Part shown: in pieces, positions 1-64,000 of the stretch
Layout of the letters: every line of letters starts with the position of its first letter
Numbering within the stretch: the stretch's first letter is position 1
NCBI GenBank assembly: GCA_965649765.1
Contig: OZ287756.1
Span: forward strand, 32,426,001-32,490,000
Origin: Bispira polyomma
Taxonomy: Eukaryota
DNA: 64,000 nucleotides
Direction: 5' to 3'
Made by a program: the position numbers and the translations under genes
Notes under the pieces: model-generated
What the model was told of the DNA's origin: nothing
Databases searched by the model: none
Seen by the model: only the letters and a program-made list of their open reading frames with translations

Positions 1-1756
1 ACTCCAACAGCATGTGCTTAATTTCACAATTAAAATGTTAATTTATATCATACAATTTTTTTATTGTAAGTTCGTGTGTTTAAATGGGTTTGCATTCAAC
101 TGCTGCATATTTTGAGCTATAACAAGCATTTATAAAGTTTGTGAACGATCAAGGACATTTCGCATGTCAGTTTTCCCAGTCGTAAATCGTAACATTAACG
201 CAGAATACTTCTTGTGTATTCCCGGTTAAGGTCTTATTAAACAAAAAGCAATAAGCCCCATATATCATAAAATAACTTGGGAGTTTTAAATACACCATAC
301 TAAATTACAATACTAGTACTTACAACTAGAAAAATGCTTTAGTATGAATTGCTTGACATGTTTATATATAATATTATATTACAGAAATAAAACACTCCTG
401 TGAGTGATAGTATAGTACTTTATCAAATAACTTTTAAATAAAGTTGTTTCGTTCAATTACCATTACATTGTGGTAGTGTAATTTATCTATTTAAATAGTA
501 TCCAACATTTTTACAACTTTAACATTTATATGTATGGTTTTGAAAAAGCATGTGAATACCTTAGCTGGGAATACCTGCATAACTTTAGACACTGTATTTA
601 AATTAACAGCAATATCTTTTACCAGAAAAATTTCTAGATTTTTATTTGCACAGCTTTAAATGAAAAATGTTACAGGTATAGTCTGTACAGGAATAGTTAG
701 TGGAAAGTGTAGAAATTATTCTTGAAAAACACCAAATTTAACTATATTGTACAAAGATAGTACAGATTCGAGTGGTACTGGGTGCTGCCTTTTGAATTGT
801 TATAAGACATGGAATATTTAAGTTCTAGAGGTTCTATCCTGGTGTCAAATGTAGCAAATAGATCAGGTACATCCGAGGTACATCCATTTGAGTCAAAGGA
901 CGATATAAGCTTGACGAATCTTCAAGTTCAGAAACAGAACAATTTATAATGGAATTTACTGTTTCTTGTCACTATGACATAAGCTTAAAACCTCAGTCTA
1001 AGATAAAACAAGCAATGATGATTGGGTTTTTTGCAATTAAATTAGGTAATTAATAAAGTAAATTTGAAGCATTAAAGCTTTGAAGTACAACTAGTAATGC
1101 ATTGATATAAATACCGATGGTGGGATTGTTTTAAGTCATCAGTTAAAGTATTATACAATTTCCAAGTTCCAACTTCACCTGGCAATATAAGCTAAGAAAC
1201 AAAATGGCTGCCACACATCATACAAGTCACCTTATAAGACCAGTAGAGCAAGCAAGTAGCTTCCAAGGACCTGGTTAAAGTGAGAAGTGTTACAATACAA
1301 AATACATATATAAACTTTGCAATTTTTTAAAACCATTTAGTGGCACAAACAATAAGCTACATAACAGTATTTTAGTAACTTAATAAAGTTAAATGAACAG
1401 GAAGTGACGAGCATTTGGTGATAAGGAAATAACACTGTCTGGGTTTAGAAAAAGCTTAAAACCCATCTTTTTAAATCACCCCCCTGCGTTAATGAAGACT
1501 GTAAAGTCACAAAGATGTGTATATGTATGACGGTGCACTGAAACATATAATCGTATATACTTATTTGCATATTATTACAGCCTATTAAGGAATATTTATC
1601 ATCTCAACAATTTAAGCTATTTTAAAGTCGAACGTCCTTCACCCAAAAATAAAGCTTTGTCCCCAAATAAAAAATTACCCTCTAAGGAAAACAAAACACA
1701 CCCAAAAGAAGTATTCTCTTCAGTCTGTTCACCGAACAATTAAGAAACATTTTCAG

Positions 1757-3700
1757 ATTCATTCCTCTGGTTGCCCTATCACATTGACCAGCTCCATAGG
1801 GTACAAAGTATTACATAGGTAAAGAGTAAGATGTCAGAAAAGTCCTATGGTCCTGTAGCTACCTCTGGTCTTTTAGCTACCTAGTTGTCCTTTAGCTACC
1901 TAGATTGGTCCTTTAGCTACTTAGTTGTCCGTTTGATACCCAGATTGTCCTTTAGATACTAGCTAGTGGACCTTTAGCCACCTAGTGATCCTTTAACTGC
2001 CTTACCAAGGTATATTGGTGCACAATTGGTCCTTTTTCTACCTAGGATCTTAATTGCTATCTTTACTCCAACAAAAGGTAAACAAATTATATTCTACCAT
2101 AAACAAACATTGGATTATTTCACATTTATTAGAAATTATATAAGGTCAATTTGACATCATATAAGGCGACTGATACAGTATAGTAGGTCGTTGGGACATG
2201 GTAAAAGGTTACAGATACAATGTATTAGGTCGACGAAACATAGTGTAACGTCACTGACACATTATATAAGGTCACTGAGACATGATGTAAGGCCACTGAG
2301 ACATGGCATTAGGTCACTGAGACATGGCATGAGGTGATCGACACATGGTATGATGCTACTTAGACAAGGTATAAGGTCAGAGAGGCATTGGGTCAGGGTC
2401 GTATAGTATACGGTCACTGATACAAGGTATAAAGTCACTGAGACATCATAGAAAGTCGCTGAAATAAGGTGTAAGGTCACTGATACATGGTGTAGGATCA
2501 CTGATACATAGTATTAGGTCACTGAGACATAGTATTAGGTCTCTGATACATGGTATTAGGTCACTGATACATTGTGTAAGGTCACTGGCACATGACATAA
2601 GGTCACTGATACATGATGTAGGGTCATTGATAAATGGTGTAAGGTCACTGGCACATGGTTTTGAATTTGAATTTGGATATTTAATGTCCACTCTAGTACC
2701 TTTTAGTAGGTTTTATTGGGACGGGTAGTTGGAAACGCTGGAGGAAACACTGCATACAGTCGGTCAAGGATCTGCACTGCAAACAGCGGCCCACAGTAAG
2801 AAACTACCACCTTTCCCACATAGGCATCGACGGGATTCGAACTCATGCCGCCCAGAAGTGAGAGACCAGTGATTGTGAAGCGCAATGCTTGCTAACCACT
2901 AGGCCACCGAGGCCCCCACACTGGCACATGGTATGAGGTCAAGGAGACATGATATTACGTCATTGAGACATGATTTGAGGTCACAAACACCTGACATAAT
3001 GTCACTGAGACATGTTATTGGGTCGCTGAGACATGGTACAAGGTCACTGAGGCATGGTATGAGACATGGTATTAGGTTACATTGACATGGTATGACATAT
3101 TGTATAAGGTTACAGTGACATGGTATTAGGTCACAGTGACATGGTATTAGGATACTGAGACATATATCCATACACCAACATACATGCACAATTTATAGGA
3201 AGTAAGAAAACAGTTTACGGGACAACACTGCTTTTATTATAGGAAGTTGTCCAGTTTTCACAAAGTGGCGTATGGAGAAAGGCTGTGGACCGAGAGGGCT
3301 ACCACATACAAAGACCACTTACCTCCTGCTCTGGTAAGATTGAAATACCTATAATTTGTAGTATTTTATTCAATAACTAATTTGAGTATACAGTATTTAC
3401 ATTAGTTTTGATGGGCTATTATATATTAATTATGTCTAGATTATATGTTTTATATAATTTTTCAATTGTAAGTAAGATAGATTTCTCATTATTTATATAA
3501 GACAGAAAGTCTAAAACCATTAAAACTCTTTATATCTACAATAAATATACAGTGTATACAGTAAATAAAAGTAATTTATTGAATTGTGTTGGTTATAATT
3601 TTAATTACAGTAAATACAGTTCTAATCTTTGTTCACTCCCAGTGTATTCTTTATCGAAGCATCAAATATTTGTCTTTGTATTTTGCAGGAGCCCAATTGA
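1757..3700 (+). CDS. 3' coding exons of an unidentified host gene (exons 1757-1818, 3243-3333, 3689-3700)
   Basis: Canonical sites (tttcag|..|gtaaag; ttatag|..|gtaaga; ttgcag|) with matching phases (2, then 0) give IHSSGCPITLTSSIGYKVLHRKLSSFHKVAYGERLWTERATTYKDHLPPALEPN*. Product not recognised; upstream exons not located. Confidence 0.55.
1850..2062. repeat. Degenerate ~20-bp tandem repeat (TTTAGCTACCTAGTTGTCC-like)
   Basis: Recurring tagctacct/ggtcctt units visible directly. Confidence 0.8.
2138..3165. repeat. 21-bp minisatellite (ATAAGGTCACTGAGACATGGT-like), interrupted by a SINE
   Basis: Dozens of aggtcactgagacatggt variants at ~21-bp period; explains the Cys/Leu 7-mer ORFs on the - strand. 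Confidence 0.92.
2660..2917 (-). mobile_element. Full-length tRNA-derived SINE (family S1)
   Basis: - strand head GGGGCCTCGGTGGCCTAGTGG (A box) and GAGTTCGAATCC (B box), (TTCAAA)n tail, 14-bp direct repeat cactggcacatggt at 2646-2659 and 2919-2932; many copies in the window. Confidence 0.92.
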
Positions 3701-5060
3701 AGCTTTTCATTGCAATGGCCAATCTGGAGAGTGTACGAGTATAATGGGGAATGTTGCATTATAATGGGGAATTTCAATTTGTCATCAAGCTCTGTGAGAA
3801 TGGCGGGGGCTTTTTTTATGTTTGCGACTATCCACTAATAAATTGAGCTTCCAGAGCCAACTCCACCACAGAAGTCCAATAATACACTGCAATGGATGGA
3901 GAAGTGGTGGAGCATCATGAGGAATTGTCTACCAACTAGGAATAATCGGCTACCAACGTAGTAATGGATTATCAAACAGGACAAATTTTTGGTTTTAGAA
4001 ATGGCCACATATAGGCGACATATAGGCGAATGTTTGTCTGATGACACTACCAGGAAGCTACCACTACAAAGAAGCTGGAACCAACCATTTTTTGGAAAAA
4101 GAGAAGGCAAAATTATCGTAGCCCCACCGTGAGGGATGTAGAATAAGGTAGAATGGCGAAGAATCTGGAGGAATTGGCTACCCACTATGGAAAATTTCAG
4201 GTTTGCCGGCGTTCATGATCAAAATTTGCCATTGGGAGATGGACATTATGTCAACGATGACCTTCTCCTATCTTTTTAAGTTTTTCAAATAATTATTTTT
4301 CTGGGCTGGAAACTACAGTGGATACACTAAGTTATGATATTACCAGTATTTTTTTTATCACATTTACCTTACCAATAGTTAAACGTTTAAATTTACTGCA
4401 TAAGTGGAAATATTTTTCTATATAAGAAATTTTCATGTCAAAATTCTATTTATTGCAGTTAAAGGTAATTCCAAGCAATCCAAACTGTTGTACCCATTTC
4501 AAACCATGATGTTCCCCCCTGATTCCTTGTTTGTTTCCTTTCCATCTCCACTGCCTATGTTTTTTCTAGATTTACTTTTTATCGAAATTATTCCTGATCT
4601 TAAATATTTGATTTACCAAAGATTGGGATCCAACTAGAAAAAGGAATGAATCATCAGCATACTGCCCAATTTTTACACAAGAACTGGTTAATTATTTCTT
4701 TAATGTTTTTAAATTTTTTTTAAATTTTTACTTGTGATTGATTACGAAATAGCCTAACAAGATTTTAATTTCTTTTAGTCTTTTCTTGGTGATCACACAC
4801 AAACAATTGCAAGAAGCGCAAACAAATTTGTGCAATGCTATTATGTAATTTATTTCGCCAATGTGGGAGGGCTACTGTAGCGACTATAGCTGTAATACAT
4901 AAAAAGTCTACACAATAATTGTTAATAGTTATGATGTTAAAGTTTAAACAGAAATGTAATTATGAAGACTCTAGTATTAACATAAGAAAGACATGGAATG
5001 GTTATAGCAAATAATTGTGATATAAATGGAGTCTTAACTTCTGAATTACTCCTCATATGT

Positions 5061-6362
5061 CTACTTTCCTTTTGGAATTTCCCTTTCTCTGTAGGTCATC
5101 GTTCCAAGGGCAACAAATGGTTCTGGAAAGTGTGGCAGACTAAATTGATCACATACGTTATCAGTCTGCTTCTTAATTTCATCTGTGAACTCCTCATCTC
5201 TGTACTTTCCCAAACTTTTAAGGCTGATTGGTGTTCCTCTTTGGGAATCCCTTCCCATGGCTACTTCAACTGCCTTGGCATCATATGGTAACCCACAATA
5301 TTCAAATACTTTCTGGTAAGCATATGTTGTATCTACCACAATATCCTCATAGCGGACTCCAGCAATCTTCATTCCACTCTCTATAAAATCAATGTATTGC
5401 CTCATGGCCACACCCCATACAATGGCCCCAAAATGGATGCCTGATAAGAGTTTCACTTCGTAATTATCTGCAGGTAAATTCATTTCCTCAAAAGCCTTTT
5501 TGGTAAGCTTACCCGAAAGCTTGCCTAGGAGTAGCACTACGGCAAGAAGTGGTACTTCTTTACAAATTTTTGAGAAAGACATGCTACATTTCAACCCATC
5601 TCTGTAGATGTACATCACATTACATTCAGGAAAAAGTTCTACAATTAGTGGCATTTCGGCCATGGTTGGTGGGGTTGGTTTCAGCACATATGATTTAATT
5701 TCCTTGGTATGGCAAGGTTTGCACATCAGATTGATACAGTTCTTGAAGATCCTTACTCTTTCATCTTCAGAGACCTTTCCTTTTAGCTGGGTGAGTGCAT
5801 TAATGGCATCTGGTTCGGAATATGCAATGGATGACCCAGTTTCTTCGAAGACTTGAGTCACCAATGTTGAGCCACATCTCCCAGAACTGCAGAGAAATAT
5901 AATCTTGGCTTTGGTTTTTCCAACTTTCTCACCAAGCTGATGGAATATAGGCATAGGCATGACAATCAGCTTTCTGGCTAAGTTAAACTGAGCAAACCGA
6001 ACAAATGCACCATACTTAGATAGGGTCACATTCACACCCTCTTCTACTTCTACAAACACTGCCTCATCTTTATTGATGTAGTACAGACTGATGTGATCCT
6101 TCAAGACATATTCTGGTTCAACAAATTCATTGTGAGTCGTAAGAAAATTATCAGGTCCAGACGGTTGTAAGAGAAGACAGAATTTATGGCGACCTAAAAT
6201 ACTCAACACCTGAACTGAATGTTTGTGTAAATCTTCTTTATAATGTTCTTTAATTCTTGATTGGGTTCCATTGTAAAGCCAAACAAAACATCGGAACAAC
6301 TCAAAAGTCTTCCTGAAGAGTATCCATAATATTTGTTTTATAATCTTATATGCCAAATTCAT
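5061..6362 (-). CDS. Sulfotransferase-fold (PAPS-dependent) protein, 433 aa, intronless CDS
   Basis: Uninterrupted ORF with 5'PSB-like IFLCSSGRCGSTL, 3'PB-like YIYRDG and VRYEDIV motifs; hydrophobic N-terminus; acceptor ttattttgtag| at 6390 implies a 5'UTR intron. Confidence 0.85.
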   Translation of the reverse strand: MNLAYKIIKQILWILFRKTFELFRCFVWLYNGTQSRIKEHYKEDLHKHSVQVLSILGRHKFCLLLQPSGPDNFLTTHNEFVEPEYVLKDHISLYYINKDEAVFVEVEEGVNVTLSKYGAFVRFAQFNLARKLIVMPMPIFHQLGEKVGKTKAKIIFLCSSGRCGSTLVTQVFEETGSSIAYSEPDAINALTQLKGKVSEDERVRIFKNCINLMCKPCHTKEIKSYVLKPTPPTMAEMPLIVELFPECNVMYIYRDGLKCSMSFSKICKEVPLLAVVLLLGKLSGKLTKKAFEEMNLPADNYEVKLLSGIHFGAIVWGVAMRQYIDFIESGMKIAGVRYEDIVVDTTYAYQKVFEYCGLPYDAKAVEVAMGRDSQRGTPISLKSLGKYRDEEFTDEIKKQTDNVCDQFSLPHFPEPFVALGTMTYREREIPKGK

Positions 6363-8299
6363 TGTTCTTTTGCCTGTACCACGTGAAACCTACAAAATAA
6401 GTATCAAGTATATTTATTATAAAAATTTAATGATATATCTTTGCAAATTGTACTGCTCTGTATATGTCTATTGTATGCAGTGCACAAAAAGATGTCCTAT
6501 AAACCACCTATTGATTTTAGCTACAAACTCTCGAAACAAACAAACGGACACCATGATAATGTAGAAATAAAGTATGAGAGAGAGTGGTTTGTGAGGCGAT
6601 TACAGCATGAGCTTCGAGTGGAATATTGGAAAAGTTTTGAAACATAAAGCACATTTTTGTAAACTTTATTTCTATTATTAAGACCATCTATTGTGGTATC
6701 CCCTTAAAGTCAACACTATTACCAACAAACAAAACTATTTTCTAGTTTTTTAAGGTTACTCTACCATATTGGCATTTATTATTCTCCTAGATAAAGTTGG
6801 CGGACCTTTTTAGTACATGTAAAATATTACAAATGTTTATAGTTACTGACCTTAATAACTATATATTTATTATATCCTTCCCTTTGTAGTTGATGTACTT
6901 AAATAACAACTTAAAATTTTTAAAACTGTTTAAAAAAGGGGGTTGATATTTGTGTGAACTTGTATGACATCAAAACTTTTTTGGAGACTATATTTTATAC
7001 AGACATACACAACTATTTACTATGAACTAATCTGTTATTCCACATTAATGTGTATCCCATCCAACCAAACCAAGTTATATGTATTGGTGATAGGAGATGT
7101 CCCATGAACTTCCCTATCAAAGTGCTACATCACTGAAGTTGTCTAGTTGTGACATATTTTTTTAAGTAAAATCCATTCACACAATAATCATGAAACGAGG
7201 TCAATTGATTATGATATAACTCACCAGTTGCTCAGTACATATGACCCAGCATTCCCAAACCGACAAGTTAATAAAAACACATTGATACAATCAAACTTAT
7301 ATGTATAAAGTGTGTTCTTCTTTCAGATAAGCATGTCCTAATTTTCGTTCTTACTTTATCAACTAAAGTCATTAATGCTTATCTTGGTTTCGCTGGTCCA
7401 AAGTTATAATAAATAATACAAAAATTATAACAAAAATACTAACGCAAAGCGACATTTTAACTTATAAAAGATAAGCAATCAATTTTTTATGTGGCTGACG
7501 TGAAAACTGTCTCAAAAACAGTCCTAACACTTGTTTGGGTGTTTAACTGATTACCATATTCTTGAATATAAATGTAATTACAAGTCAGGTGACTGAAAAC
7601 ACTCCCCCCCCCCCCCTCCAAAAAATATAAAAAAATAAATTAAAAAAACCGTCTCTTAAAGTATGCAATCAAGTTAAAGGAATAAAATCAGAATAGTTTC
7701 CAAACTAGTGTCTTTATGTTCAAATTAATAAGGCAATTCGACTTATGCAAATGTACACTTTAATACCACAATATGCTCTTATAGTTCAGTAATGCTTATG
7801 ATAAAAAAATGTTAGATGTTTGGACACAGTTTTTGGTCCCAATTAATTTAGTGAGGATTTATTTTGTTCGTCACTTTCAACCCATTTCGTGTAGTGTCAT
7901 GATGGCTCGTTTACTGGCGGACAAAATAAAAACCAGGGAAGTTGGTCTAGGTTTTTTAGCAAGCACGACCATGAAGGGGTCTGCCACTTCAGTTCACCCC
8001 CACACATAATAAAATTTATAACTACTTTAATACCTGGGGGCGAGTCGACTAACTATTCACTCTGTCTATCCAGGCATACACACACCCATTCTCTTTATGT
8101 GGGAGAACAATACTTTTTCTCACCTTTTTCTAGTCTTCATTTGAAAACGTGGCCCTGAAGAAGCAACACCAGGGAAAGCTATATGTGAAAATCCACGTTT
8201 ATTTACATGAATATTATTATATTGGTTTTATGTTTTTAGTATTTTAGTTTATTTTGTTTGTTTGTTAATTTTGAGAAGTGCATATAACTACAAGGATAG

Positions 8300-9500
8300 G
8301 TAGAACAAAAAGACACCATCGGATAATAAGAAAAAAGAGACTAGTAAAAGCACTAGCAAAGCTAAAACTTCTCGACGGAAATTAGTGAACAGGGACGCCA
8401 GTGACAACAGCATCACGGAGCTAAAGACCCCGTTGAACCAGGTATTATCTGCTCAGTTCGTGTCACCCTTACTTCACGGAACTCAGATCCCCAATGGTTA
8501 CACAGCTGCCACAGTAGATCCTCGTTTACAAGGCCTTCAGCAGCACCATAACGTCCCCATAGGGTCACGTTCGGATGGTCAGATTATGTCTTCAATGCTA
8601 GTAATGCTGGACAAACTCTCGTAATCCAACGAACGGATCACGAACCGACTAGACCAGATGGAAACACGAGTAAGCCAGAATACTACTTTGCCAGCTCCAA
8701 CCACACAGACCAATCTGACTGTAGCACAGCCATTACCTGTAGTAACTGTACCATCACAGCTAACGGTCCCTCCTGCTCACGTCGACTATACAGCCGACCC
8801 TATAGTGCCCACAGTAGATGTATTGAAGTCACTACCCGATGTTCAAGCACTAGTTAACAAACGGCTGGCAGAATACGAGATCCAAGCACAAAAGACACTT
8901 GCCCAAGGTAAGCCGACCCCAAGTCAAAAGTCTGGGCGTTTTAATAGCACAGATGTACCGACGACAGATCCAAAATTGAGGTGGGCAAATGAAGGTTGGG
9001 TGGGGGGAACATCCAGGAAACGGCCCATGTTTGACCAGCTCTCACTACACCAGTGGGCGGCGGGGCAATTAGCCAATGCCATGCAGGTCACAGACCCGGT
9101 TATTTCGAAAGCAATGTGTCAGCAAGTAATTTTATCTCTTCAGGACGCTGCCTGACTTCCGTGGGAAGTGGTTCGTACTTCGTGGTTGCATAACATGCAC
9201 GAGATAGAAGAGGGTCGCCTGTGGGGTGACAACACCCAGTGGGCGTTGAATCGCCTCAACGCATCCCAGATGGCCATGGTGCAATTCATCTCACTCTCAC
9301 GGCTCGTACAACTCTCATAGCAGTCAGTCGTCCACTTCTTCCAGGACCATCTGTAAACTTTACAACACAGGCAAATGTAACAACACAGATCACGGGCAAT
9401 ACAGGCACATTTGCTGGCACTGTGCCACTGTGCTGCATAAGGATGTGGTGCACCCAGAATTCAAATGCTACCGGTCGAATTCATCCAAACAACATGAGGT
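8300..9500 (+). pseudogene. E1 gag-like ORF1 (disrupted)
   Basis: KSGRFN..RWANE..RPMFDQL block shared with other copies; C-terminal CKLYNTGKC..H..RHICWHC..HPEFKC zinc-finger module; internal stops. Confidence 0.8.
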
Positions 9501-9553
9501 CAAACCAAATAACAGCAGTTAGGAGATTGGCCAACCACTAGTGAAACGAACTT

Positions 9554-10947
9554 TTGGGAAAGTATATTGGGGGTAATAACAATAGTGTTGATTGTACTGT
9601 AGCATTAAATTCTAATAGAAGTGATTTAATTAGTGACTATCACAATTTGCATTTAAAAGCTAGCAGATTTGATAGAGCAAACATGACTAAGCTTAGGTTG
9701 AATAATAATTTTAAAAAACCTGATGTTGATGTAAAGTTAAGTAAATTAGATACTGTAAAGATCAGTAAAGCTATATGTAACCTAGAAGACAACTTAGCAA
9801 TTGTTAATGAACAGAAGTTACAACTTAGTTCAGCTGTAGTATAACAGCTGAAATTGCCAGGACGTTATCAAAGCTTGTAAGACAGAAACCAGAGTATTGC
9901 ATGAAGAGCAAGTACAATTTGATAGCAATAATGTACTATTGTATACAAATGCACTGCAAACAGTTGGTAGCAATAATGTACTCCCCCAGAAAAGGGAGTG
10001 TGATAACCAGATTAAGGTTAAGAACTGGTTAAACAAGCCTGCAATAACTGCCAATGCCACCATACAAGTGACAAATTGGTCACATAAGTTTAATTATTGG
10101 GATTACCCACTCCCAGTTTTATATATTAAGATCCAGAAACCAAAAGGACACAAACAAATGTCGCGTAATTCTAAATCTATCATACCCACAAGGGGCTTCA
10201 CTTAATGACAATGTAGATAAGCAAGAATTCGATGGTACAAAATTTGTTTTAAAATTTCTAACGATAGACGACATTGTGGCAGAAATACAAGTTACACCGG
10301 AAGCACGAATCATGAAACTGGACGTCAGAAACTTACGAGTTGACCCGGTTGATGCAATTAAGCTAGGGATCTGCTTTGGAAATGACAAGTACGTGGATCC
10401 AGCGGCAGCGTTCGGCTAGATCCACGGCTCGGCCGCTTTTCAGCATTGTTCGGACATGATTGCTTTTGTCATGGCGAAGAATAACCATAAAGTCTTCTGC
10501 TACATCGATGACTACATCTGCATATTGAATAAAGACACAGCAAACAGAGCATTTCATGAGTTACAGAAATTAGTAGATTCTTTAGGTCTCCCTACCAATC
10601 CAGACAAACTGTCACCCCCTGACACTAAGGCCACCTGTTTAGGGATAGATATAGACATACAGGCAGGAACCATCAGTATTACTCAAGAAAAAATGGAAGA
10701 AACATTTAAATTGTGTAAGGAAGTAACTAGGGACGATTTCTTGGCATTATGCCTTAGAAACATATGGCTGTTATCAGCCACTTATGACATACAACTAGAA
10801 ATAGAACACATAAAAGGCAAAAAGAACATTATAGCAGGTGCACTTTCAAGAGTTTATTCAGATCAATTTTCAAATAAGGAACAAACAGTATTAATGCAAG
10901 AGAACTTCGTTCCACTGAATTTGTTTGAATTTGATATTCGTTTATAA
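9554..10947 (+). pseudogene. E1 RT/RNase H ORF (internally deleted, stops)
   Basis: LKFLTIDDIV, FG*IHGSAAFQ, YIDDYI, CLGIDID, IEHIKGKKNIIAGALSR motifs. Confidence 0.88.
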
Positions 10948-10953
10948 TTTCGG

Positions 10954-11927
10954 GTTCCATTGAAACCACACAAGCCTTATTGGGATCTGCCTGGGCAAGG
11001 ATCAACACAGCCCTGCGCCAAAGACATTTTCAACTTACAATAGTCAATTTAAGACATTTATGGCCTTTACCTGCTTTGCTGGTGTGGAAGTTATAGATAC
11101 ACATATAGTAATTGCCTTCATGGAATACTCGGTACAGAATGGCACTGCACCTGCTGCAATCAATAATTACCTGTCAGCACTAAAATTCATGGCCAAAAGA
11201 TATTCCTGGAACTTGCGTATTTTTGAAAATAATACAGTGGCCATGTTTCTGAGAAGTCTAACACACAACTCTCAATTTAGACCACAACCCAGAGGGATAA
11301 TTGAAATCCACCACCTTATTCTTATCTCCAGATCATGTGTAATTCTCTCTGATCCAATTCTATATAGAGCCATATTTTTGTTATCATTTTTCGCTTTTCT
11401 TAGAATTTCTAATATTGCACCACATTCAAGGGCTCAGTTTGATCCTTCTAGGCACCTTCTAAGAAAAAATGTCATTTTTGGCCCACCAGGGGCCCACGTA
11501 ATAATAAAATGGGCGAAAAACTTACAGCAAGAGGGGAAGTACACATTGTACAGATCCCAAAACTACAGAACAAGACTTATGTCCAGTTAAGGCATTGCAA
11601 CACCTATTACATTCTAGACCAATACCAATTACATCTCCCCTGTTTGCTCCCTGTTCTCCACCACATGAATCAATCATAGATACACACATACGTTCTGCCC
11701 TCTCCTCAGTACTCACACACTCTGGAATTCCACAAAAATCTCACAGTTTCCATACATTTAGAAGATCTGGGGCAACTTTTGCATTTAATAATAATGTATC
11801 CCTTCAGAACATCATGGCTCATGGGCTCTGGCGTTCATCAGCGGTTTGGACATAATTAGAGAAAACATCACAGGCAGCTTCAACAGTCCCCCTCACCTTT
11901 GCTTCTGCTATTTCTTCTTCTTTCTAG
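10954..11927 (+). pseudogene. E1 tyrosine recombinase (frameshifted; catalytic Tyr codon is TAA)
   Basis: FLRISN (box I Arg), HTFRRSGA (HxxR), HGLWRSSAVWT* (Tyr position stop at 11853-11855). Confidence 0.9.
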
Positions 11928-13624
11928 TTTGGCTTGACTGTTTTAAAATTATTTCAAAATTTAAAAATTTACTATTTTAACCCTCTTTACATGTATACTA
12001 TGTCCTAACTTGTAAATAATAAAATCTCAAACCTCGAGTTTTAACACATCTTTACCCCACATATATTTAAAATACCACTTCTTGTTACCTCCTTAAGCTG
12101 GGCACACACTTAGGTGAACTGTAGCACGACCATGAAGGGGTCTGCCACTTCAGTTCACCCCCACACATAATAAAATTTATAACTACCTTAATACCTGGGG
12201 GCGAGTCGACTAACTATTCACTCTGTCTATCCAGCCATACACACACCCATTCTCTTTGTGTGGGAGAACAATACTTTTTCCCACCTTTTTCTAGTCTTCA
12301 TTTGAAAACGTGGCCCTGAAGAAGCAACACCAGGGAAAGTTATCCCACCTCCTCCCCTTTACCACAGCAATATAATAGTGCATTGTTATAATCCACGAAT
12401 AGACATGAGTGCGTTTGTGTAGCTTGCTTGAAATGTATTTGAAATTCTATATGAGGGCGTCAAACAGGATGTAGTATGTTAAGAGGTGATATTTAAAGAT
12501 TTGTGGGTAAATTCCTGGCACGCGCATCCACTTGACGCTGGTGGGAGTAGTCCGAGTCCGTGTGAGGGGTCGTGATCTCTAAACCTCCCGAGTTCATGTT
12601 TAGGGGGCCAGGGTAGAATAAGAACTCTGGACATCACAACCCCCCGCTAGGCGATTTGGTGCCGCAGGGCCGGCCTCCTCCAACTAGCCGCTTGTGGTTG
12701 CCCCTGCACAGTAACCTATAAAAATATGTTGAAACGTTTGACCAATTAAGGGGTACTTGACTTCATATACTGCAATACTTTCACACTGGCCAAGTACATG
12801 GCTGTGTTTTCAGTGATAAAGTAATCTGAAACGTTGGACAGTTTACTATGTGAACTAAAATATGTTATGATAATGGATAAAATCCTGGTGCTTGTACACA
12901 GGTTAGTACTGTTCTCTAAATAGAAGATATGCAACTAATATTTATATTATTTCAGTGAAAGGCTTTGACCTATTATGCTGTTTTTATTTGTAACTTTTAT
13001 GGCTAGTCCTATTTGTGCTGATTTGTGAACGTATATACTGTTATTGATGATACGTTTATATGAACTGTTATGGGTGTTTTAAAATTATTTAAAAATTTAA
13101 AAATTTACTATTTTAACCCTCTTTACATGTATACTATGTCCTAACTTGTAAATGATAAAATATCAAACCTCGAGTTTTACTACATCTTTACACCACATAT
13201 ATTTAAAATACCACTTCTTGTTACCTTCTTAAGCTGGGCACACACTTAGGTGAACTGTACTCTGCAAACCAACAACATTTCGCAAATCCAAAACTAAATT
13301 TCTAACATCCATGCCAGGGCCAAGATTGGAACCCATGGCTGTAGAGGTGGGAAGTGATTGTATTACCACTGCATTACCAGGACCTTTATTGGAAAAATTA
13401 CATGACAAAATGAAATAGACAGTACAATAGGAGCCTGATGGGCGTTGTGTGTGGGCACATATTTCAATATAGTGGTCGTGGCAGCCATATTACTTTTGGC
13501 GACAAAATCAATACCATGTTTCAAGTTACAAATATTGTACTTCAAACGCCAGGGTCCATTACAGCTGCACTATGTTGCACTAAAACCATGTTGTTAATGT
13601 TATGGTGTGCATCTATTTGATTCA

Positions 13625-13990
13625 AGACCAGTGATTTTGAAGTTTTAAGACAGAGATAACAACAATATACTTTTTGGTATTTTGTTCCGTGCATTTAGCA
13701 TCACCACTATTATTTTGACATTGTGTGTAATAACAAGCCATGATATAGCAGTGGTATTATTTAGTGCATAGTAAAGAACAATACTAATACACCCCATAAG
13801 GGAAACACTTAAGTAAATAACTAAGCATTACTATAGGATTAACCTTAACACAAATAAGAGGTCCAAACTTTAACTTAAGGGGAGGGTAGGGTGGAAACTA
13901 TTTTTTCACGTCCTTCCCAGTTGGTGCTTCTAAAGTAGTTTGGTGCAACATCCCTGACTTTTTGGTCACAGAGCATGTTTGCTATCTCAA
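13625..13990 (-). repeat. Detached 3' terminus (end of A2, spacer, B2) of element E3
   Basis: 13625-13795 is a direct repeat of 19457-19626, which follows the E3 YR stop; adjacent - strand gaagcaccaactgggaag resembles the E1 A-repeat end gaagcaacaccagggaaag. Confidence 0.7.
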
Positions 13991-14169
13991 TTACGTCCTC
14001 AAAAACCTACTACAGTGTAGAAGGAGTTGCATACTTAAAGTAGCACACCCCAGTCAATCTTAGGGAAAGTTAAACATTTAATTAGTTACATTTGGCCTGG
14101 TTGGCCTTATTTAATACAGTGTAAAATATAAAATCAAGATAGACAAGGAAGGTCACCTTGCCAGTGTCA

Positions 14170-17100
14170 CACCTAGAAAGCAAAACTTGAAATAGCTAAA
14201 ACCTTTTCTGCACTCTCTGGCCTCCTTGTGACTTTAAATTCCTCCCCACATGTGGGTTGTTTGTTAGTTGTAAAGTAGAAGCTGAAGAGGGCTGGGCGCC
14301 ATATTGGAGAATATGAATTCTGTTTCATTGACTGAAAAAGGAAATATTTTAATAACTTTATACTTCTTTTTCGGAAATTAAGAGTCAAGCCCGCAAAAGT
14401 CGCTTCAAAGATCTGATATTATTACAGGATGGGTCTGAAACCAGCTTCGACAAAAACAACCAGGAAAAGTAATAGAAGTAGTATGGACAAAAGTGAAAAT
14501 TGTGAACAAGTCTGTTAGAAATAGTTCACCACTAAATGGTGCCACGGGAGGTACTTAGAGACTTCTGAAAAACTTCTGAAATGCAAAATAAATCTGTATC
14601 AGACAAGCTCGATGAACTATTGTCAGTGGTGGGGTCGCAAGTTAAGTACCAGGACGAATGTCTACCTAGACAGACACAGAATAAGGTGGTCATGAGAAAC
14701 ACGAAGCTGCCTTCATTTGAAATCCTTAAAAGTGACTCCCATATCCAAGCTGAAATTCACAAGAGGCTGCAACAGTACAATGGTGCTTCACGTCTGGAGG
14801 GTAAAGGTAAATGCTACTATTCTAAAGTATGGTCGCTTTCGAGCGGGCATATACAAAGTTAAAGTGCAATGTAATTGGCCCCAAGACTATTGTACAGTTG
14901 TTCATTCACATAAGCAGCCCACTTACGATGATATGCCCCCCCATTCAATGAGCACAGGGTTCACTTTGTTGCACACTTGAAGAAGGTAACCTTCAGTATA
15001 GGCAAGCTATGTTCAGTTATTACCTAAGCCTTATGCATGATGCAGTAGAGTTAGGGTTTGAAACTGCCAAGAAGGCACACGCGGCAGTTCTGAAAGAGAT
15101 TGAAAAGGGACGTGGGAAATTGGGAAAATGGTGAGTTGATTAAAAAAAAATAAGAGCTCAAAACACCCAGAAAGTCTCGCATGGTAGTCAAGGTGGTTAT
15201 GCTGAGAGTAAGGGCATAGAAACTAGGGTTTGTACACTCTTTAACAAGGGATCTTGCAGGTTAGAATGAGTTCATGTGACAAAAGGGGTGAAATACGAAC
15301 ACTATTACACTTACTGCTGCAGAGAAACACGTGGCACGACCACCCAGCGTGTAAGTGCGTGCATATGAAAAATGACAACAAGGAAACAAAGAAAGAACAG
15401 CAGGTTTAACCCAATAAGGTTCAAGGTGTCTGCTGGCTATGACGGTATAAGTCATATCAATACTTCCAACCTAAAAAGCAAGGCACTTAGTACTAATTTG
15501 CATGATACTTGTATTAATATAAGTTGAAATAACAGAAGCAGTCAGCTAAATGCTGCAGCTGAAATATTTATCCCCAAAGCACATTAAAAGGCAACGTGTT
15601 CAGCTTAATCCAGCGGCTGCAATATTTAAATCAAATAACGAAAAAAGTTCAATGTCGTTTAGTGAATCCCTGGTTACAGCTTAATGATACTGGCGTTAAT
15701 GCTTACGCCTATTCATGTATTAGTATAAACAGTGATAGTTGCACCTCCGTCTTAGACGTGATTGAAAATAGTTTAGTTGATACTTGGTCACAGCCTAATA
15801 ACAACAATATCAGTGCTTATGCCAATTCACGTATTAACAATATTAGTAGTGGCTCAAGAGCTATGTCATATATGGACAATATATCTAACAATGGTTTCAC
15901 ACACACATATGGTAGTGATACAAATGTTTATAGTGAATCAGGTATTAGTAGAGGCGATAATGTCTTTACAAAAAAATATCAGCTGTTTTAACTGCAGTAT
16001 TGAAGCTTGGTATGCAAAGGCTAACAATAACACCTGCAGCAATATTGGTAGTAGTATCAATAACAGTATTGGAAATGTTAACATATGCAGTGGTACAAGG
16101 AAGACCACAGGGTCTCTATTGCTCTACTGCACATGCTATCTTGCACATAACGCAATAATTCCAGCTTGCAACTCTAACGGGAGTCGTATACCTTGCTCCA
16201 TACTCGATCCATCACTAGAAAACTATTAAGGACCATACGGCTCTCCAATCAAATGTAAAATCTGTCTAGGGATCAGGTGGTCTGACTTAAACACGTGTAT
16301 ATGGGAAGTAAATGACCTTGCCAAAAAAAACAGTAAATGTCATAATGTCCTCGAAATGTATAATGATTCAAATGCAGATGTAACTAAAACGGAAACAATC
16401 GAATTCAAAGAAATCAATATTGATGGAAGTTTTAATGATTTAAACAGTTATAAAAGGGGAATGGAAGGTTGTACAAAGTATAGTGACTGTCATAATGTCC
16501 CCCAAGTGTATAATAGATTGAATGCTGACGTACGTGTCACAGAAAAGTGTAATAATTTAAACTGTATACGGGGAATGGATGAACTCGCACAATGCTATAA
16601 GTCTCATAATGTCTTCAATATGTATAATAGTTTGAACACAAACACACACTCAGCGGGAAACAATTATTTCATGGAGTTGAATTCTGATGACAGTCGTAAT
16701 GATTTTAGCTATGTACGGGGAATGGATGGCTTTACAGAGTACAGTAAGTGTCATAATGTCCCAAAAATGTATAATAGTTCCAATTTAGACATAAGTGTAC
16801 AGAAAAGAAGTGAACATACAGAATTGAATTTTAATGACAATCATAACGTCTCCTTTACAGGTAGCAATAACCATAATGCCCACCCGATATCAAATGATAC
16901 TACAAACGGGCAGCAAAGACATACCGTGCTCCTGTATAATAGTAGTAATCATAATATCAAAATGGATAAATATAGCAAATGTTCATATGTTAGTAAAATC
17001 AAGAAGCAATCAGCTGATTACCATAATGGTTCTAGCCATAGCTTTATGGGAAATAAAGTACTTTGCAACTACAACTATACGGAACATACTGGTGATTTTG

Positions 17101-19100
17101 TGATCAAGAATATTTTAGTTATAACAATTTTAGCAATAGTAGTAACAAGTATATATATACTGTACATGAGCAACAATGCACAAATTGTAATAAATTATAT
17201 ACATATACTTGTAGTCTATGTGAAAAAAATAATAAGACTCATATATGTATGGACAGTAGGCATACTGGTATTATGTATACTGAATCTGTATTATACGCGC
17301 ATTTTAGTACCAGTTACAGCAATAATGATAATAGTAACTGGAATAATAGTAGTTTTTATAATACATTCGAGTGTTTGGCTTATTTTAAGCTTAACCCAAT
17401 GATTCACTTACATGCAACACACATAAATGATAGTATACGAGTTTGGTCACGACTCATACATGTACTAATATTTGGAAGCCATAGAACACATAAGTAATCA
17501 AGACAGTGTTCCCCAAAGTCATGTAGGTCATAACCTTTTTAGTAATGACAGTATTATAGTAACTACATACAGCCAATGCACGCAGCAAGATAGTTTTAAA
17601 TGAATTATTGAGGGTACTCTAATTGCTCACAATAGCCCAGAATGATACTCTGTTAACAATTGCAATGCTGATAAGCAAGATACCATAATTGAACCCAGGG
17701 ACTTCGGATTCATTCCACATGCTCCTCCCAATGTCTGTAGACTACTTGATAATACCATAGCGTTTGCTCCTACAGTAGAATGATTAAATAACATCCACCA
17801 GATGGTGAAAAGTAATAGGCTTCTTAACTATCAGGGGGCTAGGGTTACAGTTCCATCAGGTCTAAATATTCCTGCTTTGAGAAGTATGCTTAAAGGGTAT
17901 TAATTAGAAATACTTGGTGAATATGTGCAATTTGGTTTCCCCTTGAATATTGACTATAGTATATTTTCATTTAATTCAGACATAAATAATCATAAATCTG
18001 TGTTATGCAATCCCAAAGGGGTTGATTAATATTTTCAGGCAGAGGTGAAACACAGGGCCATTATTAGCCCTATACAAGGTAAACCGTTTGTAAATTTCAT
18101 CTGTCTCCCTTAATGGCTTGTCCTAAACCTTATGGAGGAACTCGAGTTATTGTAGACCTTTCATGGCCCATTGGGCAAAGAGTCAATAGTTGTGTTTCTT
18201 GGGATATTTATCATGGTATTTCATTTACACTTAAATACCCCACCATAGATCAGGTGGTACAACAAATTAAAAAATTTGGTCCAACAGCTTTATTGTATAA
18301 GATAGATTTATCTAGAGCTTTTAGAAATTTTAGGATTGATCCTTATGACTATCCTGTGCTTGGTTTAAAGTGGCAAAATAATACATATATTGATATGTCA
18401 GACTATTCAATTGCTTAAAAATCATTAATGCTATACAATCTTTGGAAAATTCAGAAACATATATTGCACTGTTTCTCAGTGTGTTTTCGAATTTTTCAGA
18501 TTGGCCTCTTTGGTGCCAAATTCAATAAAAGAGTTTGACAGGAAACACTTTCCATCTAGAGCTGACTTGATATGGGGCACCCCTGGCATTTATAGACTTA
18601 TGACTTGCGCAAAAAAATATGCAAGTTTCTAGACATTACCAAGTTGTGCAATTAAGATTGTTGTCTGATAGCATTATTATGCCCAGTCAAAGCTATTAAA
18701 AGTATGCACAAGAAATTCCCTGCTGGTGAAGAATCACCCCTATTTTTGATTAAAACAAAAACAGAAGTAATACCATTTACAGCTCATAGACTTGGAATTT
18801 CCTCCCAAGGCTTTTGGCTTCCATGCCTTTTATAAAAGTGGTGCCTCATTGGCATTCGACAACACATAGACCTACAAAATATAAAAGCACATGGCAATTG
18901 AAGGGGTGAAGCAGTCTGGACATACCTTAGTTCCACTCCAAAAGCCTCCAGTGTAGCCCCTACTACCTTTCAAAAACTATTGTCCTAAATTCTAAAACCT
19001 ATTTAGGGTTTTGGCCCTTTATAATTTTAACTAACTTTGTGGATACTTAAGTTTTAGTATCAACAGAAATTTCTAATTTATGATTAAACATAGCTAAACA
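14170..19100 (+). mobile_element. YR retrotransposon E2 (Ngaro-like, heavily decayed; boundaries approximate)
   Basis: gag (WPQDYC..QPTYDD, ~14580-15360), long N-rich insert, RT (RVIVDLSWP, LKYPTIDQV, KIDLSRAFRN), YR remnant (FFRLASLVP; AHGN*RGEAVWTYL ~18890-18930); RH and YR start deleted near 18410. Confidence 0.85.
16330..16860 (+). repeat. In-frame 117-150-bp repeats encoding RGMDxxxxYSxCHNVxxMYNS within E2 ORF 16356-17402
   Basis: tcataatgtc..tgtataat core near 16339, 16489, 16606, 16750, plus a partial fifth unit. Confidence 0.8.
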
Positions 19101-19456
19101 CCATAGGTAACGGTATGGCTGGTTAACTATTATATATATATATACACACATGTAAGGCAGAATGCTCTAAAACTAGTACAGGTAACTGAGCTGAACGCTT
19201 CCCAGCTATGATGTAATATAGTTGTTAATAGATGTTAGATTTAACAAATAGATATAATAATGTTAACAAGCAGTTTATAACTAAGCTGTTGTAAACAAAG
19301 TTAATGATATTAGCAATTGAAAACTTAATTGTTAGCAGTACTAGCAAGTTGATGTGAAATAAAGGGTATATATGTTATGTTGTAAATAAACACTAAATAT
19401 GTTTTACATTCGTTGTTCTCATTGGTTTCTTTCCCATAAGACTAACCTTTGAAAGG

Positions 19457-22450
19457 ACCAGCGACCTTGAAGTTTTAAGACATAGATAATAAAAATATAC
19501 TTTTTGGTATTTTATTCCATGCATTTAGCATCACCATTTTATTTGACATTGTGTGACATAATAACAAGCCATGATATAGTAGTGGTATTATTTAGCGCAT
19601 ACTAAAGAATAATACTAATACACCCCAAGTTAAACAGTAATTTTTGAAAAGAATTAGTTTTTTGTTTTATGAAAGGATAGATTTAAAAGTGTTGGGAATA
19701 AGGTTGAGGTTTTGCCCAACCTGAAAATAGGACCAGACGTCTGACGTCCAAGTGCCATGGGATTGTAAACACTGAAGGGGAACATTATGTTGAAACAGCA
19801 GGGATGCTCCTGTCTGAATGCACGGAACCCAAGTGTGGAATTGTTGAGGTCCAAGAATGGCCAAAATGTCCTTTAATACATATCAAACTTTAACATCTGT
19901 TAAAACTTGATATTGGTAGCCACAGGCACTACAAACAAGGAGGACGCCAGTAGCGTTGGAAACTCACTATACATATTAGCCACGGCCTGAACTGGACATA
20001 AAGGTGAACCCGATAATTGGGTTGTAACTGAACATTAGTTTGTCGACTCTGCATGGCCTTAGTCAATTTAACACTGATAACTAGTCCAGGATTTGGAAAC
20101 TTAACATTACGCCTGAGAAGCAAACGCTCACTATCATACATATACACAGAATGTGAAACTAAATTGCTGATACAAAATAACCCAAAGAAAGCTATCAAGA
20201 ATATTGCCTTATAGACACTACCAAAAGGTTTACAATCACACTGTACACAAATGTTCTTAAGGTCCTCGACCCCGAAAATGTCTTTTACCTTGATATGTCT
20301 AGGAATATTATTATTAATAGACCTGAGTAACATGACTACCTGCACATTGCTAAAGACTTCCAAGTTCAAGTCAAACCGCCGGAAATGATGTTTAAGTGCA
20401 GACAAAAAGTTTTGAATTGTAGGGTAAGAAAGCCCTAGTTGAACCAAATGTTCAATGTAAGCCAAAATGACACTAAGTGAGTAGTGTGGATGAGGAACTG
20501 AGTTGGTAACACAAAATTTAAGAAAATGGGACAATGTTCGACTATAAAGAGCCCGAGTCCTGGGCTGAAAGGCAGATTTGGCTCGAACTTGAGCTAAAGA
20601 CAGCTGTGGTCGTAATCTATGCGAACACAAAAAGAAAACATACATAACGAACATTAACCTTAAATATCCCAATTAAGGGTAGTTGCATGGCAGGGGACCT
20701 GACTGAACGGTACAAGAGAAAACAACTCATGAAACTTAGTCCTTTTTCCTGAGTCTGAATACCGAGATAAGAGGTCAGCCCCTACATTGTCAATTCCCGG
20801 CACATGTCTAACCTGAAGTGTGATATTATAAGTGGCTGGGAGTAACCATATGTGCCAAGCAACTTGCAGACCTATCCTGTCGATGCCTATGTGGGAAAGG
20901 TGGTAGTTCCTTACTGTGGGCTGCTGGTTTCAGTGCAGAACCTTGATCAACTGTATGCAGTGTTTTCTCCAGCGTTTGCAACTACCCGTCCCAATATAAC
21001 CTAAACAGATACTAGAGGGGTATTTCCCCCTATTGAAATTTAAGATATTAACCACTGTAATGTTGTCAATATATATAATTATATTGTTGGTTGAAGGCAA
21101 CTATGTGGTGAGAGCAGTATATACATTAAGCATTCCAAGATGCACAATTATAACAGGATGATCAATTAACTGATCCAACTCTAAGTGTTCATAAACTGCC
21201 CCTAAACCAAATAGGCGTCCGTCCATATACACCACTTCACTCTAAAGAACAGGTTGGTCATGTAAGACTACACCATTAATCTGATTAAGAAATTGAACAA
21301 ACCACTTCATGCCAGCAATGAATGACTTAGGAAGCTTAAACCTTCCAGTATCAGGGCAAGTATGCAGTACTTGCAAGATATGGTTAACAGAAAGTCTAGT
21401 TGGTATAACACACTTACTAATGTATAATGGGTTTCCTACAATAATTTACATTTGTGCTTAGTGCCATAGCCTCTGCGACTCCATTCTACACAAAGTTCTG
21501 TAATTTCCTTAAGTTTGTCAGGAGGAAGACTAAGAGTACCTGCTGTTACATCAATTTGTAAGCCCAAACATGTGATAGCTTTGCCTAGAACTTCCAATCT
21601 GGAAGGACTCACTGGAAGGCCTAGATCCGTGAGTAGTTTTAGTAGGCAATCAAAAGTTGTAGTAGCCTCTAACGAGCTATGAATCCCAATTAAATCATCA
21701 ATATAGTTGTACACCACATAACCTTGCTGAGCCATTATATACCTAATACTGTCTGTCATCCTCTGGAAATAATGACTTTCATGCCGTAGGCGAAAGGGTA
21801 CTGCTTTGTCGATATAGTATGCATTTTGCCAATATAAGCCTAGTAAGTGGTAATCATGAGGGTGCACTCTCAAATTACGAAATGCCAAAAGAAGTAACAA
21901 TTAGAACCACATTGCTTAATATAGTCCACCATGTGATCCACTGTTGGATATGTAAGTACAAGGTCTGTATGAAGAAACACATCTTTAGAAACACGATCAT
22001 TGACTGATTGATCCCTTGGCCATGACAAATCTATAACGACTTTCCTGTTTTTTGAGTTAGGTTTATGTCTGGTCAGCATGGAGGAGATATATAAATCTGA
22101 GGACATCCCCATAGGAATCTTCAAGAGCTTCAAACTTGCATTCAGTTTGAATGTAGTGTGTAATATGATCAGGGTAACCATCTGCTGAAGGATGGTTATG
22201 TAGTTGCTGTGTCAATATAGATTTGTCCTGCTCGTCAATGGAAAACCCAAACTCTTGTAACTGTACTAATTGAGTATACTAGAGTTCAACCGCCAAGGTA
22301 CATTTATTATTACTAATGGCCCCATCTATGTGCATGAGATGCTTACTAAGGTGCAAATTTAAACTCTAAATTTAAACTGCCTTGGATATTAACAGTGGAC
22401 AAATTGTCCATTATAATAACTAGTCAAATTACTGGTGTCAAGAACCAAGT
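19457..22450 (-). mobile_element. YR retrotransposon E3 body (RT/RH, YR, B1; 5' end missing)
   Basis: RKVVIDLSWP, LTYPTVD, YNYIDDLIG, YR ORF 19929-20672 and HGTWTSDVWSY; B1 19457-19626. Confidence 0.88.
20875..21015 (+). mobile_element. 5'-truncated S1 SINE inserted in the E3 RNase H region
   Basis: tcgatgcctatgtgggaaaggtggtag...cccaatataacct matches the S1 body. Confidence 0.85.
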
Positions 22451-22489
22451 CACTATTAGTGTCACTATCTCATTGATAAGTCAATGCTG

Positions 22490-22730
22490 TTTTTTTTATT
22501 AAAATGGTTCAACCATATTTTAGAGAATTACGGATGCAAGTGAGAGTTATAATGAGTGCAATGCAGAATTAAATAGACGATTTTTATGTATTTCTCTGCC
22601 CAGTAAAATTCAGAAAACATATCAAAGATTGCAAGAAGTTCTTTCCAAGCTTGGGTTAACCGCAAGTCAGAAAAAAGGCACGGAAGATATTTGTCTAGGA
22701 AATATATTTAATACAGTGGAATACACTCAG
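22490..22730 (+). pseudogene. Short RT fragment of another YR retrotransposon
   Basis: Translates as GSTIF*RITDA..IDDFLCISLPSKIQKTYQRLQEVLSKLGLTASQKK, similar to E4 RT (GSAIFQRLSDA..IDDLLCCSVPSKIFHTYERLQALLSELGLTLSQKK). Confidence 0.75.
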
Positions 22731-22967
22731 TCCTCCCTCCCCTCCCCCCCCCCCCCCCCCCCCCGCATAGTGTTAAAGGTTAAGATTTGACCTGGCCATG
22801 ATATGCGGCAGTGATGGTAAAACTTGTAATAACACATAAAATAACACAAGCTTTAACATTTCTTTTGGGTTTTTATTATTACATACACTATTACATATAC
22901 TACAACTACTAAGTCCTCTCTACTTAAGTTTACCCCTAACTTAAACTTAACTTTTTTTAACTTATGG

Positions 22968-25900
22968 CACCTGCCATGCGGTGTGTGTTACCTAACTTGT
23001 GTCAGTCTTAAGCATGTTGGGTTTAAGTTAGCTTAAAGCGAAAACACCGTTTTTATGTTGTTTATGTTAAGGTCACCTTAATGTGAGGCTGAAGTTTTAT
23101 ATTAAGGTGACCTAAAACGGAGGACTTTTTACTATGTAAACTAATACCAACTATGTACACTAACCTATACTTGTATGTGATGTATAAATAAAATTACCTA
23201 AAATGAACTAAAATACTAAAACAGATAAACATTCCTACTCTCATTTAGTAACTAAATATAGAAAGAACATACAATAGAAGCAGTCTTACAAAGACTGAGC
23301 CTTGAAAAAGGCTGTTTGCTCACTGGAGCTGGCCTCTAGGGTGGGAGTGGCACTTTTCAATGTACACACATCAAGAGTTAGTTCCAGAATGAGGGCCCAC
23401 AGCTTTCCCCACCTGCCATGCGGTGGGTGTCACCTAACTTAAGTCAGTCTTAAAGCATGTTCAGCTTAAGGTTGGCTTTAAGCCACAGCACCGTTTTTTA
23501 TGTTGTTCATGTTAATATCACCTAAATGTGAGGCTGAAGTGTTATGTTAAGGTGACCTAAAACTGAGGGCTTTCTACTATGTAAACTAATACTAACTATG
23601 TACAGTAACCTATACGTGTATGTAATGTATAAATAAAATTGCCCCCCCCTCCTTACAAAAAATAGTGGTTATGCTGTTTTAGGTGTAAGGTTTGTGTGGA
23701 AAGCAGAAGCCACTAAACTAGCTGTGTGTGGTGTTCTCACTAAATACAGCCAACAAATGTTGGATCGCCAATGCAACACCGATGAACTTTGATATGCTGC
23801 AGATCCACCTTGTGGTCGAATGCCCACCAGGCTGCAGAATGTCTGAGGGCATGAAACCCATATTTGGATGGTGTGAGGTTGATCCGAGTTATGGCTTTAG
23901 TCAGTGTTTTCCTTACTTGGTATGCCGTTACCACTACTGTATTGGCGTGATGGACATACTGGAATAAAGGAATTTTGTTAAGGAGGGTTCCTTTAGGTAG
24001 TATAACAGATAGACACAATATTTTTCAGAGTACTGACATTAATGACCTTCTTAAGTTTGACATGCAATGGTGCGACCAATAAGGCCTTCTGATAGTAGGC
24101 TATCCCGGGATCACTAAAAGCCTGTACTGGCACATTATGGATGATTGATTGAGCCTTAATGGCCGACAGGTAGTTAGCCATTTGAGCTGGTTTGACTGAG
24201 TTATAGTGTAGCAATTCTAGAAAAAAATCAGAGGTTAACCACTGTGACCTTGGCAAGGGGTTGGTCAATGAAGGCAGTAAAGTCCTAGTAAATATCTGGT
24301 ACATGGCATTATAAGCCTTGGTCATGGAGCTACAGAAGGCCAGAGGTAGCTTTTTGGCATTGGTGAACAGCAACCGCTGGACTGGGGTGACATCTGAAAT
24401 ACATTACACTACAGGGGATACTTTACTTTATATTTACTTGTAAGTAATCCTGGTTTACATGGCACCACAGAATGTGGCCTACCAGGTAATTGGGCATGAT
24501 TTTGAGGGATATATGACCAACGTGATAACAGGTCAGCCACCCTGTTATTTTCACCTAATAGGTGGATAACCTTAAGGTCAACATCGTGTTGACTTGCTAG
24601 CATGAAGATGGTGCAGGCATATAATGCTAGGACACTGTCTCTTGTTCTACCAGTGGTTAAAACACTGATCACTGCCTGGTTATCACATTTGATTTGTATT
24701 TTTTGGGCATGCCACATGGCCCCCCATAGCGGAAGAGCCACAAAAATGTTGAGCATTTCCAGAGAAGCAATATTTTGAGATTGTAGTTCAGTTGGTATAG
24801 CCAGGGTGTACTCTTGGTTGGCTTATATTCCTCCCATGCCCATTAAGCAGGCATCCAGTTCTACCATAGCTGTGGTGGGTTTGTGATAGAAGAAGGATAC
24901 CCCATTGCATTTTTCGAGAAATAACCATGGTAAATCCTTATACAATTCAGGACTTATGGTGAATGTTTTGCTATAAGTATTGCTTCTGATTTGTTGCAAC
25001 ATCCTGTTGGGGAAGAACCTGGCATACCTGACACATTTAGACTTATACAATAAGAAACCAAGGAGAGATTGGATCTCTGTTTTGGTACACCATTTTTTGT
25101 TAACCAATAGCTGGCATATAGTTTTAATGGATTTTAATTTGTCCTCAGGTATGGAGGTGCTGAAGTCCATGGTATCCACCACAATACCCAGGCATATAAC
25201 CCTGGTATGTGGAGGTACTAACTTCTTCTGGCTAAGGGTTAACCCTAATTCGGACAGCAAGGCCTGTAAACGTTCATATGTGTGGAATATTTTGCTGGGA
25301 ACTGAGCAACATAAGAGGTCATCAATGTAATTCAAGATTGTATGTCCTTCACCTTGCATGATGAACCTAATGGCATCTGAAAGTCTCTGAAAAATGGCAG
25401 ACCCATGTTTGTACCCAAAAGGCAAGGAGCCGTCTATGTAGTAGCCCTTCCAAAAGAGGCCCAGTAAATTTATATCCCCAGGGTCTATTGTGACGTGTCA
25501 GAAAGCCCTGCTTACATTTGCCTTAAACATAAGAGATCCCCTTTCCATTTGCAGTACTTGGTTGGTTATGGTATCTGTGGAGGGGTAAGTAAGTACGAAA
25601 ATTTTATTCAAATAAGCAGATTGGGAGACAGCAGAATTTACAGACTCACCCACAGGTCAGCTAAGGTCAATAATGACCCTTCTGTTATTCGAACTTGACT
25701 TATCTCTGGTCATAAAGGGAGATATATATAAGTCAGTAATAGGGGGTTTATCACAAGGGCCATATATGGCCCCCATTTCAATTTTTTCCTTGAGGTAGTG
25801 GTCCACATGGCTGGGGTACTGCTTAGCTGAAAGGTGGTTAATTTGGTCTGACTTGGCCTTACATTCCCTATTATAGTCAAGATGAAACCCAAATTTAATT

Positions 25901-26280
25901 AGCAGGGGGAGTTTCCAGTCCCAGTATTGTTTGAGATATGTCCCCCATACTTCATATGTTGTGACTTAACAAGTACTTGAAACTCTTTGTAGTTATGACG
26001 GTCATCTTGTCTGAGGTCTCTGTGGAGGTGGAAAATATCTGAGTATAAGTATTGGTCACTGGAGTGGTCAGCAATTTTTCCCCCATTTCACTAAGAGGAA
26101 TAAAACCGAATTTCAATTTGTTTTGACTGTCCCACAGTTTATAACTACTACAGTGAGGGGCATCACGAATGGGCTGTATTTTATTTCCCACACTGTATAA
26201 GTCTGAGGTATATTTGTCTGCATTACACCCACTGTGTACTAGAATCCCCGTTGGTGAGTTAATTGAACCTATCCCTATAT
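22968..26280 (-). mobile_element. YR retrotransposon E4 (RT/RH, YR, B1-A2-spacer-B2)
   Basis: RT LNYIDDLL, RH LDACLMGMG / CDNQAV / HLLGENNRVADLLSR, YR FHALRHSAA; ~230-bp direct repeats at 23411-23640 and 22968-23196. Confidence 0.9.
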
Positions 26281-26289
26281 GTTCTGTTG

Positions 26290-29200
26290 CAACTCACGTT
26301 TGAATTAAATGCTACTGAAGCACCAGATCTTCTAAAGTAGTGGAATGAATGTCCCTCATGGGGTATGTTTATGTGCGTGAGAATTTTTCTGGAAGCAATC
26401 TTGAGTTTGTGTCAGTGAGGCATTGACTTTTATTAAAAGGATAACTCAGTAGTGGAGTTCTGCCTGACATTGGAAATTTTTGAAATAATATTTTTGCTGC
26501 AGATACAGGACACAGCCAAGGATTGCTCAGAAAGGGAAGTTATATAATATCTGTGTGTGACCTGGTCTGGTGAATGCCAGGGTGAGAAAATAATATGTCA
26601 TCCCTGGTTATATGTCTGGTAGGGTCAAATGAGTTGCCTGAACTGGTGGTAAGATTTGAGATTCTCAAAAAGCAAAAATAGGCAAATTAGAAAGCTACCC
26701 AAAAAAGTTCTGGACAATGTAGGAATCTATATGCTTTTGAAATTTCTACCAGCTGATTGAGGTCGAAGACACCCTTGACCTTTAATGTAAAGTTTGATGA
26801 TAACTCTACTGACTTTTGGAATAGAGGTATTCTTTGGTCATATAAACGAGGTTTTAAGATATTTAAAGCTTTACAAGAGTGTCGAATAGCAGACAAATAG
26901 TTTTTTATCACTTTAACTGACTTTTGGAATAGAGGTATTCTTTGGTCATATAAATCAGGTTTTAAGATATTTAAAGCTTTACAAGAGTGTCGAATAGCAG
27001 ACAAATAGTTTTTTATCACTTTATCTGATAAGCCTGTTTGTAGTAGATATTCCATGAAGGTAATAATGGTAGAGAAACTGAAGGTGTCCTCAAGTTGATA
27101 GTATACTGTGAATGCTAGAAATAGTTGAAATTGGCTGTCGTACTGTTTGGTAGTCCTTGGTCTGTGGCACTGTCTAATCCTCTGAACTGCACTTCATAGC
27201 AGTGGTCTAGCTTTTTCTGTACTACCTGTAATCATATTAAAGTGTCCATTAGCTACATGTCTACTGTGACATCATACATTTCAAGATTTCTTACAATTAA
27301 GTCTTTTATCTCATGTCATTATGCTCTTGTTCAAACCATCTTGATAAACAGTGTGCAATGATATTGTCTTTTCCTGGGATGTGTTCTATCACCAAGTCTA
27401 TGCTGTGATTAGCACATAATAACCAGCTATTTTTTTAATATAAACTTAAGTAATTGTCTTTTGTTTTAAGCGACCGCACTACAGAAACCACCGCCATGTT
27501 ATCAGATTTATTTTATTCGTTTGTTTTTCAGTAATGTCCCCATAATTTTAATGCAATAAGGACACACACCATTTCAAAATGTACTATTCACAGTGAATCT
27601 GTTAAGAACATGAATAAAGCAGCTCTAAAAGCCTTAGTGCCCCACACACCACGTATACCAGAGAGACATGTCTCGCCATGAAAGAGTATATCATCTTGTC
27701 TATTCTCATGAGTATATTTTGTAGTCCCGTTAAATTCTTTCAGAAGCTTTAAGAACCATTTAAGATCTTTGTAAAATGCGACTGTCAAGTGTATTCAATT
27801 ATTGTACTGCTAGTTCCGAAGTAGAGCTAACATTCTGTTCATGAATGTACGTGATTGCTTGACGCATCTCTGAATGTACAAGAGTCTCCCTAAGAGCGAT
27901 TGGTACTTTTTTTCTGTACTTTTTGTAACATGGCAAAATTTACACAGATTTCATGTATTGAATTCAACTTGTCCTCGTCAATACTGAGAGTCTCGCGTTC
28001 TATATCAATGGTTATGCCCATGCATGTCACACGTTTGCTGGGTGGTACTAATTTATTGGCATTTATTGGAAGGCCTAGTTCTGTTACTATATTTTTCAAA
28101 GTTTCAAACGCTGAGGTGACCTTATCTTCCTTCTCAACGATTATGTAATCGTCTATGTAGTTGAAGACTTTGTAGCCTTTTTCACTTATAATATATGTGA
28201 TGGCATCTGATGCCATCATAAAGACAGAAGTGCCGTGGGTAAGGCCAAAAGTAAGACTTAAATCAATGAAATACTGGTCCTTCCAGAAAAAAAGATAACT
28301 TTAAGCAATCGAGGGGATCAACACATATATTCCTGAAAACCTATGCTATGTCCACCTTTGTTAAGGTTGCCTTACTTCCTAAGTACTTAATGTGTGTCGT
28401 GATCAATAGTGGGAAGTTTTAACTTTAAGTCGATGTCGTCATATTTTTTTATGGTACAGTCATTTACTGACCTACCCAGAGGGTGGGACAAACTTTAGAT
28501 TATTTTATGTTTGTTGTCTTCTTTTAGTCGAGATATTAAATGTGAACAATGTATGTCTCCGTGCAATGTACCTTCTATTGGTCCAATTATTGTACCTTTG
28601 CTAGTTTCTGTTCTAAAGTATTTGTCAACCCTTTTTGGATATGAGAAGTGGTTTTTAACATTTTTTCAACCAATCTGTTCCTTTCATACAATGAAATGGG
28701 ATATCCAAACTGGAGATAATCAGTTAGGTCCTTTTTGATAATTGCTAAGATATTTTTTCCAATTTTCAATTTTTAGGCCACTCTTTAATGGAATTCTGGT
28801 CATTTTGTCATTGGGTTGATTTGTTTCTTTTATTATTTCAGCTACTTCTATCAACTTCTCATACGAGTCAATATTTACTTCTTCTCTTTCAGGTCCCGTA
28901 AAAGTTCTATCAATATACTGTTCTTGTATAAAACCATATGTTCCGTCGTCCTTATGTGAACTCACCGTACTGTTAGTTGTGTCATTATTGTCCCATATAG
29001 AGTCAATATTCATAATGTTCTCAAGTATGTCAATGTTCTCACACTTGTCTGCTCTGTCATTTTGTCTGTTTGTATTTTTGTTATTATACACTTTGTTCAC
29101 ATTTTTCATTTAAATTTTGTTGCTACACTGTGTACTTTTTTATTTTCTCTCCTACAAGTGTCATCAATAATATTCAAATAATATTGTGTCATTTGTCTTT

Positions 29201-31400
29201 GTACGAGTATGTGTCACACTGTTTGTACAATGTCTTGTGTCTGTTGCTTTATATGTGTCATTCTTGCCATACTTGTGACTTGTGTGGTAACAATTTCAAT
29301 TGACATCGTAGTACAGAAAGTAATAGGTCATATTCGTGCCAATGGAAGGTTGGATTTGTGTAGTGTCACTTGACCATCTACATTAATCCAGTTGTATACT
29401 GCTGAAACACATGCATTACTTCTACATACAATGTAACATACTGGAACACTGTTAGATCTTTGTGCATATTCACTAGAATATACATCTACTGTCTCAACAT
29501 TGTTCTTTAAAATGTTCTGATTGTCATTGTTCTTAAAGTTGTCCACAGGCTTATTATACTGATCATTGTTACATAAAACGGTCACATTGTGACCCACATT
29601 CTTTTCATGTATAGTATTATTTGTACATAATACTATATTATCATTTACTCGTTCAGAGTCAGATAAACTGTTTTTTATTCTCACATAAATTATCAAAATT
29701 ATTCTTAATGTCACTCCCTCCAATTTTGTATATAAACTGTTTGCAATCTACTGAGATTTTATTGTCACAAGCAGTGCATCCGTCACATATGGCTGTGGGT
29801 GGTGTGAGCTGTGTTCTTGGTAGTTGTGTCTGTATGCGGTCCGTCTTCCTATTGGGTAGTGGTAGTATTGTTATCTGGCTTTCTATGTATTTTGAAGCAT
29901 TTCGCTTCCGGGTGTTGGTTCTGGCGTTTTGAAATCCGAAAGCAGTTGGGGCAGATATGTTTGAATGTTGTCATGTTCCCCTCATGATCACCCTTATGTT
30001 GACAGGCGTTCTTTTGGTAGTGGCGACACAGGATCTCAGACTTACTGTTAAGCGTGTTCGAGGACTTTTCTGTGTTAGACGAATTTGAAATCAGTGCTTG
30101 CGAATTGGACAAACGATTCATAGCCCATTTGTTTTCGTCGGTCCAGCATAACCTTCCTTCTTCTACATCATGCATGCTGCATGCATTCGCACCACGTGCT
30201 ATCTTCCAAGTAATATTTGCACTGTCCCTTAATGAGTCCCCTAACTGTTTTAACATGGCTGCTGCAATTACTTGATTTCTAGCCCGAAGAATGTTCTGGA
30301 TTTGTCCAGTCAATTCATCAAACGATATACTCTTTTTTGAAACACCTGACAAGTTTCTCTCATTTGGCTATCTCATTATAGGGTCAGAAATACAAACTTC
30401 AGATATATTGTACCGACCTGATTTTTTCTTGGTAGACTTATCCTGCTTGTACTCAGTTGTGGCCCAGTTGTCATATTGGGCAAGGCATCTGCTGATTTTA
30501 TTTTGGATCATCGATGACTGTAAACTGGTCTCGGAGGCGAGACTGTGCTGTATGATGCGTGTCTGCATGAAAATCTGGAACTGGCAGTTGAGATGTAATC
30601 TGAGGAGTATGCTGAGACTGTAATCGCGACTGTGAATTCTTCGTAGTGCCATTACTTAAGATTAAACCCTATTTCACTGAAGCTTCTGTGTTTCTATCGA
30701 CCTCAGTAATATTTTGAGTGGAATCGGTTGGGTGAGTGAGAACCTTACTGCCTTTTAACATGGACATATTTTCTTGAAGTTTCGACATTGTTTTTAAGAT
30801 GGTATACATCATAGATTGTTGTTCGTGGTAGGCATCACAGTGGAATGAATCAGTACTTACTGCTGTGGGGGTTGCTGTTGATGTGTCAATGTTGTTGCTT
30901 GGCTCAGAACATCCCAGTATATCGTGAAGTTCTTCTAATTCCAATTCACGTGTACACCTCTTTCCTTCAGGCTTGGGGTGAGATATTTCACAACGTGAAC
31001 ACTGTGCTAATGATGTCGCTTGATGTAGCTTGTCATTTCTTTCCCCTTCCTATTTTATATCAATGTTATAACACACAATCTGTAACGCCTAAAATCTAGT
31101 AATATAATTCCATGTAAATACTAAAAACTTGTAGAAACCTTTGTTATATTTCACCAGTTTTTATAAATTTTCCCAATATGGCATAGATTTTTAGCTGTTA
31201 TTTGGTCAGCTTCTGAAGTTTTAATGCCCACATAATAGAAAGGGCGCCAAAACGGTTGGCTGACTCAGCCTGCTTATTGGCTGTAGCTAAGCGTTAGCTA
31301 TGCATTCTGATAGGCCAAGCCCAGTAAACAACTTGTCTTGTAAGTTATACAGTAAAGTACTATATTTCAGTGACTGAGAAGCCATGCTTTTGCAATGATA
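26290..31400 (-). mobile_element. YR retrotransposon E5 (gag, pol, YR; 3' repeats lost)
   Basis: gag 29849-31050 (KSGRYN, CRHYQKNAC..HICPNC..HPEAKC), RT FNYIDDYI, YR HYFRRSGA near 26320-26345; in-frame 108-bp tandem duplication 26808-27023 in YR. Confidence 0.9.
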
Positions 31401-31689
31401 TACAAATGTACTAGCTGTGGGATGGGGGGAACGCCCCCTGTCATCTATTTGGTTGTATGTGCTGACAAGATCCTCAGACTCAGACGTATCAATTGCAATC
31501 CAAGATGGCCGAACATTACAGAAAGGCCCTTAAAAAATAGCTTCTAAAGATTTATCTTGGTGAATTAGCTTTCGGAATGCATTTAAAATGATTAAGTAGT
31601 CATTCCCCTTGAATAGCTGTGATTTTTAAACAAAGTTATAATTGTTTACTACTTTTATGAATTTTAGTTGCAACCCTATCCATTATTTT

Positions 31690-32760
31690 CGTTTCTACCT
31701 TAAATACTCTGTACCCAGGAAGCCGGAAATAGTAAAATCACTCCAAATTATGGTAAATTTGCAAGTTCCTTCTTGAAAAAATCTGCAAGTAACCCCCTGG
31801 TTTTTGACTTAAGATTGAGGTTTGCTTCCTTTAGAAGATCCCAAAGTACTGGGAGCTTTTGCGGCCGGGAGAATGTGTCGCTGGGCGTGGGCTCTGCAGA
31901 TTCTGTTTACCTTGTCCATGTCTGTCCATTTTAAGTGATCCAACTCCATATTAGTGAGTAGGATTGCATGGGATGCCTTCGCAGCGTCCCACGAGAAGTC
32001 GTAAGCATCATCCATTAGGTTGGATAGGTAGTCTAGCATCGCCTTGCGCATTTCAGTCAATTTCTGTTCCTGTACACACCGATAGAAGCCCGGCCGTGAA
32101 CTGTAGATCATCAAATGTAGGCCTAATTTTCTTATTGCCAGTCAAAACAAAGTTCTGTGGCCAATCTACACTCCTTTTGTTTGAATATCAGCCCCCCTCC
32201 CCTCTGCGATTTAAGTTTACCTGAGTTGGTCAATTGTTTAATTGCTGAAGTTGTAGCAATCTCTGGTCCACTTGAAGTTGAAGGGCCAAGTTCGATCGTA
32301 GGTAATCCAGCGTGGGTACAACGGGCTCTGGTTCACTTGTGCTACTAGGGTTAATTGGTGCACACAGTGCTGCCTTTGCGACGCAAACGCGCTCCTCCAT
32401 GCTGTTCATCTTCTGGTTAATTGCCTGGAGTTGTAGTAGGACCTGATTGGTTACTGAGGGGTCATCCGCAGCCACCACATGGTCAGTGAGGGTCAATTCT
32501 GATTCATCGTGTGCTGGCCTTTGTCTTTGAATGCAATTTTTCGCCCCTGGGTGCTCGTGAGCTCCTGCATATTTTTTACAGTTGTATTTCTTTCCTTTAT
32601 GCATGATGAGGTATATTGTTTGAATTTATGATTGTCCTTTCTTTATTTAGTAGGGTAGAAACACAAAAATCCCCAAACTTGTAAAAATACTCTATCCTCT
32701 TAACAAAATTTTCAATAATGGCACTGTTACAGGCGCCAATGCTTTATATAATTGCATCCA
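31690..32760 (-). pseudogene. Orphan gag and leader of a YR retrotransposon, probably the 5' part of E4 displaced by E5
   Basis: WPQNFVL..RPTFDDL, MDDAYDFSWDAAKASHA, CRFFQEGTC zinc finger. Assignment to E4 is inferred from strand and order. Confidence 0.75.
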
Positions 32761-33284
32761 TAACCCCTAGTGGTTTTATTTTTACCACGTTAGACTGGTA
32801 TCAGAACTGAGAGTGGTGCTGCTGCGGCATTACCCCACCATACTCCTCATCGGCCGATTATGTTGTTTCAAGCTGTTTCTACAATTTACCAACTTTTTAG
32901 CCATTGATACTAAACAAAGGTCGAAGAATGTGGAGGAAATGGCTTTGAACTGCCACCCCACCCCTCTGAATTTAGTCTGGTACTCCAGCATAGAGGCTGT
33001 TATCTAACATGGACAATTCAAAGAGAGTCATCCTGCCCTTATGTGATACTGATGACGAAGAGGATCAAATAAATAGACTATGCCATATGCCTGAATGCCC
33101 TGCTGACGTATTTAAATAATTTAGCATGCTAAATTATTGCGTGGTATCTGCCTGAAGACATTCCACTGAACAATAGATTTCTCTATCTTGTGAAATTAGT
33201 CATAACTGTTTGCTAGCATACTGGTTATTGTGCATATACCCTATTGTCAAAATAGAGTACAATCCTGGGGCGAATGTGCTAACT

Positions 33285-33448
33285 TGTTTTTTTTATTTGG
33301 ATATTTAACGTCCACTCTAGGCCCACAATAAGGAACTACCACCTTTCCCACATAGGCATCGACGAGATTCGAACTCACGCCTCCCAGAGGTGAGAAACCA
33401 GTGATTGTCAAGCGCAATGCTTGCTAACCATTAGGCCACCGCGGCCCC
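33285..33448 (-). mobile_element. Internally deleted S1 SINE with A-rich tail
   Basis: S1 head and 3' end with the middle missing; TSD cgaatgtgcta at 33271-33281 and 33449-33459. Confidence 0.88.
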
Positions 33449-33847
33449 CGAATGTGCTACCTGCACTGCATTAGTTAATGTGCATTATTATACAGTATTC
33501 TAGTTGTTTCAATTGGTATACTGCCATATTGCATAGTGGTATACTGCCATATAGCATAGTGGTATACTATACAGTATTATTTAAATCAGCCCAAATTCAG
33601 AAATATTTATAAACTGAGATGAAACAAAAGATCTGGATTGAAAACAGGTCTGTTTATTCAATTCTACTCATTTCTTAAACGTTTCTGTTATTGGACAAAT
33701 CAGTAGCCAATGATAAAAAAGGTGTTTTACACTGGAGTAAGGGAAATGCTTTTAAAGGCACTGTCCGGATCTTCACCTTTTGTCTTTTAGTCAGTTCACA
33801 CAACAAAATTCTAAATTCTTGTGGAACTTGCGGGGTTAGATCTAGGG

Positions 33848-33886
33848 GTGCAACTTCGAGGGATGCAACTTCGAGGGATGCAACTT
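33848..33886. repeat. 15-bp tandem repeat (GATGCAACTTCGAGG) x~2.6
   Basis: Seen directly. Confidence 0.85.
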
Positions 33887-34996
33887 GATAGAAACTAGCA
33901 CCAATATAATTTTGATTAATTTGTTGTTTCAGTTCAGAACACACACATATGTACACATAAGACATGTTAATATGGCCTTAAATCTCAATCTAAACTTAAC
34001 CTTAAACTTAAGGTGATCTCATTGTCAGGGTGTACTTAACTAATAAGTTAAGATTAACATAATGTCAGTTTACGAACGTTGTCAAATGTAAAGTTCACAT
34101 CACTTGAGAAGTAAAGGTAGTCGTAAACTGAAATGTAACTTAAAGTTTATAACCTTAAACTGAAGTTTTAGAAATATAGTAGTATGTAGTTTACATATGT
34201 AATGTATATAAAAATAAATTAGAACCTTCAAAGAAGATTTCTCATTGGGGGTATTGTGATTTGGGTGTGCTGGGGACTGAGGAACATCTGCAGCATTACT
34301 TTATATAGGTTTTATCTTTGTAGTATTTATCCATTTATCTTCATGTCTCTTTTATATTTACATGTCATTTCCCATCTCCAGAAAAAAAAGTTAAAAACTA
34401 ATAGAACATAATATGCAGTGTTTGATAGCTTATTGGCGCCAGCTCTTGAGGGCATTTAATTGTACAACTCTTAAAACTTTATATGCATTGAATAAGAGCT
34501 ATGTACACTGTGGTGCTTGACAGTTTTTTTTGTCCCCAGCCCTTCAGAACATTTTTTTGTTTTTGATTATCATTGTGAGGGAGTTTATTAAATATGTAAC
34601 ATATTCACATCCACAGGGACCAGCTTTTAACTAACCAATCAACCTTTGCATGTCCAAACACCTTTAAAGAACAGGATACACAAAAAACAATGGTTGACCA
34701 ATATTGGAACACAATGTCCATAGAGTGGCGAGCATGTAATAATACAATGTGTATCACACGTGGATCGACAGGACGATACACACACACAGAAAATGGAAAA
34801 TAGCCAGTTATGAGAAATCAATCAAAGCATGATGGCCATTGCCACCACTGAGCATGCGTAAACGTGCAGAAGACAAAAAAGGAAGGAGGGGGGATTAAGG
34901 TTGAGTATTACCATAAGTACTACAATAAACGACCGAAGTGTTGGTTTTAAAAATAAAAATATTTGTGAGGGATTATGCCATGTAAAATAATTTTAA

Positions 34997-35260
34997 GGAT
35001 ATATTTTATAGACGGTCATTTGTTACAATAGGGCCAACATAACAACAGATACCCAATTTTGTTTCTGAATGTCAAAAATACCCAAAAAAACTCAACAAGC
35101 ATTTACTCAATAAGATAAATAGTGTTACCACAGATAATCCTTTTATCTAGATATAAAATTCTTGTAAAGATATATTTTACAGACGGCCATTTGATACAAT
35201 GGGGTCCAACATCACAACACATACCGTATTTTGTTTTTTTATTGTAAAATACCCCCAAAA
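34997..35260. repeat. Diverged ~172-bp tandem dimer
   Basis: gatatatttta(t/c)agacgg(t/c)catttg..aacaacagatacc recurs at ~34998 and ~35169. Confidence 0.7.
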
Positions 35261-35948
35261 CAGTGAATACTAGTTTTATACCACTATGTCTTTTGATGCT
35301 TCTTCAAGGACTTGTTAAATAGATAACTATGGGCGCCTTTTTCAGAATTAAATCAACATCACACGGCGCCAAATAATGAATACTATCCATTTTGTGGTCT
35401 TATTAATAACATGCACGGTAGCTTTAATAAAGCCATGATATTTACGGATCTAGGGAGGTCATTGAAAATTAATTGATAACCTTTAGGGATTTATCATTGA
35501 TGTTAGTGAATGAATGAATAATTGGTTAATTATATTGGATTTAGTCAATGAGCATGTTGTACCACGTTTTTTTTTTGGTCATTACTTTGGGAATCGCCAG
35601 TAACTTCTTGTGGATTTCAGTGAACACAGCAATATAGATAGATATATGTGTACATATTTATTGACTTAAAGTCTTAGTTAAAAAAGTATTTCGTGTGTGT
35701 TTGTTTATCCTACATGAGGAAATACAGCTGTGGATGCTCACCCCACAAAATATCATTAGGAAGAAATAACGGATAAATATACATAAATCCAAAAACAATA
35801 TCTGGATACATGCAAAATATATCTACACATACGGGAAATTGGATGATTAAGAAACATGTATAGTTAGTTATACAGCCAACAAATATATATATGTGAGAAC
35901 ATAGGTTATAAAAAATACACATTTGAACAAAGAAAAAATTTCTTTAAA

Positions 35949-38900
35949 ATGGGGAGATGTGGTCGGGTAAGTATATCTTAGTTCGTTTGTTGTGTACCGA
36001 AGCTCTGAGCTGCCATTTCCTTTTTTATATTAACTGGTGTTTACAAGTTAGTAACTAAAAGATAATAATAATAATAAAAAAGTAATAAAAATAAGTTAAT
36101 TACTGGTATGTACCAGAGCCTCTGTTGTTGTGCATGTAGTGTTTATTTATATTTACTTAAGAGGCTATCAACATCAATACAAAACTGCACTGCCGGTATA
36201 TCCGACACAAAGGCACATACAGTGGTTCTTCAGCAACAATTTTAAGTATTTTTATTTGCACAAAGCATTTGAAACTTCAATATATCATTGCAAAATGATA
36301 AAAACAGTAGCATAACAAATCTTGTGTTGTGACGTCACACAATTTGAGTATTGATTCACCATTATATGTATACTACACAACTTAAAAAAACCCTGTACAT
36401 AATATGTACATGAATTTATATTTGTAAATAGGTTTCTTTATATTATGTAAACGAAGAATACAAAAGACTCCTTCTTTTAGGAAATGGTAACTTAAATGTT
36501 TTTTCTAACGTAAGTCCAATTTTTGTATTTTAATTGAAATAATTCTTTTAAAATAATACTAATTTTTTCCAATCATTTAACTATTTTCATTGACTTTAAA
36601 GTCATTCTCCCCCAAAAAAAATAGTTTTGGGAAAACCAAATTGACACATGGGGCAATAATATTAAAATAAACACCAACAGAAATCATTCAAATGTAATTA
36701 CTAGCAAATGTAATTCATTCATCTAGACACCCATAAAACTCAACATGAACAGACATGTTTATGACATTCACAGGGCAATCCTTCAACAACAAAATTTTCC
36801 ACAAATCCCTGCTGAAGGCTACTAACTACTTGTCTCCTACCAGTGTAATATACTTAATGATACTGTGGATAAAAATATGCCACCATAAGTTGTTAGTGGT
36901 TAGTCATGTACAGGTACTTGCCATTGGCTGGTGGTTTACAGGGCTTCAACACTGGCTTGCATCAACCTTAAATCTGGCCATTGCAATATGTCGAAAGCAA
37001 CTTAAAACCCAACTAAATTCAAATTCATAAGCAATGACATTGAGTAGGTCATTTCACTTTAGGACTAGTAAACCACCAATCTACACTGTAGGAAGTCCCA
37101 CATGAAGGAACAAACATGATTCAAACACATATGTGTGATTTTAAAGCAGGTGCTTCTAACCGCTGGGCCACCATTGTCCTATCTGGTGATAAAAAGGTCC
37201 TTACATAATACCCTTGGGCAATATGTGAACACATGATTGCCTGTTCATGACAACCTTCAAACCATAGGACTAGTATCTTTTGCTTTATTGTTTAACAGGT
37301 TGTTATTACATGGAAGTACTTACTCTTGGTTTGTATACTGATCATGCTGCTCGACATCTTGATAAATTCAAACATATCAAAGAACCACAGACACAGCACA
37401 TTCCATATGAACAATTCACTAGCTCTACTGCAACTCAATCCCAATTCTGACAGCAAACCACACTACACCAAGTAGGAGGATGGGCATAATGATATCACAG
37501 CAGATCAAACATCTTTAGAAAGAGAAAAAATCAGCCCCCTCTCATTTGAAAACGAGGCTGGACTTAAGGTACCAAGGGGACAACAGGTTAAAAGAGATCT
37601 AGATAAAAGAGATGTCTTCAAAGACTTGTTAGTGGAAACACATAGGAAACCTGAGGAGAGGAGTCAGGTGGAGAAAAAAAGAGACTACATAGATAGTCAG
37701 AAGAAAAACAACAAGAACAAAAGTATGCAGTTGTCCTTGGAGAATAATACGGATGATGCTATGAACCAGAGGTACTCTACCGGTGCATGCTCATTGATGT
37801 CTGCAGCGTATACCAGCCAGAGTGTAGCTGTGCAGTTGGGGGGGAAACTCTCAGAGGAGAAGGGAGAGATTGTTAAAGAGAAGGCATACATGGTCCACAA
37901 CCCAAATGACTTAAATGTAAGTTTTGGTGTGTTTTTTTTAATAATTAAAGTTGACTTAAAGTTAGCCATGGCGCTTTGCACCTATGCAGTTTGCTGTAAA
38001 GATTGTTTAAGACCAGTGATTTCCAGAGCAGAAAGTCTTAACCCGACTTACCCACCGGCTCTGTTTCTCTCAGACTGTGATATGACACATATTAAACCAA
38101 AGCTAAACCAAAATTATATTGAATAGGCCTATTTCCAGTTTGCACCTGAATGCCTTCTTTTGTCATTGTTAATATGGGATTGTTCTTATGGGATTTTTGT
38201 TGCAAATGCCTTGTTTAAAAGAGAAAAAAACATTGTACTCTAGTGTTGACTGAATTTACACTTTTGCTGCCTGAATGTTAAATAAGCACCACTAAACTTA
38301 AAATTAATTTGACCTTTGCTTTCGAGATGTTATCCAACCTGGAGATATTATAGAAATTAGTACTAAATTGGATGCCTGGTTGAAAAAAAATAACATTTTA
38401 AAATATGGACAGAAAACACAATTATTAGGAGTACTATTTTCTCATGGTTTATACAGAAATGAGCTTTATTTAAAAAAAATATTGTTGGTCTTACAGATGG
38501 TTAAAAGGAACAATTAAATTAATCTTTATTGAAATAAGTAATGTCATTCAAGTAGCCTTATCAACAAAACAAAATGTTAATACCTTTTGATGTATTTAAA
38601 TGTGATCCTCCGAAAAGCAGAGCCTTTAGAATGTTTATCCTTTGCCCCAGAAAAATCAATGCAGCACAGTGATTAATATTATTAATATAGTAACGCAGTA
38701 TTTGTATTATTTTATGTATAACACATACATTAACAGAATGCATGTACAGGCTTTCAGTCTTTTCAAAACTGTGTTCAGACGGAATGCCACTGTTGTTTAG
38801 CAATCCAAAACATATCATTCCTACTGTAATGTATGCATGTAACTTATGCATGTTTGAAGACATGTGTTTTCAATTTGCTTTTCAACTAATGTGTGCATTA

Positions 38901-41900
38901 CAACTGAACAATTACACTACAGACAACAAACAACAAAAACAAAGAAGTAAGACTACAGATATTGTTTATTTTGTTTACAGAATACTCTACCATTACTCAA
39001 GGAGTTTAAGAACCCCTGCTTTGTACAAAAGCTGACGTCAGCTGATCCATATGCTGGTGTATTACATGACAAGCGGTTGGTGCAGACAGATGTGAACTGT
39101 GCCAGGATGCTGTATAAACATAGAATACAGGTACGTAACAGGGTGTATAGGCATAGAATACATGGAAAGTAACAGTGTGTATAAATTTAGAATAAAAATA
39201 AAGTAGGAGTGTATCAACTCAAAATTTAAAATGATATGAGGCACATCGCTTCGAAACCGGTCTTCTGCGCAATATTTACCAAGAATGTCAGTCAGATTGA
39301 ACAGCCAAATCATAAACCCATCAGGTACACATTTTAGGTAATCATGGTATCATTTTATCGAGATGTAATACAAAAAAATCAAAGTATGTCAATATGATTT
39401 AGGTGGATACCAGTATATGTGTATTCTATGCAGTTTCAGAACCATGAAATAGCATTAAAGATTTTGCTAACCATATTACCTCGTGTCCTGTATAAAGGCC
39501 ATTTTCTGTCAGTGACTGTTAAACAACCCTTGCATGTGGCAGTCCTACAACTGTCAGCCACTGTTGTGCAGCATTTCAGTCTAGAAAGGTATATCATCAT
39601 AAAGTCACTGAAAATATGTATTAAGGTATCATTAGTTTCCTTAAAATGGTAATAAATAAACCTGTCACAGAAGAACGATCTTAGAGTGTGTGACAGACCA
39701 AGCTTTGCAATTGTTTGTCTCAGACTAATTATGGCTGACCTTGTGCATAGCATGGATAAAACCCCCGTGCTACTATCACTGTTCAAACTGGTTTATCACT
39801 AGAGTTCACTGCCCCTAAAACACCTTCAGAAAATCCTCACAAAAATCCTATTAGGCAAGCTGAGTCAGCACCTACAAGGGAAGTTCCATGGATCTATCAC
39901 AGTTGAGTCACACCCGTGATTACTCTATATTAAGGCCCACATTATTCTGTGTCACTGATTTCAGAATCAGCAGGCGCCTTTACGTATGCGATGTCTGCCA
40001 CACTTCTTCTTAGCTGGTGTTCAGAAATGTGGCACAAATGAGATGTTAAATGTGCTGCCATTGCATCCACAAATTCCAAAGCTTTCTTTAAAGGAAAACC
40101 ATTGGTGGAACAGAGCCCGATTTGGATATGGAGGAAAAGGTAGGTCCAGGACATGTTAAAAATTATGAATGAATGATGTAGAAATGTAGTTTGATCTTGC
40201 AGTGCTAATAATAAGTGCAGGTAGACCAAAAGAGTGCATCACCACTCACAGAGTCTTCAATAATACTGAACCTAAACCAAACGTTTCTGACTGGCATGTT
40301 CACAGGTCTGTTAGCTATAGTATTTTTCAAGACTAGCTTTGTAATGCCAGGATATGCAAGACACATGTATGAGGTAAAGCTGCACTATGACTGTCTAGTA
40401 GTTGTAAATTGCTGTTTTTATCAACACAACAAGTATATTTTAGTATGATGTATGATGTTGCTAAAGAAAACTTTACGAATTGTCCTTTCTAGAGCAATAG
40501 ATATTGCATACCTTTCTAACCAGTCTTAAGTGTAGGTGTTCTGTGTCTGTTTCAGAGTTTGCCATTCCAATGGAAGGTTATCTGGACATTTTTAATGTTC
40601 CCGCAGAGAAGATACTTCATGCCAAATCTTCTAACAGCAACAGCACTTCTTTTACATATAATCATGTAACTGGTAAGTTCTTTCTGAACAACACTTTCCC
40701 ACTTGAGCTGGTCTTCACAAAGATTCATATTTCCACAGTTCTTGTCTGAACCAATTGGATTAGCTGAATATATGATTTAGAGAATATGATTAGATGAGAT
40801 TGATAAAAATTGTAAATAATTTGCTAAGAATGTTTGTGAATACAACCCTTGTAATGTAGCTCCATCATCATACACATAAGCCATAGTTTTATGTAAGTGT
40901 CTCACTCGGTGTGAAGATTGCATATTTGGTCATACATTGTATCATGGTTAGGCTATTGGTTTGGCAACCACAAAGTGTAACTCCTGGTTAGGTGAGTTTG
41001 TCTGGTGACCAGAAGCTCTCCAGTTGGACTTCCACCTATGCCACTAGGTTTATTTAGGGCTAGATGATAACACACCATTGCCTCTTGATGATGACCAATG
41101 ATTTGTTGAAGGACTACCACTTTCAATAAATCAAGATGATAGAACTGTGTACTGTTTTGTGATTAAGGTGATCTTTCTCCAGCACTTCTCTGGGACCAAC
41201 TCTTCTGGAGGCTCATGCCAGAAAACAAAAGGAAGAAAGAACCATCCATTTTAGCCCAACATCTCATAGCAAAAGTGATTCCACAGGCTAAGTTTCTCCT
41301 CATTCTGAGAAATCCGACTGACAGGTAGCAACTCGACTGTTAATTTCTGCTGACATTAATATATTTGGCACAACAGTTCAGAATTTGAATATATTTATGT
41401 TTTATGTGGCTTTCATCAGCTTTGGTCATATTGTGATTGCCAAGATTAGTGGTGGGGCAAATCAGTGCTAAAGCGCTGTAAACCAGAGACCTATAGCAAG
41501 TACCTGACAAACTTTCTCACACAAAGAAGGATTCTGTGGGATTCGATTCTCAGAGGTGACAGAACAGTGATTTTGAAACAGGTGCTTCCAACTGGAACGT
41601 TTGTACCTGAAACATTTGTATAGCATCAAAATTATGATGCATCATCACAGAACACTGTAGTATGTAGTTTTCGGAGGCCTCACCATAACCAACCTTAACA
41701 CATGCAACATGTAGCACGTCATGACTGTCTTGCTACTAATCCTGACCCTATATAGCCTTATGTGTAACTATGTGTGAACAAACAACTAAACTATCTGTAC
41801 TTTTATTAGGTGGAGCTTCGTGCTTTAGATAGTCAAATAACTTTTAAGTCTTAGCAAAGACAAAAGCCAGTATAAGTGAACCTTGGATGTATAATGAATT

Positions 41901-44029
41901 ACTTTGTTTTGGGAAGGACATCATAATAGCAGTTCTAATGATGTTGTAAGCTATTCTCGTCCATCATATGAAAAAAAATCAAACCCTTTGTCAAATGCAA
42001 TCTTGGACCAATGGTTGGGCCTGCAGATATTTCTTGAATTGATTTTCATCTATATAGCATACAAATAGAGCATTAGAACAATATTTCTGTATATGGCAAG
42101 CTATTATGGTCCACAATAAGGACAACCCATTGTCAATTTGAATTTGAATTTGGATATTTAACGTCCACTCTAGTACCTTTTAGTAGGTTATATTGTTATA
42201 TTGGGACGGGTAGCCCATTGTCAAAACGCACCTTGGACTTCTTTGGTCTTTTACCGTGTAAATATTAATGTAAATTTGGATTTTTAAATTATGAATAAAG
42301 TATTACAAACACTTTCTACATTGCAGATTATATTCTGACTGGCTGTTCTTTGCCCCACGTCCGACAAAGGGGAATAATTCCATTGTTGCCTTCCATGAGA
42401 ATGTAGTTAGTGCCACTGCCTGGATGAACAATTGTACCACAGTAAAACCACTTAGAGCCTGTTTCTATGATCCCCTCTTGCTGGATAATCCTCACCAAGC
42501 AAATTTAAATAGAGGGAAAAATCCTTGGTGGAATCCAGTGGTGAGGTTTTTTTGCATTTTTTGTTGCTCCAGTATGTTTGTTTGTTAGTTTAGCAGAAAA
42601 AAAAACAACAATTAATTTTGACAAGGCTTTATGGAAACTCTGAAATTTTAAAGTTAGTACTAACCTTATACCTTCAAAACGTCATAACTTAAAAACTGTA
42701 AGGCAATGGTTGTAAGCCATTCTATGACTAACTGTAGGAGGTCTTGGTCTGTAGGTAAAGTATAGTTACATTTTGAACCCCACGTCAGAGGTTTGTTTTC
42801 TACCTGATCTTCTCTAGTGAGATATAAAAAAATAGTTATTTTTAGTTTTCTGCTCAATTGAATTAAATTTATAGTTGGTGAACTGTATATATTGTACAGT
42901 TGAAACCCTTTAATTGCAAATATATTTAGTCAATTTTTTGTTTGAAATATAATGTTGCACCAGAAAAATGCTACATGTTTCAATTTAGCTGTTTCGAGGT
43001 TTTAACAGACTTTCTCATTTGTTAAAGTTCAATATTATATGGAAGTTTCGTCCGGTATCTATCATTGTTTTTGTGTTTTACTTTATACAGTTTAGACTTA
43101 GAATGGGCATGTACTACATATTTCTTAAAGATTTGCTGGAGGTTTTCCCAAGGAACCAAGTCATGGTCTTCCGTTTAGAAGATTACTCTCAAAACAGAGG
43201 TCTATGGCTATCTAAGATTTATGGCTTCCTAGGACTAGGTAAGGTATATTCTATGGTAAATACAATACCTACTGGTTAAACTTTTCTTGTCATTTGTAAC
43301 TTTACATTAAATATGATATTAATATTTAAATGAAATATGTCGTCTTTTCTATGTTTTTTTTTTTTGCCTTGCGGGAGTTTATATATACATGGTATTCAGT
43401 GCAATCATTTAAGGTTCTCACTTTGGCAAAGTAAATATATTTCCTCGTATTCTTTGTTGTATCACTTATGTTATATTTGAATTGTATTACATTTTGAGTT
43501 TTTAACTTGCCGTGGTGAATGAAACCTGCACTGAGGCGATGTAAACCACATACCTGGTGGAAAGTACAGGACAACATTTTTCACGTGAAGGAACAAATGA
43601 GATTCAAACCCACACTAGTGAGAGGCCAGTGATTGCTTTTAACCACTAGGCTACCACGGCCCCTGATTATTGTTGGAAAGTAGAATCATTTTAAGGCTTG
43701 CACTTGCAAAATACTAGTGTACAGTCTCTAGTGTCAAGTGGATATTCAAATAATACTAGTTACCCAGCAGCATTTTTTTCGCAAATGTAATATTATATAT
43801 TTTTTTATACATACATATATATATATATATTCTATTTCTTTCAGAGCCATACCCAAAGGTGATGTCACAAATTGAGAGGACAACTGTTCACAACCAGAAC
43901 AAAGGGGGATACAGAAAGCATGGCTCTATGTTACCAGAGACCAGGCAGCTTCTGGATACTTTCTATAGTACATATAATAACCAACTGGCAGCGTTGTTGG
44001 GTGATGAAGGATACAGATACATTAAATAA
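35949..44029 (+). CDS. CHST15: Carbohydrate sulfotransferase 15-like (GalNAc4S-6ST). Exons 35949-35966, 37299-37916, 38981-39130, 39965-40139, 40556-40672, 41168-41324, 42327-42540, 43091-43238, 43845-44029; in-frame TAG at 37473-37475
   Basis: All introns GT-AG with consistent phases. Type II TM (ITWKYLLLVCILIMLLDILI), FKNPCF, RCLPHFFLAGVQKCGT, KENHWW, YLDIF..VTGDLSP, LRNPTDRLYSD, GMYYIFLKD..FPRNQ..RLEDY, MLPETRQLLDTFY. The first micro-exon (MGRCGR) is least certain; symbol denotes family likeness, not orthology. Confidence 0.88.
42137..42213 (-). mobile_element. 5'-truncated S1 SINE in a CHST15-like intron
   Basis: S1 3' end and tail flanked by exact 11-bp TSD cccattgtcaa (42126-42136, 42214-42224). 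Confidence 0.9.
43535..43643 (-). mobile_element. Older SINE related to S1 (similar relics ~13310-13390, 37075-37172, 41460-41590)
   Basis: gagattcaaaccc..cagtgattgcttttaaccactaggctaccacggcccc resembles the S1 head complement. Confidence 0.65.
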
Positions 44030-45149
44030 CACAGATGTTATATTGGCATTGTTTGGCAATGTGAAATTTGCCTTATTTTGACGTCAGACAATTAGTGGTA
44101 GGCAACATTAGCATGTTCAAAGGACCTTGTGATCACCAGAGCAACTCCCTAACCAGTAGTCCATGGAGGTACCACAAATTCTAAATATATATACAGTAAT
44201 ACAATGTTGTTAGGTGTTGAAGGGTATGGGAATATCAAATAACACGGGTAATAAATAAAAGCTTTGTATGAATTTAAATAGCTGACCGAATAAGAATTGA
44301 AAGTATTATTATATTATTTAGAATGACATTGCTGGTCTATTCATATGCACATTTTAAGCTGTAATGTTTTTTTTTATGATTTGTACAATATGCAAGTAGT
44401 TCAATGGTGATTCTTTCAAAAAATTAAAATTACTCTTGACAAAATAACCGTTTAGTGAATTGATAACAAACTATCAGTAATGTATAATATAGAATATAAA
44501 TGACCTGTTTCAAATGTATACTGAAAGTTATGAAGTTTTTGCTTGATGTTATGTTGTGTGTGTTCACGGTCCACAAGTTCTGTACAATCCTAAATCAAGT
44601 GTGTATCATGTGTTGTTTGTCATCTTTTTTTTTCAAAAAAATGTGACAAAGCAAACATTTTTACTAACATATTTAATGTATAAATAGTAATTTTTTTATT
44701 TTTAATATTTTATTTTGCATAACAAGTCATAAAAAAGTTTTTACAATACATACATGACAAGTAGTACAATTTTTACAATCTTACATTCACAGTTTTACAC
44801 ACAGGGCAAATTAACAAAGACACAGATATAAACAAAGACACATATATATCAGTCTTATCTGATCAACAAGTATTAAAGTAATGCAGAAACTATGTTACTC
44901 AGTGATTATTATTTTCTTTTCCAGGAGTTAATACATTCATTGCATTCAAACAGGTGGTGTGAAAATATAAAAGGTAATTTATTAAACGTTTAATGAGGGG
45001 AAAACTGGCCAATGTGATTATATCGATCATTAAAGTATGTATTATTCAAATTTCCAGGACAGTAGCCCGCTTAGCAAAATATATATTGTTTACTGACATA
45101 TCTCTAATCAGAATAAATTAATGCTGGGACTGTACCACATTTTTCTAAT

Positions 45150-45450
45150 TGCTCTCATTATAATTTAGAAGTCCGGTAGATGAATCCAGTGATCACATTT
45201 TGCCTATTTAATAATAAGAAGACGCGTTTTAACTGTTCATGTAGTACACGAGGGCAAAATCGTTTACATTGACAACATATATCTGAATCATCATCAGTCA
45301 GGGATTTATCACTGTCTGAATCCTCAACACTGTATCTCCTTCGACCAGACTGTGGACTCTGTTGATGACCTGGTAATTTGAACAGATTACATTTTTCTAA
45401 TTTTATTGGCAGTAGTACTATCACTAGAACCTTAGATCTTTTGGTGTTTT
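45150..45450 (-). pseudogene. Decayed acidic linker plus PHD-finger remnant, probably a pogo/DDE transposase C-terminus
   Basis: DSDSD..DDDSDICCQC then, after a frameshift, *AKCDHWIHL. Transposase origin inferred from the known pogo-like architecture. Confidence 0.5.
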
Positions 45451-45732
45451 GCAAATTGTTTCACATTTGTACCGTCTAGACTTCACTTCGTAAAATATAT
45501 CCTAATCTGTGTCTGCCTTACCTTCTACAAGTCTATTTGATGTATCACAAACCTTTGTGACTGTTGTTTTAAAATGTAAATGTGAATGGCAGGTTTATAG
45601 TCTGATATCCCCTCTATTGAGGTCCCAACCGGCTTTACAGTTTACACCTCCAGTCTGGATTCTTTTACTTGTCAACCAATTGTTCAGTCTCCACCAGGAA
45701 GTATACTAGCCTCGCTGCCACATGTGGCGCAG

Positions 45733-45839
45733 GGGCTGTATTCATGAAGGGACTTGGCCAGGTCTTAGGCTTAAATCAGTATACTTTTGTTTTGGATTTA
45801 AGCCTAAGACCTGGCTAAGTCCTTTCGTGAATACGGGCC
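45733..45839. mobile_element. 107-bp palindromic MITE, PIF/Harbinger-like
   Basis: ~45-bp imperfect inverted arms (gggctgtattcatgaagggactt.. / ..aagtcctttcgtgaatacgggcc) flanked by CAG on both sides. Confidence 0.8.
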
Positions 45840-45887
45840 CAGAAAGACTAACACTCACTAGTGGCCAGGTACCCATTTATACACCTG

Positions 45888-46788
45888 GGCTGGTATTCTC
45901 GAACGTGTACTCAAATCTGAGTATATACTCAACTAAAACCTTGAGTTTATACTCAGCTGAGTTTATACTCAAATTGGTATTCTCGAATGTAAACTCAACT
46001 AAGTATGAACTCAGGCATGTTTTGAGTATATACTCAGCTGTATGACATCACTGTGTGGCAGATTCGCAGTAAATTATGATATTAAAATATTTATTAATAG
46101 TGCAAGCCATTTCGTCTTTCCATTATAAGATATAAGTTTTTCATAATTTTTACATAAATTTTATTCTTGTGTTTATTTCTGTGTTGTGCACAGAAAAAGG
46201 AGAAAATAAATAGATCTGCTTGTGGTAAAATGTTTGTCTTTCAATGACTTATTGCAGTCTATTAAGTTGTTTCTTGAATTTTACAAGAACAAAAATATAA
46301 TTTAGTGTCAATATCTTTACTCACAAGCCATAAAATATGTACCTTGATTCACTGTTTGATTTACGTTCATATAATTTATTGGTGTAAAATATAGCCAACA
46401 CACGCAACTCGCAAAGAGAAAATATTTTATATTAAAGGTATAAAGTATTAACCTATCTTCAACAAAGTTTAGGAAAACAATAACAAGTCACTGAATTAAA
46501 TGAAAATGAGCTAAACATTATCTATATTACATACTCTTCTGTAGGGTTTGTGATTTGGGTAAAACTGCTTGAATAATCATAGTATGATTGAATTACACAA
46601 TAAAGTAACATTTTCTAATTATTTCTGACTTGTATATCTTATTTTTCAAATGAAAAGTGAAGATATAGCATGGTTATTAATAACATCCTATCAAATATTG
46701 AAGTCCCTGAGTATGATTTAGCCATACTCAAGGATTTGAGTATATACTCAGGGTTATACTCATACTCTAACCTTCAAGAATACCAACT
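45888..46788. mobile_element. ~900-bp MITE, PIF/Harbinger-like
   Basis: TIRs ggctggtattctcgaa / ttcaagaataccaact, subterminal TGAGTATATACTCA palindromes at both ends, CTG TSD (45885-45887, 46789-46791). Confidence 0.78.
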
Positions 46789-47724
46789 CTGCCAAGCCTA
46801 AACTACCGAAATTCCGGATCTTACTAAAACGCAAATTTCTGGTGATATTTAACAAAGTAAATGTCTTTATTTTTAAGACCGTCCATGTGAAGCAGACAGT
46901 CTACTTACCATCTATGTTGTCTCTCAGAAATCTCCCTGGAGGAAATTGTCTCTCCACCTCTGACTTCTTACCCAAAAAACTAGCAGGTTGACAATGATTT
47001 AAAGTTGCAACACCCAGTAAATGGAATAGTCTCCCTCCAAGTCTTCACACTGAGACAAGGATTACAGACTTCAGGAAAAAGCTTAAAAACACATTTATAT
47101 CTACTCGCTTTTTCACCCTTACATTTGTCTCGATATGAAAAAGACTTGTCCTATAGGAAAAAGGCTTGTGATCTGAGTTTAGTCGTAATCCTATACAAGT
47201 AAAAACATTAATAGTACTTACTGGGTCATATTGCTGGTACTTTGCATTTATGTATACCATACAAAAAAAGCGAATAAGAAACATAGAAAAACAGTGCCGT
47301 GTCATTCTGATAAAATAACCAAGTAAAACATCATTGCCATTTATTTTTGGTGAGGTATATCTTTGCTTGCAACCGCTTGTAACCATTTAAAATGATACAG
47401 ACTAAACTTTTACTGATTAATAATACTGCTCTTATTACCCATTTACGGTTACTTGTTCATAAATAGGTGCTAGTGCTGGGTGTTTATGGCATGTTCTAGT
47501 CATGGTGGCTGCACTTCCTAACTGTTGTGTTTCTAAAAATGTACTCGTAAGCTATTACTCATAGCGGTATACTCTTGTTAAGTGTATTCTCAAAGTATAA
47601 ATGATGGCGCTTACTTAGTGCCAAAGCTGTTTATAGCTTCCCCTGTCCCCTGGTGGCCTAATTTGTCTCCCAGTGACCTGGTACCAGAAATGAGGGGGCT
47701 GACACCGAGGCGTCAGCCCACCAG

Positions 47725-47960
47725 TATTTTGTACACATGGCTGTCTATTATGTTTGTACATGTTGTCTTGTCCCCGTTTTGTGTTTTGTACATGTTGTCA
47801 TATCTAATGACCATAGATGTGTTTTTGTTCATGTTGCTGCATGTCTTGTACCTGATGTACTGTTGTACATGTTGCTGTACGTGTCATGTATTTACATGTG
47901 TTCTGTTCGTTCTGCTGTATGTTTTTTAATGTGATTTTTGTACATGTTACTGTTTGCCAT
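47725..47960. repeat. Degenerate TGTACATGT-rich tandem repeat
   Basis: Repeated tacatgttg/catgt units. Confidence 0.7.
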
Positions 47961-48948
47961 GTCCTTATATATATTGTATAAGTAGAGCATTTAGCTGGAA
48001 CAAAACTTTTACTAATTTTACTAGTCATAAAAAAATCCCCTTTAATACATTTTTACTATTGGCCATTTCTCGTCAACAAATATATATTGTAAATATAAAT
48101 TTAACTTAGAGTTGCTTTTTACTATCCACAGTCGTTAGCTCAAATTAATTCCCAGTGAAGTTTTCTGCGTATACAGTACACAAATGAGTTATATACATTC
48201 TTTATTATACATTATTCACATAATTTGAGTTGAGGGGACACTACCAAAAGCATTTGATTTTTTTACCTTTGTTGTAATGTCAACACTCAACTGTTGAACA
48301 AAATGGCTCAAGATAACAAAAAAAAAAAAAAACCCTTTTTTTTAGCATTGCTTCACTTGACTATTCACATGGAATCAATTTGTTTGCTTACCAATTATTG
48401 GCTAAACATTAGATTACTATGTTTTTACTTTGCCTCTCTTCTATCATTCCGTATATATAAAGAATGGTTATGTCACTATAATGATCCAAATCAGTGGCAC
48501 AACATTAATGTATTAACATCTATGAAATGTATTGCAGAAATACACATATATATTTATAAAAAAATTTAAGTGATAAGTATGCTAATACTGTCAAGTATGT
48601 GAGAAAGTTTATGATATCATTTAATAAATATTTTCGTATATGTTTGCTTTTAGATATGACATATAATTAGATCTTTGACAAGAATGTCTCAATAAACTGT
48701 TGGATATACTGAAAATGTGTATAAAGTATCATCTAATAAAATTACATTTATAAGAATACACTACATACATTTATATATTTACACATATTATTCAGTGTAT
48801 TATACTTGTGCCGATTACCTAAACATAAAGAGAAAAACTATACCATTGTGAATATTTTTCAGTTTAAAAAAATGAGCATTGTAAATTTTTTAGGATTTCA
48901 GTTGAACAAGTTGTAAAGGTAAAAATAAAGGTCAGTGGCTTAATAATA

Positions 48949-50150
48949 TTTTTACCCCACAGCCTATAAAGTCTGGGCGGGTATTGTTTTCATCCAATTT
49001 CGTCCGGCTAGGGGGGGCGGACGGCGACTGCTAACTTTGTTTGGGCTGTATCTCGGCAACTGTAAAGTGTAAGAAGTTCAAACTTGGCAGGGATGTTACT
49101 TAGGGAGTCTAGTTGTGCAACGTTATGGTCTGACCTCAGTTTGACCTTTCACCTTGCCCCTGTGACCTTGAAAATCTTGGCAACTGTAAGGTGGAACAAG
49201 TTCAAACTTGGAAGGGTTGTTCCTTTGGGGGTCTAGTTGTGTAACATCATCGGCTGACCTCGGTTTGACCTTTGACCTTGCCCCAGTGACCTTAGACTTG
49301 CAAATCTTGTCTGGGCTGTATCTCGGCAATCATAAGGTGGAACAAGTTCAAACTTGGCAGGTATGTTCCTTATGGGGTCTAGTTCTGCAATATCTCAGCT
49401 ATTGTGGGGCTGGAAAAACCCAAAAATTGTGTCCACACTTGTGTTTAAAAACTGTAGGCTAATAATTTGTGACTGTGGTTGTTTTTTGGTGAAACTCAGT
49501 AAAAATTGGTTCTGGTTCAGTTTTTGCTGTTGTATTAAATCCTATGGCACAATGTCCACACTTTTTCTTAGCATATACTGTTATCTAAATATTTCCAATA
49601 ACAGCATCGAGAACATACTGTCATCCTTACTCATAACGGATCGCTTATTTTCCAAATCATCAATCATCATGGGAGATTTTAACCTGGATCTCAAGACTAA
49701 TGCAAAAAATCTTGTCACCTTTTTAGAAACTGTAGGTTTTTCCTGGCATATTCGACAACATACCACAAACTTTAGAACCACCATTGACCACATCTTCACA
49801 CATATACCATCAATGATGTTTTCTACTAATACATTTGAGGCATCACAAAGCTATCTGGATTTCTGTAACTGATTATTATATCGGTAACCCACTAATACAT
49901 TATAAAGGTTCATAATTTTTTGCTGAAAAATGAGTGCTCTTATCTCACTACTGTATTGTTTATTTTATATATTGTCTAAACATACATTTTCTCTTACTGG
50001 AGTGTTTGCTGCTATACCTTTACATAACTTACACTTTGTCTATTGCCCATGACACATTACCAGTTGTACATTTTCACCTCTTCTGTATCTGCTGGTCTCT
50101 CTTACCATTTACCCAAGCTGTGGGGTACGGGCATCTCTGATGCTATTTTT
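48949..50150 (+). mobile_element. Non-autonomous Helentron-like element (HINE) with APE endonuclease remnant
   Basis: T-rich ends; subterminal IR taccccacagc 48953-48963 / gctgtggggta 50117-50127; 3' hairpin gcatc-tct-gatgc 50131-50143; internal tgacctt core repeats; IIMGDFN..HTTNFRTTIDHIF..HKAIWISV at ~49660-49870. Confidence 0.8.
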
Positions 50151-50399
50151 GTAGTGTTTTTTGTGTGTAAACAGCCTTCTGCTACTCTACTTGTCAAACA
50201 AGGTATACATGTGTGTCTTACATCCATCCTAGTGAGGTATCATCCAACTTTTCAACCCCAGCCTTGGCTCTTCTAAACTGTAAACCTATTATTCCCTCTA
50301 TGCTCCTTAGCCATGCTGCCAACATACAGCACAATGACTATAATAGCAGTGTACCATTGTACACCTGATTGGAGAGGGACTATTTAGTGTTTAGTACAT

Positions 50400-51110
50400 T
50401 CATTAAGCACACATTCTCCAGTCCTGCTGTGAGGAGTGATCTTGGGACTCTCTGATCGATCATAATAATAATACTAATTTCTAATGATGTATGTAGTTTA
50501 GTGAATCAGTGAAAACCCTTGGCGTATTCTTTGACTGGGGCTTAACAATAGAAAAAAGGTGAATGACATATCAAAATTATGCAACTACCAGATCCGAAAT
50601 ATGGGCCAAAACCCGAAATATATATTACAGAAGGTGACTGTAAAACAGTGGTTCAAGCATTGGTGATCTCTCGTCTGGATTATGGGAATGCATAAATCCA
50701 TGTTATTTCCAAGACACTCATCTACCGTCTTCAACTAATACAGAATTGTGCTGCTCACCTTGTAACACTTACAAGTAAGCAGGATCACATCACACCAGTT
50801 CTGTACAACTTGCATTGGCTTCCAGTAAAGTACAGGCCACAGTACAAGATCTTACTTTACACACTGTAAAGACTGGTTCTTGCATACCTTAGTGATCTTG
50901 TGCAAAGATATTAACCATCATGATCCCTACAATCTTAAACAAAAACTCAGCTAGTCATACCAAAAACACGCACTGCAACCTATGGCAACTGATGTTTTAA
51001 GCTACATTATGGAATGATTTGCCAGAAAATACCCAACATGCTAAGACCGTAGGGTCTTTCAAGTCTCAAATTAAAACACATCTTTTTATAACAGCTTATG
51101 AAATCTATAA
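50400..51110 (+). mobile_element. Decayed 3' end of an L2/CR1-group LINE (second copy ~52600-53230)
   Basis: ISRLDYGN, LQLIQNCAA, DHITPVLYNLHWLPVK and FKSQIKTHLF motifs. Confidence 0.85.
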
Positions 51111-54100
51111 AACTGTCAAAATAACTTAGAATAACAAATTTTAGATTTTTCTTGGTGAAATCCATAGCTCTAAAGTGGTGATTCCACTATCAAGTTCGAT
51201 TGGCAAAATGGGCCAGATTTAAAAGTAGGGGTGGTCGGGGTGAAAAGGGCAGGAAAAGAAAATGTGGGGCAACCTTGCAGATTGAACTGATTGCGTTGCC
51301 TTTTGACAGGACAATGAGCACAATCAGTCTTGAGGTACGTACTAAAACAGCCCCGTCCTCCCGGAAAAAAGGTTAGGATTAAACTTACTGGCCTGGAGTG
51401 AGATGATACCTATCAGACAGAATGTATTGACAATAAGATCAAACTTATTCACTGAAGACGACCTTCCTGTTTTTAGAGGTCCAGGACACAACTCGGGATT
51501 TTCACAAAATATCAAACATGTTTGATGTCCTTCCCGACCTTCCAGACCACCCCGTTTTCGCCCCGAGACTACCCCGGACACGTCCCTGACCTTAAAATCG
51601 GCAAGGTTGGGAACCGAATTGGCAATATGAAACCACTATTTTAGCAGGGTCGTGAAATTTTCATTAAGTACTGTTTTATAAAACAGTATATATTTATTGA
51701 ATATTGTAATGCGCTTTAGAGCATTTCTATGAATGGATAGGACGCTATATAAGTCTGGTATACAATATATTAAGAATCTGGTATTGATTAAGAGCCCATG
51801 CATTAATGTGGCATTATTTACACAAATATAAGGCTTGATGAATATTTTTACTTGACTCTTCTCCATTCCCATTGTTTGCTTACCGATTATTTTATTCCCA
51901 GTGTTTGCTTACCGATTATTGGATAAATTTAGCATTACAATGTATATATACATATGTATCTATAAAATATATGTTGGTAATACTGGTATTATTTGTCTCT
52001 TTTCTGTCATTCTTTATATATATAAAGAATGACAGAAAAGATATATATAAAGAATGGCTATGTCACTAATAATGATCAGTTGCACAATAATTATGTTATA
52101 GGATAGATGAAATGTAATACAAAAATACAAATAGGAATAGAAATGTGTAAAATTTTAAGTGAGAAGTATGCTGAAACTGTTAAAAAGATATAATAAAGTT
52201 GATGAATTTGAATTTGGATATTTAATGTCCACTCTAGTACCTTTTAGTAGGTTATATTGGGACGGGTAGTTGGAAATGCTGGAGGAAACACTGCATACAG
52301 TCAGTCAAGGTTCTGCACTGAAACCAGCGGCCCACAGTAAGGAATTTGAATTTGGATGTTTAACGTTCACTCTAGTACATCTTAGTAGGTTATATTGGGA
52401 CGGGTAGTTGGAAACGCTGGAGGAAACACTGCATACAGTCGGTCAAGGTTCTGCAGAGAAAGCAGCGGCCCACAGTAAGGAACTACCACCTTTCCCACAT
52501 AGGCATCGACAGGATTCGAACTCACGCCGCCCAGAGGTGAGAGACCAGTGATTGTGAAGCGCAATGCTTGCTAACCACTAGGCCACCGTGACTAATTTCT
52601 AATGATGTATGTAGTTTAGTGAATCAGTGAAAACCCTTGGCGTATTCTTTGACTGGGGCTTAACAATAGAAAAAAGGTGAATGACATATCAAAATTATGC
52701 AACTACCAGATCCGAAATATGGGCCAAAACCCGAAATATATATTACAGAAGGTGACTGTAAAACAGTGGTTCAAGCATTGGTGATCTCTCGTCTGGATTA
52801 TGGGAATGCATAAATCCATGTTATTTCCAAGACACTCATCTACCGTCTTCAACTAATACAGAATTGTGCTGCTCACCTTGTAACACTTACAAGTAAGCAG
52901 GATCACATCACACCAGTTCTGTACAACTTGCATTGGCTTCCAGTAAAGTACAAGCCACAGTACAAGATCTTACTTTACACACTGTAAAGACTGGTTCTTG
53001 CATACCTTAGTGATCTTGTGCAAAGATATTAACCATCATGATCCCTACAATCTTAAACAAAAACTCAGCTAGTCATACCAAAAACACGCACTGCAACCTA
53101 TGGCAACTGATGTTTTAAGCTACATTATGGAATGATTTGCCAGAAAATACCCAACATGCTAAGACCGTAGGGTCTTTCAAGTCTCAAATTAAAACACATC
53201 TTTTTATAACAGCTTATGAAATCTATAAAACTGTCAAAATAACTTAGAATAACAAATTTTAGATTTTTCTTGGTGAAATCCATAGCTCTAAAGTGGTGAT
53301 TCCACTATCAAGTTCGATTGGCAAAATGGGCCAGATTTAAAAGTAGGGGTGGTCGGGGTGAAAAGGGCAGGAAAAGAAAATGTGGGGCAACCTTGCAGAT
53401 TGAACTGATTGCGTCGCCTTTTGACAGGACAATGAGCACAATCAGTCTTGAGGTACGTACTAAAACAGCCCCGTCCTCCCGGAAAAAAGGTTAGGATTAA
53501 ACTTACTGGTCTGGAGTGAGATGATACCTATCAGACAGAATGTATTGACAATAAGATCAAACTTATTCACTGAAAACGACCTTCCTGTTTTAAGAGGTCC
53601 AGGACACAACTCGGGATTTTCACAAAATATCAAACATGTTTGATGTCCTTCCCGACCTTCCAGACCACCCCGTTTTCGCCCCGGGACTACCCTGGACACG
53701 TCCCTGACCTTAAAATCGGCAAGGTTGGGAACCGAATTGGCAATATGAAACCACTATTTTAGCAGGGTCGTGAAATTTTCATTAAGTACTGTTTTATAAA
53801 ACAGTATATATTTATTGAATATTGTAATGCGCTTTAGAGCATTTCTATGAATGGATAGGACGCTATATAAGTCTGGTATACAATATATTAAGAATCTGGT
53901 ATTGATTAAGAGCCCATGCATTAATGTGGCATTATTTACACAAATATAAGGCTTGATGAATTTTTTTACTTGACTCTTCTCCATTCCCATTGTTTGCTTA
54001 CCGATTATTTTATTCCCAGTGTTTGCTTACCGATTATTGGATAAATTTAGCATTACAATGTATATATACATATGTATCTATAAAATATATGTTGGTAATA

Positions 54101-55595
54101 CTGGTATTATTTGTCTCTTTTCTGTCATTCTTTATATATATAAAGAATGACAGAAAAGATATATATAAAGAATGGCTATGTCACTAATAATGATCAGTTG
54201 CACAATAATTATGTTATAGGATAGATGAAATGTAATACAAAAATACAAATAGGAATAGAAATGTGTAAAATTTTAAGTGAGAAGTATGCTGAAACTTTTA
54301 AAAAGATATAATAAAGTTGATGAATTTGAATTTGAATTTGGATATTTAATGTCCACTCTAGTACCTTTTAGTAGGTTATATTGGGACGGGTAGTTGGAAA
54401 TGCTGGAGGAAACACTGCATACAGTCGGTCAAGGTTCTGCACTGAAACCAGCGGCCCACAGTAAGGAATTTGAATTTGAATTTGGATGTTTAACGTCCAC
54501 TCTAGTACATCTTAGTAGGTTATATTGGGACGGGAAGTTGGAAACGATGGAGGAAACACTGCATACAGTCGGTCAAGGTTCTGCAGAGAAAGCAGCGGCC
54601 CACAGTAAGGAACTACCACCTTTCCCACATAGGCATCGACGGGATTCGAACTCACGCCGCCCAGAGGTGAGAGACCAGTGATTGTGAAGCGCAATGCTTG
54701 CTAACCACCCCGGACACGTCCCTGACCTTAAAATCGGCAAGGTTGGGAACCGAATTGGCAATATGAAACCACTATTTTAGCAGGGTCGTGAAATTTTCAT
54801 TAAGTACTGTTTTATAAAACAGTATATATTTATTGTATATTGTAATGCGCTTTAGAGCATTTCTATGAATGGATAGGGCGCTATATAAGTCTGGTATACA
54901 ATATATTAAGAATCTGGTATTAATTAAGAGCCCATGCATTAATGTGGCATTATTTACACAAATATAAGGCTTGATGAATTTTTTTACTTGACTCTTCTCC
55001 ATTCCCATTGTTTGCTTACCGATTATTTTATTCCCAGTGTTTGCTTACTGATTATTGGATAACTTTAGCATTACAATGTATATATACATATGTATCTATA
55101 AAATATATGTTGGTAATACTGGTATTATTTGTCTCTTTTCTGTCATTCTTTATATATATAAAGAATGACAGAAAAGATATATATAAAGAATGGCTATGTC
55201 ACTAATAATGATCAGTTGCACAATAATTATGTTATAGGATAGATGAAATGTAATACAAAAATACAAATAGGAATAGAAATGTGTAAAATTTTAAGTGAGA
55301 AGTATGCTGAAACTGTTAAAAAGATATAATAAAGTTGATGAATTTGAATTTGAATTTGGATATTTAACGTCCACTCTAGTACCTTTTAGTAGGTTATATT
55401 GGGATGGGTAGTTGGAAATGCTGGAGGAAACACTGCATACAGTCGGTCAAGGTTCTGCAGAGAAAGCAGCGGCCCACAGTAAGGAACTACCACCTTTATC
55501 ACATAGGCATCGACGGGATTCGAACTCACGCCGCCCAGAGGTGAGAGACCAGTGATTGTGAAGCGCAATGCTTGCTAACCACTAGGCCACCGTGA
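50473..55595. repeat. Tandem duplication of a ~2118-bp unit (50473-52590, 52591-54707) plus a partial third copy (54707-55595)
   Basis: Near-identical sequence restarts at 52591 (actaatttctaatg) and again at 54707 (matching 51571); duplicated ORFs in the track. Confidence 0.95.
52205..52590 (-). mobile_element. S1 SINE nested in another S1 SINE (also 54323-54707 and 55341-55735)
   Basis: Outer 3' part followed by a full inner copy; outer 5' part at 55609-55735; inner TSD cccacagtaagga; outer TSD aataaag(t/a)tgatg at 55328-55340 / 55736-55748. Confidence 0.85.
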
Positions 55596-55742
55596 CCCCC
55601 CCCCCCCCCCCACAGTAAGGAACTACCACCTTTCCGACATAGGCATCGACGGGATTCGAACTCACGCCGCCCAGAGGTGAGAGACCAGTGATTGTGAAGC
55701 GCAATGCTTGCTAACCACTAGGTTACCGCGGCCCCAATAAAG

Positions 55743-56155
55743 ATGATGGTATAATTATATGTATATATATGTGCTTAAATGCCATGTAATTATATCTTTC
55801 ACCAGAAAGTCTCTGTTGGATATACAGAAAAATATGTATCAAGTGTAATTTAATAAAATTACATTCATAAGAACTAGATGATGAAACATTGTAGTCCACC
55901 AAACATTTAGGTGTCTGTGCGTCATGGAATCAGACTGATTAACATGATAATCAGTCTCAAACAGAAGATTCCATGACGCACAGACACCTAAATGTTTGGT
56001 GGACTACAATGTTTCATCATCTAGTTCTTATGAATGTTATTTTATTAAATTACACTTGATACATATTTTTCTGTATATCCAACAGAGACTTTCTGGTGAA
56101 AGATATAATTACATGGCATTTAAGCACACATATATACATATAATTATACCATCAT
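55743..56155. repeat. Long inverted repeat: 189-bp arms (2 mismatches), 35-nt loop containing a 10-bp hairpin
   Basis: 55743-55931 is the reverse complement of 55967-56155; loop agactgatta-acatga-taatcagtct. Confidence 0.95.
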
Positions 56156-56762
56156 GTGAACTGGTAAATTCCGAATGTTGCTGTTAATGTTTTATAGGTT
56201 TGTTTATATTAGAGTCTTGATCATGTGACTTTTTTTATGCATACGTCCGTTGCTACATATTGAAAGGTGTATGACTAATGGTTTTCTGATGGGAATAGAA
56301 AAAAATGTATATTTTTATATATATTATTATATATATATATATGTTGTGATAGAAATTCCAATCTGACAAGAGTTGAAAAACTCCAATTGTAGTTTAATCA
56401 TCACTATGCGCCTGAATAACCATGACTTGAAACTCAAAACATTGTTAAAATTTGAAATCTAAGTAAAAGACAACAAGGAATAAAAACACATATTTTATTA
56501 AGATCAAATTCATTATAATAAACAGGTGACAACTCTAATACATAATACATGGTAAAAAGCATAATAGCAAGGATAAATAAGTGCTCAGTATTGAACTGCT
56601 CTAGAAGATTATCTTTAGTTAAAAAGTTAATCCAAGTCATTAAATAACCTTTGATGAACTTAAAAAAGACTGTTATTCCTATATCTTTAATTATATTAAG
56701 AAAAGAATATATTTTAAAGCCAATCAGTCAAATGAAAAAACATTTTTTAAGGACACTATCCA

Positions 56763-56766
<4 letters not shown>

Positions 56767-56813
<47 letters not shown>
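56767..56813. repeat. (AT)n microsatellite
   Basis: Seen directly. Confidence 0.97.
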
Positions 56814-56817
<4 letters not shown>

Positions 56818-57780
56818 TTACTTTTCGTCCTTACAAATATTATCTATATAAGACATTATCATTTTTAGTAAGTCTGCAGATAATAAAATTGTGTTGTTTT
56901 TATTTTTGATATTAACCACAAAAAAAAACACCTCAAATTATGAAGTTTTATATGTGGTTTACCATAGGAATTTGTAAAATATATATATATATATATATTG
57001 GTACTATCAATAGTAGATAATACCACAATTTGCAGGAGTCAGAGTCAAGTGTATAACCCCTACAGCACTGAGGACACCTGCAGGTTATTCTATACAGAAA
57101 TTTGAGTTCAAAAATATATGAATTGTAAACCTATTTTTAGAAATTTTGAAGAATGTGTGAATTTTAGTTGATATTTTAGCTTATAAATATTAAGAAATAT
57201 GTTTGATCTTCATTATAATATCTAGTATGTTATTATTTGCAGCATTACAAATTATAATAATCTAAATAAATCCACTTGTTCTTGTCTAAAATCTCTTATC
57301 TTCAAAATTTATAAAATTGAAAAAATTTAAACATTGCATTTCAAATAAGAGGTGTTATGTGTAAGATATACCATGGAAATAGCAATCTAATTTTCTCTAA
57401 AATTTAAATATCCGTTGTAACAATGCCACTTTGCTATGTTCATTTATCACATGACTGGATCACTGATTCTGATGTTGCGCTTTAGAAGATGCCCAGCGTC
57501 AATAAAGCGTTGTAAAAATGCATAATAGTAATTACCTGTCTAAATAATTGCGTTTTAATAAATATGTACATGTCAAAATAGTCCATTTACCTACATTAAC
57601 AAAATTCACAATGATGTCAGATATAAAAACACAAACTGTCCTGGAAGCTCATCGAATTGACAGCTGCATGATTTAATATCACATCTTGTGTATTGCATAA
57701 TCAAATTCAACGAATTCTCTTAATATTCCTCTTGAAGAAATTAAGTATAGGTAATAGTTTCCTATTTAAAGATAAATTAC

Positions 57781-57945
57781 TGTGCAGTTGATCAAGGTTC
57801 TGCACTGAAACCAGCGGCCCAGCGTAAGGAACTACCACCTTTCCCACATAGACATCAACGGGAGTTGAACTCACGCCGCTCAGAGGTGAGAGACTAGTGA
57901 TTAGTGATGCGCAGTGCTTGCTAACCACTAGGCCACTGCGGCCCC
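57781..57945 (-). mobile_element. S1 SINE, 3' part missing
   Basis: Matches the S1 head and core. Confidence 0.85.
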
Positions 57946-59715
57946 CCCACCCAGCTCAAGAAGGAATCCAGAGAAGTAAGATAAAGGTCCCTCAATGTAT
58001 ATGACAGTTTTGACGAATACAATATATCTACATATTCGGAAAAGCAAAGACTACGTTTTAGAGTTACTACATCTATGTACATTTTCTGGTTAATCAGTTT
58101 ACATGCATTACATTTAGGGTATTTTACATGAAGTCAAGTTTACATTAAATTTATATGGATACACATTTTTTTGACAGTTTCTGATGAGGCATCTTTTGTC
58201 TGACGGGCTGAAGTTGAAGTTAAAACCACACAATAATGAACCTTCGTTTGTATGTAAGTTCATTCACTTTACATTACTTGATGCTTCCAGTATCTACTGG
58301 ATCATTTGATAGTAACTTTATTTCTAGAACTCTCCTGTAGAATAGAACCATGAATGTATGGTAGTTGTATTTGTAACATGGTCTGAAGACACACATAAAT
58401 GTAACTGAACGTCTTTCTATATATATATTTTTTACAATTAAAATTTTTAAGACGATACCTCATGGAATTCTAGGCTACGGCGCCCTTCACCATGTGAAGG
58501 GAGCAATGACCCTTGCCGCTGGTTACTACAGGGTGGGTTAACACCAAGTCTGGTTGCTTTCTCATTAACTAGCTGTTAACTCTCCTACCCTTACGACCTT
58601 GCTAGACACATGGACTTTACGATTGAATCACTGATTCTGCTGTTGCGCTTTAGAAGATGTCTATCATTAATAAAGCATGTTAAAAATGCATAATAATAAT
58701 AGTAAAAGTTATAGAAGAATAGGGACAGACACTTGTGCTTGCCTTTTTTATACCGAGTTTTTTGTCCTCTTTGATTTCTACTGATGGTAAGCACAGTGAG
58801 GTAACAGTCACACATCAATAAAACATGGCTGTGTCAGCGGCAGAGAACTCGGTCTAGCCGTTTTTGTGTGTAGAATTGTGAAATAATTGGGTGAAATGCC
58901 CCATCTGTCGGTAACAATCACAGATGACCAGCGTTATGATCCCAGGTATACGCAGATATATAGTGACTCGGACTACCACTTAAAATGGCTGCCTCGGTCA
59001 ATGTGGACAAGTACTCATCTGAAAGCCTCTTTTTTCAGTTAGAGTTTCCCATGCTTGACCATATTTTTGGTTTCTCATAAACGTTTATGTCAGTGTGGTT
59101 GACATAGAACTAAAAAGGCCCGATGACTTTACTTGAAGAGTCAAGAAAAAAAGGTTAATTGGTGCTTTGAATACCAGACAAACTCACTCTGTATCAATTT
59201 TAAATGTTAATACCATGACAACAAACTAATAGTGTCCTAAGATACTATTATGTTTTCTCGACACCTGAACATAGACATGCACACCATAGTGCAATTGACA
59301 CTTTCAAAAAAGTTTTTGGTATTTGGAACACAGCAACAAAATTGATCTGTCCAACCAGACATACCGTTTCTTACACTAACAAGGTAGTTACACATACAGA
59401 ATGATCATCAATGCATTTAGACAGAATCAAATATTCTGATTGCATTAATCTACATATAGTTTACATATAGGCATTTTTCAAGTGTTTTAATTTTTAATTG
59501 CATGGTTGCATGGAGTAAACATATAGGTCCATCTTGTCTATATATTATGTAAAAAGCAACCTTTTTGCTTTTATTATTGCCTATGTAATATTCCAAATGT
59601 CATGCCAATATGTATGCACCATTTGGAGTTAAGCAATATTAATCTTTGGAAGACAGAACTGTTGGACCTCTTTAAGAAATTGTATGCAAAATGTTTTTAT
59701 GTTTGACTATTGCAG

Positions 59716-60123
59716 AAAAAACTATGGAAGTTTTGCGGCATAGTAGTTTGCACATGCTGGCTATACCTCATGGTAGGTAGTCTTTGGACAGATGGGGTAA
59801 AACGTCATACCAAGCTTTACCAAGCTCTTTATAGGCAGTACCAAACTTCAGCTCCAGGAGATTTCAGTTGGCAGACACAGAATTCCTTACTAAATGATGT
59901 AAAACAAAACACAACAGAAAATTTCACGGCGATCTACAAGTCTTCATTTGAAGATGAAAAAATGAACAAAAGAAATCCCAATAGTTCCATTATTTATACT
60001 GAGTCTCCTTTGGGCTGTGGACTGAAACATGTGTCTGTTGCAGAAAGTCTTGGCACACCCCTATTGGACGTAAATATGGCAAAGCACAATGAATACCTCA
60101 TATACAATCCTTACAAGCTGCAA
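59716..60123 (+). CDS. TM/stem exon of a second CHST15-like paralog; catalytic exons lie beyond the window
   Basis: ttgcag| phase 0 ... |gtaagt; KKLWKFCGIVVCTCWLYLMV TM segment; ends GCGL..YLIYNPYKLQ| like the first gene's exon 2 (ACSL..YMVHNPNDLN|). Possible ATG micro-exon 58896-58910 (MPHLS) is weak. Confidence 0.65.
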
Positions 60124-61699
60124 GTAAGTAGCACCTTCTGAAATATTGTATATTGTTGAGTTGATCATCATTTTAATAGATCAATAACTATTATAAAATA
60201 ACAATGTTGTGTGTTTCCATAACCAATTTTTTGTATGTACATATTTTGTAGATTCATGGTTTTATAGCCTCTTGAGTACTTTTATTACGGCATTAGAAAA
60301 ACCCAAAACTTTATATGTGTATAGACATGCCTACTTTTACCTACTAATTGAATGGTAGTCAAACTTAATTATCTTTGAAAGTTTGAACTTGTATTGGTTT
60401 ATTTACCAAAAAATAGCCAATAATGAAAAATAATTCTGGTAAAGTAAAATTTTAAATTAGTGAAACATTTGCACAATTTTCTTTCTTAACATTTTAGCAA
60501 CAATTGTTCTAGAAACATGGATTGAATTTGAAAAACTAAAATTGCAGTATTAGATCAGATAGTGATAAATCCATGCTAACATCAAATATTAATTCGTCAA
60601 GTAGTGTATGTATACTATTAGCAAAAAAGATTAAGATGGGTCATGCTAATTATTTTATTTATGACACAACTTAAAAACCCAAACAAGTGTTACTCTAAAA
60701 AAATATAACAGAGACTTTGTGCATGTTTCTCTTTATTAAGTTGATGTAAAATAATAAAAAAAACAAATAGAGCACATCCAAACTATAATATACAGCATCA
60801 TAATTTTCAAAATATTTTTCTTTATATAGAGTGAACAGAAAAATCACACTTTATTGATTAATGATAAATGCTGGTTAACATTAGCATACCATAGCTTGAT
60901 ACATAGGACAGCAACCTGGCCATGCCCAGAAATGTGATGAATGTTTTTTGTGCGTCTTAAGATTTGTTTTTGCATTATGTATTGCATTGTCCAAAGTCCC
61001 GGTGACAGGTTTCCTAACCCCTTTAATCTGCAAAATTCTTTTTATATATAAGCCTCTTGGCAATAGCAATGTAATTATTATTATGATGATGATGCATTTT
61101 TAACACACTTTATTGATGCTAGGCATTTACTAAAGCGCAACAGCAGAATCAGTGATCCAATCGTCTGATCCATGGACAAAGCAAGGAATTATTTTTATTA
61201 TCCACTTATATTAGAAATGCTAGACATGTGATGTTATTCTATTGTTGTAATGAAAGTAAGATTTAGAACACCCTAAAATGAGGATTTGTACACCGTGAGA
61301 TATGGTAACGTTTATATTTAATAAATTTTTGTGAAGTTAAGTATGAATGGAATGGGTATATTAAAATAATAATACCCATTCAAAACATGTGGAACTCTAA
61401 TACATTAAAAAAGAGTTTCGACGTCACACACACAAATGTACCCACACTGAGGATACATATAAGTACATGTATAAGCAAAGCTGCCTACATGTAAGCAAAT
61501 TGAAGATAATGTAGCTTGTGGAACACTACTAAAACTTTACTCAGATAATATAAAAGTAGAGAATCCTACATAGTGGAGGTGGATATGTATAAAACATACA
61601 TATCCACAATAAACCAACATGTAAATTAAGACTAGTGTTTACATGTATACTACAGTAGGGGCAGTTGAATAATCCAATCACAAGTTTGAATGTCTTTGT

Positions 61700-64000
61700 A
61701 ACTGCCACGAAGTAGCATGGCTAGTCAGCCGTGGAAATGCTATAGTTTACTGTACTTCTATTTTCAAACTACTTGCTTATCACAGTCACTCTTCACCCCA
61801 ACGCTGCATTCAGATAACACTGCCTCCACTCCCCTCGGCGTTTCCCGCCTTTCTTATACTCTCACTGATAAGTCAGAAGACAAATCCTTCTTACTCTCCC
61901 CAGCCCTTTGGCGGTGCATTCAGATAACACACTCCCCACTCTCCTCGGCGTTTTCCCGCCTTTCTTATACTCTCACTGATAAGTCAGAAGACAAATCCTT
62001 CTTACTCTCCCCAGCGCTTTGGCGCCCTTTCTAGGATAAGCTCATTATTAAGTCAGAAATCAAACTAACAACATCAAAAATCTTAAGTTTTCAGTGGCCA
62101 TATTGGAAATTTTTATACATTATCACTAAAAATCCAATTGCCTGCTTAAGTGTTTATTATTTTACAAAATTACAACAAGTTTCACACAGAGGATAATATT
62201 GTGCATTTTTTCAGCTAATTTGTGTGGATATTACTTAAAAATGGGTAGAGGTAAAAAACAAAACTCTATTAAAACAGCTTCATGTACTAGATGTGAAATC
62301 TTTCACACACGACCAGTAGGAAATCGCTGCAAATGAACCACAGACACAAGAGATGATGAGCCTAGCTTTAACAGTGATGATCAAAGCAGTATTTCTGCTG
62401 TAAGTGGCCAAGTTAGCAGTGAAAAATTCTATCATAAGGCATACTCCACACAGTAGAATATGATGGAAACCCTGTTATCTACAGTCTCCAAGCTACAGGA
62501 AGACGTCTCAGACCTCAAATCTAGTAAGTTGGAGACCAACCGTGTGTTGCCTCATAACGCACCCCGTAATCCTCACACTTCACTAGGACTTCATGACAGT
62601 CAGAGAGATCACACTGCCAGTGCGTTCACAACACTTCCTCTCGCTACAGATTCTCCCTCACGTCACCTCACTAGTTCACAGAGCCGGTATGATCACGAAG
62701 CCACTCAACGAGTTTTCGAAGATACCATTCTCCCGACTCCCGAAGTTCTGAAGCAATCGTCCCTCATACAGAATGAGGTCTCCCAACGACTAGCGAGATA
62801 TGAAGCCTGGGCAACAGATGAGAGTATTCAAGGTAAGCTCACTACCAAGCGAAAGTCTGGGCGTTATAATACCTCTGAGTTATGTGTATCTGACCCCATG
62901 AAGCGGTGGCCGAACGAGGCCTGCTTATCTGGTGTTAGCAAAAAGCGTGTCTCTTTTGATGAATTGTCAGTTTCTCAGTTCGCTGCTGGCCAGATCCAAA
63001 ATATTCTTGAGGTTAAGCACCCTGAGATTTCACGAGCCATGCTCTCCCAACTAGCAGACACCCTCAAAGATGCCTCCAACATCTCCTGGGAGGTTGCTCG
63101 TGGAGCATATGCCAGTAATATGCATGATATTGAAGAGGGTCGTTTGAGTTGGACCAATGACACAAAATGGAACATGAATCGGCTTTATTACTCTCAAGCC
63201 CTCATATCCAGTACCACCACACCTTCGACCAGTTCGTTGTCTGCTTCATCTTCAAACAAAAATGAAATGCCTTGCAGGCGTTACCAAAAAAATGATTGCC
63301 AACACCAGAAAGATCACGAGGGCAATAACATTACATTTCGACATATCTGTGCCAACTGTTTCCTGCTCAACAAGAGAATGAACCCACATCCCGAGTCGAA
63401 ATGCTTAAAAAAAGTTACACGGCCGCCCAACGGCACCTGCGAACGCCCCTCAATAGGGACTCGGACTGCCAGCAGACACCACAGCTACTCGCCTTAAGTT
63501 CACCTCCGATGTCGTTATTAACCATTGTGTGCTGCCAGGAAGTTGTGGCTTAACCAGTGGTTCTAATAAGCCAATTTGTAAAAATAAAAACAGTTTTCAG
63601 TATGATTTCTTAAATAATTTTAGTTGTCCACTCAATGAGTCAATTATTCCATTGAGTTATATTGATGCCAGTAAGACATCCCAAGCATTACCTGCCAGTG
63701 TTTCCTTTAATGACTTATGTTTGCAAGACTTGCCTGTTAAATTGAACGTTATGAACTCTGTTCAGTGTGATAATTATGGTCAAAAACCATCAGCTGTCTT
63801 TCATACAGTAGACGTTTATGTTAGCACCAATAATTTTAAGTCTGATTGTCTAACTTATTGCTATATCGTTTGTCATGATGAGTCATGTATTTCAGGTGTA
63901 TACAAATGGACTTATGGTTTAAATATGTGGTACTTACAACAAACCCCTTACATTCTGGATCACATATGGCCATTATCCTATGTGAACACCACTTGTGCCA
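61700..64000 (+). mobile_element. YR retrotransposon E6 (5' part: leader, gag 62241-63497, start of ORF2); closest to E5
   Basis: gag strongly similar to E5 (KSGRYNTSELCVSDPMKRWPNE; CRRYQKNDC..HICANC..HPESKC); stops at 62334 and 62454; ~110-bp tandem duplication 61805-62025 in the leader; left boundary approximate. Confidence 0.88.

Follow-up and report, generated by a model that had tools for sequence, protein, structure and literature searches.

The question raised by this locus of Bispira polyomma is how some 25 kb of DNA came to consist almost exclusively of Ngaro retrotransposons. The DNA analysed (the window, 64,000 nucleotides of contig OZ287756.1) belongs to a contig of 68 Mb, in a genome of 1.04 Gb. 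An earlier note had described a nest of diverged Ngaro-like elements in both orientations, with almost no host DNA and few other transposons between them, and had proposed that the elements either integrate preferentially into one another or had been caught in a transposon trap. The description is borne out. The nest occupies positions 7957–32840 of the window (24,884 bp) and is formed by seven Ngaro bodies, numbered E1 to E7, which account for ~97% of its DNA. The only DNA between elements is 363 bp long, and non-Ngaro repeats within the elements are one of 147 bp and one of ~254 bp. Three bodies are on the plus strand and four on the minus strand, and every one of them is broken. The RT cores of five compared families share 36–44% identity. 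Copies in the nest are 73–94% alike to their closest relatives, and the youngest families (Y and E3-like) are missing from it.

The elements were assigned to Ngaro, in the order DIRS, using the window ORFs and intact relatives. In both sets an ORF encoding tyrosine recombinase (YR) lies downstream of reverse transcriptase and RNase H (RT/RH), and pol stops after RNase H, immediately ahead of the YR ORF. RVT_1 scores over the Pfam cut-off in the window and in relatives and is accompanied by RVT_3/RT_RNaseH matches; Phage_integrase and SAM-like matches are mostly under the cut-offs, and the YR motifs 'FLRISN' and 'H-x-FRRSGA' are seen. No match to a DDE integrase (rve) was found in the scanned ORFs of the window and relatives, and none to the methyltransferase Dam (PF05869) at E ≤ 0.1 in nine ORFs of intact relatives (three families: Y, E3-like and E4) and the window. 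Split direct repeats of the A1-ORFs-B1A2B2 plan are complete in E1 and represented by B1/B2 pairs in E3 and E6; the plan is complete or nearly complete in relatives of E2 (L040), E4 (L016, L017) and E5 (L045). The repeats are direct, not inverted terminal repeats as in DIRS1-like elements. By their predicted domains, their repeats and the lack of a methyltransferase match, the elements conform to the definition of Ngaro given in the available text of PMC9210276, PMC3783388, PMC4157794 and PMC8547959.

Like the known Ngaros, as far as the accessible parts of these sources describe them, the elements have gag, RT/RNase H and YR ORFs and split direct repeats, have neither methyltransferase nor DDE integrase, and show no visible target duplication; solo A-B forms are shared with the Ngaros of Cafeteria (available text of PMC8547959). 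Differences include the intact three-ORF copies without a visible hydrolase ORF, whereas amphibian Ngaros are described there as having one, the unmatched A2-B2 spacer in several families, the many copies that end at B1, and the copy number, which reaches thousands.

Searching the genome with the RT of E4 gave 13,199 first-look candidates, 150 of which were scored, and two degenerate YR motifs had 2,915 and 3,117 exact matches genome-wide, compared with 0 and 5 for the reversed controls. This abundance makes Ngaro-like elements one of the major classes of repeat in this genome; for Ectocarpus, the available text of PMC12477816 gives Ngaros up to 2.45% of the genome. Copies in young families are mostly 97–100% alike (99–100% in one family), and genome-wide only a minority of copies is nested. 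Smaller nests (L015, L169, and L080 with L199 and L206) were met elsewhere without being sought. Ngaro coding DNA was present in six of 60 random 10-kb stretches and covered 2.2% of these 600 kb, a background that represents only about seven elements. In the nest it covers 12,168 of 24,884 bp, or 49%, so the comparison with the background suggested in the earlier note gives anything but equal densities. Uniform placement predicts 0.29 bodies in 25 kb, or 0.6 if the background is taken at its upper bound; the corresponding probabilities of seven or more are 3e-8 and 3e-6. Under a 5- to 8-fold local rate the probability rises to 0.0006–0.014 per interval, the interval before deletions having been longer.

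Ends of the elements were fixed from relatives fetched out of the same genome. E1 (7957–13257, plus strand) retains both ends, as fixed from relatives. Its A1 (7957–8182) is followed by gag-RT/RH-YR, B1 (11939–12121), A2 (12122–12343), a spacer and B2 (13075–13257), all on the plus strand, with identities of 97.7% for A1/A2 and 96.2% for B1/B2. The ORFs of E1 are broken, with internal deletions at ~10145 and ~10724, and its host DNA is non-Ngaro. The DNA between elements comes next (13258–13620) and has no match in the element libraries. The 3' end of E3 (13621–14017, minus strand) comprises the final 5 bp of B1, followed by A2 and by a B2 whose terminal bases are gone. It is separated from the body of E3 (19445–22466, minus strand), with RT/RH, YR and B1, by E2 (14018–19444, plus strand), a Ngaro of the A1...B1 form without A2-B2 and with an RT-YR deletion at ~18400. 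Positions 14017 and 19445 are contiguous in two relatives, L031 and L032, which represent the empty site; the insertion point is 5 bp before the B1/A2 junction of E3. B1 and B2 of E3 are 89.7% identical, its 5' half (A1 and gag) is gone, and a SINE-like high-copy repeat of 147 bp (20874–21020, minus strand) lies inside its RNase H region.

A deletion joint of E3 adjoins E7 (22467–22727, plus strand) on the left. E7 is a decayed RT fragment of another Ngaro (tblastn E 1e-16, 47% identity to the RT of the E4 family). E6 (22728–23993, minus strand), of a further family, consists of the YR C-terminus and B1-A2-B2, and its intact B2 end is lodged antisense in the RT of E7; the identity of B1 and B2 is 87.6%, and the letters of the B end are the same as in relatives L052 and L053. 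The inner part of E4 (23994–26294, minus strand) contains RT/RH and the YR N-terminus. The joint of E4 and E6 is a deletion with ~9-bp microhomology that connects non-equivalent YR residues, ~134 and ~225; a homologous crossover within YR was considered and rejected, the positions being ~90 codons apart. E5 (26295–31404, minus strand) interrupts E4 between gag and RT and is oriented like it. Its A1 is intact, its 3' end was removed by a deletion that also took DNA of E4, and its YR contains a 108-bp tandem duplication. The 5' part of E4 (31405–32840, minus strand) consists of A1, which abuts non-Ngaro DNA, and gag, and includes the high-copy non-Ngaro repeat of ~254 bp (31497–31750). The six bodies distinguished in the earlier note were thus recovered, E6 being a seventh that it had missed, and its orphan gag (31751–32840) was rejected as a separate element: gag and RT are colinear in seven of ten relatives, and the gag is the 5' end of E4 itself, split off by E5.

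The junctions in the nest are accordingly of two types, with three insertions of Ngaro into Ngaro (E2 in E3, E5 in E4, and E6 in E7) and three deletion joints (at 22466, 23993 and 26294). Among the six elements with an intact end, E2, E5 and E6 entered a Ngaro, and E1, E3 and E4 entered other DNA.

The nest is probably situated in an intergenic interval. A long sulfotransferase-like ORF (5061–6389, minus strand; PF13469, E 1.4e-7) lies 1.6 kb to its left, with the nest upstream of it, and reads away from it; a weak sulfotransferase-like exon (42989–43276, plus strand; PF00685, E 6e-4, under the Pfam cut-off) also reads away from the nest. These two pieces gave no alignment to each other. Out of 112 ORFs listed in the flanks, 72 were scanned and one had a Pfam match. 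The contrast drawn earlier, with SINEs and other classes in the flanks instead of Ngaro, needs correction. An A-repeat fragment is present on the right at 47600–47723, and an E5-like element extends from ~62 kb to 3 kb beyond the end of the window; the commonest SINE-like repeat has one copy in the nest and 21 matches per 600 kb of random DNA, that is, it occurs in the nest at the background rate. The share of high-copy non-Ngaro repeats is 0.6% in the nest; in the right flank it is 10%, a figure inflated by local duplications. Beyond the window, Ngaro coding DNA is absent from the 100 kb to the left and present in three of ten stretches in the 100 kb to the right, which are mildly rich in it.

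If Ngaros preferred one another as targets, as the earlier note had suggested, new copies should favour existing ones, an expectation that the genome-wide counts do not support. Gaps were counted between 125 elements with recombinase motifs on another chromosome (C1: 0–39.9 Mb). Nesting should leave gaps shorter than 8 kb, of which one was seen with 3.1 expected; 26 were shorter than 25 kb (9.3 expected) and 42 shorter than 50 kb (18.0 expected), and the richest 500 kb held 16 elements (1.6 expected). Clustering outside the nest is hence seen at the scale of 10–500 kb. The maximum on C1 was three motif-bearing elements per 25 kb, a count not comparable with that of the nest given that the motifs detect well-preserved elements only and recover one of the six YRs of the nest. 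Of 141 flanks at mapped element ends, 132 entered the comparison, the loci of the window itself excluded; those dropped were four own junctions, two tandem copies, one duplicate, one inverted duplication and one stray B. Ngaro coding DNA lies within 1.4 kb in 5/74 flanks of young families, against a background of 4.5% (P 0.24), and in 15/58 flanks of older families; for the difference between young and older families P is 0.003, with flanks of one element non-independent and age confounded with family. Ten young copies gave 5/20 for 10-kb flanks vs 6/60 (P 0.13).

The excess of Ngaro neighbours in older families is regional, because a similar enrichment is found away from the copies. Among 5-kb stretches at 7–12 kb from older copies, 6/19 contained Ngaro vs 8/120 (P 0.004), where two of the six are doubtful (L271 may be a host already seen in L225, and L272 has RT only), leaving otherwise 4/19. 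The 19 stretches came from ten E2, seven E4 and two E1 copies, out of at least 35 copies that existed. Other copies of the E2 family were nested in three cases out of ten. The target motif is short and degenerate, and is met throughout the genome: T or A occupies position −2 in all 60 of 60 5' flanks, in a genome with an AT content of 0.65, and A or T occupies +1 in 61 of 72 3' flanks. Position −1 is G in only 11 of the 60 5' flanks. Together, the gap, flank, regional and target-motif results point to regional gathering of Ngaros, not to self-targeting.

We consider it probable that the nest arose as Ngaros inserted repeatedly, in the ordinary way, into a region in which they gather, and that deletions followed. 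In large genomes, nested piles of retrotransposons in gene-free intervals are built by successive insertions and trimmed by deletions at microhomologies. The nest resembles such piles in its successive sense and antisense insertions and in deletion trimming with microhomology; that it consists of Ngaro and not of LTR elements reflects the standing of Ngaro as a major class here. The recombinase would join the B/A junction of the element to short T/A-type sites, as in the published model. As elements filled the gene-free interval, the frequency with which a newcomer struck an older element would scale with the space already occupied. Deletions may then have removed the 5' half from both E3 and E6, the greater part of E7, and the 3' end from both E4 and E5, and host DNA that once lay between the elements was likely lost too; the apparent absence of host DNA would be due to these deletions. 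As to the regional excess, the age trend leans towards retention, with copies elsewhere purged, over a regional bias of insertion. Some observations run against accumulation. Seven bodies per 25 kb is the densest stretch sampled, three of the six mapped nest elements sit in another Ngaro, copies of the E2 family are often nested, and the density of Ngaro here looks more like a sharp local maximum than like a domain of wide extent.

An alternative, which we regard as unlikely, is that certain Ngaro families direct their insertion to Ngaros already in place, their recombinase binding the resident B/A junction or Ngaro chromatin. It draws on the position of E2, antisense and exactly 5 bp before the B1/A2 junction of E3, in a site empty in relatives (by our rough estimate, ~11/6000 for one nested event by chance), and on the B1/A2 junction being a copy of the circle junction of the recombinase in the model published for DIRS (available text of PMC7192593). 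In six families all B ends read ACTG or AATG and all A starts are T, and the B end has the bases that are most frequent in targets at −4 (A) and −2 (T); the Ngaro neighbours of older families also fit. The recognition of terminal sequences proposed earlier is thus compatible with the insertion of E2 in E3, but it does not recur. Out of 44 matches to the E3-family junction, 30 were fetched; two were unrelated, one was the window itself, and the other 27 were intact, so that the junction of the window is the sole one struck among 28 viewed. Another 16 elements have a Ngaro neighbour, and none was seen at a junction (host junctions were locatable for those families that the element library contained); the insertion points of E5 and E6 are far from any junction, tight gaps are not in excess, and the E3 junction, read on its reverse strand, in itself matches the general target motif well. 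Seven young A1...B1 copies were inspected as possible elements split by insertion into the junction, and the displaced A2-B2 was found in the next 10 kb in none of the seven, so this interpretation was rejected. Other candidates for junction insertion were also rejected: at L244 the junction is the element's own B1/A2, L080 is located ~500 bp before A1 of its neighbour, and neither L013 nor L107 is at a junction. Published parallels are of two kinds. Self-insertion of DIRS-1 in Dictyostelium, with centromeric clusters, is reported in the available text of PMC7192593 (citing Cappello 1984), PMC5633606 and PMC3266345; the clusters of D. discoideum are similarly dense, with YR retrotransposons inserted in one another, but formed by one family with inverted repeats at centromeres, whereas here there are seven families 1.6 kb from a gene. 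In Cafeteria burkhardae, Ngaros of the same superfamily target endogenous virophages and their types differ in target preference, 91% of one type being in the target element (available text of PMC8547959), whereas young copies here have Ngaro neighbours at the background rate. Among titles and openings of abstracts, with subscription papers and supplements outside the search, we found no report of Ngaro-into-Ngaro targeting or of Ngaro nests.

It is more doubtful still that the locus is a transposon trap, for instance a dual-strand piRNA cluster, which would be retained for the silencing of active Ngaros by antisense fragments. The seven families in both orientations, all broken, and the sharp local peak with 100 kb free of Ngaro on the left could be read in this way. 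However, the mixed orientation is that expected at random, smaller nests exist elsewhere, and the youngest families, Y and E3-like, are not represented among copies only 73–94% alike to their closest relatives. Other active classes would be expected in a trap as well, whereas two non-Ngaro repeats are all that was recognised in the nest, and the SINE-like repeat that is commonest in the genome occurs at background. No RNA run was among the public holders listed for this sequence, a result neutral on expression and piRNAs. That the tight packing is an artefact of assembling repeats is hardly credible. Every part of the nest is repetitive and has relatives elsewhere, but the divergence between families is too great for one to be mistaken for another, and short-read contigs of public DNA bridge positions 14017 (a piece of 5,042 bp), 19444, 22466 and 32840 without differences; these contigs may derive from the sample of the assembly and are a check on the assembly only. 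Among the contig pieces listed, none bridges the joints at 22727, 23993, 26294 and 31404, and none skips the whole nest, as an empty allele would. Contig depth is ~14 in E2 and 15–16 in the right flank, and 7000–7550 is hardly covered.

Ordinary accumulation followed by deletion therefore remains our preferred reading, and the nest is most likely an ordinary case of a known type of element. A more far-reaching version of targeting, in which B1/A2 junctions of distant families serve as landing sites and some families would steer to Ngaro-rich DNA and so build multi-family nests, has in our opinion very little chance of being correct. If true, such cross-family targeting would supply a substrate on which the Ngaro recombinase could be tested; according to the available text of PMC7192593, the specificity of the DIRS-1 recombinase was without experimental study as of 2020. 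As it stands, the nest carries little weight, and what it offers is a well-resolved case of nested Ngaro decay, a measured target motif, and regional clustering of these elements.

Along contig C1 of the same genome (G000), the density of well-preserved Ngaro recombinase motifs is several times the mean at G000:C1:34.6-35.2 Mb and 43.4-43.7 Mb, and the motif peak on this contig is up to 16 per 500 kb versus 1.6.

To the right of the nest, an E5-like Ngaro element on the forward strand with an open gag of 346 aa occupies window positions ~62000-64000 and extends past the right window end (fetched stretch L184); another E5-like element lies 16-22 kb beyond that end (L186-L187). A lone A-repeat fragment on the reverse strand (47600-47723) is kin to the young Y family, with 77% likeness. 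Other repeats in the flanks comprise a 21-bp minisatellite (2131-3163), whose array is interrupted by a SINE-like repeat, a LINE endonuclease fragment (49336-49872; PF03372, E 7e-5), and a recent 2.1-kb tandem duplication (50473-55743) that contains SINE-like copies, is 99-100% alike among the pieces listed and adjoins a 198-bp inverted repeat (55734-56164).

Two further arrangements were observed elsewhere in the genome. A 3.95-kb inverted repeat at L029 (G000:C10:32353500-32363499) consists of a young element present twice in head-to-head orientation; the two copies are 99.98% identical and have lost their 5' ends. At L230:1009-1500, a lone B repeat that lies within a short tandem array precedes an E1-family A1 repeat by 312 bp.

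E2 (14018-19444) carries ~147-bp repeats in the pol N-terminal region (16330-16836), which maintain an open Asn-rich frame and are common to its relatives. This element ends at B1 without A2-B2, as do seven of the 19 near-identical young Ngaro copies having a 5' end, which stop exactly there (L075-L081). Solo A-B forms are present too (L214, L222, L229). The B1-ending copies and solo forms could have arisen by B1/B2 recombination, by recombinase excision at the junction or from a shorter circle.

Follow-up and report, generated by a model that had tools for sequence, protein, structure and literature searches.

How is the tyrosine recombinase (YR) of Ngaro-type retrotransposons translated? This question, which has been left open in the papers consulted, is raised by several copies of such elements (E1 to E6) and an orphan gag that lie in a window of 64,000 nucleotides of Bispira polyomma DNA (contig OZ287756.1 of GCA_965649765.1). 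A first-pass annotation of this stretch had noted a donor-like splice site at the same position of every gag copy and acceptor-like sites just after the pol stop, and had proposed that a subgenomic mRNA makes the recombinase as a fusion to the Gag N-terminus. The observation is confirmed and the interpretation is supported, since the signals and their phase are conserved in related families and one genomic copy has the two exons joined, as judged from alignment end points, at exactly the predicted bases. However, in the absence of RNA reads or of a detected fusion protein, present-day expression of the fusion and its function remain inferred.

In order to verify the sites, each one was first examined in the window (a slash marks the predicted exon-intron boundary). 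All donor-like and acceptor-like sites were found where the first-pass annotation had placed them, and all donors are in phase 1 of the gag frame. In E1 (plus strand) the end of the Gag N-terminal exon, at 8658-8907 within an ORF of 8658-9155, reaches the first base of the Gly codon at caag/GTAAGC, with 8907 as the last exon base, although this copy is degraded upstream. The predicted intron of E1 extends from 8908 to 10953 and contains the gag C-terminal half plus a truncated RT/RNase H, as tblastn maps gag-C and pol pieces to 8910-10935, and it ends in GG instead of AG in this copy (aatttcgg/GT). The recombinase exon follows at 10954-11924, with a tblastn match to the YR of related families at 10973-11924 and an ORF at 11060-11590, but carries frameshifts. 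In E2 (plus strand, ORF 14581-14862) the site at 14801-14812 reads aaag/GTAAAT, with 14806 as the last exon base, and a second G/GTAAAG lies six bases upstream. The orphan gag displays tcag/GTAAAC at 32215-32224 on the minus strand, with 32221 as the last exon base, while in E5 the same spot (30436-30445, minus strand) reads cagg/ATAAGT, the G of GT being replaced by A at 30441. In E6 (plus strand) the Gag N-terminal exon, mapped by tblastn, occupies 62241-62832, that is 197 codons plus the first base of the Gly codon, and holds a zinc-knuckle-like motif, a long helix and a linker. This exon is 94% identical to the exon 1 of its family over 62241-62831 (G000:C9:32488241-32488831, where G000 is the genome and C9 the contig of the window) and contains two stops, one TGA and one TAG. 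The predicted intron of E6 starts at 62833 with GTAAGC, continues with the gag C-terminal half and then pol, and runs off the window at 64000; exon 2 of this copy lies at G000:C9:32492156, 2156 nt beyond the window end.

Acceptor-like sites in the matching phase were likewise observed for E4 and E5, both on the minus strand. The YR exon of E4 (23740-24393) starts at 24393 right after tatttcag/, 15 nt after the pol stop TAG, and that of E5 (26274-27225), a degraded copy, starts at 27225 right after gattacag/. In contrast, the pyrimidine-rich site ttcgcatag/A found in front of the YR ORF of E3 (20617-20640, minus strand, last intron base 20617) is in phase 2 relative to the YR frame, as the first-pass annotation had cautioned, and is unresolved.

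We next examined if these signals are kept beyond the window. Five related families of this genome, at ~ 70% nucleotide identity, were compared, and all 20 fuller copies read CAAGGTAAG at the Q-G-K of the donor. In a codon alignment of gag from the five families, 168 columns have an invariant amino acid with a degenerate codon and only 8 of them use a single codon; three of these 8 are the consecutive CAA GGT AAG of the donor. Furthermore, AGGTRAG occurs only once or twice in each 5.5-kb element of these families. On the acceptor side, TAA followed by TTTCAG/ (GTTCAG/ in one of the five families) occurs in all five families and in L054 (L numbers designate here individual loci and the families they stand for), and the YR frame always fits the phase-1 donor in the five families. 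Nine more families, from five other assemblies, keep a phase-1 site at the homologous Gly, namely AG/GTAAGC, AG/GTAATT, AG/GTATGT, AG/GTAATA, AG/GTAAAA twice, CG/GTAAGT, GG/GTACGA and, in L053, AG/GCAAGT. The residue before the Gly is Q, T, P, H, S or A and the residue after is K, N, M or T. Hence, 13 of 14 families have GT and all have A at +3, with AAG/GTAAGC in the five families, E1 and L051, and CAG/GCAAGT in L053.

The acceptor is YAG/ in all 14 families and lies in phase 1, 20-21 codons before the invariant R-P-x-T of the YR. All 13 aligned YRs start within one residue of each other at the acceptor, with L8, R21 and T24 invariant, and the codon before the cut always ends in A although it encodes S, T, V, L or A. 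It should be noted that the pyrimidine fraction at -20 to -4 is 0.47-0.82 and only moderate in about half of the families (0.47-0.65 in several), so many other sites in the elements score as well on this crude measure. Taken together, both splice dinucleotides (with GC for GT in L053) and their phase are kept across 14 diverged families from six assemblies while the flanking amino acids change, which is conservation far beyond protein constraint.

The first-pass annotation had also stated that the YR domains have no ATG of their own. This holds for the E6-like families, where the first Met is found at YR residue 187-228 in four of the five families and at residue 60 in the fifth. However, it does not hold everywhere, since three families from other assemblies have a Met 3-5 codons after the acceptor and L051 has an ATG overlapping the pol stop, and in those families the YR could also be started on its own. 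Its mention of a zinc knuckle in the Gag N-terminus is correct: a C-x2-C-x3-H-x7-C motif at residues 16-31 of exon 1 is invariant in the five families and present in most outside families. Interestingly, in the AlphaFold model of Gag the donor (229/230) falls where a predicted helix ends (206-228) and a low-confidence basic linker begins (230-244), the core helical domain following at 256-356 with a pLDDT of 84-90.

To test if the predicted intron has ever been removed, DNA and protein searches were performed exon by exon in the genome. Exon-1 DNA of the E6 family (L033:1003-1402) ends at G000:C1:95309325 and exon-2 DNA (L033:4744-5143) begins at G000:C1:95309326, whereas in L033 itself the two points are 3341 nt apart. 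The protein matches agree, and both the A1 repeat with leader and the 3' part up to B1 are collinear, at 97-99% identity; this copy is the element minus exactly the 3341-nt intron. The call rests on alignment end points rather than on the junction letters, and a one-base G ambiguity is inherent. On this basis the intron was removed at these bases at least once in the germ line and the product was copied back into DNA. Only one such copy was seen, among about 40 copies by DNA and about 100 by protein cross-match, and none was found among the loci compared.

Evidence at the RNA and protein levels was also sought. No joint at the predicted sites was seen in the short contigs of three sequencing runs, but these gave flat, very high word depth, look like DNA and cannot decide. 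Searches of public protein collections with the YR of L042 and of L055 gave only ORF-called proteins of 380 aa or less, the longer of which (P0091, P0141, P0150 and others) carry no Gag part. A Gag-N profile run against 1.84 billion representatives gave 10 short hits and no fusion, a search with Gag restricted to region 1-229 gave nothing, and a metagenome scan with the Gag-N of L055 returned only the known contig.

In light of these results, we consider it well supported, although not certain, that these elements use three ways of expression from one transcript. Gag would come from the unspliced RNA, Gag-Pol, by inference, from read-through of a single in-frame stop, and the recombinase from a spliced subgenomic RNA. 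A GT-AG intron of 3.2-3.7 kb starts after the first base of a conserved Gly codon in gag, and its removal takes out the C-terminal half of gag and all of RT/RNase H. It joins the Gag start codon and about 140-250 N-terminal Gag residues, which hold a zinc-knuckle-like motif, a long helix, a disordered linker and a helical hairpin, in frame to the whole recombinase. A protein of about 520-580 residues is predicted in the E6-like families. That the spliced RNA is the normal source of the recombinase is inferred, and the Gag part may bring the recombinase to the RNA-protein particle or cDNA of the element. If so, splicing efficiency would set the ratio of recombinase to Gag and Pol, the YR 'ORF3' should be modelled as exon 2, and copies that lack gag-C and pol may be spliced retro-copies rather than deletions. 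More speculatively, though somewhat more likely than not, Ngaro-type retrotransposons in general, in hosts from several animal or protist lineages, could make their recombinase only as such a fusion and their Gag-Pol by stop-codon read-through. The zinc knuckle and helix would then tether the recombinase to the RNA or cDNA of the element, which would explain how a site-unspecific recombinase finds its substrate.

Among the alternatives, the one that survives best, although unlikely, is that splicing does occur at these sites but as a by-product or a host-imposed inactivation that removes pol, the YR being translated by internal or non-AUG initiation or from a separate transcript. The single intron-less copy, the Met just after the acceptor in some families and the lack of RNA or protein data are compatible with this view, and rare spliced copies can also come from cryptic, non-functional splicing, as is probably the case for spliced LINE-1 copies. 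However, a by-product would not keep GT, AG, the +3 A and the matching phase across families from six assemblies whose YRs are only 36-41% identical. Moreover, in most families the only in-frame start codon for the whole YR domain is that of gag, and the acceptor sits at a fixed distance from the YR core in every family.

Less likely still, the recombinase could be the C-terminal part of a Gag-Pol-YR polyprotein made by ribosomal frameshifting or stop read-through at the end of pol, with accidental splice-like signals. Indeed, in the five E6-like families, L051 and L058 the YR frame is -1 relative to pol and overlaps or abuts the pol stop by 4-58 nt, YR ORFs are described as overlapping or 'frameshifted' (PMC3783388, PMC9210276), and in one family the pol end reads TAT TTT TAA, where a single-tRNA slip is conceivable. 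Nevertheless, no X XXY YYZ heptamer lies in any overlap, and the relative frame is +1 in L053 and L060 and 0 in L055, L061, L063 and L064. In L055, L060, L061, L063 and L064, 290-440 nt with stops lie between the pol stop and the acceptor. Frameshifting cannot therefore be the common route, and it explains neither the codon-level conservation of the donor nor the intron-less copy. Finally, a DNA deletion at the origin of the copy at G000:C1:95308297-95310503, with the gag motif serving as some other cis-acting signal, for example for packaging or recombination, is very unlikely despite the unread junction and the one-base G microhomology, because the end points coincide to the base with a GT...AG pair predicted beforehand from conservation, the rest of the copy is collinear, and a non-splicing signal in gag would not need a phase-matched AG in front of the YR.

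The identity of the elements was assessed by comparison with the Ngaro group of the DIRS order. The order gag, pol, YR was observed in all copies. PF00589 (Phage_integrase) matches 10 of 13 YR sequences (best E 1.9e-10), R151, K189, H268-x-x-R271, H291/W294 and Y302 are invariant in the alignment, and a weak profile match to XerH (5jjv) was obtained. In pol, RVT_1 (E 3.5e-10) and RVT_3 were found in L039, and RVT_1 and RT_RNaseH in L055, both below Pfam's curated cut-off. Only RT and RNase H families match the 830-880 aa pol proteins at E <= 0.01; hence, as far as Pfam shows, there is no methyltransferase domain, which marks DIRS1-like and PAT-like elements. Split direct repeats of the form A1-[ORFs]-B1-A2-B2 are present in L042, with A at 375-599 and 5888-6112 and B at 5707-5889 and 6603-6785, both 100% identical. 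The A pair was also found in L033 (373-653 and 5922-6202) and in E1 of the window, where a 221-nt repeat at 7962-8182 is 98% identical to 12123-12343 (plus strand), while the B pair was not found in L033 or E1. Published descriptions of the group give three ORFs that overlap or are 'frameshifted' (PMC9210276, PMC3783388, PMC8547959), and among the papers consulted, which do not include the founding Ngaro papers, none proposes how the YR ORF is translated or mentions a spliced YR message. Here, the YR is read as exon 2 of a spliced Gag-N/YR fusion.

The use of host splicing to set protein ratios is already known in LTR retrotransposons, as for the spliced gag RNAs of copia and BARE, the latter making a spliced subgenomic RNA (PMC3735527), and probably the Ogre intron. 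Those splices raise Gag output or join gag-pro to pol, and none makes a Gag-integrase or Gag-recombinase fusion that skips RT. Spliced integrated copies of LINE-1 would likewise record splicing of the element's RNA followed by reverse transcription, but they appear to arise from cryptic sites and to be defective, whereas here the sites are conserved across deeply diverged families and the junction keeps an open frame. A further parallel, apparently arrived at independently, is found in retroviral subgenomic mRNAs, where a donor near the 5' end and an acceptor in front of a downstream gene appear to give a spliced message. In avian leukosis/Rous sarcoma virus the gag start codon and its first six codons seem to be joined in frame to env, and in foamy viruses pol would have its own spliced message instead of a Gag fusion by frameshift. 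In the present elements, 140-250 Gag residues with folded modules are joined rather than a few codons, the downstream gene is the recombinase and not env, and there are no LTRs and no DDE integrase.

In order to place the observation in its genomic context, the window (G000:C9:32426001-32490000, on contig C9 of the 1.04-Gb, AT-rich genome G000, which is in 75 contigs) was first mapped by tblastn with the Gag, Pol and YR proteins of fuller relatives. The map reproduces the layout of the first-pass annotation, with six copies or fragments of tyrosine-recombinase retrotransposons, here called E1-E6, plus an orphan gag, and all window copies are degraded. Among them, E2 (13625-19626) carries a 348-codon ORF (16356-17402) of low-complexity, Asn-rich sequence with a hydrophobic tail, which is unlike any part of the other elements. 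An uninterrupted 433-codon ORF with sulfotransferase domains (PF13469, PF00685) is also seen at 5061-6362 on the minus strand of the window and is probably a host gene next to the transposon cluster.

In fuller relatives the order is gag, RT/RNase H, YR. Pfam finds RVT_1 and RNase H-like domains in pol and Phage_integrase in 10 of 13 YRs, while the catalytic R, K, HxxR, H/W and Y residues are invariant and Pfam finds no methyltransferase domain. Furthermore, the ends are split direct repeats: in L042, a fuller copy from the same genome, A is 375-599 = 5888-6112 and B is 5707-5889 = 6603-6785. These features define the Ngaro group of the DIRS order. Interestingly, both repeat pairs of L042 (375-6785) are 100% identical and several copies of this family are 98-100% identical to each other, and the family moved very recently.

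We next examined the splice-like sites listed in the first-pass annotation, and every one of them is present at the place and in the phase that it had proposed (a slash marks the cut). The E1 donor caag/GTAAGC ends exon 1 at 8907, and the E1 acceptor position reads aatttcgg/ before 10954. E2, E6 and the orphan gag have G/GTAAxx at the same Gly, while in E5 the G of GT is replaced by A. In front of the YR, E4 and E5 have tatttcag/ and gattacag/ respectively, both in phase 1, whereas E3 has a good-looking site in phase 2. In this respect, E3-like YR matches at G000:C5:50834946-50835587 (minus strand) and G000:C5:16654247-16654810 (plus strand) sit inside open frames of 1232 and 978 aa, about the size of pol plus YR in one frame. 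Some E3-like copies may carry the YR fused to pol, which would fit the phase-2 acceptor-like site of E3.

To test the sites on fuller copies, the genome was searched with the E6 Gag, which found many copies, and 20 regions of 9 kb were retrieved. They fall into five families that are about 70% identical to each other in DNA and 92-99% identical within a family. Gag and pol lie in the same frame, separated by one stop, and the YR lies in the -1 frame. In all five families (L032, L033, L039, L041, L042, L044, L046-L050, e.g. L042:2065-2067) the stop is TAG, preceded by CAA and followed by a conserved ..C GGA CTG, and in four families from other assemblies (L051:5392, L055:1338, L060:1391, L061:1345) TAG or TGA is followed by an 826-917 codon pol frame, which points to Gag-Pol by programmed stop read-through. 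In L033, a copy of the E6 family, four tandem 39-nt (13-codon) repeats lie in the N-terminal extension of pol (2771-2981).

At the donor, all 20 copies read CAA GGT AAG at Q-G-K. In a codon alignment made with one natural copy per family, 168 columns have an invariant amino acid with a degenerate codon and only 8 of them use a single codon, three of those 8 being this consecutive Q-G-K, while other invariant Gly columns use two to four codons. One family has a second TAATTTCAG inside the Gag N-terminal exon, just upstream of the conserved helix (L049:~765-773, L050:~717-725). At the acceptor, all families read TAA, the pol stop, followed by TTTCAG/, or GTTCAG/ in one family, and the YR frame needs exactly one base from upstream. 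After the acceptor, the YR is open for 325-326 codons in the copies that keep it, with the first Met at residue 187-228, or 60 in one family.

YR proteins found in public collections were then taken back to their contigs, giving nine more families from the ENA assemblies ERZ22147071, ERZ25069837, ERZ25072384 and ERZ27317745, one of them also present in JGI sample 3300031687 and in Logan run SRR8862662. Their YRs are 36-59% identical to that of L042. In each family a phase-1 G/GT lies at the Gly 8-15 codons before the K-S-G-R-F/Y block of Gag, except that L053 (4851-4898) has GGC instead of GGT, in the context CAG/GCAAGT, which is the usual context of the rare GC-AG introns. In each family a phase-1 YAG/ also lies 20-21 codons before the invariant R-P-x-T of the YR. 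The constraint is on the bases and not on the protein. Indeed, the residue before the Gly is Q, T, P, H, S or A, the residue after it is K, N, M or T, always from a codon starting with A, and the codon before the acceptor cut encodes S, T, V, L or A yet always ends in A. The metagenome contig L055 (1-5299) starts and ends with the same GCATGGGAT and holds one whole element without flanks, the same element occurring in an ENA, a JGI and a Logan record; it could be a circular or tandem form, or a transcript-derived assembly.

Among the other routes to a recombinase, an own start codon is possible in L060, L063 and L064, which have a Met 3-5 codons after the acceptor, and in L051, where an ATG overlaps the pol stop, but it is not possible in the others. 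Frameshifting or read-through from pol cannot be the common mechanism, since no canonical slippery heptamer lies in any pol/YR overlap, the YR frame relative to pol is -1, +1 or 0 depending on the family, and in five families 290-440 nt with stops lie between the pol stop and the acceptor.

In order to find direct evidence of the splice, sequencing runs, protein collections and the genome itself were searched. The three runs that hold these elements behave like DNA, and protein searches made exon by exon found no fusion. However, the genome holds a record of the splice on the plus strand of G000:C1. With L033 as the source of all queries but the YR protein, the Gag-N exon protein (residues 1-197) matches 95308734-95309324 at 95% identity, and the YR protein of L042, from residue 2, matches 95309331-95310296 at 75%, the two protein matches being six bases apart and in the same frame. 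At the DNA level, the last 400 nt of exon 1 of L033 (1003-1402) match 95308926-95309325 at 97% and the first 400 nt of its exon 2 (4744-5143) match 95309326-95309725 at 98%. These two matches cover the whole of each query, so the two exons are neighbours to the base, whereas the same two points are 3341 nt apart in L033 itself. Furthermore, the A1 repeat with leader (373-810) matches 95308297-95308733 at 97% and the YR end with B1 (5500-5921) matches 95310082-95310503 at 99%, and the spacing of all pieces fits without any other gap. This copy is therefore, as judged from the two separate exon searches on which the junction rests, the element minus exactly the predicted intron, which is what reverse transcription of the spliced RNA would give. 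It was the only one found among about 40 copies compared by DNA and about 100 by protein cross-match, although YR matches of an E1-like family at G000:C2:70272849-70273334 (minus strand) and G000:C9:66010273-66010758 (plus strand) lie in open frames of 602 and 755 aa instead of the usual ~330 and may be further intron-less (Gag-N + YR) copies. In light of these results, the observation is confirmed, and the interpretation of a spliced Gag-N/recombinase fusion is supported by deep conservation of both sites and their phase and by one exact intron-less copy, while present-day expression, the protein and its role are inferred in the absence of RNA data.

The inferred fusion would start with exon 1, which begins at a conserved MGRGKK start and holds, in order, a C-x2-C-x3-H-x7-C motif that is invariant in the five families, an acidic stretch, a long helix, a variable Pro/Ser/Thr/His-rich linker and a conserved helical block that ends at the donor. 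In an AlphaFold model of Gag, of which only the local pattern is used given a mean pLDDT of 56, the donor at 229/230 lies between helix 206-228 and a low-confidence basic linker, and the confident helical core follows at 256-356. The splice thus cuts at a predicted domain boundary, and it would replace the Gag core and its C-terminal Cys/His region with the recombinase, whose first conserved helix starts about 20 residues after the junction.

For the DIRS order, the papers examined describe overlapping or frameshifted ORFs and no splicing (PMC9210276, PMC3783388, PMC8547959, PMC6681497, PMC7192593), although an earlier mention of this intron in the founding Ngaro papers cannot be excluded. What appears to be new is a spliced message that joins the N-terminal part of Gag to a recombinase, whereas the use of splicing by retroelements is already known. 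Subgenomic messages made by splicing are generally standard in retroviruses: in ALV/RSV the gag start and six codons appear to be joined to env, and foamy viruses probably make Pol from a spliced RNA. LINE-1, for its part, seems to leave spliced retro-copies, and among other retrotransposons copia and BARE make spliced gag RNAs (PMC3735527).
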